DNA of 63,709 nucleotides, the filler included, from Reclinomonas americana ATCC 50394 (taxonomy: Eukaryota): assembly GCA_048213135.1 (NCBI GenBank). It is 10 parts of 10 records of this genome, joined end to end, with 100 filler letters (N's around TTAATTAATTAA, not from the genome) between each part and the next. Parts side by side here need not be neighbours in the genome. Positions count along the whole stretch, not along the records: positions 1 to 3,218 come from AFZH01017137.1; positions 3,319 to 18,025 come from AFZH01017138.1; positions 18,126 to 22,491 come from AFZH01017139.1; positions 22,592 to 31,114 come from AFZH01017140.1; positions 31,215 to 38,399 come from AFZH01017141.1; positions 38,500 to 45,176 come from AFZH01017142.1; positions 45,277 to 49,854 come from AFZH01017144.1; positions 49,955 to 57,533 come from AFZH01017145.1; 2 more parts are not named here. One strand, given 5' to 3'. Made by a program: the position numbers and the translations under genes. Positions 1 through 63,709 of the stretch are shown here, one piece after another (positions within the stretch are counted from its first letter, which is position 1; each line of letters opens with the position of its first letter). The notes beneath the pieces were generated by a model that saw only the letters and a program-made list of their open reading frames with translations, made no database searches and was not told the DNA's origin.

Positions 1-892
1 TGTGTGTGATATGTGCAGTGAGCGTGATCGCACCATGAACATTGTGGTCGACAACGCCGGCTTTGAGTTGATGACGGACCTGTGCTTGGCCGACTACTGT
101 GTGAGCTCGGGTCTCTTTGCCGAGTGTGTGTTGCGTGTCAAGGGCCACCCGACATTTGTGTCGGATGTGACTGTCGACGATGTGGAGTGGACGCTGGAGT
201 TGATGCACAGCAGCGCCGGTTGGTTACACACGTTTTTACGCACCCTGCCTCCCTTGTTTCATCCAACTCATGCTCGCCGTTTGTTGCAGATGATACCGTC
301 AAGGCGTGCGCTGCGAGGTGGCGCGACCATTTGAGCAGCGGTCGGTGGCGAGTGCAACCCGATGTCGTTGCGTTGCCGTTTGTGCTGCATCTGTTGTGTT
401 GCTTCGCTCACTCCCGTCATGCAGTACTGGTGTCAGCCGTACGAGTTCTGGACGATGCCAGTGGATATCCGGGACCAGCTGCGCAAGTCATGCGCGCTGT
501 GTTTCGTCAAGGGCGATGCCAACTATCGGAGGTGTCTGGGCGAGTTGCGTTGCACACACGCACGCACACACAAGAAGTTCTCGTGTCCGACCACTGCTGC
601 TGTACACAGTCGTCCGTGGCCACACCAGACGCCGTTTGCGGAAATCTGCTCGTACTGGCCATGCCCGGTGGTGTGCTTGCGGACGCTAAAGGGAGTTGCG
701 TGATGCACCGCGCGCTGTTTGCCACCGCCGGCTGCGCTGATCTCATCCCCCACCCACTCCCAGGAGGTGGCTTGTGGACTCACCAACCAGGATGCGGTCG
801 CTCGCGCGACACTAGAACCCGACTGGATGGTCACAGGACGGTGGGGAGTGGTGCATTTTTGCAATCCTGCAACAGGAGAGTGCGACGAATAG
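1..892 (+). CDS. ARMT1: Damage-control phosphatase ARMT1/DUF89 family, 3' part (5' end outside window)
   Basis: Spliced translation gives IVVDNAGFELMTDL, VKGHPTFVSDVT, FVKGDANYRRCLGDRPW, LRTLKGEVACG and WMVTGRWGVV. Introns at 219-289, 367-424, 544-609 and 695-763; stop TAG 890-892. Confidence 0.88.
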
Positions 893-910
893 ACGCTGGC
901 GTTTGTGATT

Positions 911-2492
911 TCATTCGGGGTACAGTTGACGTAATTGAGCGAGCGTACAAGGCGCGTGGGTGATGGGGCACTTCTTCTCCCGCTCCACGTAGTCTCGTGC
1001 ACACCGAGTGCAGAACACAAAGCCACTCGGCAGCGCCGACATCTCCTCGCTTCGCGGTTGACTGCACAGTGCACACAGCGTCGGATCGGTGGGCACCGGC
1101 ATGCCTTGCGCGGCCGGCTGCACGGGTTCCGGTGGTGGAATCGACCGTGCTCGCCGTGAGCGACCCTGTGTAGCAGAATTGTCAGGAGATGGTGGGTTTC
1201 GGCACCATACTGGACGTCGCACACGCACATCGCTGCTGGCGCTCGGATCCGACAGCAGGTCGTACTGCGTCTGCGAAGTGCCAGCATAGTACCACTCGAG
1301 CAGCTTGAACAGGAACGACGAGGCCAGCAGCAGCTCGCGCGAGTAGTCGGCCAGCAGGTAGCCGGCACGGAGAGCGTACGCTACCACACGACTGACGAGG
1401 TTGCCGGAGGCCAGCCGTCGCAAGAATCGCTTGTGCTGGCGATGTCGATCGACCCAGTGGCGACGCTGGCGAAAGGCAGTACGCAGTGAGACAGAGAGGG
1501 AGAGAGAACAAACGGGGTATTAACGCACCATGTCCTCCATCGACTGTCGCTCAATCACCAGTCCCTGCGCGTGCAACGACGGCGAGTAGTACCGCGTGTC
1601 ACCAAACAAGTACAACAACTGATACACCAGCACCGCGCCCTCACAGGCAAACGACGCCACTGGGTACGCGACGACAAAACACCGACGCAGCACGGCGCCT
1701 GCCGACACACACCACTCGCGCACACGCTGCAGCGCACTCGCATCGGCAGCCGCCCGCAGCTGAATCGCATCCGGTCGCGGCACATTGGTAAACACAAAGC
1801 CATCCCACTGCACAGTTGCGGGCGACACTGGCGGTGCCGGAGGTCTCCTCGCCTCCTCCGCCATGCGCTGTCGCTCAGCATGGTACCACCGATCCAGCTT
1901 GCGCCTAATGTACGGCAGCAGCACCAAGAAGAAGAGCGACAGTGTGCGATCCCTCGGCCGCATATGCTTGGACGTCGCCCCCAGCTCCGAGGCCGACACT
2001 GGTGGCGACACTGCGCTGTCCTCATCCTCCGCAGTCGCCATCACCGCTGTTGTTGTGGTGGCTGTTGTCGCCAGTGGTCTCAACACGCGAGTGCGCTTCA
2101 GTCCATACAACTGCTCCGCAAACGATCCATCTGTGACTCGCGATGTGAGGGATCAAGTGAGGACGAGGGCCACAAGAGTGAGAGATGCGCACCGAACTTG
2201 TCGAGATAGAACTTTTCCACGAGCAGCCACAGTGCCGTGAACCACTCGTCGTGATAGCGCAGCAGTGGAGCTGCGCGAGGGGCATGTTGCACAAGCCACT
2301 GACGCATGGCGTGTGTGTGAGAGAGAGAGAGAGAGAGCAAGGCGATGCTTGTGATTTGCATGACGAAACGGAGATGAGGAGTCGCACAGCGGGTTGCACC
2401 GAGGGTGAGAAGCGCGACTGTGCGAACAACTCGAAGAATGTGGGTCGCGAGGCGAGTGCCGAGGTGCCGTACTGTGACAGGAAGAGCGACAT
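911..2492 (-). CDS. PEX12: Peroxin-12 (Pex2/Pex12 N-domain plus C-terminal RING)
   Basis: N-terminal RPTFFELFAQ, then DGSFAEQLYGLKR, LLPYIRRKLD, FLFKLLEWYY and degenerate RING CALC..SGFVFCTRC..CPIT; three introns. Confidence 0.92.
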
Positions 2493-2556
2493 GCGTGCAC
2501 GACCGATCACAAGACGGACTGGGACAGACAAGGACGCGACGCGATGTGCATTGCTC

Positions 2557-3172
2557 TCAACCTCGGCGTTTGGCAAGCAGGTGCGTTCCGAAACCTGCAC
2601 TCTCCAGCACCTCGGCTAGTGACGGAGCCGCGGGTGCTGCTGCTGGCGCAGCTGCTGGTGGCAGATTCGCTTCTTCCACGGTGCTTTCGGCGGTCTCCAT
2701 CTCCACATCGCCCGACGAATCGTCCTGGTGAAAGAGGCGCTTGGTGGTATCCGAGGCCACCGTGTCTCGCATGCGACGCAGACGATCGCGATCCGGCGTC
2801 GACACCCCAGTCAGCATGCGATCGGTCAGACACAGCAACTGCAAGTGGTAGACGCGCTCCTGTGTCGCGGAATCGAGAGTGGCCAACTGTGTGCGCAATC
2901 GGTGAACCAATCTGCGTTTTTCCGACTTGGTGAACCAAACAGAGGAAACGCACCTGATCCGTGCTCATGGTGAGAAGCTGATTGATTTCGTCCAACTGCA
3001 GCGCGTCGACCGGCTGCGACAGCAGCGCAGCCAGTGGTTCCCGGAGTGCGAGGAACTCGTCGGAGGTGAGCGTATGCGATGTTCGCGACGGCAGCGCTGA
3101 AGACATTGCTGCAGGGGGCGCACTGTCCGCATCATAGGCCGGCTCCGGCTGCAGTCCCGGTGCCACGTCCAT
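2557..3172 (-). CDS. Hypothetical protein (probably two exons)
   Basis: ORF from ATG 3172 with a CAG|GTGCGT donor near 2954, continuing into ORF 2557-2910; no recognisable motif. Confidence 0.35.
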
Positions 3173-3218
3173 TGCTGCAGGCGACTGTTGCTGCTGCTGC
3201 TGCTGTTGATAGTGGTGC

Positions 3219-3318
3219 NNNNNNNNNNNNNNNNNNNNNNNNNNNNNNNNNNNNNNNNNNNNTTAATTAATTAANNNNNNNNNNNNNNNNNNNNNNNNNN
3301 NNNNNNNNNNNNNNNNNN
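3219..3318. other. Assembly linker (N run with six-frame stop TTAATTAATTAA); identical linkers at 18026-18125, 22492-22591, 31115-31214, 38400-38499, 45177-45276, 49855-49954, 57534-57633 and 61063-61162
   Basis: Nine identical 100-nt blocks; an artificial contig spacer. Confidence 0.98.
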
Positions 3319-5640
3319 TGCGGTAATGGCGGATGCATCATGTACAGATGTGGAGGGACAGCAGCAGCGTACTCTGCATCATCGCCGCACACATCATTGT
3401 CAACCCTTGGATCATTATCACCACTTTAGAGAACACACACACGCAACGTTGATGCGATAAGGGAGACGGATAGTGGTGGTGCATCGTGGGTGGCCACTGC
3501 TGCTGCTGCTGCTGCTGATGGTGATGGTGGTGCTGGTACTGCTGCTGTTGCGGTGGTGAAAGCTGGTGCCAACCTGCTGGTGGCGACATGATGCCCGGCG
3601 GTGGCTGCTGCTGTGCATGATGGTGGTGACGCGGCGACGTGTGGTACTGCGACTGTTGATGTGGTGGCGACGGCGGCGGAGGTTGCACAAAACTTGGTCT
3701 ATAGGGGACGCGGGGTGGAGGCGGTGGTGGTGGCGGCGGCGGCGTTTGTTGCATGGCAGACGCGGAACCCCCACGATTCCGCGATGCCTGCGACGACGGC
3801 GACCGCTGCATGTCGGCATCCGCAGCCTCAAACGACCGCAGTGACTCGTTCCACAGCGACTGGCTGGCACCTGTGTGTCGTGGCCAGTCAGCACACCGAC
3901 GAGGAAACAGCAGAGAATGCGTACGCACCAAGAGGAATCGGTGCATTGAGGCCGGCATACGTAAAGAACTCCTTGGTTACCACCGGCGCCTTTGGTGGTG
4001 GTGGTGGTGGCAGTGGTGGCTGTTGCTGCGCCTTCTTCTCCGCCTCCTTCTTCTTCTTGTCCTCCTCGTCTTCGATTTCGCCGTCTTCCGGCACCTCGCC
4101 GTCCTCCTCCTCTTCTTTGCCTTGCTCCTCCTCCTTCTCCTGCACCCCATTCGCCTCCACCACCTCGCCATCCTCTCCCTCCCCACGAATGAGTTCCAGA
4201 CTCGGCAAGTCGGGCGGCGCCGCGATGATGGCGTCGTCGGGCCATGGTGGCGCTCCAGATGCATCCGCTATTTTCAACCCCTATGTGAGACAGTGGCAGA
4301 GAACAGAAACGTGGATGAATGAGAGACGTACCGCGGTAGTGTGGTGGATACCCGACTCGTTTCAATCGATGGAGGTACGGTGGCGGCTCAAACGGCGACA
4401 ACATGCGTGACAACGGCATAGCGAGTCAAGGCGTGTCACATGCCGAGAGTGAGAAGGGACACGAGAGCATGGAGCAGTAAAAGGATATCAAGCGCCTCTC
4501 GCAGTTCCTTGCTGAGCGTGCCGGGCACGCAAGCAATGAGTTTTAAGCGGAACGCAATGTCGGCCAGAGGATCTTGCGGAGCCGGGCGAGTCGGCGCTCC
4601 CCCTTCGGGAAAGTACCTGCACATCGCATTCTGTAAACTTCTCTCCTTCCAAGACGCACACAAGAGCACTGCGAGAGAACCTGGGCGCCTCGGGATCGCG
4701 CGACGCAGGGCGAGAACGCATGAACAGCTCACGAGCGGCAGACACCTTGGCAGAGTTGCGAGGCAGCGGACACTGCGGCATCTCATGCCACGGACTGTCG
4801 CAGTTCCAGCAACCGTGCGTCTGTCCCACCGTGATTCTGCAGCCAGAGAGTGAGTGCGTGAGGCCAGCGGAGATGAAGTACTTGTCGGCATGCAACTTTT
4901 GGTCCGGCGCCAACGGCAACACCTGATCGATGTGCCTCGTGTACACGGGTGCATCGGGAGCATACAACAAACCCTGCGACGGTGGCGGCTGTCGTTTCCT
5001 CCGATCCACACGGAAAGCACCAAAGTCCTCGTACTCGGGTCTGCCAACAAACGATCAGTCGCTCACTTTCTGTCTGCGCGTCCACACTGCAGAATGAACA
5101 CAACTCTAGCCGAGGTCGTTTCTGTGGAGGGGACTCAGCCACGGCGCCCTCAGAGGAGACTGGCGACGACGACCGCGACGACGAGGCAGACGACGATGCA
5201 GACGACACTGGTGTCAGAGACCGAGCTCGCTTATTGTTCCCTCCGATCGCCGCCTGCTGTTCTTCCTCCTCCTCTTCGTCTTCTTCGTCTTCTTCTTCTC
5301 CCTCACTGGGAGACGAAGCAGTGGCCAAGAAGAGTGGTGTGATGTTGACTGCAGGCAGCTGTTCTCGCCACGCTGACAAGCTCTCCTGCAACTCGCGCTC
5401 GACGAGTGTCACAATTCGCGATCTCACATCACTGCATGCGTGTGTGTGTCAGAGAAACTATAGAGTCTCTCACTCTCTCACTGGCAAGGAGCCACGCAAC
5501 GCAGGAACGCTCTCAGAGAACTCGAGTGTGACTTGTGGAGGAGTGGGCGGGGCGGGCGTAATGTGCAACAACAGAGTGTCCTCATTGGGCACAGTCACTA
5601 TGCATGAAGGTGTGAGTGAGACTTCTTTCTCTCCTTCCAT
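3319..5640 (-). CDS. ZCCHC8: ZCCHC8-like zinc-knuckle + PSP domain protein (NEXT complex); 3' end runs into the gap, start codon uncertain (5640 or 5688)
   Basis: CWNCDSPWHEMPQC knuckle, then PGTLSKELREAL and PPPYLHRLKRVGYPPHY (PSP domain); acidic and Pro/Gln-rich low-complexity tail. Confidence 0.85.
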
Positions 5641-5735
5641 TCTCGACGTGGGAGGAATCGCAGACGCAGACAGACCGCGTGTGCTCATGCGACAGCAAGC
5701 AAAACGAAAGATGGTGGATTGTGACTCATGCGTTT

Positions 5736-7792
5736 TCACTTGTCATGGGCATGCATCGCCATGTATCGTTGCTTTTCGAGTCTCTTTCGCCTCTTGCGCA
5801 CGAGTGGTATGGTGATCATCAGTGCTAATACACTGTATGGTGGTTGATGAGCGATAATGCAATGAGCGAGGGAGGTGACACGAGAGAGGGGGACGCAACA
5901 CGAGCACGCCCAAAGCGATACCGATCCACTTCCAAGGTATGGGCTTGCTAAAGTCCATCGGCTCCTTGTAGTCGGCAAAGTCTGTCGCCCCAACAGTGAG
6001 TTACGAAGCAGACGGCACACACACACGAGCGGAGCAGGAGGAGGCGACTGACCGAGGAAGATCTTTTGCGGCGTCGATCGTTGCAGACCGTGTGTGGTGA
6101 CAAAGGTCGGGATGCCTGCGCATGAAGAGCAAGTCAGATGTGCAACAACATGCCACCTTCTTGGCCCTCTCCCGTGGAATGACGAACCGAGTTCCACGTA
6201 TGCGCGACCATACTTTTTGTGGGGCTCCGGAATGGAGGCCGGATCCACGCTTAACTCGAATGATTCACCGCTCTGTCGACGAAGCTCGTGAGTCCCCTGC
6301 GCCTCTCTAGAGACACACACAAAACACAAATAACCATCATGCCGGCGGTAATGGGCACTTGCAGTTCAAACACATCCGACAGACGATTGAAGTTGAAGAC
6401 GCGCAGTCGCATCTTGTCGTTGACGCGCGTCGAGCAAGTGAATGACTGACGATCGACAAAGTGAGTGTCACGCGTGCTCTCTTGACGGCATCCGCACGAC
6501 GCGCAACTCTGTCGCTGTTCTCGGCCCAATACTTGAAGCGCGCTCGCAGTGTCGCAGCCGTCACCATTTCGTTGGTGTTCTTGATGCGGTAGAGGGTGGT
6601 CGTTGCCTCCTGTGTGCGATCGGCAAAGGGATGAGCTCCGCCCGCTATCACAAAGATGGGAGGGGTGTGCGCGCAACTCCATTCGGGAACGACTGCACAT
6701 TCTCCTCAAACACACAGACGCTGGTGAGATTGAATTGCGTCGGCAAGGTGTCGTTCATCGACGGCAGCAGGCGACACGGGAAGCCGGGAGCGGTGGTGTA
6801 CTTGAGCACGCTGCGCCGAGCATTCAGAAAGAGATCCTGGACGGCGCCTGGCGAAACAACGCAACTCGGTAAAGGTGTGGCACGCCGGTGTCGGCTCGGT
6901 GAACTGCACACGACAGGTGGCCGCACGCCAGCGCTCACAATAGTAGCCGACCCGATCCAGCGGACACGCGCAAAAGTACTGTGGTGCGAGTCAGCAGTGG
7001 CAGTACAAATCAAGAGGACCACACAACAACATCACACCCGACCTGATTGTTTGCCGTGTACGCCGGCACACCGAGATTGGAGCACTCTACGACAGCATGC
7101 ACAAGTGGTCAGCTCTCCCGAGCAACACAACAACGCGACGAGCAGCTGACACGCGCACCGCCATTGATCACATCGGGAGTGCCGTTGGCCCGCGGCTCAA
7201 TCACCTCCTCCGTCGCGCTCACAGAACGCGCCTGCTGCGCTCGTCGATGAGCGCTGGCGGCCGCACGCGCAGCAGCCTCCACGGCCTCCGCTGCACCGAC
7301 ACAGATGAGTACAACTCCCTTTGTCTTACATTCACGCTGTCGACGGCACTCAACATTTCGCCTCTGGTGCAGCACGATCCAGCGCCTGCGCAACCACACG
7401 AATGGACTCATCCAACTGCGCGTACTCTCGACGCACTCGGCGTGGCAGATCACCAAAGAACGCCTCCACAGACGACAACAAGTGTGGCGACGCATTGTCA
7501 TCTGTGACATTGTCATCATAGTCGCGATCGCCCTCTTCCCACGAGGCATACACTCGGCGTCGCTGGGCCACAGGTGGAGGAGGAGGAGAAGGAGGACTAT
7601 TACTGTGTGCGTGCGCCAGTGTGAGAAGAGGCGGGGAGTGGAGAGAGACAGAGGCAATGCAAGCAACTCCTCCACATTGTCGCGAGTGACAAGTGTGAGT
7701 GGGAATGCGCCGCCCACGTACTGCACGCGCTGATCGGCGAGTGCCACGCATGCGCAGGCAATCGCCAGCACGAGAAGCAGTGCTCCTCTCAT
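5736..7792 (-). CDS. Type I membrane protein with signal peptide and EGF-like motif
   Basis: Spliced model: signal MRGALLLVLAIACACVALA; ECSNLG..YFCACPLDRVGYYCE (EGF-like); C-terminal TM WKWIGIALGVLVVLALMITIPLV followed by RKRRKR; stop at 5736-5738. Confidence 0.6.
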
Positions 7793-8204
7793 GCTGCTGC
7801 GTCTGTGAGAGGATGGCGGGCGGATGACGAGCAATCGGAGGACACAAGTCGTCGTTTGTCGACGTTCGCTGCGTCGGCTGCAGAGAAAACGTGGACGTAA
7901 AAGGCCTTTGACCATGCTCGAAAGTGCACCACCATCTTCTAGAGATCAATCGCGCGAACAACGAAGACTGGCCGTGAAGTCGATCGCTTCGACGTCTGCT
8001 GCATTCGCGACACCACAAGACACGCGACTGCGCTGCTTGCAACACAGTGTACATGCACACAGACAGACAGAAGCATCACAGTGCCGACTCCGCACACAGG
8101 AGACAAGCGCGCTCGTTCCTCCCCGCGGAGGCAATCGACAACAATTGTGCAGTTCACTGAGCTGTTCCTACTAGGCCTGAGTGTGCGAGCGTACATGCAG
8201 AGCG

Positions 8205-8730
8205 TTAAATGGCTGTGTCGCCACAATGTAGTTCGACCTTGAGCGCCAGCGAGCTCATGTCGCCACCAAGCTGCTCATCGACCTTGATACCATTCTGCAC
8301 AAATCGCATCGCAGCGATCAGCAACAACGACTTGTGAGTGGCGATAGAAAGTCGTACCTTATAGAACTGAAACGTGGGCATTGCTCGTACACCATTCTGC
8401 GCCGCCACTCGCTCGTTGCGCGTCACATCGACCTTGACGAACTGACACCGAGGGTACTTGCCCGCCAGCTTCTCAAAGAACGGGCCCACGATCACACACT
8501 GCAAACCAATCAGCTCTCGAGCACGCACGTACACACACAGACAGTGCACCAGCGCGCAACTGGTCGACACCACTCGGCGTGGAAGTCGGCAATCACTCGT
8601 CGGTGTTGCTTCACTTGCCTGCAGTGCGCATGCAGAGTCAGCCCTCGTTCACGCTCACTGACACTGACACACACTGCTGTGCACGTAACTTGTGCAAGTC
8701 CTCGTGGTTGTCAACGCTCTCCAGCGGCAT
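8205..8730 (-). CDS. Thioredoxin
   Basis: Spliced: VIADFHAEWCRP|CVIVGPFFEKLAGKYP..FVKVDV..GVRAMPTFQFY..NGIKVD; active site WCRPC. Confidence 0.9.
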
Positions 8731-8784
8731 AGGTGTGCAGCAGTCGTCGTTCGTTCATCGGTACATCCACATCTGTTCCACTTC

Positions 8785-9963
8785 ATGCGCGTCCGCCACC
8801 TGCCTCTCCCTCACCCCCTCCTCCACCAACGCATCCACTGCGTTACGTGTCACCCTGTGCGCGACCATCTCGTGGCCATTGTGTGCGACTCTGCAGTGGC
8901 GGTGATCAATGTGTGGACTGGTCACGTGGAGCATCAGCATGAGATCGCCCGAGTGTCACATGTGGCGTGGCTGGGCGAGCTGGATTACGTGCTGCTATCG
9001 TGCGAGGATAACCTCGTGCGTGTGTGGTCACTGGAGACGGGGGCGATTGTGATGAGCATCAATGGACTGGCGAGTGCAGTGGGCGGCTGTGCAGTGCACG
9101 CGAAGGATGACTTGTCGGTGGCTATGTGGTGCGATGAGTCGGTGATGGTGCGGCGTGTGGTCGACGGGAAGGTGGCGTCGCTGAGAGAGGTGCATGGTGG
9201 TGGACGGTGGATCACGCGTGAGTCGCTGCGGCACACGGCGGCGCTGACGCACGTGACGTGGTGTCGCTCGCCGCAACATGGACTGCTGATGGTGACGTGC
9301 GACAGGGATGGGATCGTGCAGGCAGTGACTGCGCGTGAGAACCGGCGTGTGTACAGTTGGTTGCATGGCTCGGGACGCAGCTATCCGCTGTGTCGCGTGG
9401 CGCCGATGGATGGCGACAAGTTGCTGGCGTGCATGTGCGCTGATGTGTTTCATGTGCATGACAGTGACACTGGAAGGGAGCTGAGTTCTACGCAACAGCA
9501 GTCGGTGCTTGGCGTGGTGATGGCGTTTGCAGCCGCTGCGACGCGACGCGTGGCCTGCAGTGTTGTGTGCACACGTGAGCGCTACGATCTCCTTGTATAC
9601 AGGGTGAGCGACGATTATGGCGTCACCGTGGAGCGCGTTGTGCTGGCGGAACATGCGTTGCCGTGGCCGACGGGCACACCCATGTCACGGCCCATGATCC
9701 TGCGTCACATGCGCGCACCACTGTCGGAGCACGCCACTTCGTGGTCGGCGAATGGAGTGCAGTGTGTGGTGGCGCTACCGGAGGCGGGAGCACTGGCTGT
9801 GGTGGTCGACGTTGCTAGTGCACTCCAGCGTGAACAAGAAGAGCTGGAGGCGTTGTATGAGTTGCTGGAGGTGTCGGCAGTCGACGAGTGGATGAGTGTG
9901 GGCGCCACGGCCGTGTCGGTGTGTGTCGACTACACTGCCCTGCTACTGTGTCGCGTCAAGTGA
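8785..9963 (+). CDS. WD40-repeat protein (apparently intronless)
   Basis: Continuous ORF with WD-like units (VAVINVWTG; LLSCEDNLVRVWSLETG; HTAALTHVTWC..MVTCDRDGIV). Confidence 0.65.
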   Translation: MRVRHLPLPHPLLHQRIHCVTCHPVRDHLVAIVCDSAVAVINVWTGHVEHQHEIARVSHVAWLGELDYVLLSCEDNLVRVWSLETGAIVMSINGLASAVGGCAVHAKDDLSVAMWCDESVMVRRVVDGKVASLREVHGGGRWITRESLRHTAALTHVTWCRSPQHGLLMVTCDRDGIVQAVTARENRRVYSWLHGSGRSYPLCRVAPMDGDKLLACMCADVFHVHDSDTGRELSSTQQQSVLGVVMAFAAAATRRVACSVVCTRERYDLLVYRVSDDYGVTVERVVLAEHALPWPTGTPMSRPMILRHMRAPLSEHATSWSANGVQCVVALPEAGALAVVVDVASALQREQEELEALYELLEVSAVDEWMSVGATAVSVCVDYTALLLCRVK

Positions 9964-10021
9964 TTGAAAAACTATCTCGATACGCCTTCACTGCCGCTGC
10001 ATTCATGCGCACGCGCGCTCC

Positions 10022-10057
<36 letters not shown>

Positions 10058-10116
10058 CTCTATGGCGACAGGCACCAGCGACAGCGGTGGCAAAAAAATT
10101 CATCAGCACAGGCATT

Positions 10117-12919
10117 TTAGGCAGACACGTAGCGCGTCTTGATGCTGGTCTTGAGTGCGGCAATTGCCTCCTTGACCTCTTGCGACACATCCTTGTCGAC
10201 CTCGATGATGAGGTAGCCGATTTGCTCGGTGGTGGACAGCAATTGGTTGCGCACGTTGTAATCGGCGAGAACTGTGTGTGGTGAGGGATGAGAAGTGGGA
10301 AGGAGTCGAGCACGAACACGCAAAGGCACACACAACTGTTGTTAATGTCACGCAGCACGCCTGTGGCACAAAGCACAATTTTGCAGTCAGCCAGCAAATC
10401 GCTTCACACAAGAATACACACATTTTTTCGATCACGAACCAGGCCTGTTCTCGTGCACGTTGGTGATGCGACGCCATACGTTGCCGAGTGGGATGCTGAG
10501 GATGGGGAAGTTGACGGAGCCCTGCGTTGAGCCCTCATTGACGAAGCGGATCAACGCATCGGCCACCTCCTCGCCAATCTTGCACTGTGCCTCCTCGGTC
10601 GAGCCTGAATGGTGCGAGAGGTGTCAGAGAGTGGTGGGGAAAGAGAGAAAGAGGGAAATTGCGGAAGAGAGACGCACCGCCAATGTGTGGCGTGAGGATG
10701 ACGTTGCTGCGCAGTGCATGGATGGGGTTGAGGAGAGGTCGGGCAATTGCACGAATGCGCGAGCAAGAATGCACGCAACGGGCAACCCTGCAGCGGCGAC
10801 GAGAATGTCAGGCCATTCTCCAGCGGCTCCACGGGGTGCACGTCCACAGCAGCGCCCTCAATGTGGCCAGCCTTCAGCAGCTCGGCCAGTGCCTCGCAGT
10901 CCACCTGCACGCACGTAGAAGAAGTGCGTCGGTTACAACTTTCCGAAACCAACCGACCAAAGGCCACATCACGCGCACGCAACGACAGTACCACGCGCAG
11001 CGTTGAGCAAGAATGAGCCCTTCTTCATCATGGCGAGTCGCTCGGCATTGAGCAGGTTCTCCGTGTCGGCCGTGGCCGGCACGTGCAGGGTCACGAAATC
11101 GGACTCGCGCAGCAGGTCCTCCAGCGAGCCCACACGCTGGGCGTTGCCAATCGCCAGCTTCGGTACCACATCAAAGTAGATCACGCGCATGCCCAGGGCC
11201 TCGGCCAGCACCGACACTTGGGAGCCTGTGGGAGGAAGGGAAAAGGGAGGGATAAGGGGGAAGAGAAGGGGGGAGAGAAGGGGGAAGAGAAGGGAGAAGG
11301 GGGAAGAGAAGGGGGAAGAGAAGGGGGAAGAGAAGGAGGAAGAGAAGGAGGAAGAGAAGGGGGAAGAGAAGGGAGAGTGTGCGAGAGTGCAGGGAAAATG
11401 AGGGAACTCAGTGAGAGTATATCAGAGATTGATGGTATGTGAGAAGATGTGAGCGCACGAGGTAAGCAAGGAGATGATAACGAGGCGAAGAGGCGCAGTG
11501 AAGGGAATGAACAAAGACAGAGACAAGAGAGGGTGCGAGAAACATAGAGAGAGGTCAAGCGAGCAATGCAAGGTGACGACAACGATATAACGAGGGCCAG
11601 AGATGAGAATGGGAAAGAAGAGAGCCAAGTAAGCGGGTGGTAGAAAGAAGGAGGGAACAAGGTAAGCCAGGAGAGGGCTGCAGAGAGATCGAGCAAGAAA
11701 CAGTAAGTGTAAGCGAGAGAGAGAGAGAGAGAAAGAATAAGTGCAAGTGTGTGAGTGAGAGAAAGAGAGAGAGGGCAAGCAAGGGCAAGGGGAGACACTG
11801 AAACAACGTGACGCAGAGAGAGAAGAATTGACAAGAGGGCAGTAACAGGAGAGTCGTTGATGCAACACACCGACATGACCAAAGCCGACAATGCCGAGAG
11901 TCTTGGCGCGCACCTCGTAGCAGGCGGTGGCAACCTTACGCACAAATCGCACAGTGAGGAAAACGACATCACCAAGATCGAGAGAGTTCCGCCCAAACCT
12001 TCTGCCACTCGCCACGGTGCATCTGCTCGCTGCGCATCGACGCTTTCCGCGCCAGCATGATGACCTCGGCAATGATCAACTCGGCCACACTACGCGTGTT
12101 GGCAAACGGCGAGTTGAAGACGGCCACCTGCATCGACACGCTCTTCCATCACCGATTTCTCCGACACCAACCTCACAACAAGAAAAAAAGCACGCACCGC
12201 TCGCCTCTGCGCCTCGTCGAGGTCCACCTGATCCGTGCCGATGCAGAAGCAGCCGACCGCCAGCAGACGGCGACCCGCACGCAGCACCTCGCGAGTGATC
12301 TGCGTCTTGCTCCTGCCCACACACATGAGTTGTCTGCGCGCGCGCGGGAAACATATCAAATCACGGACCGCACTCCGACAATGTGCACATCCTGCACCGC
12401 CTCGATGAGCTCGGCCTCAGTCATGGCCTTCTTCGACACGCGCACCTGTGGACAGAGAAACGAGCGCGCGGGAAACGAGTGAGTACCCCAAAGCGGCATG
12501 GCCATGTCCATGGCAAACCCTTCCACGCACGCACACACTGACAACACAGAGAGAGATAGCAGCAATGTGCACTCATAGAGAAGAAGAGCAGAGAGAGGGC
12601 CACGACGCGGAACATCCCTCAATGCTCAAGCATCGCAGTGCAGCAGTCGCCTCCAGCAAGTCACACGCGTGGCACGTGCAGCAAATGCTCTCTGTCTCAC
12701 TGAGACACACACACACACACACACTGTGTCGCCCTGCACTCCACACGCACGCACCGTGAACCCCTCCGCCTCAAACAACTCAATCGCACGCGGATGCACT
12801 CCATCACACAGCAGCACACGGATCGGATCCGTGGTCCGCGTGAACAGCTGTCCTCGTGAGCTCGACGCGCCCACAGACCCCAAAGGCACCGGTGACAACG
12901 ATCCACTCGCACTCGCCAT
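10117..12919 (-). CDS. PHGDH: D-3-phosphoglycerate dehydrogenase (SerA/Ser3 type with ACT domain)
   Basis: GCFCIGTDQVDL, VFNSPFANTRSVAELIIAE, KTLGIVGFGHVG, SDFVTLHVP, AAVDVHPVEP, NVILTPHIGG and a C-terminal ACT-like region. Confidence 0.95.
11255..11375. repeat. 12-bp tandem repeat GGAAGAGAAGG(G/A) in a purine-rich tract within a 645-nt PHGDH intron (11226-11870)
   Basis: Directly visible repeated GGAAGAGAAGGG/GGAAGAGAAGGA units. Confidence 0.85.
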
Positions 12920-12994
12920 TCCTCGATCAAAGTCAGAAGCACTTTGATCGTCCGACGAATGTACTTCAATTACTCGAGTTCTTTCCTTTGCGCG

Positions 12995-14993
12995 ATGCGG
13001 CTGCTCATCTTGTGCCTCGCGCTTGTGCTTGTCGGCGTGTGCCACGCGCTTCCGACGCAGGTGCACTTGAGTGTGAGTGTGGAGGGTCGCCGCAACGAGT
13101 TGTCGGTGACGTGGTTCCACGACGTGTCGAGTGTGAGCGGCGATGCGGCGGTGGAGTGGGGAGTGGCGTCGGGCGAGTACTCGCAGGTGGCGTCGGCGTG
13201 GAGTGCGACTCCGTATACGCGTGGAGAGCCCAAGTGGACTGGCACGGTCTACAGTGCCACCTTGTCGGGCCTCCAGTGTGATGCAAAGAGCGGAGGCGGA
13301 GTTTCGTGCACACGCGCGCGTGGTCTTTCTCTCTGCATGTGTTGTGCTCATTCCCTCTCTGTCTGTGTGTGTGTAGATGCGCTACTGGTATCGTGTGCGC
13401 ACGGCGGGAGAGTACTCGCCGGAGCACACTTTTGAGACGCCGTTTTGTGGTGACTATGATGTGCAGCCGTTCCACACGTTGTGGTATGGCGACATGGGAA
13501 CGTTGCGTCACTGAGCTTTACGCACGCACATATGCACACACGCGCGCACATCATCTCACACCAGCGATAGTGTGAACCGTTCGCTGGCGTTTGATGACAC
13601 GCACTCGTCGCTGGCCTCCATCACGTGGATCGAGAAGGTGATGAGTGGCAAGGTGCCGGATGAGTCGTTTGAGGTGGTCGTGCACGTGGGAGACATTGGC
13701 TATTGTGTTGCGTGCGGCGAGGGTCTCTGCTTGTCAAAGTGCCTGCCGGTCTCACGCCGTGCGTGTGGTGTGTTGGCACAGGATGATGGTGCGTTGCGGG
13801 CCAACCAGACGACCTTCAATCAGTTCCTGCTGGACGTGGAGAATGTGGCGTCGTCGTACCCGTACATTGTGTCGGAGGGCAACCACGGTGAGCGAGGTGC
13901 CACGCCGCTGCGCGCCCGCACGCACGCGGTACTCACATGTGCTCATCGCAGATTCGCATTACGAGCATGCCATGTACCACGAGGCGTTCCGCATGCCCGA
14001 CTGGAAGTCGAGCAAGAACATGTATTTCGCGGTGGATGTGCCGCACGCGCGCTGGGTGTTCTTCTCGGCCGAGGCCGACTATGCGCCTGAGGTGTCGGAG
14101 CAGTGGCGCTGGCTCCGCGACAACCTGCGCTCGTTCCGCGAGGACAAGGCCAATGATGTTGCGTTGTGATGGGTCGGTCGCCGCCTCTGCCTCCAATCAC
14201 TTTCTCACCCAGTGTGTTGCGCATCGCAGGATAAGTGGCTGATTGTGGGCGTGCACCGCCCGTTCTACTGCGCGTCGACGGTGAGCTGCTGTGGATTGCG
14301 TTTCTCCATCATGCGCGCTTTGCTGCTCATCTCGTGTGTGCGCGCAACCAGTGGTCGTACTGCAACAGCACGGGTATCGAGGCGTTGCGCCTGTCGGTGG
14401 AGGGCCTACTGCAAATGTACAATGTCGACGTGGTGATCGCCGGCCACACGCACGACTACGAGCGCATGTACCCGACGTACCGCAGCAAGGTGGCCGGCAC
14501 ATACGCCAAGCCGGAGGCCCCGGTGCATCTCATTTACGGAGCTCCGGGCGATGTGGAGGGCCAGGAGTGGTCCTACCTGGTCAAGGAGTGGAACGCGTAT
14601 CACAGGTACGGTGACAGCACGTGAGTGCCACAGATGGGTGCGTTGTGGAGATTCATTGGTGGGAGATGCGATGTGCAGCGTGCAGCTGGGGGTCGGCATG
14701 GTGTCGATTTACAACTCCACCAGCATCCACGCCCGCTTTGTCGACACGGTGACGGGAGTGACGGAGGATGGCGTTTGGCGTTGCGTGCTTTGACGAACGC
14801 TCTTGTTTTTTCTTTTTGGCTCACTGATACAACAGTCTCTCGCCGAGAGATCAAGCGAACACCGGAGGGTGTTTTCGTTCCGGCCGAGGCGCCGGGCTAC
14901 GACGCGCATGGAGTGCCGCATGTGGACGCCACCGAGTTGATCTCGATGGTGCAGTCGTCACTGGTGCAGAAGATGCACAACAAAGGCCAGTGA
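12995..14993 (+). CDS. Secreted purple acid phosphatase (ACP7-like), copy 1
   Basis: Signal peptide, FN3-like N-domain (QVHLS..VTW) and the five metal motifs GDMG, GDIGY, GNHD, VGVHRP and GHTHDYER. Confidence 0.93.
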
Positions 14994-15155
14994 AGCTGAG
15001 TGGCCCCCGATTGATTCCAGATTCGGTGCGATCCAATACCGGTCCTCTTTCGTATTTCTTTCTTGCTTGCTTGGAGAGAGGAGAGAGAGAGAACAGATCA
15101 CTTCCCCCCACACTCACACACTCTTTGCCTCAAACACTTCTTTTCTTGCCTCATC

Positions 15156-17404
15156 ATGGTCCGCACCATTCCTTTCGTGATGCTCTTTATCGTCGCGGTG
15201 GCAGCATCCACTGCTGCAGCGTTGCCGCCCGGCCAACTTCACCTCGCCCTGACTGGCCAGCCGAATGAGGTGTCAGTGACGTGGTTCCACGACGCCAGCG
15301 ATCCCACCGAGGATGCAGCGGTGCAGTGGGGCGAAGCGTCGGGCGAGTACACGCAGTTGGTGGCCGCGGCCTCAGCCACACCGTACTCGGGCAAGTGGTC
15401 GGGCACTGTCTACAGTGCACTCATGAGCGGCCTGCGGTGTGCGCCTGCCGGAGAGGGTGGAGTTGCGTCTTGCATGGAAGGAAAAGAGGGAGAGAGAGTT
15501 GTGTTCGACAACTGCAGCAGTCTGAATCTGGGTCGTCTTCTTTCTCCTTGTGAGATTCTTTGCTTCTTCTTTTGCAGAAGAGAGTTGATTGGCATAGAGA
15601 TGCACTGTGCAATGGAGTTAGCAGCGTGGGGCGACGAGCTCGAAGTGCGATTCGCCAATCGTGCAGTGTCAGTCTAAAATTGATTGTCTGCATGTTCGGA
15701 AACTTTTTAGCTGCTGCTGCATTGTCGCAGTGAGGGGTACCAAGGCAGAGACAATGAGAGAGAGTGTGTGTGTGAATTGGTGTGCTGTGCGTCCCCGCAT
15801 CTCTCGTCTGACGGAAACCATTTCCCCCCTCGCGCAACAGGTGCGGTACTGGTACCGAGTGCGTACGGCGGGAGAATATTCGGTGGAGCGAACCTTCGAA
15901 GCTCCCCTGTGCCACGACTACACGAAGCAGCCGTTCCGCTCACTGTGGTACGGCGACATGGGAACGTTACGTCTTTGTATGTCGACTGCCTGGGCAACTC
16001 CGACTGCTGCTCATCATCCATGTACAGTATCAATCGAGCGCTGCCGGCCGACGACCAACACTCTGCGTTGGCGACTGTGTCGTGGATCGAGTCGGTGATG
16101 CAGGGCAAGGTGCCGGGCGAGTCGTTTGAGATGGTGATGCATGTGGGCGACATTAGCTACTGCGTTGCGTACTGCTGCACTTGTTGTCTCTCCCCGCTTG
16201 CGTCGGGCTCACCGATGGGCACGACAGGATGAGGGCGACAGCAAGTACAACCAGACCATCTTCAGTCAGTTCATGGTGGACATGGAGAATGTGGCATCGT
16301 CGTACCCGTATCTGGTGTCGGAGGGCAACCACGGTGCGTGCTGCTGCTGCTGCACGTCTGTCAAGTCCGTTTCCTGATTTTGCCGTGCCCAATAGACTCC
16401 TTCCACAAGCACGCCATCTTTGGCGAGGCCTTCCGCATGCCGTCGTGGTCGACCACCAAGAATCTCTACTACAGTGTGGATGTGCCGTTCGGGCGGTGGG
16501 TTTTCCTCACGGCCGAGGAGGATTACACGCCGGAGGCGTCGGATCAGTGGAAGTGGTTGCGCACTGAGCTGCGCACATTCCGCGAAGACCAGGCCAACGA
16601 TGTTGCGCGATGACAGCCTGCTGCTGCTGCGCAGAGTAATGTGCCTGCTCACTCACTCTCCATGTGCAGGACAAGTGGTTGATTGTGGCCATTCATCGCC
16701 CACTCTACTGCTCGTCATCTGTTGCGCATTACCGTGCCGCGTTAACGCAGCATCATATTGTCGGCCTCTCACGCAAGTTGTCTGCAGAGCTCGTACTGCA
16801 ACAGCACCTCGAACGAGTCGGTGCGAGTGTCGCTGGAGGGCCTGCTTCAAATGTACAATGTGGACGTGGTGGTCTCCGGCCACACGCACGACTATGAGCG
16901 CACAAAGCCCGTGTACCGCGGCAAGGTGGCCGGCACGTACGCTCAGCCGGAGGGCCCCGTGCATTTGGTGTACGGCTCTGCCGGCGGCGTGGAGGGGCTC
17001 GTCAAGCAGCAGAGCAGTGTCGAGTGGGACGGGTTCCACAGGTGAGAAACTGATGACGACCATGATGAGATCGGCACAGTTGTGCTGATGTGTGTTGTCG
17101 CGCAGCATCGAGCTCGGCGTCGGCATGGTGTCAGTGTACAATTCGACGAGTATCAACGCTCGCTTCTTCAACACGGTGACGGGCCGTGTCGACGACGACG
17201 CGTGGAGTTGCGTCTGTGGTGCACGCTCGGATTTAGTCGCGAGTTTTTACTTACGGTCATTCGTTGCACCTGCCTGCAGTCTCGCGGAGAGCCATCAGCA
17301 GAACTGCTGAGGGAGTGTTTGTGCCGGTGCCGGCACCAGGGTATGACGAAAAGGGACGGCCAATCGTCGACAGGGAGCTGAGTGAGCGCATGGCCAGGTG
17401 GTGA
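15156..17404 (+). CDS. Secreted purple acid phosphatase (ACP7-like), copy 2 (tandem paralog)
   Basis: Same motifs (GDMG, GDISY, GNHD, VAIHRP, GHTHDYER) and the same intron positions as copy 1; stop TGA 17402-17404. Confidence 0.93.
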
Positions 17405-18125
17405 ATGTTAGAGGCGAAGGAGGATGCGCTGCGCAGCAGTGAAGCGGTGGTTGTACAGTTTTGTTTACTTGGGTAAGAGCGTTGTGGAGAAGGGATCGCA
17501 GAAGGCATGAGTGGTGACAATGACGGCATGTCATGGTTTGGTCAGTGGTGTTCGACCTCGCTGCTGCGATGCAGATTGCATACTGCTGTCGAAGCTCCGA
17601 GACCGACGACGCCTCCTCTTCTTTGCTTGCTTCACGGCTCCGGACCCGGCTTGCTTTGGCCTTTCCCCAGATTGGATGTGCCGAGTACGACTGCAGAAAC
17701 GCAGCGTTGCGCATGCGTCTGTGCAAATGCGTCAAATATGTTCAGCCTCGAGAAAGCCTTCCAGCCAATGCCCAAGAGTGGTGTTCGTGTTACTCATCAA
17801 GACAGCTGTTGCAGTTGCAGTTGCATTTGATTTGATTGTTGGTGAATGAACTGCTGTTGCTGCAAGCGCAGAAGCCGCGGTCCGGCGCCGGTGATTTGCA
17901 GGCAGCAATGGGTACGTTGCCTGACAACGCAAAAATGCCAGCTGGGTCAAAAGTCAAGGAGTTCGAAGGGTATACCACATCGAACAGGATCTTGGAAGAT
18001 TTGCCCAATTCCACCTCCGCCACTGNNNNNNNNNNNNNNNNNNNNNNNNNNNNNNNNNNNNNNNNNNNNTTAATTAATTAANNNNNNNNNNNNNNNNNNN
18101 NNNNNNNNNNNNNNNNNNNNNNNNN

Positions 18126-21100
18126 CCATTCTCTTCCGGTTGGTGGACGAGCTCGCCGCTCAAGCGGCCTCTCGCGCCATGGCCAACACCGTGTACGACA
18201 CGCTGCTGGCCGCCTTCCTGGACAATGTGCACAACAGCCGAGTGCGATCGTTCTGCCTCGGTCACTTTTGGAACACGCTCAAGGCGTCGTCGGTGCTGCC
18301 ACTGGCCAGCCTTGTCGATCCGCTCATGCGTGAGTATGCCTCGCTGGCCGTGTCGGAAACCGACGTGGCGTTTGTTGCCCGACTGGTTGGGCACGATCGT
18401 TTGAGTTGCGTTTGTGTCGTCTTGCAGTTTTGTCACGTGCGTGCCTGACTCGTGTCGTCGTCGTCGCCACAGGCCTGGACTCCGCCATGACCATCTTGCG
18501 TTTCCTGTTTTCTGTGATTACGGGCAAGGCCGAAGCCGACGACGCCACCGTGGCCACCGCCATGCCGGCCCTGCTCAAGAGCATCCAGGCCAACTGGCAG
18601 CAGCAGCAGTGCATTGTGGTGGTCGACTACGCTGTGCGCGACGCCGGCACGCTGTACGTGTCGGCACTCAACTCGCCACAATGGTCCTCACCGGTGGCGA
18701 CGCCAACCACCAGCAAGCGCACTTTGAAGCTGCTGGCGGCACTCGCCGATCTCGAGATTGTTTCGTACTTACTCTCTCTCACACCTCTCGCTCTCGTCTC
18801 GTGTTCCTGACTGCGGCTCGCACCTTGCAGCGCGCCATCACGGACCTCCTCGTCCCCGTGGTGCGCACCATTCTGCACGGCATCCCGCAACCGGAGCCCG
18901 CCCTGTTCAATCTGGCGTCGCGTCTCAACGTGTCGCCCCGGAGTGTCGCCGGACCGATGTCGTCCAATGGTGGCACATTGGTACGTGCCGCGGATCATCA
19001 TTTCATGTTATTTAGCGTCTTGCTGAGTTTCTGCTGCTGCTGCTGCTGCGCAGGAGTCGCCCATGAGCGACGGTGTCGTGTTGGATGCGCCGCCGCCTGC
19101 GCGCAAGTCCACCTCGCCACGACGCGGGCGCTCACATCCGACCGGCGTCGGCGACACCGACACCTCGTCAGCCTCGCCGCGTCGGCGCAATCTCGGTCAG
19201 AGTCGGCTGCCACATCCGGGTCGCAAGAGCGACGGCGGCGTCGTGCAGCAGACGCAGGGGGAGGAGAGTGGCAGTGTGAGTCCGCTGCATCGGAAGCCTG
19301 CGTCCGACTCGAGCGTTCATGACATCGAGAGGCCGCGCAAGGTGTGTGTGCTGTCGACCAATTGTTTTCTCTGGTGTCGTTTCACTGACCTTGCGCGCAA
19401 CAGCTGTACCACGCACCGCCGGCGCAGATTCACGAGCGCGAACGTGCCATGATGGATCACATTCTGGAGCAGCGGCGGAAGCGGGCCGAAGACCGTGCAC
19501 AGGCCGAGGAAGAGAGACGGCTGCGCGAGGAGCGCATCAAGAAACAATTGGATCGGCTGCGAAAAAAACAGCAGCTGGCGTTGCATCCTATGGTTCGTTC
19601 GCCGTCCTCTTGTCCCTCAACAGTGTGTGCGCTCATGAACCCTCGTTGAATGCAGGAGGCTGGCGGAGAGGAACAGGCGCAGTTACCGGCACATGAGCGC
19701 CTGTACAAACGTGCCATGCTGCAACGCGACAAACTCCATGGCAAGAAGGGCGGTCAGGTGTGCCTTCGATCCTCTTCTGTGCTTGTGTGCCGTGTTGTCG
19801 TGGCCTGATTTGTTGAATTGCTTGCGTCAAGGCATCGAGTGGCGACGAGGAGGCAGAGGCTGCGAGTGGTGATGACGAGGAGCGGGGAGCGCCCAACGAA
19901 AGCTTCGAGCAGTCGGGTGACGAGGGAGAGGCGGATGAGGCCGCTGACGAGGAGGAGGAGGAGGAGACGGAGGACGAATCGGCCGATTATGTCGCCGAGA
20001 GTGTGCTCTCCTCCATCTTGCAAGACGTCACTGGCGACGACGATCACTGGGAGTTCCCGGCGCAGCGTCGTCACCGAGAGCAAGCTGAGCGGCGGCTCCA
20101 GGCGCGAGAAGAGCGCAAGCGACAGCGCCATCGCAGCAAGTCGCCGCCTGTGCCAAGCGAGAAGAAGAAGGCCACCAAGGCGAAGCGCAAGAGCAAGGGT
20201 GGCGCTTCCGGCTCGACCGAGAACACGCCCACCAAGACGGTAACGTCGCACGCGCGCGCTCGCTCGCGTGTGTGTATGCGATGTGTGTTTGGAGCTGACT
20301 GAAGAGAGTGCGAACAGGAACCCGCGGCACCCCGTGTCGCTGCGAGAATCAAGCAGCTGTCGGTGTCACCCGGCTTCTTCCAGAAGCACCGCGAGCACTC
20401 GCGCGGCAATGTCATGTTTATCCTGAGTCTCCTGACTGATGTGGTCGACAGTGTCGTCAGCGGCGAGTTGCGTCTCCGCACACCCATATTTCCTTGCGTC
20501 TCTTTTTCCTCCTCTCCCCCTCACTTTGACAAATGCGTCTGCAGAGCGCGTGCACGACTCGGCGAGAAGAAGAAGAAGCCAAAGAGGAAGGACAAGGAGT
20601 TGTCGACGAAGCGCCCGCCAGATATTGCACCGGTGCTGGACACCAAGTCGAAGATTCCAGAGAGCGAAAGCGCAATTATCGCGCACCGGAAGCGTCTGGA
20701 GGAGGAGCGTGAGCAGGAGGAAAAACGCCGTCAGAAGGAGGAGAAGAAGCGCGAACAGCAACGCGAGCAGCGCAAGAAGGAACTCGAGTCCATGCTGCAG
20801 GAGCAGCGACAGCGCAAGGAGGAGGTTGGCTTGTGTGTCCCCCAGCCTGTCGCCGCCACACGCACTCACTCTCTCTGTCTCTCGCACAGGAGGCCAAATC
20901 GGCGGAGGAACGTCGCAAGCAGCTGGAGCAGGCCCGTAAGAGCAAGGAGGAGAAGCGGCAGCAGGAGCTGGTGGCGTGGCGCGAGGCCGAGAAACAGCGC
21001 ATCCAGTCGCACAAGGAACAGACGGAGGAGAAGAAGCGGCAGGAGGCGGAGGAGGCCAAGAAGAAAGTTGCGCGCACGTGTGAGGCACAAGAGAGACAAT

Positions 21101-21780
21101 AAGCGATGCTGACGCGTGTGCTGCTGTTGCGTAGGCGCAAGAAGACACTCGTCGTCGCGAGGAGGAGAAGAAGCAGCGTGAGGCCGCCAAGGCGCAACTC
21201 GAGGAGTACCAGCGTCGCAAGACTGAAGAACGCAAGCAGGAGGAGGAGCGCAAGCGGCAGGAAGACGAAAAGCGGGCGGTGGCTGAGCGTAAGCAACGCG
21301 CGCGACAGATCAAGGTGTGTGGCTCTCGCTTCGAAGAATATCATGCGTGTGTACTCACATCACAGCCTTCTCATCACGCAGAAAAAGCAGAAAATACAAG
21401 CAGCCAAGGCAGCCTCTGCCGCCAACGGTGGCGGTGCTGGTGGCGCTGCGCCTGGGGACGACGGTGACGACGATGACGACGACGATGATGATGATGCGGC
21501 TGGTGGTGCCGACGATATTGACGATGGTCTGGCAGCTGCTGCTGCAGCAGCGGCCGCCGCGGCCGCGTCAAGTCACGCTCAACCGCACCAGCACGAGAGG
21601 AAACCGTCGTCGGACTTGAGGACGGAGGGGAAGTCGCACCAGGAAACAGGTGAGGCGATGGAAGGGGAAGGCGAAGGGGAAGGCAGAGGGGAAGGGAAGG
21701 GAAGGGGAAGGAGAAATGGAGGTAGGAAAGAGAGGGGGTCAGGGAGAAAAGGGGGAGCGGCGAGAGGAAGGCAGTGAACA
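18126..21780 (+). CDS. Large hypothetical protein: helical N-part plus long Glu/Lys/Arg-rich coiled coil; 5'-partial, 3' end uncertain
   Basis: Chain of ORFs linked by GT-AG introns; long E/K/R/Q coiled-coil stretches; no family recognised. Confidence 0.55.
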
Positions 21781-22440
21781 TGGGAAGTGAGGCGAAAGAG
21801 GACAAGGAGAAATGAAACGGTGGTGGAGAGAGAGAGAGAGAAGAGAGAAACGGTAAGTTGAAGGGGAATGGGAAGAGAAAGGGACACCGCACGGGGAAGG
21901 GCGATAAGAAAGAAACCATGGAAAGGTAGCGAGTGAGAGAGAATGGAGAGAGAGAATCAGTGATTGGAGAAAATGAGAAAGTAGAGGGAGATGATTCGGG
22001 GAGAGTGGAAAGTGGGTGGTAAGAATAACAAGGGGATTTGTGGTTGGAGAGATAGAAGAGGAAGAGGATGAAAATCAAGGGAGGCAGGAGAGCGAAGTGG
22101 CGAGGAAGTGAGAGCGGAGAGGTGAGATTTAGTGGAGAGAATGAGAAAGTGAGAAGAGAAGTGTGCACGGGGATGTTGGTGAGGAAGAGAAACAGGGAAG
22201 AGAAGGTTTTGAGAAAGGAGACATGGAGTGAGAAAGGAGAAATGGAGTGGTGGCTGAAGAGGTAGTGAAAGGGGAAGAGAATGGAAGAATAACAGGAGAG
22301 AGAGAAAGAGAGAGAGCAAGTGAGAAGTGTGCACGGGGAAGTTGGTGAGGAAGGAGACATGGGAGATAGAGAGAGAGAGAGAGAAGAGAGAGAGCTATGA
22401 GTGGAGAAGAAGAGAGTGTGTGTGAGAGGCAGAAGAGAGA
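21650..22440. repeat. Purine-rich (GA) low-complexity tract, probably intronic
   Basis: Begins at a CAG|GTGAGG donor near 21650; almost all A/G, with GAGA runs and an internal imperfect duplication (GAGAAGTGTGCACGGGGA near 22157 and 22322). Confidence 0.8.
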
Positions 22441-22591
22441 TCAACCGTTTGCAGACTAGTGGAAAGGTTCCTCGTCACTCATGTGCATTTCNNNNNNNNN
22501 NNNNNNNNNNNNNNNNNNNNNNNNNNNNNNNNNNNTTAATTAATTAANNNNNNNNNNNNNNNNNNNNNNNNNNNNNNNNNNNNNNNNNNNN

Positions 22592-23040
22592 GGAGGAGGA
22601 GGAAGAAGAAGAAGATGGTGTGCGCTGGGACGAGGCAGTTGGCGCGCTGGTCCGCGGTATTGCGGACTGTTTTGGTGCACTGGTGGCGCGTGTTGTGGAG
22701 ACGATGGTTGTTGTGAACTGTGAGGAGAGGCCGACATGCGAGCAACTGCTGCGTGACGGTGTGTTTGCAATAGCAGCCATTGGAACTTGGGCCTCAGCAG
22801 TGCAAGCGGTCGGTTTATCTGACGGCGCTGAACTCGAATGACGACGCGCTATACGCGTCTCCGTGGATTAAGATCTTAACTGCTCTGGTGGCAAGTCTAG
22901 TCAACGTCTGGCAGTCGATCACCATCTCACCGGGAATGTCGCTGACTCAGCAGCTGAGTGGTGCGGTTCGTGCGGGCGGTGTCATCGCATCTTGCTTGAG
23001 CTGCGCAATTAAAGAGATCAAACAAAACAAAACTGTTTAA
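22592..23040 (+). CDS. 3' fragment of a gene, possibly a protein-kinase C-lobe end
   Basis: VVETMVVVNCEERPTCEQLL resembles kinase subdomain XI (RPT..ELL); the rest lies in the gap. Confidence 0.3.
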
Positions 23041-23055
23041 TATGTTTGTTTTCTC

Positions 23056-26000
23056 TTACAAGTTCGCAAATTGCGTCGGGATAATCTTCTTGCGATTTCT
23101 CGTGTTGTGACTTGAAGGAGATAGTGCGGTAAGAAGCGCACTGTCACGCCTAGCGACAGGCGAGGACGCCGGCCCGGGTTCGCGATCCGTCATGCCCGGG
23201 TAGTGTACTCGGTACAGCATGGACGTACGACGGCTGGCGATAATTGATGTTCTTCTAATCTGCGTACTCGGAGCGCTGCTGTCGTCAATCAAGCCACCCT
23301 GCACGACGAGCCGCGACAGCGTCTTGTTGATGCCACAATCCAAGTCGGCATCCAGCATGTTGAAGACGATGCGCTTGCTACCAAGAGACGGTGGACCGTC
23401 ATGTTCAGTTGACCGTTGTGGCGAGTTGTCCCCGGCGCTATGATCGCCACCACCAGCACCACCGTGGAACGGCTCGTCGCGGCATACAACGTCACTGAAA
23501 GTCACACCAACATGAGCCGAGTCACGGTCCGGATCCGTTGTGTCCAACGTGACCTTCCGTGCACCGGCGGCGGTGCCACCGTCGCCGTACACAGCAGAAG
23601 CACGCCGATGGCCGAAGCGGGGAGTAGTGGACGAATGGCTCGCAGAGTTTCTCGGGCTCTGCACGCCGGCTATGTGTACCGTGAGCGGCACAGAGGAGCG
23701 TCGAGTGTGCACAGATCCAGAGCCTTCGGACGGGCTCTTGTGCACGGTGCTGTGGTGGTGGTGGTGGGCCAAAAACTCCTCCCGTTGCAATTCTTCATAG
23801 TCGCCGACGCAGGTGAGCATGTTCCAGCCTTCCAGCAGGCGCTCCTGGAGTACTTCAGGGAGGATTTGATAGACTGCGACAAACAATGAAATGATAAGTA
23901 GAGTGGCAATGAGATCGGAGTAGGCAGCAGCGCAGAGAACTCACTGTGCATCACTTCCGCAACGCCCTTGAGGGACATGGGCCCGGCATAGTTGACGACC
24001 ACTGGTATTTCTAGAGCCAGGGTTTTGTTTGGATTCTGAGGCACAGCAGCGAGATACGGTGTGATGAGAAGTGGGTGGACGAGAGAAGCAATTCATCGCC
24101 ACGACGACGTAACTCGGGGAAGTTGACTGAGGAACTCATCTGAGACGTGCAACATGCCGCCCTTGGCTGTCCCGGCTACTCGCGCACCGCGATTAACGAC
24201 TGTTCCGTAGTAGTCGAGGCGCCCCATGACTTCGTCGATCTTCCAAGAGAGCGCAGCGAGTGAGAGTGAAACATCACTGAGAGAATGCAAGTGCATGTAA
24301 TTGTTAAGACTTAACCTTGTGCATCACTTCGCCAAAGTGAAGACCCATGCGGACACTGCGGCGTGACAACATGAGTGAGAGTACAGGGAAGAGAGATTGG
24401 CGGCGACCACACAGACCGGAGACCGCGGTAAATTACTCCGTATTTTGGTGTTTCCACAATGTCGCCTGCGATGCAAAGTGAGGAAAACTTTCCCATGGAG
24501 TTAACCCTGCTGTTGTCGGTGATGCGCAACTATATCTGAGTTTGTAGAGAGCTCGTGGCCACGGTGCCTGTTGACGTACGCGCAGCGTATACGAGTGAGC
24601 AGATAATAACCAACACACTTCTCCATCTCCTCCTTTTGCGTCCACTTCCAGTATGCACATGTACAAGCTCCTTCTTCCTTCTTCTTCATCTCTTCTATTT
24701 CTTCTTGTTTCTTCATCATCGTCATCTACTCCTCCTCCTCCTCCGTCACTGTCTTTCTCCGTTGCTGTTTCTTCCTCTCTCATCCTTGATAGAGATACCT
24801 TGACTAGCGCGAGTTGCACTTCGAGAGCCCAGTGAATGGCATCTAAGGGACTTGCGAACGAGACCATGAAGGCGTCACCTACACATGACACACCATCAGT
24901 ATAAAAGCTTCTGTTTTCTGTTTCACGAAGAGTAATGAAAGGAAGAAATATTGCCAGTCACAAGTACCCTAAGTAAAGATAAAGTCATGTTGTGACAGGG
25001 AAACTAAGAACGCGACAAGAGTTGTCAGCGATCACTGACTACACGCACAAAACCGAGAGAGAACTTGCATTGATCAGCTGACTCTATGCATATTTGTGCA
25101 ATGGCACGTTGTGTCCAGCAGAGATCGCAAACATGCTACCGTATCAATCATACCTTGATAATCAGCTTGACTACAGTGCGTTCACAACTCTCTACTTCTG
25201 GCATACGTAGGGTGATCACACTGCAACCAATGCGATAAACACAAGTCTATTCCACAAAAACGGCTTCTTGATGCTTCTTACGGTACCTTCTTTCTCGTTC
25301 ACACACCTTCCGTCTTGACTTCAAATCCATTAAACTCGCGCAGGCATCGACGAACAATGCGATGGTGCATCTCAATGCAGAACAGCATGAGCTCCGTGTC
25401 GGTCTCCCACAGTGCAGTGGAACCTGTGGGCTCAGGTTAGTTGGCAACGAGGAGGGAAACTCGAAAGTGATAAGTTCTGTAGCTGCTGCTGACACTTGAT
25501 GGCTCTCACTCACACTGTAATATGTAGCGAGCATTCTATGTGTGAGACGAGTGGCATTGAGAAACACCGCAAACCTTCGATATCCTATGTGTTGACAAAG
25601 AGATGCATATGTGCACGCGGGATCAGGAGTTGTACAGTGAGTAACGCAGGGCAATCAAAACACGAACATGTACACATTGTGCACGCAGCAGGCCTTACCG
25701 TGAATCCCACAGTAATCTGCAGCCAATGCAGTGAGTTGAGCATCACATCAAATCAAACAACCTTGCCCTCGTTTCCCCAACGAACCGCTCCTTTCGGTGC
25801 CTTGTCCAGCTGCATGTAGTACTCGCCTTCAGTGTCCTTTCCATAAACTTGAACCTCGTGCTCCTCATCTCGGAGAGTTTTGCGCGAGTACAAGAAGCGC
25901 AAGCCAAACAGGAACATCGTGCAGTTCACATACGTCCATCCAACGACTAGCAGGGCGGCAAAAATCTGGATACCCACCTGAGCCCCACGATTGCCAGGAG

Positions 26001-28926
26001 CAACGCCAAACACTGCGAAGCACGAGAACGATGACAAAGGTTTGCACGACGCCCGAAACCAATCGTAATTTAAACCTGCAGTAACGCGCGCATCGGAGTA
26101 GCAGAGGCCAGCGGCGGTTACACCCCACAAGCCTGCCCATCCGTGCACTGCCACAGCGTCCACGGGATCTGCAGACACACAAGTACATGTAAGTGTCAGA
26201 CATGTACGTTGTCAAGACCACCAAGATCTAGAGTGGTGTACAGTACCATCGACGTGCATCTTGCGAGTGAGCCACTGCCGTCGGACGAGAAAGAGAGAGA
26301 GCTGCATTAGGAAACATCGAAAGAATGATCGCAGGGGAGATCAACTACAAAAAGACTAACCGAGCCACCCAGGTACACGAAAGCCGCAACAGTGCCAATG
26401 AGTGCTGCCATGTGTGGCTCAACAAACGCGCAGCCTGCATTGACGGCGAGGAGGACACCATAAGCTCCCTCCCTCACTCTTGCCGCATGCCGTACACGGT
26501 TGAATACATGATCACGCAACATGGAGTGACGGCTACAAGACCTCCGAGGCTTGCATTCATCATGATTCCAATGTCATAGCGTCCACGCAAAAGTCTGTGC
26601 ATACAACGACACTTGCAATGAGTATGAAAGAATTCTCAGAAGTGGAAACAGTTGCGCTCAACGCCCTGCGCTCTCTCTGTCAGGTTCCGTAAAGTGCAAC
26701 TGATCATGAAGCGTTGACGATCGAGCGCTTAAAGACTGAGCTGGTAACTGATCGCAGTCTATTCTTGTTTGCTTGTCGCAGCACGTGATGAGCATATCAC
26801 CAACCTTGGCATGAAGACACCCACAAAGGTGGCAGCCGAGCCCGCGATCATGGTGTTCACTGCAGCCAACGAAGCGATGGTGGACTGTGTTTCCCCCGGC
26901 GCAATGGTCACCGTGGATCCCGCATTAAACCCCTGCGACGAGGATAGTAAACGCCACTGTCACCGCAGGCGTACGATTTGCACTCCCGGTTGAGGAGGAT
27001 CAACACATACCAGCCAACCGAACCACAGAAGGAAGCAGCCGAGCACCAGGTGGATCTGCTGCGTTTTGGTCCACTGTGCCCGCACAAGCTCAAGAGTAGA
27101 GTCGGTCTGCGGTGGTGTGCGTGTGAAAACAAGGAGTGAGTAAACGTGCGCAAAACCTCGCGATTGCCAATGTTCACAAACCGCTCCACCAATGTCCAAG
27201 GCTACGTTTTCCATCGCAAGCGGCGCATCCGCGCCTTCATTGTATGTGTCTCCCGTGCGTTCAACAGGAGCGACAACAGGCATTTCAAATGTAACGCCGG
27301 GTCGCGGACCGACCGTCTGGGCATCGATAAGAATAGTATGCAATTTAGTTTCTCAGAGAACAGAAGCAAGCAACCGGCAAGGGAATCACCTTGGCGCCAA
27401 TCAGCGCTGCCACACCACCGACCAGGTGCACAGGGCACCCGCCCGCAAAATCGAGAACAAAGTAGCCGCCAAGTGGTCGTGAAGAGGCGGGTGCCGATCT
27501 GTGAGATTCGCAGTCAGTACACTCACGATATTCGTGCTGCTGCTCCCACTCACCCGCTCAACCAGCCGTCTACACGCACGGTCACAAACAAGCAAGCAGC
27601 GTGTGAGAGTTGCGGCATGGAGGAAACCCACGAATTACTTCTGTCATGTGTAACGCACCTCGCGACCACAGCCAGTGCGCCACAGCCGAATAGATCCACA
27701 GGCACACGTAGAAATGGAAAGAGAGGTATGTCTGCACGACCTGTGAGCAAGCAGTCGAGACACAAAAATGGACTGCAGACGTAACTGAAAACTTTGTTCG
27801 CTCCTAAAACGGGGAAAACAGTTTTGCGAAATAAGAACAAACAACACCCCCTCCCCTACCCACACACACTTTCTCAGTCACGCAACTGCCATGGCGCCAG
27901 AGACAATTGTGCCCTGCGCGCACACGTACAGACACAAAGGGACGAGTGAGATGGTCTGGCGCAGGTATCGTTAGAACAGTTGTAGTCTGCTCGGAACTGC
28001 GGTAGCGGAAAAGTGAAAGCCGTAGAGCCACACCACCGCGTCAGTCTTGCTCGTCGGTATCTGAAACACATGACGAATGTCATAGCCCAAAAACCCGTTG
28101 CCACCTGAACAGCTATTTAAGGAAAGCAGTACAGACTGTATGTAATAAAATCTCAATGCACGCAACTCGAGTATGCAAACGCATAGCCGGCCAGCCACCA
28201 GGCGACCAATGTTACACAGCCATTCACGTAGTTCTTGAGCACAATCAAGTGCACTCCGCGTCGAGCGCACGCAGCCTGTGCGTGTCAGATTGAGCGTGTG
28301 TGTGTTCGAAACGGCAAACTCTGCCTGTGCTGCGCATCGTGTGATCGCCAAACTCTGCACAGCCCACGTATTTTCTCTGTCGTTCTCTTGCTCGAGTCTC
28401 ACCTCAAGCAACAGAAAGCCGGTTTGCATGAGAAACACCAAGGCTCCCGCGAAAAACACCCACTGCATGTTCACGCACTCTCATGAGACACACACACACT
28501 GCGCATGCACGCGCAGACACACACAGTGCACAGCGCAAGCGTTCTTCACGCACTGTCGTGTTGATTGACGTGATCAGTCCCTCGATGGTGGCCTCCGCTG
28601 AGAGAGCAGCAGCGGAAGAGGACGTGAGTGAAGGAGGTTCGCGCATAAGCACACACACGCACAAAATTGAACGGCGAAAAAGGGAGATCTTGTTGGGACA
28701 CACACAGGTGGAGAGTCGTCGTTGTAGGTTTTACACGCGCACCTGTGCTTGATCGCGGAAGGAAGGCGGACTGTTGTGCGGCGACTGGCCATGCATATGG
28801 AGACAACAAGTACGAACAGGTGAACACAGCGAAGATCGCGAATGAGATAGAGAGAGTCTTACCTCGATGAATGCTGCATAGGAGGAACACTGTCAGAGGG
28901 ACAAGCGTCCTTGTGACGAGCGACAT
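23056..28926 (-). CDS. Ammonium transporter (Amt/Mep) fused to a class III adenylate cyclase
   Basis: Amt: VFLMQTGFLLLE, WWLAGYAFAY, TIVSGAMAERTKF, YSAVAHWLW, LDFAGGCPVH, LLWFGWLGFNAGS, DDPVDAVAVHG. In-frame linker APKGA leads to the cyclase: ITVGFTDIEGSTALWE, EVKTEGDAFMVSF, GLRVRMGLH, GRLDYYGTVVNRGARVAG, SLKGV, VYQILP. Confidence 0.88.
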
Positions 28927-28987
28927 GCCTGCGCGCAGTGTGCGCTACTTAAAGAAGAATGAAATTTCAATAGTTGTTGGTACACGC

Positions 28988-29161
28988 ATGGAAGATGAGA
29001 GTGTGGGCGAGTCTGCTGCAGCTGGAGTGAGTGGGAAGCGTGCGCGGGATGCCTCTGAGGATGATACGGGTGAAGACGAGCCGCCACAGAAACGACAACG
29101 CACTGGTGCGTGTGTGACACAGTCGAGGCACGACCACAATCATCTCTCTCACTCCTCTCTG

Positions 29162-29210
<49 letters not shown>

Positions 29211-31114
29211 CTTGTTTTGTGATTGGGGTGTGTTCGTCGCACATAACAGGATCATCAGACGAGTTGTCAACAAGTGGTTCGCCAACTCTCATCTCCGCTC
29301 TTCTCCCGTTGTCGAACAACACTCACGCTGTGACGTTGTTGTCGTGTGTGGTGTCGACAGAGCTGTTCAAGGAGCGCTCAAACCTCCGTCTTGAGAACGC
29401 CATCCCACGCGACGTCATTGATCGTTATGTAAATCATGTCAACACTCTTTGCGTGCACGCTGCACACACGGCGCTCACGGTCACTCTCTGCTGTGTCGTA
29501 GATCACGTGGCAGGCTGGATTCCCAACGATTCGGGTCTCTCCCCCGATGGTAATGCTAACCTTGCACAAGCTGGAATTGTGCTCAGCAGAGCCGACTTCC
29601 CCGCTGATGGTCAGTGGCAGATCGATGCATGTCCTGAGTTGCAGGCGATCAAGAGCGCATTCGAGAACAGGTAAGCAAGAATCGCTCTCAGGTGGTTTCG
29701 ATTCTACACGCGCAGTGACTGACTGTTGGATGTGTTGCAGTGCCGGTACTGATGCGGTGTACCGCCAGCGATGGTGAGTTGATTCCATCGACTCGTTGCT
29801 CTCGAGTGTGGCGCGCTGATGGTGGAATGTGCTGGGTAGTGCGGCGGCAATGCAGCTGCTACCTGGTGCTCCGAATGCAATGCCAGCACCGGCGGCAGGA
29901 CCAGCTGTCGCCGACGAGCAACGTGCTTTGCTACCTGGTGCGCCGAATGCAATGCCAGCACCGGCGGCAGGACCAGCTGTCGCCGACGAGCAACGTGATT
30001 CGTGGGAGCAGAATATGGAGAGCGTGCTCCCATACCAGGAGTTCCGCTCTTGGTGTCCGTCGGCGCTGTTCCAGCGCTTGCCCAGGGTGGCTGGGTTAGC
30101 TGAAATGCCTCTTCAAGTGCTAACGACAGCAGCTGTGCTGAATTTATGTTTGGTGAGTGCTTCGTTGATTAGCAGTTGCAACACGTCTCGCTCTTGTCAA
30201 TCACGGTGCATCTTGGTGCGCAGCATGCGAACGAATCTGTCCAAGTGCTGGGCAATGCAAAACTCCCTTGGTTGTACGGCCTCACGGCTCCAAGACCGGA
30301 CCTGCAAATCCGTCGGCTTGACCCAGAGAACTCTGTTCTCATCGGCGAGATCAAGGCCAAATCCACAAACGAACAACAGCAACACACGGACAAGTTCAAG
30401 CTTCTCTTGCAGATGGCGTACGCACTGTGGGCGCGATCGAAGCGCGTGCGGAACGACGAAGAGCTGCGCCAGCAGCGTGTTTATGGCTGGCTGCAGTTCG
30501 GCGCAACTGTACAGTTGCTGCAGATGCGAGCTGTACCTGTCGAAGCAACTGTTGGTGGAAAGCAGCAGAAGGTGTGTTTTGCATCCGTGTTGTTTTCAAG
30601 GTGGTGCATAGCGGTGTGCTGATTTGCTGATTTGCAGACGACACTGTTCGTGTATCATCTCGTTGATGAAAGCAGCTTGGCTCCACTCCTTCCGTGGACC
30701 GTGGTGCGATTTGTTCTCCTGGCATTGCATGAAATATCACGACAATTAGGCGGTCCCGCACCACAATGGCGACCCGCCCCGGCACTTGAAGAGCTGGTTC
30801 GAAATCAGTCCAAGATGACGCCGGTATTGTGGATGTGCCCCTTTGTTTCATCATCGCTATTGATGTAATCGACGCTGATAGTCTGTCGATCTCTTGCAGT
30901 CTGAGAAAAATAGACAAGGTGCAGCTGGTGGCACGACGACTGTCGCTGCTGATCAACCACCCACTGCGGCTGCTGGATCGGGAGGGCCGGGCGTCTCCGA
31001 GTCTGCTGTCATGGTCAAGACAGTGCAGGTGGACTTCTCAAGAGCGCGCCTCGTGCACGGAAAACCCATTGAGGTGGCAGTGCTTGAGGTGAGCGCGCAC
31101 GAGAGAGAGAGAGA
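28988..31114 (+). CDS. Hypothetical protein with NLS-like N-terminus and PD-(D/E)xK nuclease-like motif; 3'-partial
   Basis: N-terminal KRAR..PPQKRQR; RPDLQI..VLIGEIKAK followed by helix ..QMAYAL and VYGWLQFG; multi-exon. Confidence 0.5.
29857..29997 (+). repeat. Near-perfect 72-bp tandem duplication (24-aa unit LPGAPNAMPAPAAGPAVADEQR)
   Basis: Two copies start at 29857 and 29929, with one mismatch in the aligned part. Confidence 0.95.
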
Positions 31115-31214
31115 NNNNNNNNNNNNNNNNNNNNNNNNNNNNNNNNNNNNNNNNNNNNTTAATTAATTAANNNNNNNNNNNNNNNNNNNNNNNNNNNNNN
31201 NNNNNNNNNNNNNN

Positions 31215-34200
31215 CGTTTGGCTTTGCGGCGCGTGAATTCCTGCGTCACTTGTGCCCCGTGGGCCAGCGCGTGCGAGTGCGTGTCGACTGGCAGACCGAT
31301 GCTCGTCACGACTTTGGCACTCTGTTTGTCAACGGAAGCACCAATGTCGCCTGCGAAGTGAGTTGTCTCTTTTGCCTTGCAAATGTCGCGACATGTCCTT
31401 TTTGTTGTTTGACACGTGGCGTGTGTGTGGTGCAGGTCGCCGCCAATGGATTCGCTCGTGTTCGCTCGCCCTACGAGAACCGTGTCTCGCCGTTGCGTGT
31501 GTGTATGTGTGCTTTGGGGTGCTCGGAGTGCATGGTGGTGTGCACATGGCGCTCACGCACTTGTCTCGCGCGCAGTGACTACGAGAACCTGGAGCAGTTG
31601 TTCCAGACTGCACAGGCTGCGGGGCTCGGCATGTTCACCAAGGACGAGAGCGCTCTGGCCTCTGCTGTGCGACAGATTGAGTTCCCCACTGAGGCTTCGG
31701 TTGTCGAGTTGTTCAACCGGATCAAGGGCTCACCGAAGCCAGGTGAGGAGCGCGCGTGTGCTCTGGCACTGATCTCACCACTGATTGCCTTGCTCTTGTG
31801 TCTGCAGTGTGCGTTGAGGCTGTGCTCAGTGGCAACCTGATTCGCGTGCAGCTGAAGGGCGCCACCAAGTACTACATGCTGCTGGTGCAATTCACCGGCG
31901 TGCAATGCCCGTCGGCAAAGGTGGAGGCTGGCAAGGCACCAACGCGGTTGCAGCAGATTGGAGCAGAGGCGCGTGCATTCACCGAGTCCAAGCTGCTGCT
32001 GCGCGACGTGCACATTTCCTTCGAGGGCTTCGAGCGCGATTTGCTGGTGGGCTCCATTGTCGGCCGCGGCCACACCTTCTCCGAGGAGATTTTGGCGAAT
32101 GGTCTCGGCAAGTGCGCCGACTTCAACATGGCCAAGACGCCGTTTGCTGCTGCTCTGAGGGCAGCCGAGCGTCGTGCCAAGGAGGGTGCACTGCGCATCT
32201 GGGAAGACTACGTTGCGCCCGTGTCATCGTTGCCAGCCGGTTCCATGTCGGAATTCACAGCGCAGGTGTGGGTTCTGCTGGCGCACTTATGTCGCTGCGC
32301 CGTTGCGTGCGTCTCTTGTAACACGTGTCGGGTGTGCAGGTGATTGAGATTGCGGGAGACACGATTGTGGTCAAGGTCGGCAAGCAGGAGAAGCGAATTG
32401 CTCTGGCCTCGATTCGTCTGCCGCGCCGCGACGAGGACTACTCGTATGATGCCAAGGAGTTCCTGCGCAAGCGCCTGATTGGCAAGACCGTGCACGTGTA
32501 CTTGGACTACTCCCGCAAGCCGCAGGCGGCTGCCGAAGGCGAGGGCTCTTCGTCGGCTCCCCCTGCTGGACCGCGCTCGCAGGAGACTCGTCTGTTCTAC
32601 ACAATGACCACAGAGGAAGGGTGAGGATGCTTTGGCGGCGCATATGTGGTGTAGGTTTTCATGTGCTCACTTTTTTTTTTTTTGGCGTTACAGCGATGTG
32701 GGTGAGGCGCTGGTGCGTGCTGGCCTGGCCAAGGTCATTCGCCACGGTGGTGGTGAGGATCGCTCTCGCAACATTGATACTCTGTTGGCCGCCGAGGAAC
32801 AGTTGCGTGGTGTTGCACTGGCGTTGTACCCGCGTGGTTGACAGTTGCCGACCTGCGATGCTTTGTGTGTGTGTGTGTGTGTGTGTGTCTGTGTGTGTGT
32901 CGTGCAGAGCCAAGACGCAGCGCAAGAACCTGCACAGCAACAAGGCGGCACCGAAGCACCGCTTCAAGGATCTGACGACTGTTGCGTCCTCCCAACCCTC
33001 TGTGCCGTTTGCGCCGCACGAGATCTCACCCAGCGGGTGCACAGCGCGGCGAGTCGGCTGGCGCGAACCGAAAGCACTTGGAAAAGGTCAAGGAGCTGCT
33101 GCCGTTCTTCACTCGCTCCAAGCGTCAACCAGCTGTGGTCGAATTCTGCTTGTCTGCATCACGTTTCAAGGTGTTCGTGCCGAGCCAGAACAGCATCATC
33201 ATCCTGGCACTGGCTGGTTCGTTCTGTGGCTGGAGGTTGTCATGTGATGATGGTGGTGGTAGCCGTGCCAAACTGTGCGTGCGTGGTGTGGTGTAGGCAT
33301 CCGAGTTCCTGCGTTCTCCCGTGGCGGCCGTGAGGCAGAGCCTTTTGGTGACGAGGCTCTCAGTTTTGTGCGCGAGAATGTGCTGCAGCGTGAGGTTGGT
33401 CGGCGCTCGTGCCTTGCGTGTGGCTTGCGTGCGCAGGTTGCTCATTTACGTTCGCAGGTGGAGGTGGAGATTGAGGGCGTCGACCGCGGTGGCTCGTTCC
33501 TCGGCTACCTGTTCTTCAACCGCTACCTGAATCTGAGCACGGAGCTGCTGAAGAATGGTCTGGCAGAGACCTACGCCGCGGCCGCCGAGCGCAGCCACTA
33601 CAGCGAGGAGATGTTTGGTGCCGAGACCGCTGCACGCAACGCCAAGCTGGGAGTGCGTCGCGCTTTCTTGACAGCCGTGTGTTGGTTTTCCCTGTGGATG
33701 TGACCCGGTGCTGTCGCAGGTGTGGAGCGTCGATCGTCCAGACCGCGAGCAAGAGACCAACGGTCGTGCAACTGCATTTGGACCGCGCGGATTGCGTGTG
33801 GCCACGGATGTGTCGTTCATTCCAGTGCGCGTGCAAGAAGTGCCGAGCTGCAACTCGATGTACGTGCACTTGCTGGACGCCAATCTGGACTACGGTGTGT
33901 CGTGGTGTTGGATTTTTTTGCGCATGTGCTTGTTCCTTACTGTGTGACGTTTGGGGTGAGCAGACTCTGCGGTGGCCAAGTTGGAGGCGACGCTGGAGGA
34001 TTTGCGAGCAGAGTGCGGCGCGCATGCTGAGGGTGCACTTGCTGGTCAGCTGCCCGACCCTCGAGTTGGTCAGCTGTGCCTCTCTCGCTTCTCGGCTGAC
34101 GGTGCCTGGTACCGCGCCAAGATTACCAAGATCGCTGGCGGCAAGGCCGACTTGCTGTTTGTGGACTACGGCAACGTTGCGCACCCCCACGAGAGTAGTT

Positions 34201-34818
34201 GGGAAGCCGATTGGAGTGTCGCTCACGATCGTGTCTGTGCAGTCGGAGACGACGCCTGTGATTGATCTGCGCACCATCACGAGCGAACTGGCCGATTTGC
34301 CGACGACGGCGCACTTTGTGCGTGTTGCTGGTCTGCTGCCACCACCTGCCGACTCGGAGTTTGTGCAAGACTCGACTCTCTTTGTGCAGGACTTGGTGAG
34401 ATTGATCCTTGCTCTTCGTATCGTTTCTCCGCTGCTGACTGCTCCCGTGACGCAAACAGCTCGTGGAACGCAGCGGTGTGCGTGCCCGTGTCGAGTTCTT
34501 GGACCGCGAGAACGTGATGTACTTGACGATGCTGTTCGACGACGGACACAGCCGCGATGCCGACCTGGCCACCACGGTGTTGCGCGAGGGTCTCGGACGC
34601 GCTGACAAGGACATCAAGAACTTGCTGCCGGGACTGGTTTGTTGTCCGTCAGGCCCGCTGTTGGTTGGTGGGATGCATGGCATGACTGACTGACTCAACT
34701 CGCCGTGCGTTTTGCGCAGTACAAGGAACTGGCGGACGCCGAGGAGGACGCGCGCGCCGACCGTCGCAACTTGTGGCGCTACGGCGACTACGATGCTCCG
34801 GAGGATGAGGACCTCTGA
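31215..34818 (+). CDS. SND1: Tudor staphylococcal nuclease (Tudor-SN), 5'-partial
   Basis: Repeated SNase domains (AREFLR, EAKEFLRKRLIGKTV-like, LQREVEVEIEGVDRGG) and Tudor domain FSADGAWYRAKI..LFVDYGN; ends NLWRYGD. Confidence 0.95.
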
Positions 34819-34954
34819 AAGAAGAAGAAAGACGTAACACAAGACGTCGCTTCCCGTCTGTGAGAGAATCCCGTTTCTAAAAAAGAACGAAATGATTTGG
34901 TTGCATGCGTGTCCCTCCTTTCCGCGTCGGAAGTTTTTTGTTAGTATTGTGAGC

Positions 34955-36501
34955 ATGGATCCCGTGTTGCTCGCTGTAGGAGGTGCCTCCCGCGAGGCAG
35001 CCATTGTTGCACTCGGTCTGTCTCTTTACTCAATCTCTCTCGCACACACAGTCGCCATTGCCGCGATTGCACTGCTCATTGTGCTCGTGCTTCGCCGACG
35101 AGGCGCGCAGGCTGATCCGTTGCGTGTTCTCTCGTCTGCATCCCTCCTGCACGCACACACACACATTCTCACGTGATGCACAGTGACGCGGGCGCCGAGA
35201 TCACAGTCACCGACATTTACTTGTACCCGATCAAGTCGATGCGTGGCATTCGGGTCAACGAGTGGCCGATTAGCACCACGGGCTTCATGGTGAGGGTACA
35301 AGAGGGCCATGTGTGACAGCGTGCACCTCACCAGCTCGTCTACGCCAGTTCGATCGCCGGTGGATGGTGGTACATGCCGAGCGTCACGAGTTTATCACGC
35401 AGCGTCAAGCTCCTCGCATGGCACTGCTGCAGCCGCGGTTTGAGAACAACAACCAGGCATGTAAGGGTGGCCGATCGTGCGCGCCAGTGTGTCGGAGTCT
35501 TACGTGCCTCGTGTAGGAGCTGTGGCTGTCGACCGTGGCGCCGGCAGAGCGACGCCGCGATGTGCTGCTGGGCTTCACGGACGAGAAACGCGATGTGCAG
35601 GAGCGCATGGGTGGCGTAGTGAACACGTACAAGGTCCGCGTGTGGGGCGACTCGGTAGATGGCATTGACTGCGGCGACGAGGTGGCCAAGTGGCTCACCG
35701 AGTTCTTGGGCGAGCCAGCGCGTCTGGTGCGCATGCCCGACGAGTACAAGAGGTCGGTGACCGACGAACGCACCAGTCACATTGACACTATCGAGGTGAA
35801 CTCTGCTGCTGTTGCCGCCGGGGCGAAGCGCAGCCAGTCGCTGACATTTCCGTTTGTGTGCAGCGCGTGTCTGCCAGCTTCGCCGACAAGTATCCGTTCC
35901 TGCTCATTTCGCAGGCGTCACTGCGTGAGTTGAACACTCACATGCCGGCAGGGATTGAGCTGGAGATGCGTCGGTGTGTTTGTGGGAACGCATGGTGCAC
36001 CTGTGTGTGTAGTTGTCGCCGCGATACTGACTCGAGTGTTCGTAGCTTCCGACCGAATATCGTAGTGGCTGGGTGCTCGTCGTACGCCGAAGATCGCTGG
36101 AAGCTGTTCGAGATCGGTGTGTCGTCCAACCACCAAACTGTTTCCTGTGTGTCCTCCCCTCATGGTATGTGTGCAGGCAACGTTACGCTGTGGGGTGTCA
36201 AGCCGTGCGGGCGCTGCCGCATCACCACCGTCAATCCGGATCTCGGTGAGTTCGGTGAGCAGCCACTCAAGTGGTTGAAGGAGAATCGGTACGGTTTCTT
36301 CCTCGTGCTGTCGGAGTGGCGCCACTGTGTGTGTAAATACTAATCATCTGTGTGTGGGTACCCAGCGCGATCAGCAACGGCAACTACATCTTTGGGCAGA
36401 ATTGTGTGCACGAAAAGGCTGGCGTCGTGATGCGAGTCGGCGAGCGGGTGCACATCAAGGAGCTAAAGCCTGCGCTGGTATTCGAGCAGGCCAACAAGTG
36501 A
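34955..36501 (+). CDS. MOSC-domain protein (mARC-like) with N-terminal membrane anchor
   Basis: LYPIKSMRG, FDRRWMVV, FADKYPFLLISQASL, RFRPNIVV, KPCGRCRITTVNP, IFGQN. Confidence 0.93.
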
Positions 36502-36542
36502 GAGGAGCTCAACAACAGCACGGCCGCTTTTATAATTCTCCG

Positions 36543-38204
36543 TCAATAATACGTGGCCATGAGCACCTTAGTGACTTGATTGATGGCATTCTGGAATCGC
36601 TGATCGAGTTGCCGCCCACCGTCTTCTGTCGGGTCTCCAAGCCACATGCTCAACACAAACTGGGTGATTGTAAGAGGGCGGGAGAGAAGTAGAACCAAAA
36701 AAGGAGAACACGAACCTCCAGTCCGCGATTCTTGATGGGTGCGCCGTTGCCATCCAGCACGGGGAAGCAGGCGTATGTGTTCAGAGTCATTTCATAACCA
36801 GCAGTGTCGGAGGGCCCGAAGCCCATCTTACTGAAGATGCGCCACTGGCCCTGAGACGCCTTGTCGACGGCATCCATGTCCACGCTGCGCTGCACAAACA
36901 CATCCGAGCTCATTGACTGCCACGGCCAGGGCGAGTGAGAAAGACCTGCGTATCAAGCACTAGAGCGACAAGCACATACACGCACCATTCCGCCCCACTG
37001 CAGCCTGTCTGTACGCAAAGGGAATAAAACAGCGTTGAGAAGAAGAATTGCGCGCCTGTCATTTTCTGCCACCTCACCAAACATGGTCGACGCGGGACTC
37101 CCGTACAGAATGCCCTGGCTATCTGACCATTGGAACCCGTCGGGGTGGTGCAAGTACGAGGGGTCTTCGCGGTGCATCACAATGCGACGAATCCACTCCG
37201 ACGCCGACAGCGCCGCCACGTTGTTGGGGATGAGCGGGTTCGGTGTCGGATCGGGGGTCACATTGACCGAAAGTCCATCTTGCGTAAAGTTCAAGTACGA
37301 CAGCGGCGGCACCGGTGGTGTGGCACCGTAGTTGCCTCCAAACGACTCGCCCGGCGCAGCCCCAATCCACTGATGCAACAGGTCGTCGGCATGCTCTGCA
37401 ACTCACCGTGAGTCTCACAATTCCCTTCCTCGCAGCAGCGCACACTGCACCCCGCACACAACGATGACCGCCGATCCAGTGATAGTAGCCCCCAATCTGG
37501 TTACTCGACATGCCGTGCGTCTCGTCGTAGCTCGTCACAATCGTCACGAGGTCCGACAACTGACGGTGGTTTACACCGCCCTCCACCGCATCGAATCCCA
37601 CACGACCGCCCGGACTGATCGACCGCAGCTTTCCCGCCGCATCCGAGGCCGCCAGCACCTTACTCGACGACCACGGCTGGTACGGAACGCGGGCATTGCC
37701 GTTGTCCATGTAGCGCACCGAGTACGACGAGTCACCGTGACGTTTGATGGCCGTCACCGACAGCAACGCCTCCGAGTCTACCAAGCCGCGCAGCACGTGA
37801 TCCACTTGCGCCTGTGAAACATTCCGCGCCGCTGCTCCAAATGCCGCATCGGCATCCCACTGCGTCGGGCACGCAAAGTCGCTATCAAATATGGGCGGGA
37901 AGCGCTTCACACAGTTGCCGTCGTCCAGGCCCGCCTGCACACAACTGATGAGAGAGAACATGAGAGAAAGAGAGAGAGCATGTGTGTGCTCACCAGTCCA
38001 GAACCGCACCACTGCAAGTCGTCGTGGGGATCGGAGAAATCATTCAGCATGCATGCATTCATGATTATGTGTGAGAGTGACACTTACTTTCCAGGTTTTG
38101 CGCTGCTGGTACACCCGCGGGTCGGTGGGCACTGGTGTGGCCAGCACCAGTGCTGCAGCGACGCACACACACACAATCGCCACCAGAGACAACGACAATC
38201 GCAT
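36543..38204 (-). CDS. Secreted protein with serine beta-lactamase/PBP-like motifs
   Basis: Signal peptide MRLSLSLVAIVCVCVAAALVLA; motifs in canonical order QPWSSSK (SxxK), GMSSN (SxN) and FSKMG (KxG); multi-exon. Confidence 0.6.
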
Positions 38205-38499
38205 CTTGCTCCGAACACACGTGAATGGAAGTGAGTCCTGCCGCTTTTGTGAAGTGTATGCGTGTACATTGTTTTGTTGTCGTTGTTGCTGTTGTTTTGT
38301 GGAGCACATCCTACTACATGTACCCCCCATCGTTGTTGCGGCTGCGTGCGTGCCTCAGCCGCGCTGCTTACTCGTCCTTGGGCTCGCCGTCCTCGTCGAN
38401 NNNNNNNNNNNNNNNNNNNNNNNNNNNNNNNNNNNNNNNNNNNTTAATTAATTAANNNNNNNNNNNNNNNNNNNNNNNNNNNNNNNNNNNNNNNNNNNN

Positions 38500-39624
38500 G
38501 TTGCACACAAAGTAGCGGAACTGGTTCGTGCCGAGGTTCTCCTCCGGCGGCGTCTTTGTTGACTGCACACACACACACACATACGGTCAGTCGTCTCTCG
38601 CACATGGAGAAGAAAAAAAGGAAACCGACGCCGTGCATGCCTTCTTCTCGCCGCCAGCCTCCTCGCCCTCAGGTGCATCGCCATCACCCTCCTCCGCCTC
38701 CTCTGCCGGTGGCTCCTCGCCCTCCACTGGCTCCGGCGCTGCAACAACCACAGTCAGCCACACCATCACTTTCCCGCACCCTTCATCGTCGACAGCAGCA
38801 CGCAACGCAGATACTCGGCGCGCGGACGGCTGCCCTCCTTGTACACGGCCTCCACCACATAATAGTTGCGCTGCGTGCCAAAGATCTTGCCAAAGAAGCG
38901 CACGCTCTCCAGCGGATTCTTCTCCACCAGCTTCTTCAACGACAGCTGCAGGCGGTACACCTCGTCCAGTGGCAGCCCGTAGCCCGCCTGCTCCGCCAGG
39001 CCCAGCTCACTGACCACATCCGGCACATTGCCCTCGTTCTTCTCCTCCTCCGCCTCTGCCTCCTCCTCGTTGTCCTCCCCGCCCTCCGCCGCCTTCTCCT
39101 TGGCCTTCTTCGGCGGCTGCGCAGTGGAGCACGTCAGCAACGAGGGACAAGAGAGAGTGTGTGTGAGAGAGAGAGAGACAAAACGCAACGTAAATCAGCT
39201 CAATGTACGCTTGATGATCGCTGGTGCTCTCGGTGGTGTCCACCGATGGGCCCTGCATGGAGTGTGTGGGTGAGTGCAAGAGGTAGGTGTGTGCAAGTAT
39301 GTGTGCAAGTACCTCTTTCTTCTCCTGCTGACTCGGCAGCACGTTTGGACCGACACCAGCAGGCGGTACCAGCGCGCCACCATGCGTGGTCGCCCGCGAG
39401 AAGCCGTCCAAGTACTTGGCCGGCTCCAGTGGACTGAGAGACACACACAGTGAGAGACTGAGAAGAACACAGCAACAACAGTAACAAACAACAACTGACC
39501 GGCACTCCATCAGTCGCCCCAGAGTGCTGACCAAGTGCGCCTCCAGATTCTGCTGCGGATGCGCTGCATCAACAGGCGCATGGCGAAGCACGTCGAGGCC
39601 TCCACGAGCGTGACTGTGCGCCAT
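38500..39624 (-). CDS. RSPH4A: Radial spoke head protein RSP4/6 family, 3'-partial
   Basis: VPDVVSELGLAEQAGYGL..VYRLQLSLKKLVE..VRFFGKIFGTQRNYYVVEA; exact paralog (RSPH4/RSPH6) not resolvable. Confidence 0.9.
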
Positions 39625-39851
39625 GGAAGACAAAAAAGAAAAATCACAAACAACAAAACGGCTGTGTGACAATCAAAGCAAACACGTCACACACTGTCCA
39701 ATCACGGCGTTTCTCCACTCAACGCGCGACTCTCATCATGGGTGACTTGGGGTATGCACATGCGCGTGTGTGCTATTAGTGTGTGTCATGTGCTTATTGT
39801 GTGCACAGAAAATCACGGTTTCACTTGCATGAGAGACGAGCACGATCGGCC

Positions 39852-40850
39852 ATGGCACTGACGCCTGTGGATGGCATCTTGCCGACACTCTCTGATGAGC
39901 GCTCAATGCTCGGTGAGTCATCTGTGTGTAGAGAGAGAGAGAGTGTGTGTGTGTGTGTGTGTGACTCATGCGGGTTGACTGGCAGGCCCCTCGGATAACA
40001 TTCCACAGCGCAGGCACTTTGACAAGGTCCCCTCTGGTGAGTGTGCCTCCATCCATGCGCATGTGTGAGAGAGAGTATATGCTCATTTGTGTGGTCGACT
40101 AGCTCCGGAGCCTCGAGGCGGTGGAATTCGCATTCTGCCTACGGTGGTGCCCTTCACACGCGCCGACAATCGCAAGCATCTCACCTATGCGCCGTGTCCA
40201 CCACCGAACCGCTCACAGCGGCGGCACTTGAGCCCAACAAGTCGCGTATCTCTCTCCCTCTGTGTGTATGTGTGTGTGTCGCGCCGCTGACATTCGTCTT
40301 TGTCTCCTTCCTGCAGTGACTGATAGCATGGATCCGGCGCACATGGACCGCAAGATCCGCACCGTGACTCCGTCGAGTGGTCTGTCGGTGCTGGAGGAGT
40401 CGATGACGCGAAAGGTGCGCGTCGGTGATCGGCGAGGCGGTGTGCCGGAGCGCAGACCGGGCGATAAGGCGTATGCGCGGTCGGAGTATGCGCCAGAGTT
40501 TTTCAAGGCCGGGTCGACGGTGGCGAGCGCGGATATGAATCGGCGAAAGGTGGCCGACATGATGAGTTGCGTGTAGGGGGAAAGAGAGCTTCTCTGTCTT
40601 CTTCTCTTGCTTGCATGCAGACCCCCGTCAGTTGCTTTCTCTCTGTGCGTCTATGTACTTATTGGAGTGCTCAGGTGAGGATGCCATGGAGACGGTGGAT
40701 AGCACTGGTGTGTCGGCTGCGTACTGGGAGCGGAGCTACTACTTCAAGGCACAGAAGCGTGAAAAAGACGATGAAGCGCGCACTGTCAAGTGCGATTTGG
40801 ATGACTTTGACAAGAAGTTGGGCCTGTTGCCGGCACACGGTGATGACTGA
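39852..40850 (+). CDS. SPATS1: SPATS1-like (spermatogenesis-associated serine-rich 1 family) protein
   Basis: RRGGVPERRPGDKAYARSEYAPEFFKAGST and C-terminal SYYFKAQKREK..TVKCDLDDFD resemble the SPATS1 conserved core; recognised from memory of the family. Confidence 0.6.
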
Positions 40851-40972
40851 GCGCGGCGTCCGCTGCTGCTGGTTCGTCCCTCACGCGCCCCGCATCAGAA
40901 TAATGTATTTCACGATGTTGTTATGTATTGTTTGCTCGCCTCGACAGCAAATAACAGCACGAATGCACACTC

Positions 40973-43900
40973 TCACAGTGCGGCGGTGTGCAAGTCAAAA
41001 ATTGCTGGTGGGATCACATCGGCCACCACCTTGCGCGGAATGCCGGCCAGCTCACACAAGTGCTCCAGGAACACGAGCGTGTTGGTCACGTCGACCGGCA
41101 CCACCGGTGCCTTGGAATCACTGCGAAACACACTTCAGCACTTCCACTACGAGCAACGGGACGGGGAAACACACAAACCGTGGTTGCGCCTGCGCCGATT
41201 CGACCAGGCACTTGACGTGGTGTCCAAGCAGCGTCACAAACTCCACCGTGGTCGAGTAGTGGAACTGCTTGAGCAGCGTGGCCACGCCGGCGGCCAACAC
41301 CGAGCCGTCGAACTGGTCGTTCTTGGTGCGAACAATCAGAGTTCCTGCACGAATGGTGATGAATACGCACACGACGAGCAGGCCAAGACACCGCCAACAT
41401 GTCAAAACGTACCGAGACGCGGGTCATACTGCATGCGCGACAACTGGTAGGCCACATACAGCGACAGCATGGTCGCGAACTCCGGCAGCGGGTCGTGCGT
41501 GATGTAGATCTTGGCGAACGCCGGGTCCATGCCACTCGACTGGAACAACTCGGTGAGATCCGACAGCAGCGTGTTCTCCTCCGGTGGATAGTGGTACGTG
41601 TCGGGGCTGACGCGCGGGATTGTCAATAGGGAGCTCTACGCAGGAAGGGGAGGGAGGAGGCACACTCACCTGTGGTAGTGGGCGCGAATGTCCTTCATCA
41701 GCGACATGTTGAAGGCATCCAGTGCACACGACAGCGACGTTGAGTCGAGTTTGCAAAGGAACTGTCGGCACACACGAGTGAGAAAGCAGACTTGTGTGGT
41801 GCGCAGGGAACCAGGAACGCAACGTTGAGCTCGTTGGCAATGTGTCGCCGAATAAACTGCGCTTGACCGACAAACAAAATGGCAGCTGCGCAAGAGGGAA
41901 AATTGAGTACACAGCAAGTCAAACAGCAAAAAGCTCAAGGGCGAACGCACAAGTGATAAAGCCGAACTGCTTGTGCAGTCTGTGCGAGGAGTGCGAGAAC
42001 ACACGAGCACCCTCCATGTTGAGCGTGTTCGTCTGGTTGCACATCTCGTTGATGGCCTTCAGGTGCTCCTTCAGCTGACGATCCACCTGCGCTGCCTAGA
42101 TGAGACCGCGCAGTGGCACACACACACACACAGGCAACCAAACAAGTCACCTCACGGCCGTAGTGCGTGCAGAAGCGTTGGAGACAGTCGACAATCATGA
42201 ACGAGAGCAGACTGTCGACGCCGCTGAGACCAAACACTCCGACACTGCTGCGCACCAGACTGAAGGTGCGGATGCCCACAATCTCGCTGCACGGTTGCAC
42301 GTCGGGATGAGAAAATGCGAAGGAACAGGGGAACAGAGGACTAACAAAGACAACATCCGGGATACACACCGTCCGGAGTTGTCGAACCAGGCAGTCATGG
42401 GGTCGACGTATGTGACGCGACGCGGATCCGTTTGCGCGAGAAGCTCGCGCGTCAGGCGACCCATAAAGTTGGTTGAGTGTCTACGAGCGGCGGCACCATG
42501 AGGTCGTGCGGAGGCACGGGGAAGAGGAGTTGACCGCACGGGGACGCAACTCATCGGTGGGTGGGAAGCGGGGAATGGGAATCACTTCGCTCTGGTACTT
42601 GGACTGCCAGTCGAGCACCTTGGTGCGCAAGAACCTGTGGGCGCGGAGCGGGTGAGGCGCATGAGGTCGATGAAGCGCACACTCTGCCTACGTACCGATT
42701 GCATTCCTGCTCCACATTGAACGCAATGGTGCGCGACATTTCGTTCTGCCAGATGCGCAGACTGAACACCGCAAGCAAGTTGGTGAGGAAGGAGTCAATC
42801 GCAACAGACACACGCACGAGCGCACACACACACACGCACCCGTAGATGCCGATAAAGTCCTGAATGTACTCAAAGGACTTGAACACGCCGCGCAGTGTCG
42901 TGCCAAGCTGCTGCAGGCGGTCTTCGAACTCGTCCACACGCGACGAGCGGAACACCAACATCTGGTTCAGCGAGCTGGCCAACTGGCGCACAAGTTCCTG
43001 CCGAGCGCAAGCATACGCACCCACAATTCAGAAGCGAGGGCAATCATAGTGGGAGAGGGGGAAAATGCACACCTTGCGGATACCGTCCTCGAGAAGCTGC
43101 TTCGGGTCGACACTGACAACACCCATCAGCGTCGTCTCCATGGCCAGAATGCCTTCCGTGAACTTGGAGATTTGGTGGGTGTATCGGGCCAAGCGATAGC
43201 GCTCTTCTAGTTGTGCGTAGCTGCGAACGGCAACAAGTGAGATGACTGCTCCCTCACCCGCCTTCTCAAAAACGAAAAACGCAACTCCTTCAACTCGGCC
43301 TTGGGCAATCTGGTCGGCAACTCGCGAATTTCGTTGGTTTGCAGATGAATCAGCTCCTTCAACAGCTCAAACATGCTGATCGGAATGATTTCCAGCACGC
43401 GGCGCACGAATTTCACCAGCTCGCCTGCAACAGCATGAGCGCGCGCGAGTCAGCAGCCGACATCAACCTCACAAATAAGGGGGGCGCGTAGCAGACACAC
43501 CAGAGTAGTAGTTCGAGACGGAGACCAAGTCGGGTGAGTTGGCCTGCGTGATGCGCACCAGCGGAATCTCCATCATGGAGGCCAGCTTGAGGAAGGTGGA
43601 GCGCAGCTTGATCACAATGTACGGGTCTCTGCATGAGGAGCGGCAGGATTGGGGGTCAGTGACGGCAGCGGAGGGAGGACAAGATGGCGACCTGGCGACG
43701 CAACTGCTTGAGCATTTCCTGCATGAGTGGCACGTACGCGTTGATGATCTCCCAGGCGTAGGAAATATCGCCGACCTGTTCGCACGCACGAGTGAATGAT
43801 CATGCAATCGCGCAGAATGCAAACACGGGATGGTTCGTCTCGCACCTGCGCAATGGTGACCAGCACTTCTTCGCGAACGTTGACGATGCGGATCATTTTG

Positions 43901-45131
43901 CGCAGCAACTCGCGGGTGTCGATCAGATGCTGGCGCACTTGCAGGTTGGACTCCACTTGGTGGAACTGCTCGACTTCCTCCAGCGCACGAATGAGCTCCT
44001 GAATCTTGCGGCCAGCCAGCGTGGAGTCGTCAAAGTCCAGCTCCGTAATCTTTTGTGCAATGTCCTGGAACCACTTCATCAGCTGCTCGTCCTTGTTCTT
44101 GGCCGACAGCACCTTTTCGCCACCGTAGTAGTCCGCTGTGCGTGGCATGTTAGTACATGTCGAGTGATGGGCGGTGTGGTGGCAAGACGACACAAGTCAA
44201 CGCACCCAGCTCCGACATCTTGGACGAGGCCGCCGAACGGTTGGCCGTCCACTTGTCGACCTTCTCGTCGAGCAGCTTCTGGAACATTTCACGCAACAGG
44301 AACTCGAACTGCGACACGTTCAGCAGCAGCACGAGGATCTCCTGCGGACCGGGGCCACCCAACACGATCTCGGCAATCTTCTTCTTCTCGCAAATGCGGT
44401 GCATGATGATCCAGCGGAGGGTGACGTTGCAGTTGCGCAGGCAGTTCAACATGCGGCTGATGTTGTCGAGCACAAAGTCCTCCACCAACACGCCCTCCGT
44501 GAGGTAGTGAGCGACCTCCTCTCGCAGCGAGACCATGCGGTCCCAGTGTGACACGGCTGGTGCACAAAATGAGACACACACAGAGAGAAAGAAGAAGAAA
44601 CATCATGCCAGGGGACACACACCAAGTTCGCGAATCTGCAGCGGCTGCACAATGTTGTTCAACGCATCCGAGGCGGCCTTGTAGCCGGCCCAAGCAGTGG
44701 TCAGATCGACCGTGTAGCCCATCCAGAAGGAGATGACCCAATTGTCGGGGAAATGCTTGTCGACAATTTCACGCATGACAGCCTGCATCATGAGAGACGA
44801 GTCAGGAACTCGTTCGCGCCAACACACAGGTGAGAAGGGGTGGGTGAGACGCAACTCCCTCGCGACTCAAAATGTGCGGAGCGAAGTACAGCAAAATGTA
44901 CAGCATGGCGGCCTGGGTGGCGAGCGCCACTGAGCGGTGGTGTGGGCTCGGGTAGTACGACGTCTGCTGGTACAAGTCGTCACTTCGCAGACGACCAATG
45001 AGCATCACAATCAGCTCCTGCTTGACGGTGTAGCGGCCGAAATACTCCTCGGGGTAGTTCGTCGGCACCTTCTTGCCGGGTTCGTAGCCCGAGTGACGCC
45101 ACAGCTTGAACACGGCATCGGCGTTGTCGAC
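40973..45131 (-). CDS. WASHC5: Strumpellin (WASH complex subunit 5), 5'-partial
   Basis: [82 protein letters not shown]. Confidence 0.96.
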
Positions 45132-45276
45132 CTGTGATTGATGAGTGAAGAATGGATGAGCCAGCCAGCCAGTGCGNNNNNNNNNNNNNNNNNNNNNNNN
45201 NNNNNNNNNNNNNNNNNNNNTTAATTAATTAANNNNNNNNNNNNNNNNNNNNNNNNNNNNNNNNNNNNNNNNNNNN

Positions 45277-46101
45277 AGCATGTGTGTGTTGTTTCGTTGC
45301 TCTCCACCTCACCCCATCGTGAGAGCAGCACTGCAGAAGCTTCGTTCGCTGGAAGAGACCTTGGCGGCGCTCCCGTCCATCGGGTTCATGGGAATGGAGG
45401 AGCCACTGGCCTCCATGGTGGCCAAGCACGTGCAGCGTCGGGTGCCGTCGATGGGCGTGCTGTCGTGGGATTCTTTCGAGGACGTGTGTCTGCCCACCAG
45501 CATCCAGCTGCCGCCAGTCGACACTCTCGACCCGGAGCTCTTTCACCTGCCGTCCACGCTGCTGCCGGACGACTGGAGAGAAGTCAACGATTCTTGGGTC
45601 TGCATGTCGTGAGTGTGCGCGCATCGCAGCAGCACACTCTCTACTCACCTTCACACCATGTGCAGGCTTACAGCGACGCGACGACGGCTGCACTCCTCCG
45701 CCATCTCATCGAGCACACGGTCACGTGCGGCGTGCGCACCGTCAGCAGCAACGAGCTCGTCGCCTTTTCCCTTCGTCAGCTTTGTATCATCGGTTTTCTG
45801 TTGTCGCTCCCCACGAGCGCACCACACTGACTGTGCGCGCAGACTCGATGGCAGCATCGGCATGGGGCACGTGGATCCTGCTTTCCGACGGCATCGAGTC
45901 GGCCGCGCCGCCCTGAATGTGCTCAGCCGACGTGTGCGCGAGTTGCAGCCGTTCCTGTACGGCACCGTGCGGCCGGACAACACGGCCTCCTTTGGTCTCA
46001 TTGGCTCCATTGGCTTTGTCAAAACCGGTGGTTTGCGTGTGTGGTTCACGATGGCGTTGAAGGGCAGTGGTGGTGGTGGTGCGCCACGAGCGAAATTGTA
46101 A
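45277..46101 (+). CDS. GNAT acyltransferase (GLYAT/FR47-like) copy 1, 5'-partial, C-terminal AKL
   Basis: DWREVNDSW, QLDGSIGMGHVDPAFRRHRVG, NTASFGL..GF; ends PRAKL. Confidence 0.8.
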
Positions 46102-46133
46102 AGCGATCGATCCGAACATTTGCCGTCCTCTCG

Positions 46134-47448
46134 ATGAGCGCACAGGAGTTGGCCTTTGAGGAGACAGCGCTGTGGCCACTAAAGGCGCATGAGAGGCACC
46201 TCAGTTTTTCCGAGGTTGCACGGTTGATGGAGACGACAGAGAATGAGCGCGACAACTTGCATTCCTCCGTTGCGTGTGCGATCACAAGTTTGTGCACGCA
46301 CACACATACACGCTGTCGTGCTCATGATGAGGCGCACAGACGTGGCGCCTGTTCTTCTGGCTTCGCACAGGTGTGCATTGGTCTCATCAACGCACTGCAA
46401 TTTTTCATGTTGAATCACTCTGTGCATGCGCGACAGGAGGCATCACTCGCGCCACTCTTGTCACTGTGAAGAAGACGACGCATCGCTTTGTGCTGCTGGA
46501 GGCCGGCCTGACATCGCACCGCTACGTGGTGTACGTGTCGCAACGCGTGCTGGACAACGTTGAGCAGACGGCCGAGGTGGCCCGAGCGATTGTTGCTTTT
46601 GTCATGGCGCGACATCCGGCGTCGATGGTGGAGCGCGGCTTTGTCGGTGAGCAACTACGTACCTACATGCAGCAGTGGAGACAAGCCCACATGTGTGCGC
46701 TGTGCAGACAGTGCGCAGGCGGCTGCCCATCAGCTTCCTCCAGTGGGGTTCATGGGTGTCCAGGAACCACTCGGCTCGCTGCTGATAACGGCGATGCGAA
46801 AGCATCATGCACCGCACGTGCACCGCCAGCTGCATCTCTCGTATCAGTCGCGTTTTGAGGACGTGTGTGTGCCGGCCAGTGTCGACCTGCCAGCTGTGGA
46901 CCCAATCGATCCCACCCTCTTCCATCCCCCGGAACCCCTCAGACCCGACGACTGGAAGGAAGTGGACGACAAGTGGGTTCGTAGTTAACGTTGTAAAGCG
47001 ACACCGTGCAGCACCGGCTTTGCATTCACGGGTGCACGCAGCCGTACCGCAGTGCAAGCTCTCCAGCGCTCATACGGTACCTCATTCAGTCGACCACGAC
47101 GCTCTCGGTACGCTCCAGCACCAACAACCAGCTCGTCGCGTTCACCCTTCGGCAGTTGCGTGCGGTCGCAAAAGTCGTTCGCTTCCTTCTTGTCTCATGC
47201 ATGCTGGCAGACTGGACGGAACAATCGGCATGGGGCATGTGGAGGAGCACGTGCGTCGGCATCGCCTCGGACGCGCCACGCTCAACCTCATGTGCCGCCA
47301 GGTACGAGCCGCCGGCCATCCCGTGCTCGGCGGCGTGAAGAGTGGCAACGAGGCCTCGTTTTCCATGCTCGACACCCTCGGCTTTGTGAAAATGGGCACC
47401 ATGCGGCTGTGGTTAGAGTTCTCCCCGACACCCACAGCCAAGTTGTAA
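46134..47448 (+). CDS. GNAT acyltransferase (GLYAT/FR47-like) copy 2, C-terminal AKL
   Basis: DWKEVDDKWPY, QLDGTIGMGHVEEHVRRHRLG, NEASFSML..LGF; ends PTAKL. Confidence 0.82.
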
Positions 47449-47523
47449 AAACAAGGGACGAAGAGTGCGAGAGAAGAGTGGAGAGAGACGTTCGTCCTGC
47501 CGTCAATTCCTCCTCGCGTCACC

Positions 47524-48831
47524 ATGGCGTCATCGTGCACCACCTGCACACTATTGTCGCCTGAGCAACGCACCCCATCAGCAGCTGTGAGTGACTTTGC
47601 CGCCGTGGCCAAGTTGTTGGAGTCGCCCACGGACAAGTCGCGCAACTATCACCTGTCAGTTGCGTGTCTCCCACATCTCCTCATGCGCGCGCCACTCACA
47701 CTTCCATCGCGCAGACATGGCGACTGCATTGTCTGCTGCACACTGGTAACATTCGCTCGCTGCCGCTGTTGCGAACGAGATGATGCATGTGAGACCGAAT
47801 CCGCATGCGTACTTGTACAGGAGGCGTCAGTCGCGCAACCCTTGTGACCACGGCTGCCGCGCAGACGTTTGTGGTGGTGGAGATGGGCTTGACGTCGGCT
47901 TCGTACTGGGTGTTTGTGCCGCAGAGCACGCTGCAGAACATGGAGGACGCACTGCGCATCACCTCAGTGATTGCTGACTACTTGATGGAGCGACACCCGG
48001 CATCGATGATGGAACGTGGCTTTGTGAAGCAGTTGGATGGTGTGTGTGTGCAGGCGTGCGTAAGCATCTGCACGCAGCTGATTCATCGCGATTGCAGACA
48101 TGCAGGGACTGCCAGTCATCTCGATCTCGGGCTGTGAGGAACCGCTGGCCTCGCTGCTTTGTTCCGCTCTCCTCAAGCGACTTCCGGCGCATCAGGTCGA
48201 CTCGTCGGGTTCGTTTGACGATATTTGCTTGCCGCCGAGCATCGCCCTCCGCGACATCAAAATCGACGAGCACCTCTTCCTTCCGCCGACACCGCTGCGC
48301 GAGGAGGACTGGAAGGAGGTGGATGACAAGTGGGTGAGTGCGACCTGCGCGCGTGGTACAGTAGGTGTACGACACTGACACATGCGCACGCGCGCACACA
48401 CAGCCGTACAGCAGCGCCAGCTCGCCGGCACTGATCCGGTACCTCATCAAGCACTTTCCCACATTGTCGGTGCGACTGAAGGCGACCAACGAGTTGGTGG
48501 CTTTCACCTTGTATCAGTTGCGACTTGTGTGCACAAGTTTTCTACACCGCACTGCGCCAACTCACTTGCATTATTGCCGTGCAGGTTGGACGGAACCATC
48601 GGCATGGGTCATGTGGAGCCTCCGTACCGTCGATACGGCCTGGGTCGTGCGATTCTGAGCCGTCTCACTGAAGAAGTGCGGCGGAGACACCTGCCGTACG
48701 GGTGTGTGAAAGACAACAATGAGGCCTCGTTCGGGTTGACCGGCTCTCTTGGGTACGTGAAGACCGGCGTGGCACGGGTGTGGTTCAGCATGGTGCCCAA
48801 GGCGCCGGCGCCCATGAGAGCAAAGTTGTGA
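47524..48831 (+). CDS. GNAT acyltransferase (GLYAT/FR47-like) copy 3, C-terminal AKL
   Basis: DWKEVDDKWPY, QLDGTIGMGHVEPPYRRYGLG, NEASFGL..LGY; ends MRAKL. Confidence 0.82.
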
Positions 48832-49221
48832 AGGAATGCGCGCGGTGAGATCGAATGCAGGAAATGAACTGCGAATGTTGGTTACGTACGTGGAGACGAA
48901 CATGTGCAGCAACTGCACTTTTCCCCTTTTGTTGCTGTTCTCACTATCACATCAACAACACTTAGCAGCACCCAAAACAGGATCTGCCCCGCCCCGCGGC
49001 GGTGGGTGCTTTATTTTCAGCATGTCCATTTGCCGGATTTCGTGTGCATGACCGATTTTGTCACATTAGGAGCCGGGAATGGGACATGTCGCATACCATT
49101 TTTTCTTCGTCCTTCGGTGAGCGCGGACCACCACCCCTCCCACCTCCCTCCCCTCCCCCTCCATTTCTAATCGCCTCTCCATACAGCATTTCAACAACAA
49201 CAACAACCAACATCAACAACC

Positions 49222-49854
49222 ATGGCCAACGCTCGCAACACAAGTACTCTCCCCTGCTATCATTACCACCGTGGCGGCTGCCGCGCCGCTGACTGCGCCT
49301 ACCTGCACCTGCCATGGGACCGTGTGCACGCGTGTCGCCAGGGCGACCAGTGCACGCAGCGCCTGTGCGGCTTCAAGCACCCGGGTGACGTGAGCTCGCT
49401 GGCAGGCGGATCCGCCCCTCCGTCGCCGCCGCGATCGACCGGCGCCGGCTCGAGTGCCTCGACGTCTCCGCGACCGAAGGCATCGCCCAAGGCGACGGCT
49501 ACGGCGACGGCTGCCGCTGACGGAAGTGGCACGGTCACCGACCGCAAGACGTACGTGAAGACGCGGGTGAGCGAGAAGCGTCAGGCCGCGGAGCTGCCGC
49601 TGCGAGTGATCGCCGTCGTCGACTCTTCTGGCTCCATGGCCGGCTTGCGCATCCGCGCCGTGACGTCGGCGCTACGTGCGGTGGTGGAGGAGTACATGAC
49701 GGACCGCGACAGCCTCGCGCTCGTGCGCTTCAACACCACCGTCACGGAGATGATGGGACTCACGCCGATGCAGCGCGGTGCCAACCGAGACGTGTTGGAG
49801 TCGCAGCTCCGCGAGCTGTGCACTCAGTGCAGTGGTGGCACTGCGCTGTGGGAC
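49222..49854 (+). CDS. Tandem CCCH zinc-finger + vWA domain protein, 3'-partial
   Basis: CYHYHRGGCRAADCAYLH and CRQGDQCTQRLCGFKH; vWA MIDAS VVDSSGSMAG, LVRFN and GGTALWD. Confidence 0.8.
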
Positions 49855-49954
49855 NNNNNNNNNNNNNNNNNNNNNNNNNNNNNNNNNNNNNNNNNNNNTT
49901 AATTAATTAANNNNNNNNNNNNNNNNNNNNNNNNNNNNNNNNNNNNNNNNNNNN

Positions 49955-50444
49955 GGAGACCGTCCGGCGTGAGCGCGAGCTCCCGACGGTCTGCACGACC
50001 ACCACCACCACTGATGCCGACGGCGCTTCGGGATCCGGAGTCCGCCGGTTTGGCGGTGCTCGCGGTGGCCGTGTCCGCGACCGCTCCGGGTCGTAGAAGC
50101 AAGCGTGCAGTGCCTGCTCCTTGTGTTTTTTCCTTTGTTTTGTTCCTCTGTAGATTGTACAAGTAATACAAGATGTCTTTATGCAAAAGCTGCGTGATCT
50201 CCTGAAAATCGAGGCATGTCGAACATACAGATTCACGGATGCTCCATTCAAGAGAAATTGCAAGCCTCAGCAGACGCAAACTCTGCTGACATATGGAACC
50301 ATTTGGGCCAACAAGTTCCCGGCAAATAGCAGCCAATTGCAAGCGAGAGAGAAACGGAACGAATTCGAACACAAGCATGATTATGGCGTGTTCTTGTGCA
50401 TCACCACTTGAATTATGCGAACCCTTCGAGTTCACTTCTTGCAT
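49955..50444 (-). CDS. Hypothetical protein, possible F-box-like N-terminus, 3'-partial
   Basis: IIMLVFEFVPFLSRLQLAAICR weakly resembles an F-box; ORF runs into the gap. Confidence 0.25.
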
Positions 50445-50767
50445 GAAGCTGACGCGTGCGCTGCGCTGTGCCTAGACACGCACTCGCTCGAACTCGAACA
50501 GCTGTCAACTGTACATATCCGGACCCGCAACGGTATCCGAGCGCCTGTACGTCATTCTCCCTGGCACACATAATCAATGCGCTCTGCAGGTGCCAGCGCA
50601 CTCGCGATCCTTGCCCTCATTCTCGCCAATCCGCTCCATTTTGTCGATCGACGAAAACCAATCAATTGTTCCACACTGTGTGTTCGAATTTTGTTCTCTC
50701 TTTGCGCACATCGCACACAAGTCCCTCTCGACACCTCACCCCCACCCCACCCCCACCGCTGCTCGAC

Positions 50768-52280
50768 ATGTCGGCACTCCTCATGCGGCTGGGTGGGAGC
50801 GCCGTCACAAGTGGCGAACAATCGCTTCTCGCACTCTTCTCGCAGTCACGAGCAGCGACAGCCGACTTCTCGTTCCACACACGCACTCTTCTGGCGCCGC
50901 AGCAGTCGCGCCCATCGGCTGACATTGGCGACTTTGCCTCGGTGGCCACGTTGTTAATGGACACACCGGGTGACAAACGACTCAATGATCATCTCTCTGT
51001 TGCGCGCAGTGATCACACACTGACACACACACACTCTCTCGCATGCTCGTGATCGCTCACCTGCTCTTTCCCTCCCTCTCCCTCTCTGTGAGTAGACCTG
51101 GCGACTACACGGCTTGCTTCACAATGGTCAGCGTTCGTCCAAAATCCACACACACTGAGATGCTCTGAAACTCACTCTGTTCTCTCTCTCTCTCTCGCGC
51201 GCGCAGGGGGCATCAATCGCGCTGTGCATGTTTCCGCCACGGCACGACCCTCGCTGTCGCCATCCTCGCCGTCATGTCACTTTGTGTGTCTGGAGTCGGG
51301 TCTCATGTCGCCGCGGTACTGGGTGTACATGCCGCCGGCGGTGGCGCGCGACCCGGAGCACACGCGACTGACGGCGCACGCAGTCATAGACTATGTCACA
51401 CAGAGGCATCCTTGGTCGATGGTCGAGCGCGGCTTTCTCAGCGAGCGTGGTGCGCACGCCATCGTTTCCCGCTGTGGTGGCTCGTGTGACTGACTGTGAT
51501 GCATGATCACAGACTTGGAGCAGCTGTGTGTGCGTCATGCGCCGTCGGAGGTGCTGCCACACTTGCCGCCCATCTCGTTCATGTGGATGGAGGAGCCGCT
51601 GGCGTCGGCTGTGCGAGCGGCGGCCGTGACGCGGCTGCCGACGCATCACGTACCGTCAGCTCTTTTTTCCGAAGACATTGTCGTGCCACACGACTCCAAG
51701 CTGCAGGCCCCCGACCAGATCGACAGGCATCTGTTCACCGAGCCAGCCCCGTTGCACGTTGACGACTGGAGAAAAGTCAATGACAACTGGGTGCGCCACA
51801 CGTGCACTGCTGTCTTGAATCCTGCACCTGTTGGTGTTCTCATCTCTTGCCTGGCACGCACAGCCGTATCGCAATCCCAGCTCACCGGCACTGATCCGTC
51901 ACCTAATTAATCGCGGACCAACGTCGAGCATGCGCCTGAAGGCGACCAACGAGCTGGTTGCATACGTGCTTCACCAGTTGCGTTCGAAGTCTCATCCATT
52001 TTTTTGCCACTCTCTCTGTTTCTGTGCCGCTTACCACACATATGTACGCAGAGTGGACAACACCGTGGGCATGCTACACGTGGAGCCAGCGTACCGGCGC
52101 AATGGCGTCGGCACAGCGGTGCTCTGCGCGCTGTGCGATCACGTACGAAGTGCACAAGGCAAGGCCTTCTTCGCCGTGCAACGCGACAATGCCGCCATGT
52201 TTACGCTGATCGAGCCTCTCGGATTCGCCCGCACCGGTGTAATACGCATGCTCTTTGAGCTCGCGCCCAAAGCGCCATGA
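50768..52280 (+). CDS. GNAT acyltransferase (GLYAT/FR47-like) copy 4, no PTS1
   Basis: DWRKVNDNWPY, QVDNTVGMLHVEPAYRRNGVG, NAAMFTL..LGF; ends APKAP; shares intron positions with copies 2-3. Confidence 0.82.
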
Positions 52281-52535
52281 ATTGTTTAAAAAAAGTGCCA
52301 ATGTTTATGTCCTCGTCCTCCTGTATCACTCGTCTCGCCGGCGTTGGTGCGTCAAGACCGTCACTCCTCACTGTCTCTCTCTCTCTTTGTGCACTCAGTT
52401 GCACGTGCAATGCACCACCTCACTGCCTGTGTGTGTGTGTGCGTGCGTGTGTGCGTGTGTGTTGTTCTCGCCATGGCACATCGCATGCACACTCACCCCC
52501 CCTCTCTCTCTCCCTCTCCCTCTCAGAACAGAAAC

Positions 52536-54973
52536 ATGATCCGCCTGACGGCGATTGCCTACTTTGTGGTCACTCTAGGCTCCACCTACGGCCTCTTCTA
52601 CCTGGGCTGGCTGGGTGCATGGTGCACTCTGCTCTCACTTGCCACCTGGATCGCGCTCGCTGTGTGGGTCGCTGCTCCGTACCGCAACCGCGATGGTGAA
52701 GTGGTGCATGTGGGCGGCTCGGTGCCACCCAAGAAGGCCTGGAACCCGCTGCGCCTGCGCACCAAGTTCCACTCGTCCAAGCTGCCAAAGGATGTCGATG
52801 TGGTGGTCGTTGGAGGCGGCATGTCGGGATTGACCACGGCGGCGATTCTGGCGCGCTCCGGCAACCGTGTGGTGGTACTCGAGCAGCATGCGACTACAGT
52901 CGGCGGCGGGTGAGTTGTCTCTCGCTTGTTTCCACTTTTTTTTCGCTGACTTCTCACACTCGTGACGTGTTTTTCCGATGGCGCTTTGCAGCTCGCACAT
53001 GTTTGAGCTTGGCGCCAACTACAAGTACGACTCGGGTCTGCACTACACGGTGCCGTGGCACGGCCCGCTGTTCCATGTTGCGTCGGCGGTGGTGCTGGGA
53101 GGCGAGGTTGTGCCGGTGCTGACTGCGATCTGCAGGTGTCGATTGGCCACAACCCCGTCCAGCTCGAGCTGATGGGTCAAGATGATCCGCTCGGCATCTA
53201 CGACAAGGTGTACCTCGGCGACTCGTCGACCCCGTTCAATATTCGTCCGAAGGAGGCCCACATCCCCGACCTGATGAACCAGTTCCCGCACGAGCGCGAG
53301 GCTCTGGAGCGCTACATGAGCGTCTCCACCTCGTTCATGAAGACCACCTTCCTCTTCTTCATGTGCAAGGCCTTCCCCGTGTGGCTGCAGCGCCCCTTCT
53401 GGAAGCTCTTCCTTGGCGGTTTCGAGTACTGGGCCTCCAAGACCGGTGAGTGTGTGTGTGTGTGCATGCACAGAGGGAGTTTTCTCCCACTCACGCACTT
53501 GTCGTGCAGCGACTGAGGGTCTGGCCGACCCCAAGATCGGCATCAAGGATCCGCGTGTGGTGGCCATCATCAACGCTCTGTGGCTGGACACTGGCGCTCC
53601 GCCGGACACCTGCTCGTTCTTCCTGGCCACCTCGGTCTTCCGCGGCTTCCCGCGCTATGGTGGATACTACCCGCGTGGTGGATCGGAGAGCATGGCGGCG
53701 GCCCTGGTGCCGGTGATTGAGGATGCTGGCGGTGCAGTGTTCTGCGCGGCTCGCGTCGACGAGATCATTGTGGATGAGAGCAACCGCGCCACTGGCGTGC
53801 GCATCGAGGGCACCACCATCAACGCCCGCAAGTACATTGTCAGCTCGGCTGGATACCACGTGACCTTCCGCAACCTCGTGCGCCGTGCCGTCATTGAGCG
53901 CAACAAGATTCCACTGAAGCTGCCGGGCTGCGACGACGGACCTGGCATGGTCATGATCAACGCCGGTTTCCGTGGTTCGGAGAAGAGCTTGAAGCTCGCC
54001 AACGCCAACGTGTGGCACTACCCCACCACACCCGACGGCGACATGGTGGCGCCGTTGCGCCGGTGAGTTTGTTTCCTTGATAGAAACGAAACATGTGTGA
54101 TACACGCTGTCTCACACCTGTAGTGGCGCAGATTCATGGACTCGGCGGACCCGCTGCGCGAGCGACCTGTGGAGTTCCCACCCGTCATGATCACCTTCCC
54201 CTCCATCAAGGACCGCGACTGGGCCACGCACCACCCCGACAAGACCACGGTGCAGATTTTGATCCCCGCCCGCTACGAATGGTTCCTCAAGTGGAAGGAC
54301 GAGACGCCGGAGGTGAGCGACAACAGGCGACGGATCTGCGTGCTGGTGTGTTTGGTGACTCAATCTTTCGTATTGCACAGCACCGCGGTGCCGAGTACGA
54401 GGCCGTCAAGCGCGAGTGGCGTGACTGGGGTCTGGCCGTGCTGTACAAGCACTTCCCGCAGCTCCGCGACGCCGAGGACTTTGTTGCGTCGCCGCCGCCG
54501 TCACCACTACTTCAGTGTCGACCACCTCGCAACTGAATTGTTTGATGTGCCTCTGCAGGTCGATGTGTCGACTCCGCTGAGCATCCAGAACTGGCTGGGC
54601 GCGTCGAAGGGCACGCCCATTGGCCTCAACCCGTCACCTGAGCGCTTCTGGTACGTCTGCTTTAGTTCTCCGCTACGCACAATTTGCGTCTCCTCTCTGT
54701 GTCGCTCACCCCGCTCGCGTGTGAGCAGCAAGTGGGAGGTCATGGAGCGCCTCGACTGCAAGACGCCGATCGAGAATCTGTGGATGACTGGCCAGGACAC
54801 GCTGTTGATGGGAGTGACAATGGCGCAGGTGAAGTGCAGTCAGACGGAAGTGCGCGCGCGCTCTCTCCCCACGTGTCTCACGTCCCTCGCAGGCCACCGG
54901 TGTCATTACTGCCTTCCGCATGCTCGGACTGTTTGCGACCTTCAAGTACATTTTGCGCAACGTCTTCTGCTGA
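52536..54973 (+). CDS. RETSAT: Retinol saturase / carotenoid oxidoreductase family FAD enzyme
   Basis: N-terminal TM, DVVVVGGGMSGL..VVVLEQH, YDSGLHY, GGYYPRGGSE, TFPSIKD, STPLS and TPIENLWMTGQD. Confidence 0.85.
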
Positions 54974-55068
54974 ACCCCGTTCCTGTGGACGTGGAGGTTG
55001 TTTCGTACTTGTTTTTTTGATATCTTTCTTTCTTCCAACAAAATGTAGGCACTCAGTGTTATTCTTCT

Positions 55069-56331
55069 TTATTTGTGTTTTTCGTGCAATTCCACCGTCT
55101 CCCATTCCCGCGGCGCCGCCTCCATGTCCACATCACCAGGCGCCGCCGGTAATGGCTTCTGCAGCACGAGTGTGGTGAATAAGCTGATCAAGTCCATTTG
55201 CTCCTTGCGGATCTTGTGGCCGGTGTTTTTCGGAAACACATTGAAGCCGTGCAGCAGGTCGCCATGCACCGTCTGATGGTCCTCGTAGAACTCCTCAAAG
55301 TTGGTGATCTCCACCACGCGCAGGCCCACCTCCCGACACAATCTGCGCTCGACATGAGTCGACGGTGCGGAAATGGTGGAGGGGGAGAGAGTGCGCGTAC
55401 GAAACTGAAACAAGGCCGGAAAGTTGACGAGGTACTCGACCTGCGTGTCCGTCTCGCCGTTCACATTCAGATCCATGGCCACCCCGAAGGCGGCAAAATC
55501 ACCACTGGCATCCACCGCACCCGCGTCGGCCCGCACCAGCAGCGAGAACAAGTCGTTTTGGATGCGCAGGTCGCGCTTCTGGTGAATCAGCTCCAGCCTG
55601 CGCATGCTTAGTGAGCCGACCCTTCCACTCATATCTCCTCCTCCCAGTGACACACCAGATGCGCGACGAGTCGGCACAGTAGCCGAAAAAGTAGCCACCG
55701 GGTTTCAACAGGCCGGCCACATTCTGCAGAATCGCACGCGCCATCGCCTCCGACGCAAAGGCGTGACTGACACTGCGGAAGGCGGCAACCACATCGCACT
55801 GTGCACTCAAGTGCGGCGCCACCTCACTGATCATCGCCTCCTGCCAGCAAATCAACGTCAACAGTTGTCTCTCTGTCGCACACAAACATGCGCGCGCTCA
55901 CATTGGTTGGCTCGCACACGATGAACTCGGCGGGGAATGGTCTCTTGCGTTGCTCCCACACATGCTCGGCCTCCTCTGCAAACACAGTCGCCGGATGTAT
56001 TCTCTCGAGTCAAAGACACACAATGAATGCATCAATCAATCATCAATCATCATCCATCAACACAACAACAACAAGGATATCAATGCCGATGTAGCGCCCG
56101 ATGCGTCGACGATGCCACTTGCCAATCTCCATACCGGGTCCACAGTTGAGCTCACACAGTGTGGCACCCGGGTCGATTAGGTGTGTTGCCAGTGACTGCA
56201 ACACATGCACAGACACTCAGTTGCCCTCTCTCTTTGTCTTGTGCATCCCACACACACACACACACAGAGTGAACCTCCTTGATCCAGCTCTCCACACCGC
56301 GGAACTGGTACGCTTGCGTCTTGAGCGCCAT
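55069..56331 (-). CDS. mRNA cap guanine-N7 methyltransferase family protein
   Basis: SWIK, ELNCGPGMEIGKW..YIGID, AFASEAMARAILQNVAGLLKPGGYFFG, EYLVNFPAL, NFEEFYED. Confidence 0.85.
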
Positions 56332-56437
56332 TCTCACAAAGAAGCAAACAAACAGGACACACTGCTCGTGCGGTTCATTTCCTTCGTGAGGATTCTCATC
56401 GCCTTCCGATGGACGATGGATGCATGCGAATTCACGC

Positions 56438-57468
56438 CTATGCTGTGGCGCCTCCGGTTGGCGGAAGAGGAGGTACAAGCACGTCGATTTCCTCCAGGTC
56501 GTACAGCGAAAAGATCTTGATGTTGTCAAAGAGTGGGCTGGCGAGTGCTTGCTTGAAATCCTGTGCACTTGGCGCATGAGCAAGCAGCGTGCGTGCGTAC
56601 GTGTTGTGGCAAACTGAGCGACGCAACAGCGAGTTTGGCTCTGTCGCGCGTTCGATCGACGAGGTACACGGCGGCGACCACGTGAATGTTGTACTCGTCG
56701 CGGAGAATGCGAATGCCGTCGAGCAGCGACGTACCCGTCGACAGCGCATCGTCGACCCACACGGCCTTCAGTGGCGGAGAATGCGGGTTGCGAGTGGTGA
56801 ACTGGTTCGGCCCCTCCAGTTGCTGACAGGTGCCTGCTCAACGGTGGGTTGAGTGGCAGCGGCGGACACACACACATACAGTATCGCAGCAGCAATGCAC
56901 CAGTTGTCTTGCGCTCCTTTCGCATGTAGCAAAAGTCCATCCACTGATTCAACGGAGACCGTGCCGAGGCCAGCTGACTGACGATCATCTACCAGTTGTC
57001 AGAAGGGTGAGCCAGGCTGGGGCAAGAGAGTGGCGAGGAAGAATTCGCGAATTGCTCAACTCCGCCCGACACCTCCATGCCCACACACAACACCGGCTGC
57101 TTACTCAATCGCTGCTGTCGCAGGTACTCGCGCACAGGACCATTGAGGCACTCCACAAACGCGTCAATCACCAGTGGCGCCGTTTCCTTATCCACAAAGT
57201 TGGTCGATGCATTCAAGTAATCTGCACACACACACACATACATGACTGACTGGTGAGGAGACTCTGCCTCTCACAGCAGCACGCAACAAGGCAAGATGAG
57301 GCCACTGGTGGCCTTCCACGGGCCCATCTTTACATTGCGCGCAATTGCTGTCCGCAGAGTCGCATAAGCTGCGGAGGCGCGAAGTGCATTCGCCAGTCCA
57401 TATGTGGCCAGAGAGGTTGACTGTCGTGCTCTGGCCGCACGCTCTGCTGGTGTTGCCTCAGTCGGCAT
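56438..57468 (-). CDS. Orotate phosphoribosyltransferase-like (type I PRTase), stand-alone
   Basis: SGLILPYYLN, VGMEVSGG, RKERKTTG loop, PRPP motif VWVDDALSTGTS, VYLVDR; start codon uncertain (close to contig end). Confidence 0.8.
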
Positions 57469-57633
57469 TCGTGATTCGATTGTCCCGGTGGATCGCGCGA
57501 GCGTGTCTGTCACACCAGCAAACTGTCCACGGTNNNNNNNNNNNNNNNNNNNNNNNNNNNNNNNNNNNNNNNNNNNNTTAATTAATTAANNNNNNNNNNN
57601 NNNNNNNNNNNNNNNNNNNNNNNNNNNNNNNNN

Positions 57634-60600
57634 GCAAGGCGTGAGGAAGAATAGAAAGCAAGGCGCGTCAACAACCACACACACGCACCTCTGCCAGGAT
57701 TTCCATCTTGCGCTCCAGCGTCGGCAACCACCTCTGCATGAGATGCACATTCTGCAGCAGCACCCAGCCACCGTCACGAGCGCATCGATCCATGGCCTGC
57801 GCCGGTGTGTGAGATTCTAGCAACAATGACTGATTCGTCTCACGCAAACGCAACAGCATTGGCGATATCCTCTTGACCCTGTCCCATGGACACGTTGACG
57901 AACTTGCGGTTCTCCTCCATGAAGCCCATCTTGCGACCGAGCGCCTCAATATCCTTGACAGGATCGGCACCAGGGAACAAGATGAAGAAGAGCGGCGTGC
58001 CGGGACCACTCTCAAAGAAGGTGGCCTCGAGTGAGAACGGCACCTATGTGATGATGATGAGTTGACACACACACACAACAAAGGAGGAAACATTACAACA
58101 AACCTGTTCGGCAAATTCATCGCCGAGGTTCTCCGCCGCGAACAAGCGAGTAGCCGCTGTGACACGGTCGGGCCGCAGCGCGCGCAAAATCAACAGTCGT
58201 TGGAATGATGCGGCATTCTTCCACTCGCCCGGCATCTTCTCGATTTCGGGTTGATCGGACTCGGCCCACTCCTTCCAGCGCTTGGCAGCACCCTCAATGT
58301 CGTCTGGCAACTTGGCGAATGCTTCCAATTGCTGTTGGATTTTTCCCCCCACGGCCGACAACCATTTAGCACGTGTACGCATGACAATCCACGTCAAGAT
58401 GCGTCACACAAATAAATCAAACCTTCAGGGCCTGCAGGCCGAACCAACCAGCGTCGGGCAGCCACTCCTGCAGTGGATTCGCCGACCCGGTATCGATCTT
58501 GCTGCCACGAGTGAGGTACTCCAGCTCGTCAACGCGGATCCTTCTCTCTTGCACCAGGATGAGGAAGCAGAGTTGCGCGGTGAAGATGAGCTTGTGCTTC
58601 TCGAAGAGACCACGGCGGGCGTAGTTGAACACCGAGAAGGTGATGGACTTGAGCAGGTTGAGCATGCGCTCCTTGAGCACGTCGTGCGGCGTGGCTTGGT
58701 CGATAGCACGCGAGAAGACAACTTCGAAGGCGCCGAGTGAGAACTGGTACATGCTCTCGATGCGGTTGAGCGAGTCGAGCAGGAAGTACAGCAGCGAGCC
58801 ACGAGCAGCCACAGGTCTACGTGCACGGAACACCGCGTGGTGGTGAGTCAACAATACGCAGGAGAAAGAAGGTCCACCTCATTCGTGACGCACCGGTACT
58901 CTTCACGAGCGCGATTAATGTTGACCTCGGTGACCTTGGCGATTTCGACCTTTTCGGCAATATCGAGTGCCGTGACCTTGGTCTGCTCCAAATTCTCAAT
59001 GAGCTCCACGTCTTCGAGAATGTCGCCCTCGGCGTTCGACAGCCTGCGCGCGTCGAGTATCACGAGTGAGCGGAAAGAAAGATCGAGTTTGACAAAAGAG
59101 GGGAACGAGGCACGCACTTGTTCAGCACGTTCTCCTCGAGCTGCTTGAGGCGAATCTTGAACTCGTTCTGCTGCTCAATGAGCGCGGCCTTTTGCTGCTC
59201 GAGATCCGGACGCTCCTTGCGCACGACAAGCGCCAGCAGCTGCTCCTCCAGACCGCTTTCCGTGACCATGAAGTTGATGATGGTGCACTCGGCTTGCAGC
59301 TCGGGCTGGTAATGCGGATTGCTGAGCTTGGTGTGCAGGAACAGGCGGAACTTCTTGTGGTAGTAGACTTCCTTCTCGCCCAGCGTCACATAATTGTCGT
59401 GACCGCGCTTGACCGTGCGACGGCCGACCACTGGCGCCAGAATGGCGTCCACAGTCTCGCCAATGTTCTCAATCAGCACCGGGTCGCCATTCTCAATGGC
59501 GCGCTCCAGCACGTCCAACATCGTCTTCTGACCGAGACGGATGACCTGCGCAGAGAGAAATCCACATCGTCAGTCTCAGTCTGCAACTATACGGGATACT
59601 AGTGCAGAGAGAGAGAGACATCACCTTCAAGTTGTTGCGCTCCTCGCGTGTCTTGATCCACGTGATACCCTGCAGCTGCGGATCAATGATCAGCGGCCAG
59701 CGGAGGCAATTCGTCATGATGGTGCCGTTCTCGGTGGAGACACGATCGGCGGGCAGTTTCTGCGCGATGCACACACACACACACACACGTCAACACAAAA
59801 ACACAGCACATCCCACGCGCTCTTTTATGCTCACGCACCTCATTGCTCCACCCGGCAATGGTGGCGTCGTCGACAAGCATGGCAATCGGGTCCTTGTTCT
59901 CACCCATGGGGATTTGCAACTCGTCGAGCTTCGGCACCCAGCGCTCTTGCACGAGGAACTTGCGCAGACGCATGTTGAACGGACCAATGTACGACAGGAA
60001 GGCGGCGGACAGCAACACATCGCCGACGAGCAGGTTGAGCCGGAGGCGCAGGGCATTCACGCCCTCCTTCCAGCGCACCTTCTCAGAGGCGAGAGCGCGC
60101 ACCAAACGCTGCGCGAGGTTCAATTTCTGCACAGACATCAACCAGTCAGTCTTGATTACTCCAACTCGTTGTCGAGAAGAAAGATGCATACCCTGCTCGT
60201 GGCCTCGGCCTCCATGACGACACGAATCTTCTCATTGTTGGCCTCCTCGAACTGGGCACGCAGGTGGGCCAGCTTCTCCTCGAGGGCACGCAGCTTGCGA
60301 CGCAAAGCGTCCATCTTCGCGTTGGCCTCTTCGAGACGGCGACTGGCCTCGGCCAAGGCAACACGCTTCGGCTCGACTTCGCAGTGAATGCGGTAGTAGC
60401 CACAGATGTTGATGACCCACTCGCAAATACCTGGGCGACACACATACACACACGTGTAAGAGCGCAAGCACACGACGTACACAAACGCACATGCACAGTG
60501 GGGGAAAAGTAAAGAGACGCACCGGCAGCGGCAGCCGACTTGCTCTTGATGACCTCGCCAGTGAAACCCGGGTCCTGCAAGTACGGGTCCAGCACCTTCA

Positions 60601-61000
60601 GATGCGTCTCGGGGATGAAGGTCTTGTCGAAGGTCTGCAACAGACGCAAGAAGGCGTCGACGTTGCCCATGAACTTTTGCGCGGCTCCCCAGCTGCGATC
60701 CTTCATGACAGCCTTCGGAGGCGACAGCAACACCAGCACAGCCGCCATGACACCCTTGACCTCGGCAGGCGGGTTGTTGAAGGCCTTCATTTCGGACAAG
60801 TTGTTCTTGTTCAGCGTGTTCAGCGCAGCCTCGGCAGCACGCACTGTAGATGTGTTAGCAATCATCTCTTTCCGCATGTGCAGCCTAAATGAAGTGCAGC
60901 TCACCAGCGGGCTCGGCGCGCTTCAGCTCTTCATCGGCTTCCGCTTGCACTTGTCCGACTTCGCGCTGAATGGCCTCGGCCTTGCGCGCCTCCTCCTGGG
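57634..61000 (-). CDS. Axonemal dynein heavy chain fragment (stalk, AAA5, AAA6), outer-arm beta-like
   Basis: [94 protein letters not shown]. Confidence 0.95.
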
Positions 61001-61269
61001 CACTGTTCGTGACACACACATGGATGAGCACACACACACACACACATCAAGTAGCCACCATCNNNNNNNNNNNNNNNNNNNNNNNNNNNNNNNNNNNNNN
61101 NNNNNNTTAATTAATTAANNNNNNNNNNNNNNNNNNNNNNNNNNNNNNNNNNNNNNNNNNNNACCGGTACCGTACCGTACCGTACCGTACCGTACCGACC
61201 GGTACCGGTACCGGACCGACCGACGTACGTACGTACGTACGTACTACGTACTACACACACGACGACGAC

Positions 61270-61270
<1 letters not shown>

Positions 61271-61350
<80 letters not shown>
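61271..61350. repeat. (CA)n microsatellite
   Basis: About 80 nt of uninterrupted CA repeats in a dynein intron at the contig end. Confidence 0.95.
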
Positions 61351-61352
<2 letters not shown>

Positions 61353-61399
61353 CCGTCAGTCGCCAAGATGGAAACCGGTGCTGTGTATCGCAGAGACGC

Positions 61400-63709
61400 A
61401 ACGCTCGTACTGCGGTGGTCCCTCGATCTCCTCGGTGCCCGGCTTGATGCGGCCAGTGATTTCACCAGAGAGGAACCGCTGCAGATACTGCTCGCGATCT
61501 CGCTTGTACAAGTTGTCAAACTTGGAGAAGCGCGCGCGGAACTCCTCGCACTTGACCACGGTCTCGTCGAGCAGCTCCAGCACTTCCTTGCGCTGGCGCG
61601 TCAGAGACTCGTCGGCGGCAATCTCCTCCACGTAGTCTGCGAAAAACACACGTGAGACATTTGATAAGTCAACCTCTCACTGCCACCGCTCCACTCACCC
61701 TCACGCGGGTTGTCCAGGCGGTTGACAAAGGCGGCCAGCTTGTACGCCGTGTCGACCCAGCCGGTGACGCGGTCTTGCAGTGAGCCAGGGCCACCGCGGA
61801 TGGACGGCGAGTACCGCATGTCGTTGCCGAGGAGTTGGAGGGTGAGGGAGGTGAGTGGGCGAGCCTTGCGCTTGGCCAGCTCAGCCTCGCTCTTGCGCAC
61901 AACCACCATGCTCTTGATGAGGAAGTCGAGCGCCGAGTTGATGGCGGCGTGCACGCCGATCGACACAATCTGGTTGACGTAGTCGACGTATGCGCGCCAA
62001 TGCTCGCTGGAGCGGCTCGCCTCGAGCTTCTGGCACGACATGGACATGAGCTTGTGAATCTTGTGGCCCTGGTCAACTGCGAAAGGGTCAGCACCGGGTG
62101 ACAGCATACACGAGAAAAAGAACGCAGCACCAACCAATGTCGTTGGTGTCGGTGATTTCCGGTGTGCTCTTTTGGCGCCAGCGAGAGAACACTTGCTGGG
62201 AGAGCGGAATGCTCGACGATGCAGCACCGCTATCGTCCTCCTCGGCGCGTGCCGGGCGCCAGAATGTCACCACACCGACCAAACGACCCTGCAGCAGACC
62301 AACACTGTCAGCTCGCCAACATTACTTTACAAGTCTCGGTGAATGTCTCGCGAACGCACCTTGCCGCCGGTCTGAGCCGCACCCTCGGTCGATGCCGCAG
62401 CATCGCTGCGAGAGTCACCCGAGCGAGTGATGACCTTGGTGAGATCGAGCCAACCCGTGAGAATCTTCTCAATGCTCTTGACGTTGCCCTTGATGAAGTT
62501 GAGGCGGCCGTACAGATCCTTCACGACGTCACGCGACTGCTCAATGAACGGCAGGATGCCTTCGTCGTGCCACGTCAGGCGCACAATGCCGTCCTCCATC
62601 ACACGGTTGATGGAATCCAGGCGCTGTTGCACCAGCGGGCGCTCCACCTCCAGCATCGTGCGCATAATGGTGTTGTACTGCACGTGAAGGGAGAGGAGAT
62701 TAGGGGAAGCGGGGGGAAGAGAGCAAAGAAACTGGGGGAAAAGACACCAACCTGGCCAACAACCAGCTGCAGGTTGCTAATGTACACTCGGTACATGTCC
62801 TTGTCCTGGTAGATCTTGCTGGCCGTGTCGGGCACTTTCATGTCCAGCACAGCGAGGTACTTGACCTCTTGCATGCACGACGACAAGGCCTGGTCAAAGT
62901 TGACCGCCAGCACGACGCCGTTCCTGCAGCAGCAACAACAACACCGTGAGCGAGGAGAAGAGGGGAAAGACCGAGCAAGCACACGACAAGACTCTCACCG
63001 CTTCAGCAGATTCTCGTTCAGCTTGTCGAGCGAGACCTGGTCGACTTCGGACGACCACGCCTCGAACACGTCGGCGACGAATTGGTTGAGCACGCGCACC
63101 AGCTGCTGGTACTTGTCCATGACCTCCACTCCCTCCTCCGACTCGAGGAGATCAGCGCGCAGCACCTTGAACTTCTCCATCGGGTACGAGATGCGGTCCA
63201 TCAGACCCTTGCTCCACGACAGTGTGCCGGCCACACGCGGCAAGTTGTTCAGCACTGGTGGGTTGTCCTTGTGCTCCGTGACGTACGTGGTGACCTCGTC
63301 CAAGTCGGCATTGTACATGGACAACAGGTCGACGTAGCGATTCTGCAGCTCCAGTCGCACGGCCTCGCGAGTGCCCTGCGCCTCAAACGTCTCCAGCACC
63401 TTGAAGGCGGCCACGGGAGTTGAAATGTCCTCGAAAGCCTTGGCAATGACGTAGCTGCGCAGAACAGAATGGATGAGCACCCAACGGACGCATCCCTCCT
63501 TCGCCCAACATGCTCACACACTCACCACAACCGGCGGTCAAAGTCCTTGGTCTTCGAGCAGTACAACAAAAAGTCGTTTTCGAATTGCACAGCGTCCAGA
63601 TCGAACAGCTCGTAGTCGGCATCCTCAAACTTCTTGTACAGGTCGAGGAACTCGTTGTACACGGCCTCGATCATGCGGCGCAGGCGATCGCCACGGCCAC
63701 CGCCCGTCT
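61400..63709 (-). CDS. Axonemal dynein heavy chain N-terminal (tail) fragment; likely the same gene as 57634-61000
   Basis: NLPRVAGTLSWSKGLMDRISYPM, LAVNFDQAL..EVKYL, YNTIMRTMLEVERPLV, WRAYVDYV; same strand and correct N-to-C order relative to the other fragment. Confidence 0.9.

Follow-up and report, generated by a model that had tools for sequence, protein, structure and literature searches.

The introns in this DNA from an intron-rich flagellate protist appear to start in two ways that lie one base apart, which raises the question of whether both are genuine donors and what could read the second. The window, that is, the whole 64-kb stretch of DNA analysed, contains what by their sequence are ordinary U2-type (major-spliceosome) GT–AG introns with two donor forms. 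They are ~70 nt long, with a branch motif CT(C/G)A(C/T) located 17–19 nt upstream of a (C)AG acceptor. Class A donors are loose, G|GT(G/T)NG(T), whereas class B donors are rigid, H|GTTGCGT, and account for roughly 28% of the short introns (38/137, gene-finder set).

Class B sites as donors

The acceptor, branch motif and length are common to both classes. In the gene-finder set the two classes have median lengths of 67 and 68 nt, and the branch motif is present in 59/89 class A and 31/38 class B introns, compared to 17% of shuffled tails. The rigidity of class B is seen at +4G (34/38) and +5C (37/38), compared to 64/89 for +3G and 34/89 for +4C at the matching positions of class A; when one consensus is slid by one, the two differ at a single base.

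Counted over both strands, there are 49 copies of GTTGCGT, with 15.48 ± 4.32 expected from 100 dinucleotide shuffles, none of which reaches 49. Within gene-oriented regions, 39 copies are sense and 2 antisense (binomial p = 8e-10), and eight more lie in unoriented regions. A first-pass gene finder given GT/AG and codon usage only returned GTTGCG as its top donor hexamer (14/117). Motif-blind spliced alignment, guided by homologous proteins or paralogs only and accepting any GT..AG, placed 19 class B donors in five genes, 10 of them from two tandem paralogs. On sequence evidence, these results demonstrate that class B sites are real donors, and the motif excess, the strand bias and the 19 aligned donors bear out the second donor class proposed in the sequence-only reading. 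All 23 coordinates named there (21 class B, 2 class A) carry the sequence given for them; 14 of its 21 plus-strand donors were recovered by homolog- or paralog-guided alignment that ignored the motif and 17 were picked by the gene finder, while 544, 695 and 35119 are placed by reading frame and family motifs only.

The tandem acid phosphatase paralogs, on the plus strand, hold many of these sites, and their DNA conservation ends at the class B motif. In acid phosphatase 1, a|GTTTCGT at 13301..13307 and t|GTTGCGT at 13707..13713 and 14158..14164 were placed by paralog-guided spliced alignment and DNA paralog alignment, c|GTTGCGT at 13502..13508 by paralog-guided alignment and the end of paralog conservation, and c|GTTGCGT at 14780..14786 by the gene finder and, again, the end of conservation. 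In acid phosphatase 2, paralog-guided and DNA paralog alignments agree on c|GTTACGT at 15966..15972, c|GTTGCGT at 16164..16170, and t|GTTGCGC at 16602..16608 and 16721..16727; a|GTTGCGT at 15462..15468 (379-nt intron) comes from paralog-guided alignment, and a|GTTGCGT at 17207..17213 from spliced alignment and the gene finder, with an uncertain acceptor at 17291 or 17436.

In Tudor-SN, also on the plus strand, a|GTTGCGT at 32802..32808 was recovered with 4/4 protein guides and t|GTTGCGT at 32981..32987 with 3/4 (acceptor 33044 or 33074). The c|GTTGCGC at 34176..34182 has 4/4 guides under a GT-only setting and ties with a GC 3 nt downstream if GC donors are allowed, and c|GTTGCGT at 31492..31498 was chosen by the closest guide only (P0018, 1/4), with the best local score, where the gene finder took 31507. 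On the minus strand, the predicted strumpellin protein aligns gap-free over all five of its class B junctions, namely c|GTTGCGT at 41817..41823 (8/8 guides) and a|GTTGCGT at 42544..42550 (6/8), 43279..43285, 43698..43704 and 44849..44855 (8/8 each). The intron at 43698..43704 matches, in position and phase, one starting g|GTACTCC in the amoebozoan-like contig L002. The dynein heavy chain gene (minus strand) has t|GTTGCGT at 57848..57854 (7/8 guides).

Further class B donors lie in genes with domain or reading-frame evidence. In PHGDH (minus strand), the gene finder placed c|GTTGCGT at 10977..10983, where Pfam 2-Hacid_dh_C positions 50–131 continue across the intron as 133–162, and at 10773..10779, where the joined frame continues into NVILTPHIG. 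The ARMT1-like gene (plus strand) has c|GTTGCGT at 367..373 (gene finder; flanking exons fit Pfam ARMT1 159–219 and 242–275) and a|GTTGCGT at 544..550 and 695..701, both from the reading frame only, the former with what we take to be a motif of the family; the gene finder preferred 532 to the former and passed over the latter. Intron 1 of the MOSC gene starts with c|GTTGCGT at 35119..35125 (plus strand; reading frame, TTCTCAC branch motif, 65 nt), and the exon after it matches MOSC_N 3–30, where the gene finder began the gene at 35176. A gene that we take, from the likeness of its N-terminus, to encode PEX12 has c|GTTTCGT at 2363..2369 (minus strand; reading frame, with a branch-plus-acceptor signal downstream). 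The radial spoke head gene has c|GTTGCGT at 39183..39189 (minus strand; gene finder), and its next exon matches Radial_spoke 82–174. In the FAD oxidoreductase gene (plus strand), the gene finder placed t|GTTGCGT at 53077..53083 after CAT (His) and at 54483..54489 after TTT (Phe), the latter also in its motif-blind first pass.

The remaining sites come from the gene finder only. On the plus strand these are a|GTTGCGT at 18405..18411, 20467..20473, 40566..40572 and 51977..51983 (GNAT repeat gene), t|GTTTCGT at 18760..18766, a|GTTGCGC at 21067..21073 after AAA (Lys), and the variant a|GTTGCGA at 48517..48523. On the minus strand they are a|GTTGCGC at 6501..6507 and 6671..6677, a|GTTGCGT at 28160..28166 in the poorly modelled gene of the Amt/cyclase region, the variant c|GTTGTGT at 37456..37462, a|GTTTCGT at 55399..55405, and t|GTTGCGT at 56621..56627 and at 57281..57287, where protein guides disagree. 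A class B-type t|GTTGCGT at 5893..5899 (minus strand; gene finder), heading an 859-nt intron with a doubtful acceptor, was left out of the counts.

The last exon base and its coding context

The base preceding the 49 copies of GTTGCGT is A in 18, C in 17, T in 14 and G in none, and GGTTGCGT has 0 occurrences compared to 3.22 expected. In the protein- or paralog-guided set, G at −1 is found in 0/19 class B and 26/31 other donors (p = 1.4e-9), and in the gene-finder set in 0/38 class B and 66/89 class A donors (p = 3e-16). The gene finder did not create this dependence, since its donor matrix treats positions independently and rewards −1G. The claim that class B never follows G thus holds among motif copies, aligned donors and gene-finder donors alike. 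The rule is also one-way, as had been proposed, with class A following A in Tudor-SN at a|GTGAGT 31358..31363 (plus strand; 3/4 guides) and a|GTGCGT 33653..33658 (plus strand; 4/4); a third such donor is a|GTGCGT at 59112..59117 in the dynein heavy chain gene (minus strand; 8/8).

Class B is located mainly where coding rules out G as the last exon base. Of the class B introns in phase 0, 10/18 come after a codon for Cys, Asp, Asn, His, Phe, Tyr or Ile, amino acids for which no synonymous codon ends in G. −1G is missing even where the codon encodes Lys, Val, Thr or Ser, although synonyms ending in G are common for these (0 cases compared to 2.86 expected, P = 0.005). At intron 6 of the acid phosphatases, class and −1 base have switched together, with acg|GTGAGC at 14281..14286 (class A, plus strand; gene finder, spliced and DNA paralog alignments) at the same intron position as the class B tct|GTTGCGC at 16721. 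Together with this switch, the codons before class B, most of which have no G-ending option, support the idea that the first G of the intron replaces the missing exonic G.

Proposed register of U1 pairing

With the human-type U1 end given in the available text of PMC4856993, class B forms 4.9 Watson–Crick pairs in the shifted (+1) register and 2.7 in the normal one, consistent with shifted pairing being the better fit. The predicted duplexes are, however, weaker than those of shuffled controls (−0.84 versus −2.82 kcal/mol), so in its simplest form the shifted-register model can hold only with a different U1. Furthermore, the much greater rigidity of class B than of class A at equivalent positions would not be expected from a one-base shift alone, and shifted pairing by itself, which does not forbid −1G, does not predict its complete absence. 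Because of these weak duplexes, the rigidity and the missing −1G, an altered or second U1, or a variant U1 or U6, appears the likelier reading. Of the earlier interpretation, the two classes, the −1 rule, its one-way character and the stand-in G are supported, and its shifted register is consistent with the count of pairs, but not in its simplest form.

Both classes favour C/U facing U1 nucleotide 5 and G facing nucleotide 6, from which we predict a partner RNA with the sequence ...ACGCACC... in place of the human-type ...ACUUACC..., either as an altered U1 5′ end or as one of several U1 variants. A hypothetical U1 with G at position 5 and C at position 6 gives −9.45 versus −6.05 and −6.68 versus −4.89 kcal/mol, both classes beating shuffles, and the +1G of class B pairs with C9 in 23/38 sites. 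No snRNA genes were found within the window. The account we prefer, with a probability of about one half, is that class B is read by a U1 helix slid one base into the intron, with an altered U1 or a U1 variant as the partner. The helix otherwise made by exonic −1G, +1G and +2U would form one base deeper, +1G would occupy the place left by the missing exonic G, with +2U mismatched and +3 to +7 standing in for +2 to +6, and cleavage would still fall ahead of GU. That about three in ten introns start with GTTGCGT, and only after non-G exon ends, suggests that intron starts are read routinely in a register one base over.

The donor forms could instead reflect two U1 species and not two registers of one, with a dedicated U1 (5′ end ...ACGCAAC..., complementary to GUUGCGU) reading class B in its own normal register and a different U1 reading class A. 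The rigidity of class B resembles that of sites matched to a dedicated RNA, and a hypothetical class-B-complementary end gives −10.7 kcal/mol, compared to −4.5 for shuffled sites, with +1G at position 9 in 38/38. According to the available text of PMC12621601, the diplonemid Sulcionema specki carries two coexisting U1 genes that differ at their 5′ ends, and human variant U1s appear in that of PMC3561869; both are precedents for a single cell using more than one sequence for U1 recognition, and in the text available neither links them to a −1-dependent second donor class. The absence of −1G is left equally unexplained, and a single partner is more economical for classes one base apart, so we consider two U1 species possible, and put this forward tentatively. 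Class B might also pair in the normal register with one intron base bulged (U at +3 or C at +5). G|GTTGGT donors do exist, differing from GTTGCGT by the C only, and the available text of PMC4856993 reports bulge registers validated in human cells, which, with asymmetric loops, resemble the pairing proposed for class B in being non-canonical and in lengthening the effective site to +7 or further. Such registers leave the −1 base opposite U1 C9, and −1G should therefore be tolerated or favoured, whereas it is found in 0/49 motif copies and 0/19 validated donors, which makes a bulge unlikely.

All junctions here were placed by homology, paralogy and coding potential, and the gene finder is known to have erred at 42680, 31507 and 33681 and to have called an intron falsely at 2594; cleavage might lie elsewhere, or some stretches might hold no introns. 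We regard such modelling error as very unlikely, since the motif-blind alignment chooses the same GT for 19 donors, all 19 have GT and AG where a one-base shift would require other ends, and the strand bias and downstream branch motif are independent of gene models. A separate minor-like spliceosome with its own snRNAs would account for a rigid 5′ motif indifferent to exonic G, as in U12-type introns, whose donor consensus is (A/G)TATCCTT. GTTGCGT is unlike that consensus, the branch motif, branch–acceptor distance, acceptor and length are all as in class A, and a minor system with a share as large as that of class B would be an extreme case, so that this origin is highly improbable; as U12-type, class B was rejected, the defining features being absent. 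We give almost no credence to class B introns being copies of a mobile ‘introner’ element ending in GTTGCGT, which would explain intron starts identical over 7 nt. All-against-all comparison of 42 class B interiors gave 15 non-self matches among 1722 ordered pairs, and the 12 matches listed are of 13–16 nt, mostly repeats on one GT tract, plus a reciprocal TC/CA-rich pair (45 nt, 80%). Paralogous class B introns share the 7-mer only, and one class B intron lies at a position common to a distant eukaryote.

Human genes reportedly contain +1 shifted-register 5′ splice sites (Roca and Krainer 2009), where they are a rare exception of a few dozen sites, unlike the share of class B in this window. 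We found no printed description of the GTTGCGT donor motif. The human sites, cited as reference 10 in PMC4856993, resemble class B, as far as the available text goes, in having G at +6 and not +5, a non-G exon end, U1 complementarity that improves on a one-base slide from a poor match in the normal register, and cleavage still ahead of GU; they differ in that human-type U1 is predicted to pair with class B less well than with shuffled sites. The shifted +1 test oligonucleotide given there is ACAGUCAAGUAUA, i.e. ACA|GUCAAGUAUA, compared to GUUGCGU here.

Two donor forms and the distribution of GTTGCGT

In the window (57% G+C over 63,709 bases), Pfam matches on open frames name about 20 protein genes, which lie on both strands: an ARMT1-like phosphatase, PEX12, thioredoxin, a WD40 protein, PHGDH, two tandem purple acid phosphatases, an ammonium-transporter region, Tudor-SN, MOSC, a radial spoke head protein, strumpellin, four GNAT/FR47-like repeats, an FAD oxidoreductase, a cap methyltransferase, and a dynein heavy chain. 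A strumpellin exon had its nearest named match in EukProt 'Heterolobosea sp. BB2' (70% over 111 residues), with Andalucia, Entosiphon, Euglena, and Willaertia next, which makes an affinity with Discoba likely. The N-terminal exon of the acid phosphatase gave no match as a homolog query. Nine identical blocks of 44 N, 12 bases, and 44 N, with the look of masked sequence, lie at 3219–3318, 18026–18125, 22492–22591, 31115–31214, 38400–38499, 45177–45276, 49855–49954, 57534–57633, and 61063–61162; some of them fall within genes (the Tudor-SN 5′ region and dynein), where the gene models are blurred. The commonest 7-mers in the window are GT/CA and CT microsatellites.

A sequence-only reading had proposed that donors in this DNA are of two classes, class A with G at +5 and class B with T at +3 and the conserved G at +6, typically GTTGCGT after a base other than G; all 23 coordinates that it gave carry the sequence claimed. 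The heptamer GTTGCGT occurs 49 times on both strands, compared to 15.48 ± 4.32 in dinucleotide-preserving shuffles, none of which (0/100) reached 49. Where Pfam fixes the strand of the gene, 39 copies are sense and 2 antisense (binomial p = 8e-10), the remaining 8 lying in unoriented regions. The base 5′ of the heptamer is A in 18 copies, C in 17, T in 14, and G in none, and the 8-mer GGTTGCGT is absent, with 3.22 copies expected. The excess, the strand bias, the preceding-base tally, and the absence of the 8-mer are all independent of any gene model. The near-variant GTTGCGC has no strand bias (12 sense, 15 antisense) and was called as a donor in 6 of its 34 copies. Among 42 curated class B introns, 30 begin with GTTGCGT, 6 with GTTGCGC, 3 with GTTTCGT, and 3 with other variants. 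Two copies of GTTGCGT after a non-G base, at 130–136 (+) in exon 1 of the ARMT1-like gene and at 44291–44297 (−) in a strumpellin exon, lie evidently unused inside conserved exons, with no branch-plus-acceptor signal downstream; the 7-mer by itself does not suffice for splicing.

Donors from gene prediction and guided alignment

Introns were called with our own dynamic-programming gene finder, whose first pass was given no more than GT, AG, an intron penalty, and a codon usage learned from 2,576 codons beneath Pfam matches. In this motif-blind pass GTTGCG was the top donor hexamer (14/117), and it accounted for 16–17 of 117–119 donors after an acceptor matrix was added. Once a donor matrix with independent positions and a prior on intron length had been added, 162 introns were called, of which 137 are 40–140 nt long (median 70); donors were counted in these, as class A if +5 is G and as class B if +3 is T, +5 is not G, and +6 is G. 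The other 25 calls, all exceeding 140 nt, were left out of the count and include four of class B, at 15462 and 17207 (after A, paralog-validated), at 5899 (after T), and at 2594 (−). The last, g|GTTTCGG, where the bar marks the exon/intron junction, would be the sole class B case preceded by G and was rejected, as the upstream frame runs through it to a stop and the finder had apparently fused PEX12 with the gene upstream. Most likely PEX12 starts at an ATG downstream of 2594, with a putative likeness to the PEX12 N-terminus, and its first intron begins at tcc|GTTTCGT (2369, −).

As the finder makes mistakes, we also built a protein-to-DNA aligner that accepts any GT..AG at a flat penalty and knows nothing else about the donor. 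It replaced a rescoring of junctions in local windows, which was dropped because it favoured candidates that pulled more conserved flank into the window. Counts were restricted to GT donors, since with GC allowed a spurious intron was placed at 32532 to fill a gap, and 34176 and 34179 tied. With homologous proteins as guides, the strumpellin class B donors at 44855, 43704, 43285, and 41823 were recovered by 8/8 guides and that at 42550 by 6/8; in Tudor-SN, 32802 and 34176 were recovered by 4/4, 32981 by 3/4, and 31492 by the closest of the 4 guides only; and in the dynein heavy chain 57854 was recovered by 7/8. The paralog served as guide for acid phosphatase 1 (13301, 13502, 13707, and 14158) and acid phosphatase 2 (15462, 15966, 16164, 16602, 16721, and 17207).

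Removal of class B introns leaves an open frame colinear with the homologs. Aligned with eight homologs, the strumpellin prediction shows no gap at any of its five class B junctions, the guided alignments agree, and Pfam positions are continuous, as in PHGDH, where 2-Hacid_dh_C matches run over 50–131 and then 133–162 on either side of the intron at 10983. In the DNA alignment of the phosphatase paralogs, conservation ends exactly at the 7-mer. All class B introns start with GT and end with AG (38/38 short, 19/19 validated). Of the 21 plus-strand class B donors listed in the sequence-only reading, guided alignment recovered 14 and the finder picked 17; 544, 695, and 35119 were placed on reading frame and putative family motifs only.

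Gene models are poor at 45280–52280 (+), which holds four tandem GNAT/FR47-like acetyltransferase repeats and has sense-strand GTTGCGT at 46269, 47155, and 47659 outside called introns. The ammonium-transporter region at 23059–28468 (−), previously read as an 'Amt-cyclase fusion', was also badly modelled by the finder. In this region, sense-strand copies of GTTGCGT (27886 and 26520) and of GTTACGT (27785 and 24113) probably mark additional class B donors.

Dependence on the last exon base

Among the 137 short predicted introns, the 38 class B donors follow A (16), C (11), or T (11) and never G, and the 89 class A donors follow G (66), T (16), A (4), or C (3), with 10 donors in neither class (−1G in class B versus class A, p = 3e-16). 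As the donor matrix of the finder scored positions independently and rewarded G at −1, this dependence was not made by the finder. The finder did miscall some class A donors after T in GT-rich tracts (42680 for 42695 cg|GTACGT, 31507 for 31492, and 33681 for 33653), and the figure of 66/89 probably understates −1G in class A. For donors found by at least 75% of guides, G at −1 occurs in 0/19 class B compared to 26/31 others (p = 1.4e-9), and 19 of the 24 validated donors that follow a non-G base are class B. The claim that class B never follows G thus holds throughout (0/38 predicted, 0/19 validated, 0/49 motif copies). The rule is one-way, as had also been proposed: a|GTGAGT (31358), a|GTGCGT (33653), and a|GTGCGT (59117) were validated as non-G class A donors. 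The two other non-G exceptions are doubtful calls, as three distant guides skip an insert at 32552, each with a different acceptor, and 14597 conflicts with the finder. The two donor forms are a real feature of this window, with strong statistical support.

The coding sequence accounts for part of the exclusion. At the 18 phase-0 class B introns of complete genes, the last codon specifies Cys, Asp, Asn, His, Phe, Tyr, or Ile, which have no synonym ending in G, in 10 cases, and Gly or AGA Arg, for which a G ending is rare in the codon usage of the window, in 4 more. Elsewhere class B exon ends use codons such as AAA, GTC, ACT, and TCT where AAG, GTG, ACG, and TCG are common, and synonymous frequencies predict 2.86 G endings at the 18 sites compared to 0 seen (P = 0.005), showing that the exclusion of −1G is stronger than coding need alone would give. 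For class A, the last codon of phase-0 introns ends in G in 21/26, compared to 18.5 expected from codon usage. Phase 1 is rarer in class B (6/37) than in class A (33/88; p = 0.02).

The tandem purple acid phosphatases at 12959–14993 and 15156–17510 (+) have eight intron positions in common, and class B donors make up 6/8 in copy 1 and 7/8 in copy 2. Their first introns differ in length, at 76 and 379 nt. At intron 6, one copy has acg|GTGAGC and the other tct|GTTGCGC, so that donor class and −1 base have switched together; with the codon data, this indicates that the exon decides the donor form.

Beyond the donor, the two classes look alike. Median lengths are 67 nt in class A and 68 nt in class B, within a narrow overall distribution (median 70 nt; class A 10th–90th percentiles 56–80 nt). 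The branch motif CT[CG]A[CT] is found in the last 50 nt of 31/38 class B and 59/89 class A introns, compared to 17% of shuffled tails, with its A 17–19 nt from the 3′ end in both, and the classes show no difference in the base that opens the following exon. The 3′ end of the intron gives no sign of a second spliceosome. A U12-type assignment was rejected because the 5′ motif (GTTGCGT and variants) is not the U12-type consensus (A/G)TATCCTT, and because the branch motif and its distance are as in class A. Rfam gave 0 matches in the 63,709-nt window at gathering thresholds and 0 at E ≤ 1, and thus none to U11, U12, U4atac, or U6atac. A mobile intron family or introners were likewise rejected, as class B introns are not alignable over most of their length and have in common only short stretches resembling simple repeats: comparing all 42 interiors gave 15 non-self matches in 1722 ordered pairs, those listed being of 13–16 nt, plus one 45-nt match of 80% in a TC/CA-rich pair. 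Judged from motif and intron structure, class B introns are of the ordinary U2 type but carry a rigid second form of donor, which goes with an exon end other than G.

Within class A, +3 is A in only 4/89 and T in 20/89, and G|GTTGGT, G|GTTCGT, and G|GTTTGT are all used; in other eukaryotes +3 is usually a purine. Owing to the rarity of +3A, the position matrix missed true GTACGT donors such as 42695.

Register of U1 pairing and comparison with other genomes

Pairing was evaluated with the human-type U1 5′ end AUACUUACCUG, as printed in PMC4856993. Class B sites form on average 4.9 Watson–Crick pairs in a register shifted by +1 compared to 2.7 in the normal register, while class A sites form 2.5 and 5.8, respectively. 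The pairing pattern of class B, better in the +1 than in the normal register, thus matches that of the rare human shifted-register donors, and the shifted recognition suggested by the sequence-only reading agrees with these pair counts but not with duplex stability. With AUACUUACCUG, which may not be the U1 of the host, the mean duplex energy is −5.86 kcal/mol for class A (−3.85 shuffled) and −0.84 kcal/mol for class B, worse than its shuffled value of −2.82. In this model, the weakness of the class B duplex indicates that a simple shifted register with human-type U1 would not be enough.

The composition of the donors points to a different partner. Slid by one base, GUUGCGU differs at a single position from GGUGCGU, the consensus of class A over −1 to +6. 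Class B is also much more rigid than class A: in class B, +4 is G in 34/38 and +5 is C in 37/38; at the matching class A positions, +3 is G in 64/89 and A in only 4, and +4 is C or T in 65/89. Both classes would suggest a partner RNA that has G and C, instead of UU, at U1 positions 5 and 6, in a sequence that to our knowledge is almost invariant across eukaryotes. A hypothetical ACGCACC end gave −9.45 kcal/mol for class A (−6.05 shuffled) and −6.68 kcal/mol for class B (−4.89 shuffled), with the class B +1G paired to position 9 in 23/38 sites. A second U1 complementary to class B is predicted to fit better than this single altered end, reaching −10.7 kcal/mol with class B. A bulge register is unlikely, as −1 would stay opposite U1 C9 and G would be expected there. 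The total absence of −1G in class B is accounted for by no model considered. We infer that recognition in the +1-shifted register is the best available mechanism, and that it would probably need an altered or additional U1.

A further-reaching reading is tentative, with a probability of roughly 0.3. It proposes that a two-register donor code is routine in the major spliceosome, in which a G must face U1 position 9; where the exon is unable to supply it, the +1G of the intron would do so and the site would slide by one base. The U1 5′ end would have co-evolved to ...ACGCACC... at positions 5 and 6, and −1G would be actively excluded via an undescribed proofreading or cleavage-site-fidelity rule.

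Of eight metagenome loci with strumpellin relatives, four contigs were aligned. L001 and L004 have virtually no introns (none, or 1 with two of the guides). L002 and L006 (56–57% G+C) carry strumpellin as a genomic gene from a Clydonella-like amoebozoan and align better to the Clydonella protein than to the window strumpellin; they are not close relatives of our organism. Their 10–11 short introns have GTACGT, GTATGT, or GTGCGT donors, often after a non-G base, with no class B donor among them. Three intron positions are common to these contigs and the window gene, and the class B intron at 43704 agrees in position and phase with an intron in an amoebozoan-like metagenome contig whose donor is g|GTACTCC.

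The available portions of published work describe noncanonical U1 registers, including a 'shifted register' at rare human donors (PMC4856993); donors of (G)/GTATG or G/GT in six diplonemid species, with G/GT and two U1 genes of different 5′ ends in S. specki (PMC12621601); 1.6 introns per gene in Diplonema papillatum (PMC10161547); an intron-poor Andalucia godoyi (PMC7050145); and 27% GC in Amorphochlora (PMC12730881). As candidate sources of the window, Diplonema papillatum, Andalucia godoyi, and Amorphochlora do not fit. In these portions of the five papers, a GTTGCGT-type donor is absent. A whole-word search for the motif across some 8.4 million papers and preprints returned no splicing paper among the matches listed, although logos in figures are unsearchable, and the genome paper of the organism may describe it.

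If confirmed by RNA, the two-form pattern would be a case in nature where recognition is out of register by one base at about a third of introns, a mode that we otherwise know only from rare human sites. It would then allow direct tests of how U1 can recognise a donor without setting which bond is cleaved, and of the importance of the exon-terminal G, and it predicts that U1 positions 5 and 6 are altered or that a second U1 exists. As the exon need not end in G at the second donor form, the 'proto-splice site' constraint on intron persistence would be relaxed. Class B junctions will be misplaced by any gene finder that relies on one donor matrix; our own missed 4 of the 21 plus-strand donors.

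What the first reader, a model, noticed from the sequence alone, without database searches (positions are those of the whole stretch)
14281..16727. Paralog natural experiment: the same intron switches donor class with the exon-terminal base
Seen: the two phosphatase paralogs share an intron after HRP(F/L)YCxSx. Copy 1 reads ACG|GTGAGC (14281; -1G, class A) and copy 2 reads TCT|GTTGCGC (16721; -1T, class B). At the other shared introns the class is retained when -1 stays non-G (e.g. C|GTTGCGT 14780 vs A|GTTGCGT 17207) or stays G. Inference: compensatory coevolution, supporting a functional constraint rather than a repeat-derived motif. It is a single switch event.
Basis: partly seen in the sequence, partly recalled or inferred. 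Interest (0 to 1): 0.7.

Follow-up and report, generated by a model that had tools for sequence, protein, structure and literature searches.

The report
Splice-donor register switch between paralogs
Two neighbouring phosphatase gene copies share an intron that starts with a different splice signal in each copy, following a strict rule of this genome linking the last exon base to one of two donor types that are the same motif offset by one base.

Summary
Observation confirmed. The window holds two tandem purple-acid-phosphatase paralogs (63% identical) with 8 introns at identical positions and phases. Intron 6 reads ACG|GTGAGC in copy 1 (14281) and TCT|GTTGCGC in copy 2 (16721). The other 7 introns keep their donor type.

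The switch obeys a window-wide rule. In 139 introns from my own gene finder, which never scores the exon side, 0 of 37 GTTGCG donors follow a G, against 43 of 57 GTRNG donors (p=8e-15). Homologs or paralogs support 24 class-B junctions, and all follow a non-G.

The motif is not repeat-derived: information content is about zero after +7.

New reading: class B (|GUUGCGY) is the class A motif (G|GUGNGU) moved one base into the intron. Its first intron G stands where class A has the last exon G. A one-base indel after GU plus a change at -1 therefore converts one class into the other.

This is an extreme, lineage-specific form of the known -1/+5 "seesaw" and two-class 5' splice-site picture. Plain compensation through a standard U1 does not fit. 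Class B pairs very weakly with the standard U1 5' end, and -1G is excluded rather than merely dispensable.

One switch cannot show coevolution. No RNA data or snRNA genes were available.

The parts
12995..14993 (+). Purple-acid-phosphatase paralog, copy 1: 9 exons, 482 aa
   Evidence: In-frame splice model. Exon 1 matches PF16656 Pur_ac_phosph_N at 31.4 bits against a cut-off of 30. Exon 7 matches Metallophos weakly, 17 bits, below the cut-off.
15156..17404 (+). Purple-acid-phosphatase paralog, copy 2: 9 exons, 469 aa
   Evidence: In-frame splice model. PF16656 at 40.9 bits. 293/464 identical to copy 1, with all 8 intron positions and phases shared.
14281..14351 (+). Copy 1 intron 6: class A donor acg|GTGAGCT, 71 nt, phase 0
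   Evidence: Branch-like CTCAT upstream of CAG. The 3' end reads GCGCAACCAG.
16721..16787 (+). Copy 2 intron 6: class B donor tct|GTTGCGC, 67 nt, phase 0
   Evidence: Branch-like CTCAC upstream of CAG.
13301..13376 (+). Copy 1 intron 1: gga|GTTTCGT, class B with one mismatch
13502..13564 (+). Copy 1 intron 2: aac|GTTGCGT, class B
13707..13781 (+). Copy 1 intron 3: tgt|GTTGCGT, class B
13888..13951 (+). Copy 1 intron 4: acg|GTGAGCG, class A
14158..14229 (+). Copy 1 intron 5: gat|GTTGCGT, class B
14606..14678 (+). Copy 1 intron 7: cag|GTACGGT, class A. An alternative in-frame donor cac|GTGAGTG lies at 14621.
   Evidence: The alignment to copy 2 favours 14606.
14780..14835 (+). Copy 1 intron 8: ggc|GTTGCGT, class B
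15462..15840 (+). Copy 2 intron 1: gga|GTTGCGT, class B, 379 nt
15966..16027 (+). Copy 2 intron 2: aac|GTTACGT, class B with one mismatch
16164..16227 (+). Copy 2 intron 3: tgc|GTTGCGT, class B
16334..16395 (+). Copy 2 intron 4: acg|GTGCGTG, class A
16602..16669 (+). Copy 2 intron 5: gat|GTTGCGC, class B
17042..17105 (+). Copy 2 intron 7: cag|GTGAGAA, class A
17207..17279 (+). Copy 2 intron 8: gga|GTTGCGT, class B

Best explanation
Shown: the window comes from a compact, intron-rich, flagellated eukaryote whose short GT-AG introns (median about 70 nt, branch motif CTSAY) use two donor types within the same genes. Class A is G|GUG(C/A/U)GU. Class B is H|GUUGCG(U/C), where H is any base but G. 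Both phosphatase copies carry both types.

Shown: class B is the class A motif displaced one base into the intron. B+1G corresponds to A-1G, B+2U replaces A+1G, and B+3..+7 (UGCGY) equals A+2..+6.

Inferred: the same recognition surface, the RNA or RNAs that read G-N-U-G-N-G-U, binds in either of two registers, and cleavage falls before the first GU of the motif. Intron 6 then changed register between the paralogs. From G|GUG(A/C)GC, inserting one U after GU, with A to C at the next variable position, gives GUUGCGC. Together with a change of the synonymous exon-terminal base (ACG to TCT), this yields the other class, and the reverse path is equally short.

This is an extreme, near-exclusive, lineage-specific form of the known 5'/3' compensation ('seesaw') between exon -1G and intron positions. 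Which RNA does the reading is not shown. It could be a U1 with a non-standard 5' end, a second U1-like RNA, or U6/U5.
For: Gene models and shared introns.

Unbiased emergence of two donor classes: a donor-agnostic first pass followed by unsupervised two-class EM gives TGCG(T) at 33% and G(C)G(T) at 67%.

Rule: 0/37 against 43/57 with -1G. Among donors that begin GTT, those with +5G have -1G in 13/17, and GTTGCG donors in 0/37.

Shift: class B donors scored with the class A matrix (-3..+8) give +4.25 bits at shift +1 and -5 to -25 bits at every other shift. B+7 (T .76, C .19) mirrors A+6 (T .67, C .19).

Same machinery: the same CTSAY branch motif and similar length, median 71 against 68 nt.

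Homology and paralogy: by my count, 24 class B junctions align without an indel, and all have -1 non-G. They comprise 11 in the phosphatases, 2 in the acetyltransferase paralogs, 5 in strumpellin, 2 in the oxidoreductase, including ..F|VDVSTPLSIQ identical to homologs, and 4 in SND1.

Synonymous avoidance: the last codon of the 20 phase-0 class B exons never ends in G, against 3.4 expected, P=2.4e-3. AAA and GGA (three times) are used despite being rare codons.

In the shifted alignment, the two intron-6 donors match at 5 of 7 positions (G.UG.GC). Unshifted they match at 2 of 7 (read).

Known precedent for a +1 shifted U1 register: PMC4856993, passages and Table 2. Known precedent for seesaw and two classes: PMC11732430, sections 4 and 8.
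Against: There is no RNA evidence for any junction, and no RNA run was listed.

Most of the 139 introns come from my own gene finder. At least 3 of its 14 'class A with non-G' calls are wrong by homology or paralogy (42680, 54850, 46973). Each has a -1G alternative.

With the standard U1 5' end, nearest-neighbour folding does not predict the shifted register. Only 1 of 37 class B donors pairs +1G with C9, and the mean is -1.0 to -1.6 kcal/mol. So the register idea needs a non-standard reader.

A register shift alone does not explain why -1G is excluded (0/37) instead of merely being unnecessary.

The paralog switch is a single event with no outgroup, so the order of the changes is unknown.

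Class A with a non-G at -1 does exist. The donor gaa|GTGAGTT at 31358 aligns cleanly to homologs.
Confidence: 0.6

Rival explanations
1. A second, dedicated 5'-splice-site reader exists: a U1 variant or U11-like snRNA complementary to GUUGCGY. Classes A and B would then be two insulated systems that share the branch site and 3' site. Intron 6 moved from one system to the other.
For: The heptamer is nearly invariant, and +5 is C rather than the A that a standard U1 would prefer. Raw window counts of GTTGNG[CT] are C 83, A 27, T 23, G 7. The standard U1 5' end ranks 944 of 1024 variants for binding class B, and AUACGCAACUG is best at -11.4 kcal/mol. Strict exclusion of -1G would make sense as avoidance of capture by the standard U1: adding -1G raises predicted standard-U1 binding of a class B test site from -0.6 to -4.5 kcal/mol.
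Against: No snRNA gene is in the window (Rfam found 0 matches) and no genome is held. Both classes share the branch motif, the length and CAG and are mixed within single genes. A single hypothetical U1 with GC at positions 5-6 (AUACGCACCUG) binds both classes, at -10.05 and -7.18 kcal/mol. The exact one-base relation between the two motifs is more economical with one reader.
Confidence: 0.2
2. Plain compensation: a standard U1 in the standard register, where a stronger intron side (+3..+6) makes up for a missing -1G, and the two sides coevolve.
For: The -1/intron-side anticorrelation is a known general property of 5' splice sites (PMC11732430 section 4). The rule holds in this window.
Against: In the standard register GUUGCG mismatches U1 at +3, +5 and +6. 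Predicted pairing is about -1 kcal/mol against -6.6 for class A. Only shift +1 relates the two motifs. Compensation predicts indifference to -1G, not 0/37. The expected compensated form H|GUGAGU is rare here. One homology-supported case is 31358.
Confidence: 0.12
3. Boundary artefact: class B introns are really slid by one base (NG|UU...AGN|), so that every donor has -1G and there is no switch. Alternatively, the gene models are wrong.
For: In 18 of 37 class B introns the next exon base is G, so the two placements give the same mRNA. In the other 19 the slid model creates no stop codon, and codon scores do not discriminate.
Against: The slid placement would break the GT-AG rule at both ends (general knowledge). 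CAG directly abuts the exon in 33/37 class B introns, as in class A. At 32981 the standard placement gives R, matching the closest SND1 homolog, while the slid one gives G. At phosphatase intron 8 the standard placement gives L/I and the slid one R/S. Junctions align to homologs without indels.
Confidence: 0.03
4. Repeat or introner origin: GTTGCGY is the end of a mobile element that created these introns, and the paralog difference reflects independent insertions.
For: The motif is enriched. GTTGCG[CT] occurs 83 times against about 19 expected from base composition (count; the expectation is my own arithmetic).
Against: Information content is about zero after +7. The only similarities between introns are microsatellites. 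Intron positions and phases are identical in paralogs whose intron interiors are saturated. Class B introns sit at conserved protein positions in 5 unrelated genes.
Confidence: 0.02

Closest known systems
[quoted passage not shown]
   Same: The exon-terminal G and the intron-side consensus are anticorrelated. The donors of one genome split into two separable classes that occur within the same genes.
   Different: Here the intron-side class is GUUGCGY, not GURAG. The split is close to exclusive on one side (0/37 with -1G), whereas the human classes overlap. The -1G class keeps +5G. The two motifs are related by a one-base offset.
+1 shifted register, and +2/+3 bulge register, of U1:5' splice-site pairing in human (Roca and Krainer 2009, as cited and summarised in PMC4856993 and PMC9311317; the original PMC2719486 was not held)
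   Same: All pairs are moved by one position, so the first intron G takes the place of the exon -1G while cleavage stays at the GU. The example oligonucleotide in PMC4856993 Table 2 (ACA/GUCAAGUAUA) also has a non-G at -1.
   Different: In human these are rare, atypical sites with long complementarity to the standard U1. Here about a quarter to a third of introns are of this type (37 of 139 predicted), and they pair poorly with the standard U1 5' end in any register.
U12-type (minor spliceosome) introns
   Same: They have a long, rigid intron-side 5' motif with no exon-side G requirement, and they coexist with ordinary introns in the same genes.
   Different: The 5' motif is not RTATCCTT, and the branch motif is the same CTSAY as in class A, with no TCCTTRAY (the U12 motifs are recalled from memory).
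Purple acid phosphatases (metallophosphoesterase superfamily)
   Same: The host genes carry the PF16656 N-terminal domain and show GDxG, GDxxY, GNHD, HRP and GHTHDYER-like motifs in the translations (the motif list is recalled).
   Different: The gene family has no bearing on the splice signal. The genes only supply the paralog pair.

Membership tests
Spliceosomal GT-AG (U2-type) introns | GT at the 5' end and AG at the 3' end, with removal restoring a conserved open frame | tested here: met
   All 16 phosphatase introns meet this. Junctions in strumpellin, the oxidoreductase and SND1 align to homologs without indels.
Spliceosomal GT-AG (U2-type) introns | A branch-point-like motif a short distance upstream of the 3' AG | tested here: met
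   YTSAY is present in 50/57 class A introns and 31/37 class B introns. The median distance is 21 and 16 nt.
Spliceosomal GT-AG (U2-type) introns | Removal from the RNA observed | not testable with these tools
   No RNA run was listed.
[quoted passage not shown] | Anticorrelation between exon -1G and the intron-side consensus | tested here: met
   0/37 against 43/57, p=7.6e-15.
[quoted passage not shown] | The intron-side class has //GURAG | tested here: not met
   The class B consensus is GUUGCG(U/C).
+1 shifted U1 register donors | The motif equals the standard motif displaced one base into the intron | tested here: met
   Only shift +1 gives a positive score, +4.25 bits.
+1 shifted U1 register donors | The shifted pairing to the standard U1 5' end is more stable than the standard register | tested here: not met
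   In duplexfold, +1G pairs with C9 in 1/37 donors, and the mean energy is -1.0 to -1.6 kcal/mol. The organism's own U1 is unknown.
+1 shifted U1 register donors | Rescue by suppressor U1 in the shifted register only | not testable with these tools
   This needs an experiment.
U12-type introns | 5' motif RTATCCTT and branch motif TCCTTRAY (both recalled) | tested here: not met
   The donor is GTTGCGY, and the branch motif CTSAY is shared with class A.
Introner or transposon-derived introns | Extended sequence similarity among copies | tested here: not met
   Information content is about zero after +7, and only microsatellite matches appear.
Purple acid phosphatase | Pur_ac_phosph_N domain | tested here: met
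   31.4 and 40.9 bits against a cut-off of 30.
Purple acid phosphatase | Metallophos catalytic domain above the Pfam cut-off | tested here: inconclusive
   Only single exons could be submitted. Exon 7 scores 17.0 and 17.6 bits against a cut-off of 21.5. The protein atlas points to Metallophos and Metallophos_C clusters.

The most novel reading that the evidence does not exclude
This eukaryote reads its 5' splice sites with a non-standard RNA. That RNA is either a U1 whose universally conserved ACUUACC is changed (predicted ACGCACC-like) or an additional U1-like snRNA complementary to GUUGCGY. As a result, a quarter to a third of all introns form a second, insulated donor class that excludes an exon-terminal G, and introns can hop between classes by a one-base indel, as intron 6 of the phosphatase pair did.
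Probability: 0.25. Interest if true: 0.8.

Novelty: new variant of a known kind. Interest (0 to 1): 0.55.

Why it matters
Whether U1, U5 or U6 is behind the -1G/intron-side 'seesaw' is an active question. A genome where the two classes are nearly exclusive and differ by a clean one-base register would be a natural system to separate these readers. Paralog pairs such as this one give ready-made minigene substrates.

There is also a practical point. Gene finders with a single donor model will mis-annotate roughly a quarter to a third of the introns of this lineage.

If the U1 5' end is really altered, that would be a rare departure from one of the most conserved RNA sequences in eukaryotes.

Tried and rejected
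**Data sources that gave nothing**
- RNA evidence: no RNA holder was listed for window 8100-18000.
- Own genome: none is held. I therefore made no genome-wide test and no snRNA search.
- Rfam on the window: 0 matches.
- Earlier findings of the scan: none.

**Searches for relatives that could polarise the switch**
- The metagenome scan with exon 7 returned one 43%-GC, intronless, bacterial-type contig (L001), which is useless here.
- The word-index protein search with exon 7 found no hit.
- A search with the full spliced protein could not be run. Only single-exon references were searched.

**Literature**
- GTTGCG + splice site + intron gave 8 papers, none relevant.
- GUUGCG + intron gave 3 papers, none relevant.
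- 'shifted register' + splice site + snRNA gave 9 papers, none on such a genome.
- GEZU0 gave 0 papers.
- Roca and Krainer 2009 (PMC2719486) is not held. I know it only through citing papers.

**Analyses that were inconclusive**
- The slid-by-one boundary model: the codon log-odds test is inconclusive and biased, because the slid model always puts a G in the codon.
- Coupling between the 5' GTTGCG and a 3'-terminal CGCAAC: 3 introns end in GCGCAAC(C)AG, but only one of them has a GTTGCG donor. I judged this coincidence.
- The organism was not identified.

**Rows dropped before counts**
- 10 donors beginning GTGTGTGT (-1: T 7, G 3) were left out of class A.
- Genes with a coding score under 30 were left out.
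Full report
**What is there.** The window has about 58% GC. It is built from about ten contigs joined by N44-TTAATTAATTAA-N44 linkers. At 12995-14993 and 15156-17404 on the + strand lie two tandem genes. Splicing at GT...AG sites gives open frames of 482 and 469 aa. Exon 1 of each matches the purple-acid-phosphatase N-terminal domain above Pfam's cut-off. The proteins are 293/464 identical, and all eight introns lie at the same CDS positions and phases. Intron interiors are not alignable (z -0.85 to 1.5 against shuffles), and four-fold sites are 55% identical. The duplication is therefore old, and anything conserved in the introns is constrained.

**The observation.** Intron 6 follows HRP(F/L)YCxSx in both copies. 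Copy 1 reads acg|GTGAGCT (14281-14351) and copy 2 reads tct|GTTGCGC (16721-16787). The other seven introns keep their type. Five pairs are GTT-type:
- gga|GTTTCGT / gga|GTTGCGT
- aac|GTTGCGT / aac|GTTACGT
- tgt|GTTGCGT / tgc|GTTGCGT
- gat|GTTGCGT / gat|GTTGCGC
- ggc|GTTGCGT / gga|GTTGCGT

Two pairs are GTR-type with -1G.

By my reading of the codons, only introns 1 and 6 have a -1 base free to vary among all four bases synonymously. The pair therefore offers exactly one informative change, and it is coupled to a class change.

**Is the rule real beyond these genes?** No genome and no RNA run were available. I therefore wrote a dynamic-programming gene finder. It uses codon log-odds, a CAG and branch-motif score, and intron length. 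In later rounds it adds a donor model that uses only intron positions +3..+8. The exon side is never scored.
- The donor-agnostic first pass gave 140 introns, and unsupervised two-class EM on them already gave TGCG(T) at 33% and G(C)G(T) at 67%.
- After iteration, 139 introns in 23 kept genes were listed.
- GTTGCG donors: 37, with -1 = A 15, C 11, T 11, G 0.
- GTRNG donors: 57 after dropping 10 that begin GTGTGTGT, with -1 = G 43, T 6, C 4, A 4. Fisher p=7.6e-15.
- Without the phosphatase genes the counts are 0/28 against 39/52, p=6.6e-12.
- The phase-matched expectation for class B is 12.6 G of 37, giving P(0)=1.4e-7.
- Controlling for the encoded amino acid, the last codon of the 20 phase-0 class B exons never ends in G, against 3.4 expected (P=2.4e-3). 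Rare AAA and GGA codons are used there.
- Among donors that start GTT, those with +5G follow G in 13/17 and GTTGCG donors in 0/37.
- In the raw window, GTTGCG[CT] occurs 83 times on both strands, and only 6 of these follow G. Of the 83, 36 are predicted donors and 6 lie in sense exons.

**Independent support for the junctions.**
- Strumpellin (40973-45176, -): the model aligns to two homologs (P0001 409/654 identical, P0002 489/955). There is no indel at any of the five class B junctions.
- Oxidoreductase (52536-54973, +): the model aligns to intronless-type homologs across both class B junctions. One of them reads ..F|VDVSTPLSIQ, identical to the homologs.
- SND1 (31215-34818, +): the model aligns to P0008 (371/797 identical) across four class B junctions. 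A fifth, at 32212, falls in a linker of variable length.
- Three tandem FR47/GNAT-like genes ending in -AKL give two more paralogous introns. After ..D(D/S)(K/-)W, all three copies have -1G and a standard-register donor: tgg|GTCTGC at 45598, tgg|GTTCGT at 46977 and tgg|GTGAGT at 48334. At CA|, two copies have GTTGCG (47155 and 48517), and the third has no GT there.
- By my count, 24 class B junctions are supported in this way, and all have a non-G at -1. About 28 of 32 supported standard-register donors have -1G.
- Three of the gene finder's 14 'class A with non-G' calls are shown wrong (42680, 54850, 46973), and each has a -1G alternative. One is sound: gaa|GTGAGTT at 31358.

The class B rule is therefore absolute in this sample. 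The class A rule is strong but not absolute.

**What the two classes are.** Class B introns share nothing beyond +7. Information content is about zero there, and the only intron-to-intron matches are microsatellites, so the motif is a signal and not a repeat end. Both classes have the same branch-like motif (CTCAC, CTCAT, CTGAC) and similar length, median 71 against 68 nt. They are mixed within genes.

The two motifs are one motif in two registers. Scoring class B donors with the class A matrix gives +4.25 bits when B is read one base downstream and -5 to -25 bits at all other offsets. B+1G matches A-1G, B+3..+6 (UGCG) matches A+2..+5, and B+7 (T .76, C .19) matches A+6 (T .67, C .19). For intron 6 itself, the shifted alignment of the two copies matches at 5 of 7 positions, including the minority C at the last one. 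The unshifted alignment matches at 2 of 7.

A one-base insertion or deletion of U after GU, harmless inside an intron, thus moves an intron between the classes. Only one or two further substitutions are needed. This makes the paralog switch easy to reach.

**How it may work.** A '+1 shifted' U1 register is known for rare human sites. In it, every pair moves by one position while cleavage stays at the GU (PMC4856993 passages and Table 2; PMC9311317 passages). The general anticorrelation between -1G and the intron side is also known, as 5'/3' compensation, seesaw linkage and the two major classes AG//GUNNN and NN//GURAG (PMC11732430 sections 4 and 8). The present case resembles both but fits neither fully.
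- With the standard U1 5' end, class A donors fold at -6.6 kcal/mol and class B at -1.0 to -1.6. The shifted pairing is the predicted optimum in only 1 of 37.
- Class B fixes C at +5, where a standard U1 would prefer A.
- Among 1024 variants of U1 positions 4-8, the standard sequence ranks 88th for class A and 944th for class B. AUACGCACCUG is best for A (-10.05) and also binds B (-7.18). AUACGCAACUG is best for B (-11.36). These are heuristic energies that favour G+C-rich variants. I take them only as a prediction to test.
- No single-reader affinity model that I could think of explains why -1G is excluded. A G there should only help binding. This favours either two insulated readers or a later step, such as the U5/U6 hand-over, that rejects G|GUUGCG. 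It remains unexplained.

**Rivals.**
- Plain compensation through a standard U1 is disfavoured by the energies and by the exclusion of G.
- A slid boundary (NG|UU...AGN|) would abolish the switch. It breaks GT-AG at both ends. CAG abuts the exon in 33/37 class B introns. At 32981 the standard placement gives the R found in the closest homolog. The codon test was uninformative.
- Repeat origin is excluded.
- U12-type membership fails on both the 5' motif and the branch motif.

**Verdict.** The functional-constraint inference is supported. 'Compensatory coevolution' is not demonstrable from one event and is mechanistically better replaced by a register switch. I found no paper describing GUUGCG donors. 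The searches cover only the open-access library, and sequence logos cannot be searched.

I rate the finding a new variant of a known kind. Its interest is moderate to high because of what the two-register system implies, and not because of the single paralog event. All junctions await RNA confirmation.

Noticed in passing
window 45277-48831 (+): Three tandem FR47/GNAT-like acetyltransferase genes each end in -AKL, which looks like a peroxisomal targeting signal. My gene finder fused the first two. In the first copy the donor homologous to ca|GTTGCG reads ca|GCTTTGT, with no GT. That copy may use a GC donor, skip the exon, or be decaying.
   Followed up: partly
window 14341-14351, 15829-15840, about 19393-19403 (+): Three introns end in GCGCAAC(C)AG, the complement of the class B donor core. 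Only one of them (copy 2 intron 1, 379 nt) also starts with GTTGCG, so its two ends could pair.
   Followed up: partly
window 14606 and 14621 (+): Copy 1 intron 7 has two in-frame donors 15 nt apart: cag|GTACGG and cac|GTGAGTG. The alignment to copy 2 favours the first. The second would add 5 residues, and it is a possible alternative donor.
   Followed up: partly
window 15462-15840 (+): Copy 2 intron 1 is 379 nt, against 76 nt in copy 1, and is far longer than the roughly 70 nt median. I did not examine its content.
   Followed up: no
window 3219-3318, 18026-18125, 22492-22591 and six further sites: The window is a chain of about ten contigs joined by N44-TTAATTAATTAA-N44 linkers. Genes are cut at these joins; for example, dynein heavy-chain pieces lie at 57668-63709 on the - strand.
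   Followed up: yes
window 21800-31200: This stretch has lower G+C (49-54%) and almost no confident gene prediction, yet it holds several GTTGCG motifs. I did not study it.
   Followed up: no
window 38500-39258 (-), 57668-63709 (-), 911-3172 (-): Radial-spoke-head and axonemal dynein heavy-chain genes show the organism is flagellated. A Pex2/Pex12 gene and the -AKL tails point to peroxisomes. Gene spacing is very tight, for example 163 nt between the two phosphatase genes.
   Followed up: partly
introns throughout, e.g. 32802-32907 (+), 59760-59838 (-): (GT)n microsatellites are common inside introns. They mislead donor prediction: 10 predicted donors begin GTGTGTGT.
   Followed up: partly

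Follow-up and report, generated by a model that had tools for sequence, protein, structure and literature searches.

Ammonium transporters fused to a signalling enzyme have been described in bacteria. Sd-Amt1 of Shewanella denitrificans is reported as an Amt-HAMP-GGDEF protein, in which a dimeric cyclase lies under a trimeric Amt with a break of symmetry (PMC11152129). In Ks-Amt5 of Kuenenia stuttgartiensis, the transducer is reported to be fused directly, with no HAMP domain, and the proposed route of coupling leads through the C-terminal linker and, in the neighbouring subunit, loop 5 (PMC5764959). These accounts bear out the background given in an earlier note on this DNA, which had cited prokaryotic Amt fusions to a histidine kinase (Ks-Amt5) and to a diguanylate cyclase (Sd-Amt1). 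Among eukaryotic Amts, fungal Mep2 and plant AMT1 transceptors are implicated in signalling, and the C-terminal region (CTR) is described as allosteric in Mep2/AMT1/Ks-Amt5-type proteins (PMC11152129, PMC5764959); Mep2 and AMT1 carry no fused enzyme and signal via separate partners. A polytopic membrane module joined to a class III cyclase is also described in the rhodopsin-guanylyl cyclase of Blastocladiella, an early-diverging fungus (PMC9730499), and in the P4-ATPase-guanylate cyclase of alveolates, which are protists (PMC13466520).

The locus described here, from Reclinomonas americana ATCC 50394, lies in the window (the whole stretch of 63,709 nucleotides analysed) and is very probably a real fusion gene joining an Amt domain to a class III cyclase. 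It resembles Sd-Amt1 in its C-terminal nucleotide-cyclising transducer and retained pore motifs, and Ks-Amt5 in the direct fusion. Both of those proteins are bacterial, with c-di-GMP (GGDEF) and histidine kinase outputs, respectively (PMC11152129, PMC5764959), whereas the class III cyclase here would produce cAMP. The rhodopsin- and P4-ATPase-guanylate cyclases, as described, differ in their membrane module and presumed signal (PMC9730499, PMC13466520).

A 27-exon model was built from coordinates on the minus strand, from 28926 to 23056. The gene ends proposed in the earlier note coincide with the ATG (28926) and TAA stop (23058-23056) of this model, and all the motifs it quoted were recovered on the minus strand, where splicing puts them in a consistent frame. 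All 26 introns (54-428 nt) have GT-AG boundaries, the intron phases are consistent, and the sole stop is the terminal one. Since 17 of the 26 introns contain a stop if retained, the open exon chain is not trivial. The coding sequence has a GC content of 0.563 and a GC3 of 0.625, compared with a GC content of 0.488 in the introns. Domain calls were based on Pfam hits of single exons together with BLAST, and residues are numbered along the 973-aa spliced model. In order, the protein of about 973 aa comprises an Amt/Mep-type transporter (aa ~37-477), the CTR, a class III cyclase and a disordered-looking tail of 270 aa. The proposed features are as follows:

23056..28926, minus strand: whole proposed gene; 27 exons, 2922-nt CDS, about 973 aa plus TAA stop
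28863..28926, minus strand: X1 (tentative), ATG and hydrophobic, signal-peptide-like N-terminus; first ATG, then donor GTAAGA
28554..28597, minus strand: X2 (tentative), short extracellular N-terminal segment with NTT site; AG/GT sites, phase 1 to 0
28403..28477, minus strand: X3, Amt TM1 (..MQWVFFAG..LMQTGF..); raw ORF piece matches PF00909 positions 2-35, E 0.021; aligned to P0010
28167..28275, minus strand: X4, Amt TM1-TM2; PF00909 positions 29-57, E 0.023; BLAST to P0010
27998..28104, minus strand: X5, Amt loop and TM3; fitting splice phases, P0010 alignment; no Pfam match alone
27887..27913, minus strand: X6, 27-nt exon (GTIVSGAMA); AG/GT, phase 0; aligned to TIVSGA of P0010
27786..27803, minus strand: X7, 18-nt exon (ERTKFS), set off by an in-frame 54-nt GT-AG intron (27785-27732)
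27659..27731, minus strand: X8, Amt TM with AHWLW (Trp of recruitment site); P0010 alignment, splice model
27554..27569, minus strand: X9, 16-nt microexon (DGWLS); AG / GTGAGT, phase 1 to 2; matches GFLS region of P0010
27390..27498, minus strand: X10, first pore histidine (DFAGGCPVH, H202); PF00909 positions 146-168, E 1.9e-4
27206..27316, minus strand: X11, VGPRPG loop; aligned to LGPRPG of P0010
27011..27106, minus strand: X12, ending in ..LLWFGWL; PF00909 positions 188-205, E 0.017
26805..26932, minus strand: X13, GFNAGS (Phe gate and Ser) and next TM; PF00909 positions 206-241, E 0.0058
26521..26594, minus strand: X14, Amt TM8 region; PF00909 positions 246-267, E 0.028
26361..26434, minus strand: X15, Amt TM9 region; aligned to P0010, P0004 and P0002; no Pfam match alone
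26247..26274, minus strand: X16, 28-nt exon ending ..HVD/D; acceptor 26276-75
25786..26168, minus strand: X17, second pore histidine (H393), TM10-11, Amt CTR, and APKGA at cyclase start; PF00909 positions 304-387; P0001 alignment
25699..25716, minus strand: X18, 18-nt microexon (ITVGFT) between CAG and GTAAGG; P0001 equivalent CIAFT, sharing one ORF with the P0001 Amt end
25575..25584, minus strand: X19, 10-nt microexon (DIEG) with first metal-binding Asp D519, between TAG and GTTTGC
25307..25423, minus strand: X20, STALWE...EVKTEG with substrate-specifying Lys K558; PDB GRESAG4.3 E 0.001, GRESAG4.1 E 0.0016, residues 23-59
24799..24878, minus strand: X21, GDAFMVSF... with second metal-binding Asp D562; raw ORF piece matches PF00211 positions 52-96, E 0.063
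24531..24567, minus strand: X22, APWPRALYKL segment, cyclase insertion region; AG/GT sites, phase 0 to 1
24417..24465, minus strand: X23, ...IYRGL; AG / GTCTGT, phase 1 to 2
24316..24355, minus strand: X24, RVRMGLHFGEV strand; AG / GTTAAG, phase 2 to 0; motif in expected order
24114..24239, minus strand: X25, LDYYG..VNRGAR with D638, N645 and R649; PF00211 positions 118-155, E 4e-4
23945..24035, minus strand: X26, cyclase domain end (..SLKGVAEVMH); AG / GTGAGT; no Pfam match alone
23056..23873, minus strand: X27, last cyclase strand (YQILP), tail of ~270 aa, His5 run, five RRx[ST] sites, TAA stop; no Pfam family

The Amt/Mep-type module is complete, with both pore histidines, the WFGW-GFNAGS gate region and an acidic CTR that can be aligned with the CTR of stand-alone Amts. 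Six exon translations match PF00909 colinearly, from X4 to X17, the latter scoring 26.8 bits (cut-off 23.2); 5 of the 11 Amt-region exons matched no Pfam family when searched singly. In BLAST, aa 38-561 of the spliced model aligned to the Willaertia protein P0010 (E 4e-62), itself a bona fide Amt (PF00909, 3.8e-104). The pore histidines that had been read from the sequence correspond to H202 in DFAGGCPVH and H393 in DDPVDAVAVH; AHWLW occupies aa 166-170, and a GT-AG intron separates WFGWL from GFNAGS. No homology support was found for X1 and X2; the X2 acceptor is pyrimidine-rich (0.85). A possible divergent ORF start is located at 28988, 62 nt from X1.

Certain splice choices leave the frame open either way. 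The 54-nt intron at 27785-27732 is backed by an 18-residue gap relative to P0010 and by a GC3 of 0.50, and is regarded as optional because the frame stays open when it is retained; the 99-nt intron after X11 is likewise optional, being in frame with a GC3 of 0.42. A 231-nt in-frame segment before X22 looks intronic from its GC3 of 0.32. For X16, both candidate acceptors are in frame; that at 26303-02 was rejected, as it gives a 9-residue excess relative to three Amt homologues, and 26276-75 was preferred because this excess is removed and the CT-rich tract is left intronic. With four in-frame choices aided by homologue lengths, exons as small as 10, 16, 18, 18, 27 and 28 nt, and divergence so strong that 1.84 billion proteins yielded 6 matches, the locus might be taken for a non-functional relic or pseudogene, or for an over-fitted exon chain with its frame rescued by the choice of splice sites. 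This reading is very improbable, given that the catalytic and pore residues are all intact, that most introns would introduce a stop, and that exons and introns differ in composition; the shuffle control at the junction, described below, also argues against it.

The junction chain APKGA/ITVGFT/DIEG/STALWE is encoded by exons 26168-25786, 25716-25699 (18 nt), 25584-25575 (10 nt) and 25423-25307, each with an AG acceptor, GT donor and matching phase; the two microexons supply the first metal-binding motif. An alternative donor of X19 at 25565 would add 3 residues. The CTR and the first cyclase strand lie only about 10 residues apart and lack a HAMP, PAS or coiled-coil spacer between them, compared with a HAMP linker of ~60 residues reported for Sd-Amt1 (PMC11152129). 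The shuffle control covered the 362 nt that separate the Amt/linker exon from the STALWE exon and looked for a path of one or two microexons in the right phase encoding F[TS]D[ILV][EKV][GSND]. The real sequence contains such a spliceable path but none of 300 shuffles does, which marks the microexon path as non-random.

The earlier note had described this junction as in frame and free of stops, which holds after splicing but not when the intron after APKGA is retained, where a stop follows after 10 codons. Together with an in-frame ATG inside the same intron, 9 codons upstream of the ITVGFT exon, this stop would allow two adjacent genes or an alternative-transcript pair in place of an obligate fusion, namely a stand-alone Amt ending 10 codons into the retained intron and a soluble cyclase starting at that ATG. 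We consider this quite improbable. About 10 nt is all that would separate the stop from the ATG, too little for a promoter or UTRs, and the donor GTTCGT joins the CAG acceptor in phase 0. Furthermore, the Amt-end/APKG/FTD-EG junction recurs in P0001, an unrelated 925-bp fragment of a public contig, where a single ORF runs without interruption through Amt TM10-11, the CTR (..TLRD..), APKG and ..AFTDVEG. In a small local database, P0001 aligned to the spliced model across the microexons (E 4.6e-19), with the similarity ending directly after its ..DVEG, at the X19 equivalent, and the CTR/APKG linker is conserved despite only ~30% overall identity. The library of 1.84 billion proteins gave 6 weak matches in total, among the exons from X17 only, and the junction was seen in P0001 only. 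No full-length orthologue was found in the searches made, including this library. No eukaryotic fusion of an Amt to a class III cyclase was described in the literature searched, in agreement with the earlier note, whose author knew of no characterised example.

All six adenylate-type catalytic residues of a class III cyclase are present: D519 (FTDIEG), K558 (VKTEG), D562 (GDAF), D638 (LDYYG), and N645 and R649 (VNRGAR). No cyclase exon alone reached the Pfam gathering score, and three of the four cyclase-region exons gave no family match; X25 scored 20.5 bits against PF00211, below the cut-off of 21.9. X21 weakly matched cyclase Ma1120 in the PDB (residues 59-82, E 0.77), and X25 matched a RhGC-type nucleotide cyclase, Rv1264 and GRESAG4.3/4.1 (E 0.15-0.66), its D, N and R residues aligning with those of solved cyclases. 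Among solved structures, the cyclase exons best matched GRESAG4.3 and 4.1 of Trypanosoma brucei (E 0.001 and 0.0016), in line with the fungal/trypanosomatid likeness previously proposed. The GRESAG4 proteins span the membrane with a single helix and bear an extracellular binding-protein-like domain, with no Amt module. These receptor-type adenylate cyclases (PDB 1fx2, 1fx4) have the STALW...EVKT and DYYG..N..AR motifs in common with the present domain and are homodimer-type enzymes with a full catalytic residue set per chain. Judged by sequence, this class III adenylate cyclase is of the homodimer type and of the trypanosomatid/fungal kind, and a single predicted gene with an Amt domain followed by such a cyclase is supported.

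The best explanation, with a probability of roughly 0.55, is a single spliced gene for a membrane protein of ~970 aa in which ammonium acts via the CTR on the cyclase; ammonium-controlled cAMP synthesis is plausible. The Amt module, which may act as a transceptor that moves ammonium or as a receptor that just binds it, would form a trimer in the membrane, with the cyclase on the cytoplasmic side. Binding or passage of ammonium would move the CTR, and this movement could alter the pairing of two attached cyclase domains, within or between trimers, and so change cAMP synthesis. Ks-Amt5, coupled through its C-terminal linker, and Sd-Amt1, with its dimeric cyclase under an Amt trimer, are precedents for such coupling (PMC5764959, PMC11152129). 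The five RRx[S/T] sites of the tail (aa 759, 791, 908, 916 and 943), a number reached in 1 of 5000 tail shuffles, suggest that a cAMP-dependent or other basophilic kinase phosphorylates the protein in a feedback loop. Counting against this explanation, the three cyclase domains of a trimer cannot all pair, and the protein departs from the published N1/N2 signature discussed below.

Alternatively, the fusion is real and the Amt module serves as a mere membrane anchor or oligomerisation scaffold, or as a transporter with a local environment tuned by cAMP, while the cyclase is independent of ammonium and answers to, for example, tail phosphorylation, pH or bicarbonate, or clustering. Class III cyclases often bear polytopic membrane domains of unknown ligand, and the long tail with its RRx[ST] sites also fits this possibility. 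So does the departure of the R. americana fusion from the N1/N2 signature published for ammonium receptors (AmR), which is reported in Sd-Amt1 and as a two-ion site in Ks-Amt5 (PMC11152129, PMC5764959): the fusion has a spacing of 14 rather than 15 and N-G instead of D-[F/T]. However, fused-domain Amts are also described outside the signature cluster and may have other activation sites (PMC11152129). A mere anchor would not be expected to retain the pore residues, gate residues and CTR, and the CTR/APKG linker is kept in the divergent P0001, so ammonium independence appears rather unlikely. With ammonium acting on the cyclase via the CTR, the fusion may let the cell convert ammonium to a cAMP signal with one protein.

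The interval flagged on the minus strand (28926-23056) appeared in the ORF scan as many short open pieces across all three frames, with no single ORF. Exon ends were set at frame-keeping AG/GT sites by reading the DNA, and the initial model comprised 26 exons and 1000 aa. Two refinements followed from length comparison with a full-length Amt homologue, and they are listed here together with the stop codon and two optional segments.

27785-27732, minus strand: GT-AG intron of 54 nt, refinement 1, from homologue length
26274, minus strand: later acceptor, with the exon ending ..HVD joined to D, refinement 2, from homologue length
23058-23056, minus strand: TAA, the sole stop of the refined model
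27205-27107, minus strand: optional in-frame segment of 99 nt, GC3 0.42, intronic-looking
24798-24568, minus strand: optional in-frame segment of 231 nt, GC3 0.32, intronic-looking

The refined model contains 27 exons (X1-X27, numbered 5' to 3') and encodes 973 aa, and all 26 introns are GT-AG, with lengths of 54-428 nt. The coding sequence showed a GC of 0.563 and a GC3 of 0.625, and the introns a GC of 0.488, a difference that supports the exon/intron partition. The open exon chain is not trivial, because 17 of the 26 introns introduce an in-frame stop when retained. Four splice choices keep the frame both ways, namely the 54-nt, 99-nt and 231-nt segments and 27 nt at an alternative acceptor. 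The unspliced readings of the first three were dropped on the basis of their intron-like GC3 (0.50, 0.42 and 0.32, respectively) and the homologue length. Exons X1 (ATG at 28926) and X2 (28597-28554), without homology support, are placed tentatively. On the plus strand, window positions 28871-29674 hold a possible divergently transcribed neighbour without a Pfam family; 62 nt separate its plausible start (M..EDESVG) at 28988 from the ATG proposed for the Amt-cyclase gene, and this bears on the reality of X1. Of the 26 introns, 4 have the donor hexamer GTTGCG and 2 have GTTACG. Exons of 28 nt or less number six (10, 16, 18, 18, 27 and 28 nt). Such tiny exons would probably be missed by a standard gene finder, splitting or truncating the gene, and this may be a reason why no annotated orthologue surfaced.

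In the Amt half, PF00909 was detected in three of eight raw ORF pieces (best E 2.6e-7). The Pfam scan was then run exon by exon on 16 exon translations, 11 from the Amt region and 4 from the cyclase region. Six of the 11 Amt-region exons match PF00909 colinearly (positions 29-57, 146-168, 188-205, 206-241, 246-267 and 304-387), covering positions 29-387 of 399 and summing to ~105 bits. Only the exon X17, which carries the end of the Amt domain, exceeds the cut-off of 23.2 by itself (26.8 bits), and the five Amt-region exons outside this set of six gave no family match when scanned singly. Residues 38-561 of the spliced model (first-model numbering) align to the Willaertia magna Amt KAL9654703.1 with E 4e-62 and 30% identity. 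Among full-length Amt relatives this 613-aa protein (PF00909 at 3.8e-104) ranks first; its Amt domain is preceded by a 155-aa N-terminal extension and followed by a short tail, without a cyclase. The twin pore histidines H202 (DFAGGCPVH) and H393 (DPVDAVAVH) are aligned to the His of the Willaertia protein and of two other Amt homologues, P0004 and P0002. AHWLW and WFGWL/GFNAGS, comprising the recruitment/gate Trp, two Phe and Ser, align to the Willaertia and P0004 motifs and contain what we take to be the equivalents of E. coli AmtB W148/F215/S219. After the last membrane helix, an acidic C-terminal region (CTR; ..LRDEEHE..G.D..GEYY) aligns with the CTR of stand-alone Amts. The profile match across the whole membrane domain, the pore His and the gate residues place the predicted product in the Amt/Mep/Rh family (PF00909). 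With X17 as query, no match was obtained in the PDB at E<=0.01, and the ESM Atlas returned ordinary Amt clusters only.

In the cyclase half, exon X20 (STALWE...EVKTEG) gave no Pfam match, and its nearest solved proteins in the PDB search were the Trypanosoma brucei receptor cyclases GRESAG4.3 (E 0.001) and GRESAG4.1 (E 0.0016). X25 matches PF00211 positions 118-155 (E 4e-4, 20.5 bits, under the gathering score of 21.9), and the ORF piece containing X21 matches positions 52-96 (E 0.063). These PF00211 pieces are colinear, each is sub-threshold and the scores are exon-wise only; three of the four cyclase-region exons had no Pfam match when scanned singly. X21 also aligns weakly to the cyclase Ma1120, with malate dehydrogenase scoring equally. 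By motif and alignment, all six canonical positions are kept, namely D519, D562, K558, D638, N645 and R649, presumably serving as the metal-binding Asp pair, the ATP-specifying Lys and Asp, and the transition-state Asn and Arg. K558 lies in EVKT and is aligned to the EVKT of GRESAG4, D562 is aligned to the D of DGFMV in Ma1120, and D638, N645 and R649 are aligned to D/N/R of GRESAG4.3, Rv1264 and an RhGC-type cyclase. D519 was identified from the microexon motif FTDIEG alone, which reads FTDVEG in a 159-aa protein fragment, P0001. ATP is predicted as the substrate from the Lys/Asp pair, and the presence of six catalytic residues in one chain predicts a homodimer-type enzyme. The earlier note had quoted residues from both halves, and these are present: both pore histidines, AHWLW and WFGWLGFNAGS, aligned to Amt homologues, and in the cyclase the metal Asp pair, the Lys, the Asp and the Asn/Arg pair. 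The likeness to GRESAG4 is confined to the catalytic domain. GRESAG4/ESAG4 proteins are single-pass receptors in which the cyclase is preceded by an extracellular domain resembling binding proteins, whereas the region upstream of the cyclase here is the Amt module, and the single-pass receptor architecture is not found in this gene.

At the join between the two halves, X17 ends in ..APKGA, with the donor GTTCGT in phase 0. It is followed by an 18-nt exon (ITVGFT, flanked by CAG and GTAAGG), a 10-nt exon (DIEG, flanked by TAG and GTTTGC) and the STALWE exon, with matching phases. If both microexons were left out, the cyclase would be without its first metal-binding Asp. A one- or two-microexon path encoding F[TS]D[ILV].. 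in the right phase exists in the real 362-nt interval and in none of 300 shuffles. The same path search also yields a second version, whose donor lies 9 nt downstream. A 19-nt form of the second microexon (donor at 25565) was dropped; it adds 3 residues to FTDIEG-STALW, and the similarity to P0001 ends right after the G.

An exhaustive phmmer search with X17 returned only 6 matches among 1.84 billion representative proteins. The best (E 9.8e-8) was P0001, from a 925-bp contig, which contains in one open frame an Amt end (weak PF00909, E 0.0029), a CTR with ..TLRD.. and APKG, and then ..AFTDVEG. The alignment of P0001 to the spliced model runs across both microexons, with E 4.6e-19 in a small local database. 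The similarity stops right after the G, at a phase-1 intron of the Amt-cyclase gene, a candidate for an intron position shared by the two. The reading of the locus as two separate genes has something to rest on, since retention of the intron after APKGA brings a stop after 10 codons and an in-frame ATG lies 9 codons upstream of ITVGFT; however, only ~10 nt would separate the two genes, and P0001 would be left unexplained. The Amt-adenylate cyclase fusion claimed in the earlier note is borne out by the spliced chain with matching phases, the microexon path seen in 0 of 300 shuffles and the junction of P0001 in one frame, and we consider a real single fusion gene very probable. In this fusion gene, an Amt module is fused C-terminally to a cytoplasmic transducer enzyme, the architecture of the bacterial ammonium receptor class (AmR).

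Relatives were also sought by word-indexed protein searches. Of 1358 candidates for the Amt/linker exon, none reached E<=0.001; of 201 for P0001, likewise none; and of 10 for X25, none reached E<=1. Among metagenome contigs, 85 pattern matches from an alignment (A1) and 183 from P0001 were obtained, with 0 confirmed by tblastn. No full-length relative was found among the protein and metagenome-contig searches.

The window is eukaryotic, with a GC of ~0.49-0.60, and Rfam and tRNA scans of it returned no matches. Pfam matches were obtained for 17 of the 83 scanned window ORFs, including Pex2/12, WD40, purple acid phosphatases, SNase, MOSC, strumpellin and dynein heavy chain, a set of genes that points to no more than an ordinary eukaryote of free-living type. 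An apicomplexan origin was considered and dropped, given neighbours such as strumpellin, Pex2/12 and purple acid phosphatases and the intron lengths of 54-428 nt. Two plus-strand pieces, at 12896-13432 (E 1.2e-6) and 15015-15674 (E 1.9e-9), match PF16656, the N-terminal domain of purple acid phosphatases, and may represent a tandem phosphatase gene pair. Two housekeeping genes were observed on the minus strand, represented by strumpellin (WASH complex) exons at 41938-44196 (PF10266 up to 2.7e-35) and dynein heavy chain exons at 59686-63513 (DHC_N1 3.4e-37, MT stalk 1.1e-34). An ESM Atlas search with the strumpellin exon gave unrelated 'Goodbye'-domain clusters only (0.90, low recognition), uninformative as to lineage. 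Between the 3' end of the Amt-cyclase gene and the next coding region of the window, a CT/GA low-complexity tract of ~1.1 kb (~21370-22480) contains long S/L/P-rich minus-strand ORFs, and positions 20001-22000 show an AT skew of 0.36 and a GC skew of 0.21. The joins between window parts are nine identical-looking filler blocks, each of 44 N, 12 bases and 44 N (792 N in all), and the one nearest the 3' end of the gene lies ~460 nt downstream of the stop.

3219-3318, 18026-18125, 22492-22591, 31115-31214, 38400-38499, 45177-45276, 49855-49954, 57534-57633, 61063-61162: filler blocks

The cyclase starts ~10 residues past the CTR and at most ~35 residues past the last helix, a gap too short for a HAMP, PAS or coiled-coil adaptor between the two modules. 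Passages of PMC5764959 describe the bacterial ammonium receptor Ks-Amt5, in which the fused kinase is ammonium-regulated without a HAMP domain, with the C-terminal linker and the neighbouring subunit's loop 5 as the probable route, and describe plant Amt activity as governed by CTR-loop contacts. For another receptor of this class, Sd-Amt1, passages of PMC11152129 describe a trimeric Amt that drives a transducer active as a dimer, and raise the possibility that two of the three domains pair dynamically. The same passages give the AmR N1/N2 signature as QX6EX15NX2D[F/T]X54-60TX2[S/T] and report that Amts with fused domains occur outside the signature cluster too. A regular-expression search for this signature gave no match in the spliced model, an outcome that depends on the X3/X4 splice choice; the model reads Q54-X6-E61-X14-N76-X2-N79-G80 at this site, with T-X2-S 54 residues later. 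If ammonium is sensed, this may happen at a different site, or the protein may be a transceptor that still transports.

In the proposed mechanism, ammonium binding or passage would move the CTR, and this movement would alter how the attached cyclase domains pair and, with it, cAMP synthesis. The tail (aa 703-973; window 23059-23871, minus strand) has no Pfam family and contains a His5 run. Five RRx[ST] sites were found in it (aa 759, 791, 908, 916 and 943), a number reached in 1 of 5000 shuffles, and a basophilic kinase, PKA for example, could phosphorylate them in a feedback or priming role. As judged from sequence, the full statement, that the gene encodes an ammonium-controlled adenylate cyclase, is plausible, with a probability of roughly 0.55. 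A further-reaching reading, which we advance tentatively and at somewhat below even odds, is that of a first eukaryotic one-component ammonium receptor cyclase, in which adaptor-less wiring of CTR to cyclase would let the ammonium occupancy of the trimer set cAMP, with a PKA feedback loop via the tail. Under this tentative reading, three cyclase domains cannot all pair within a trimer, and signalling would therefore involve a rotating pair or inter-trimer contacts (clustering). The family would also be rare and very divergent, with a single further fragment among 1.84 billion representatives.

How eukaryotes sense ammonium has, to our knowledge, long been an open question. The term transceptor has been applied to plant AMT1 and fungal Mep2, and we know of no case in which the cAMP/PKA link was traced to a direct physical partner. 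The repurposing of an Amt as a receptor with a fused enzyme is already known in bacteria; the novelty here lies in the eukaryotic host, the cyclase of eukaryote type and a join without an adaptor. The earlier statement that no characterised example was known agrees with full-text literature searches, which turned up no description of an Amt-class III cyclase protein, and domain listings such as InterPro and Fig. 7B of PMC11152129, on domain organisations by kingdom, might carry the architecture as bare annotation. Such a protein is not mentioned in passages of PMC9928731, PMC9730499, PMC4620153 and PMC4053784, the last of which, on the Acanthamoeba genome, presents a different cyclase architecture in passages without mention of ammonium; one supplementary file of PMC11152129 contains neither 'cyclase' nor 'eukary'.

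A natural Amt CTR switch within ~10 residues of an adenylate cyclase would make ammonium-cAMP coupling directly testable, and could act as a compact ammonium-to-cAMP biosensor module. It would offer a second, independent instance of the symmetry problem posed by a trimer sensor and a dimer enzyme. Furthermore, it would carry the bacterial 'ammonium receptor' principle, represented by Amt with a kinase and Amt with a diguanylate cyclase, into eukaryotes and cAMP.
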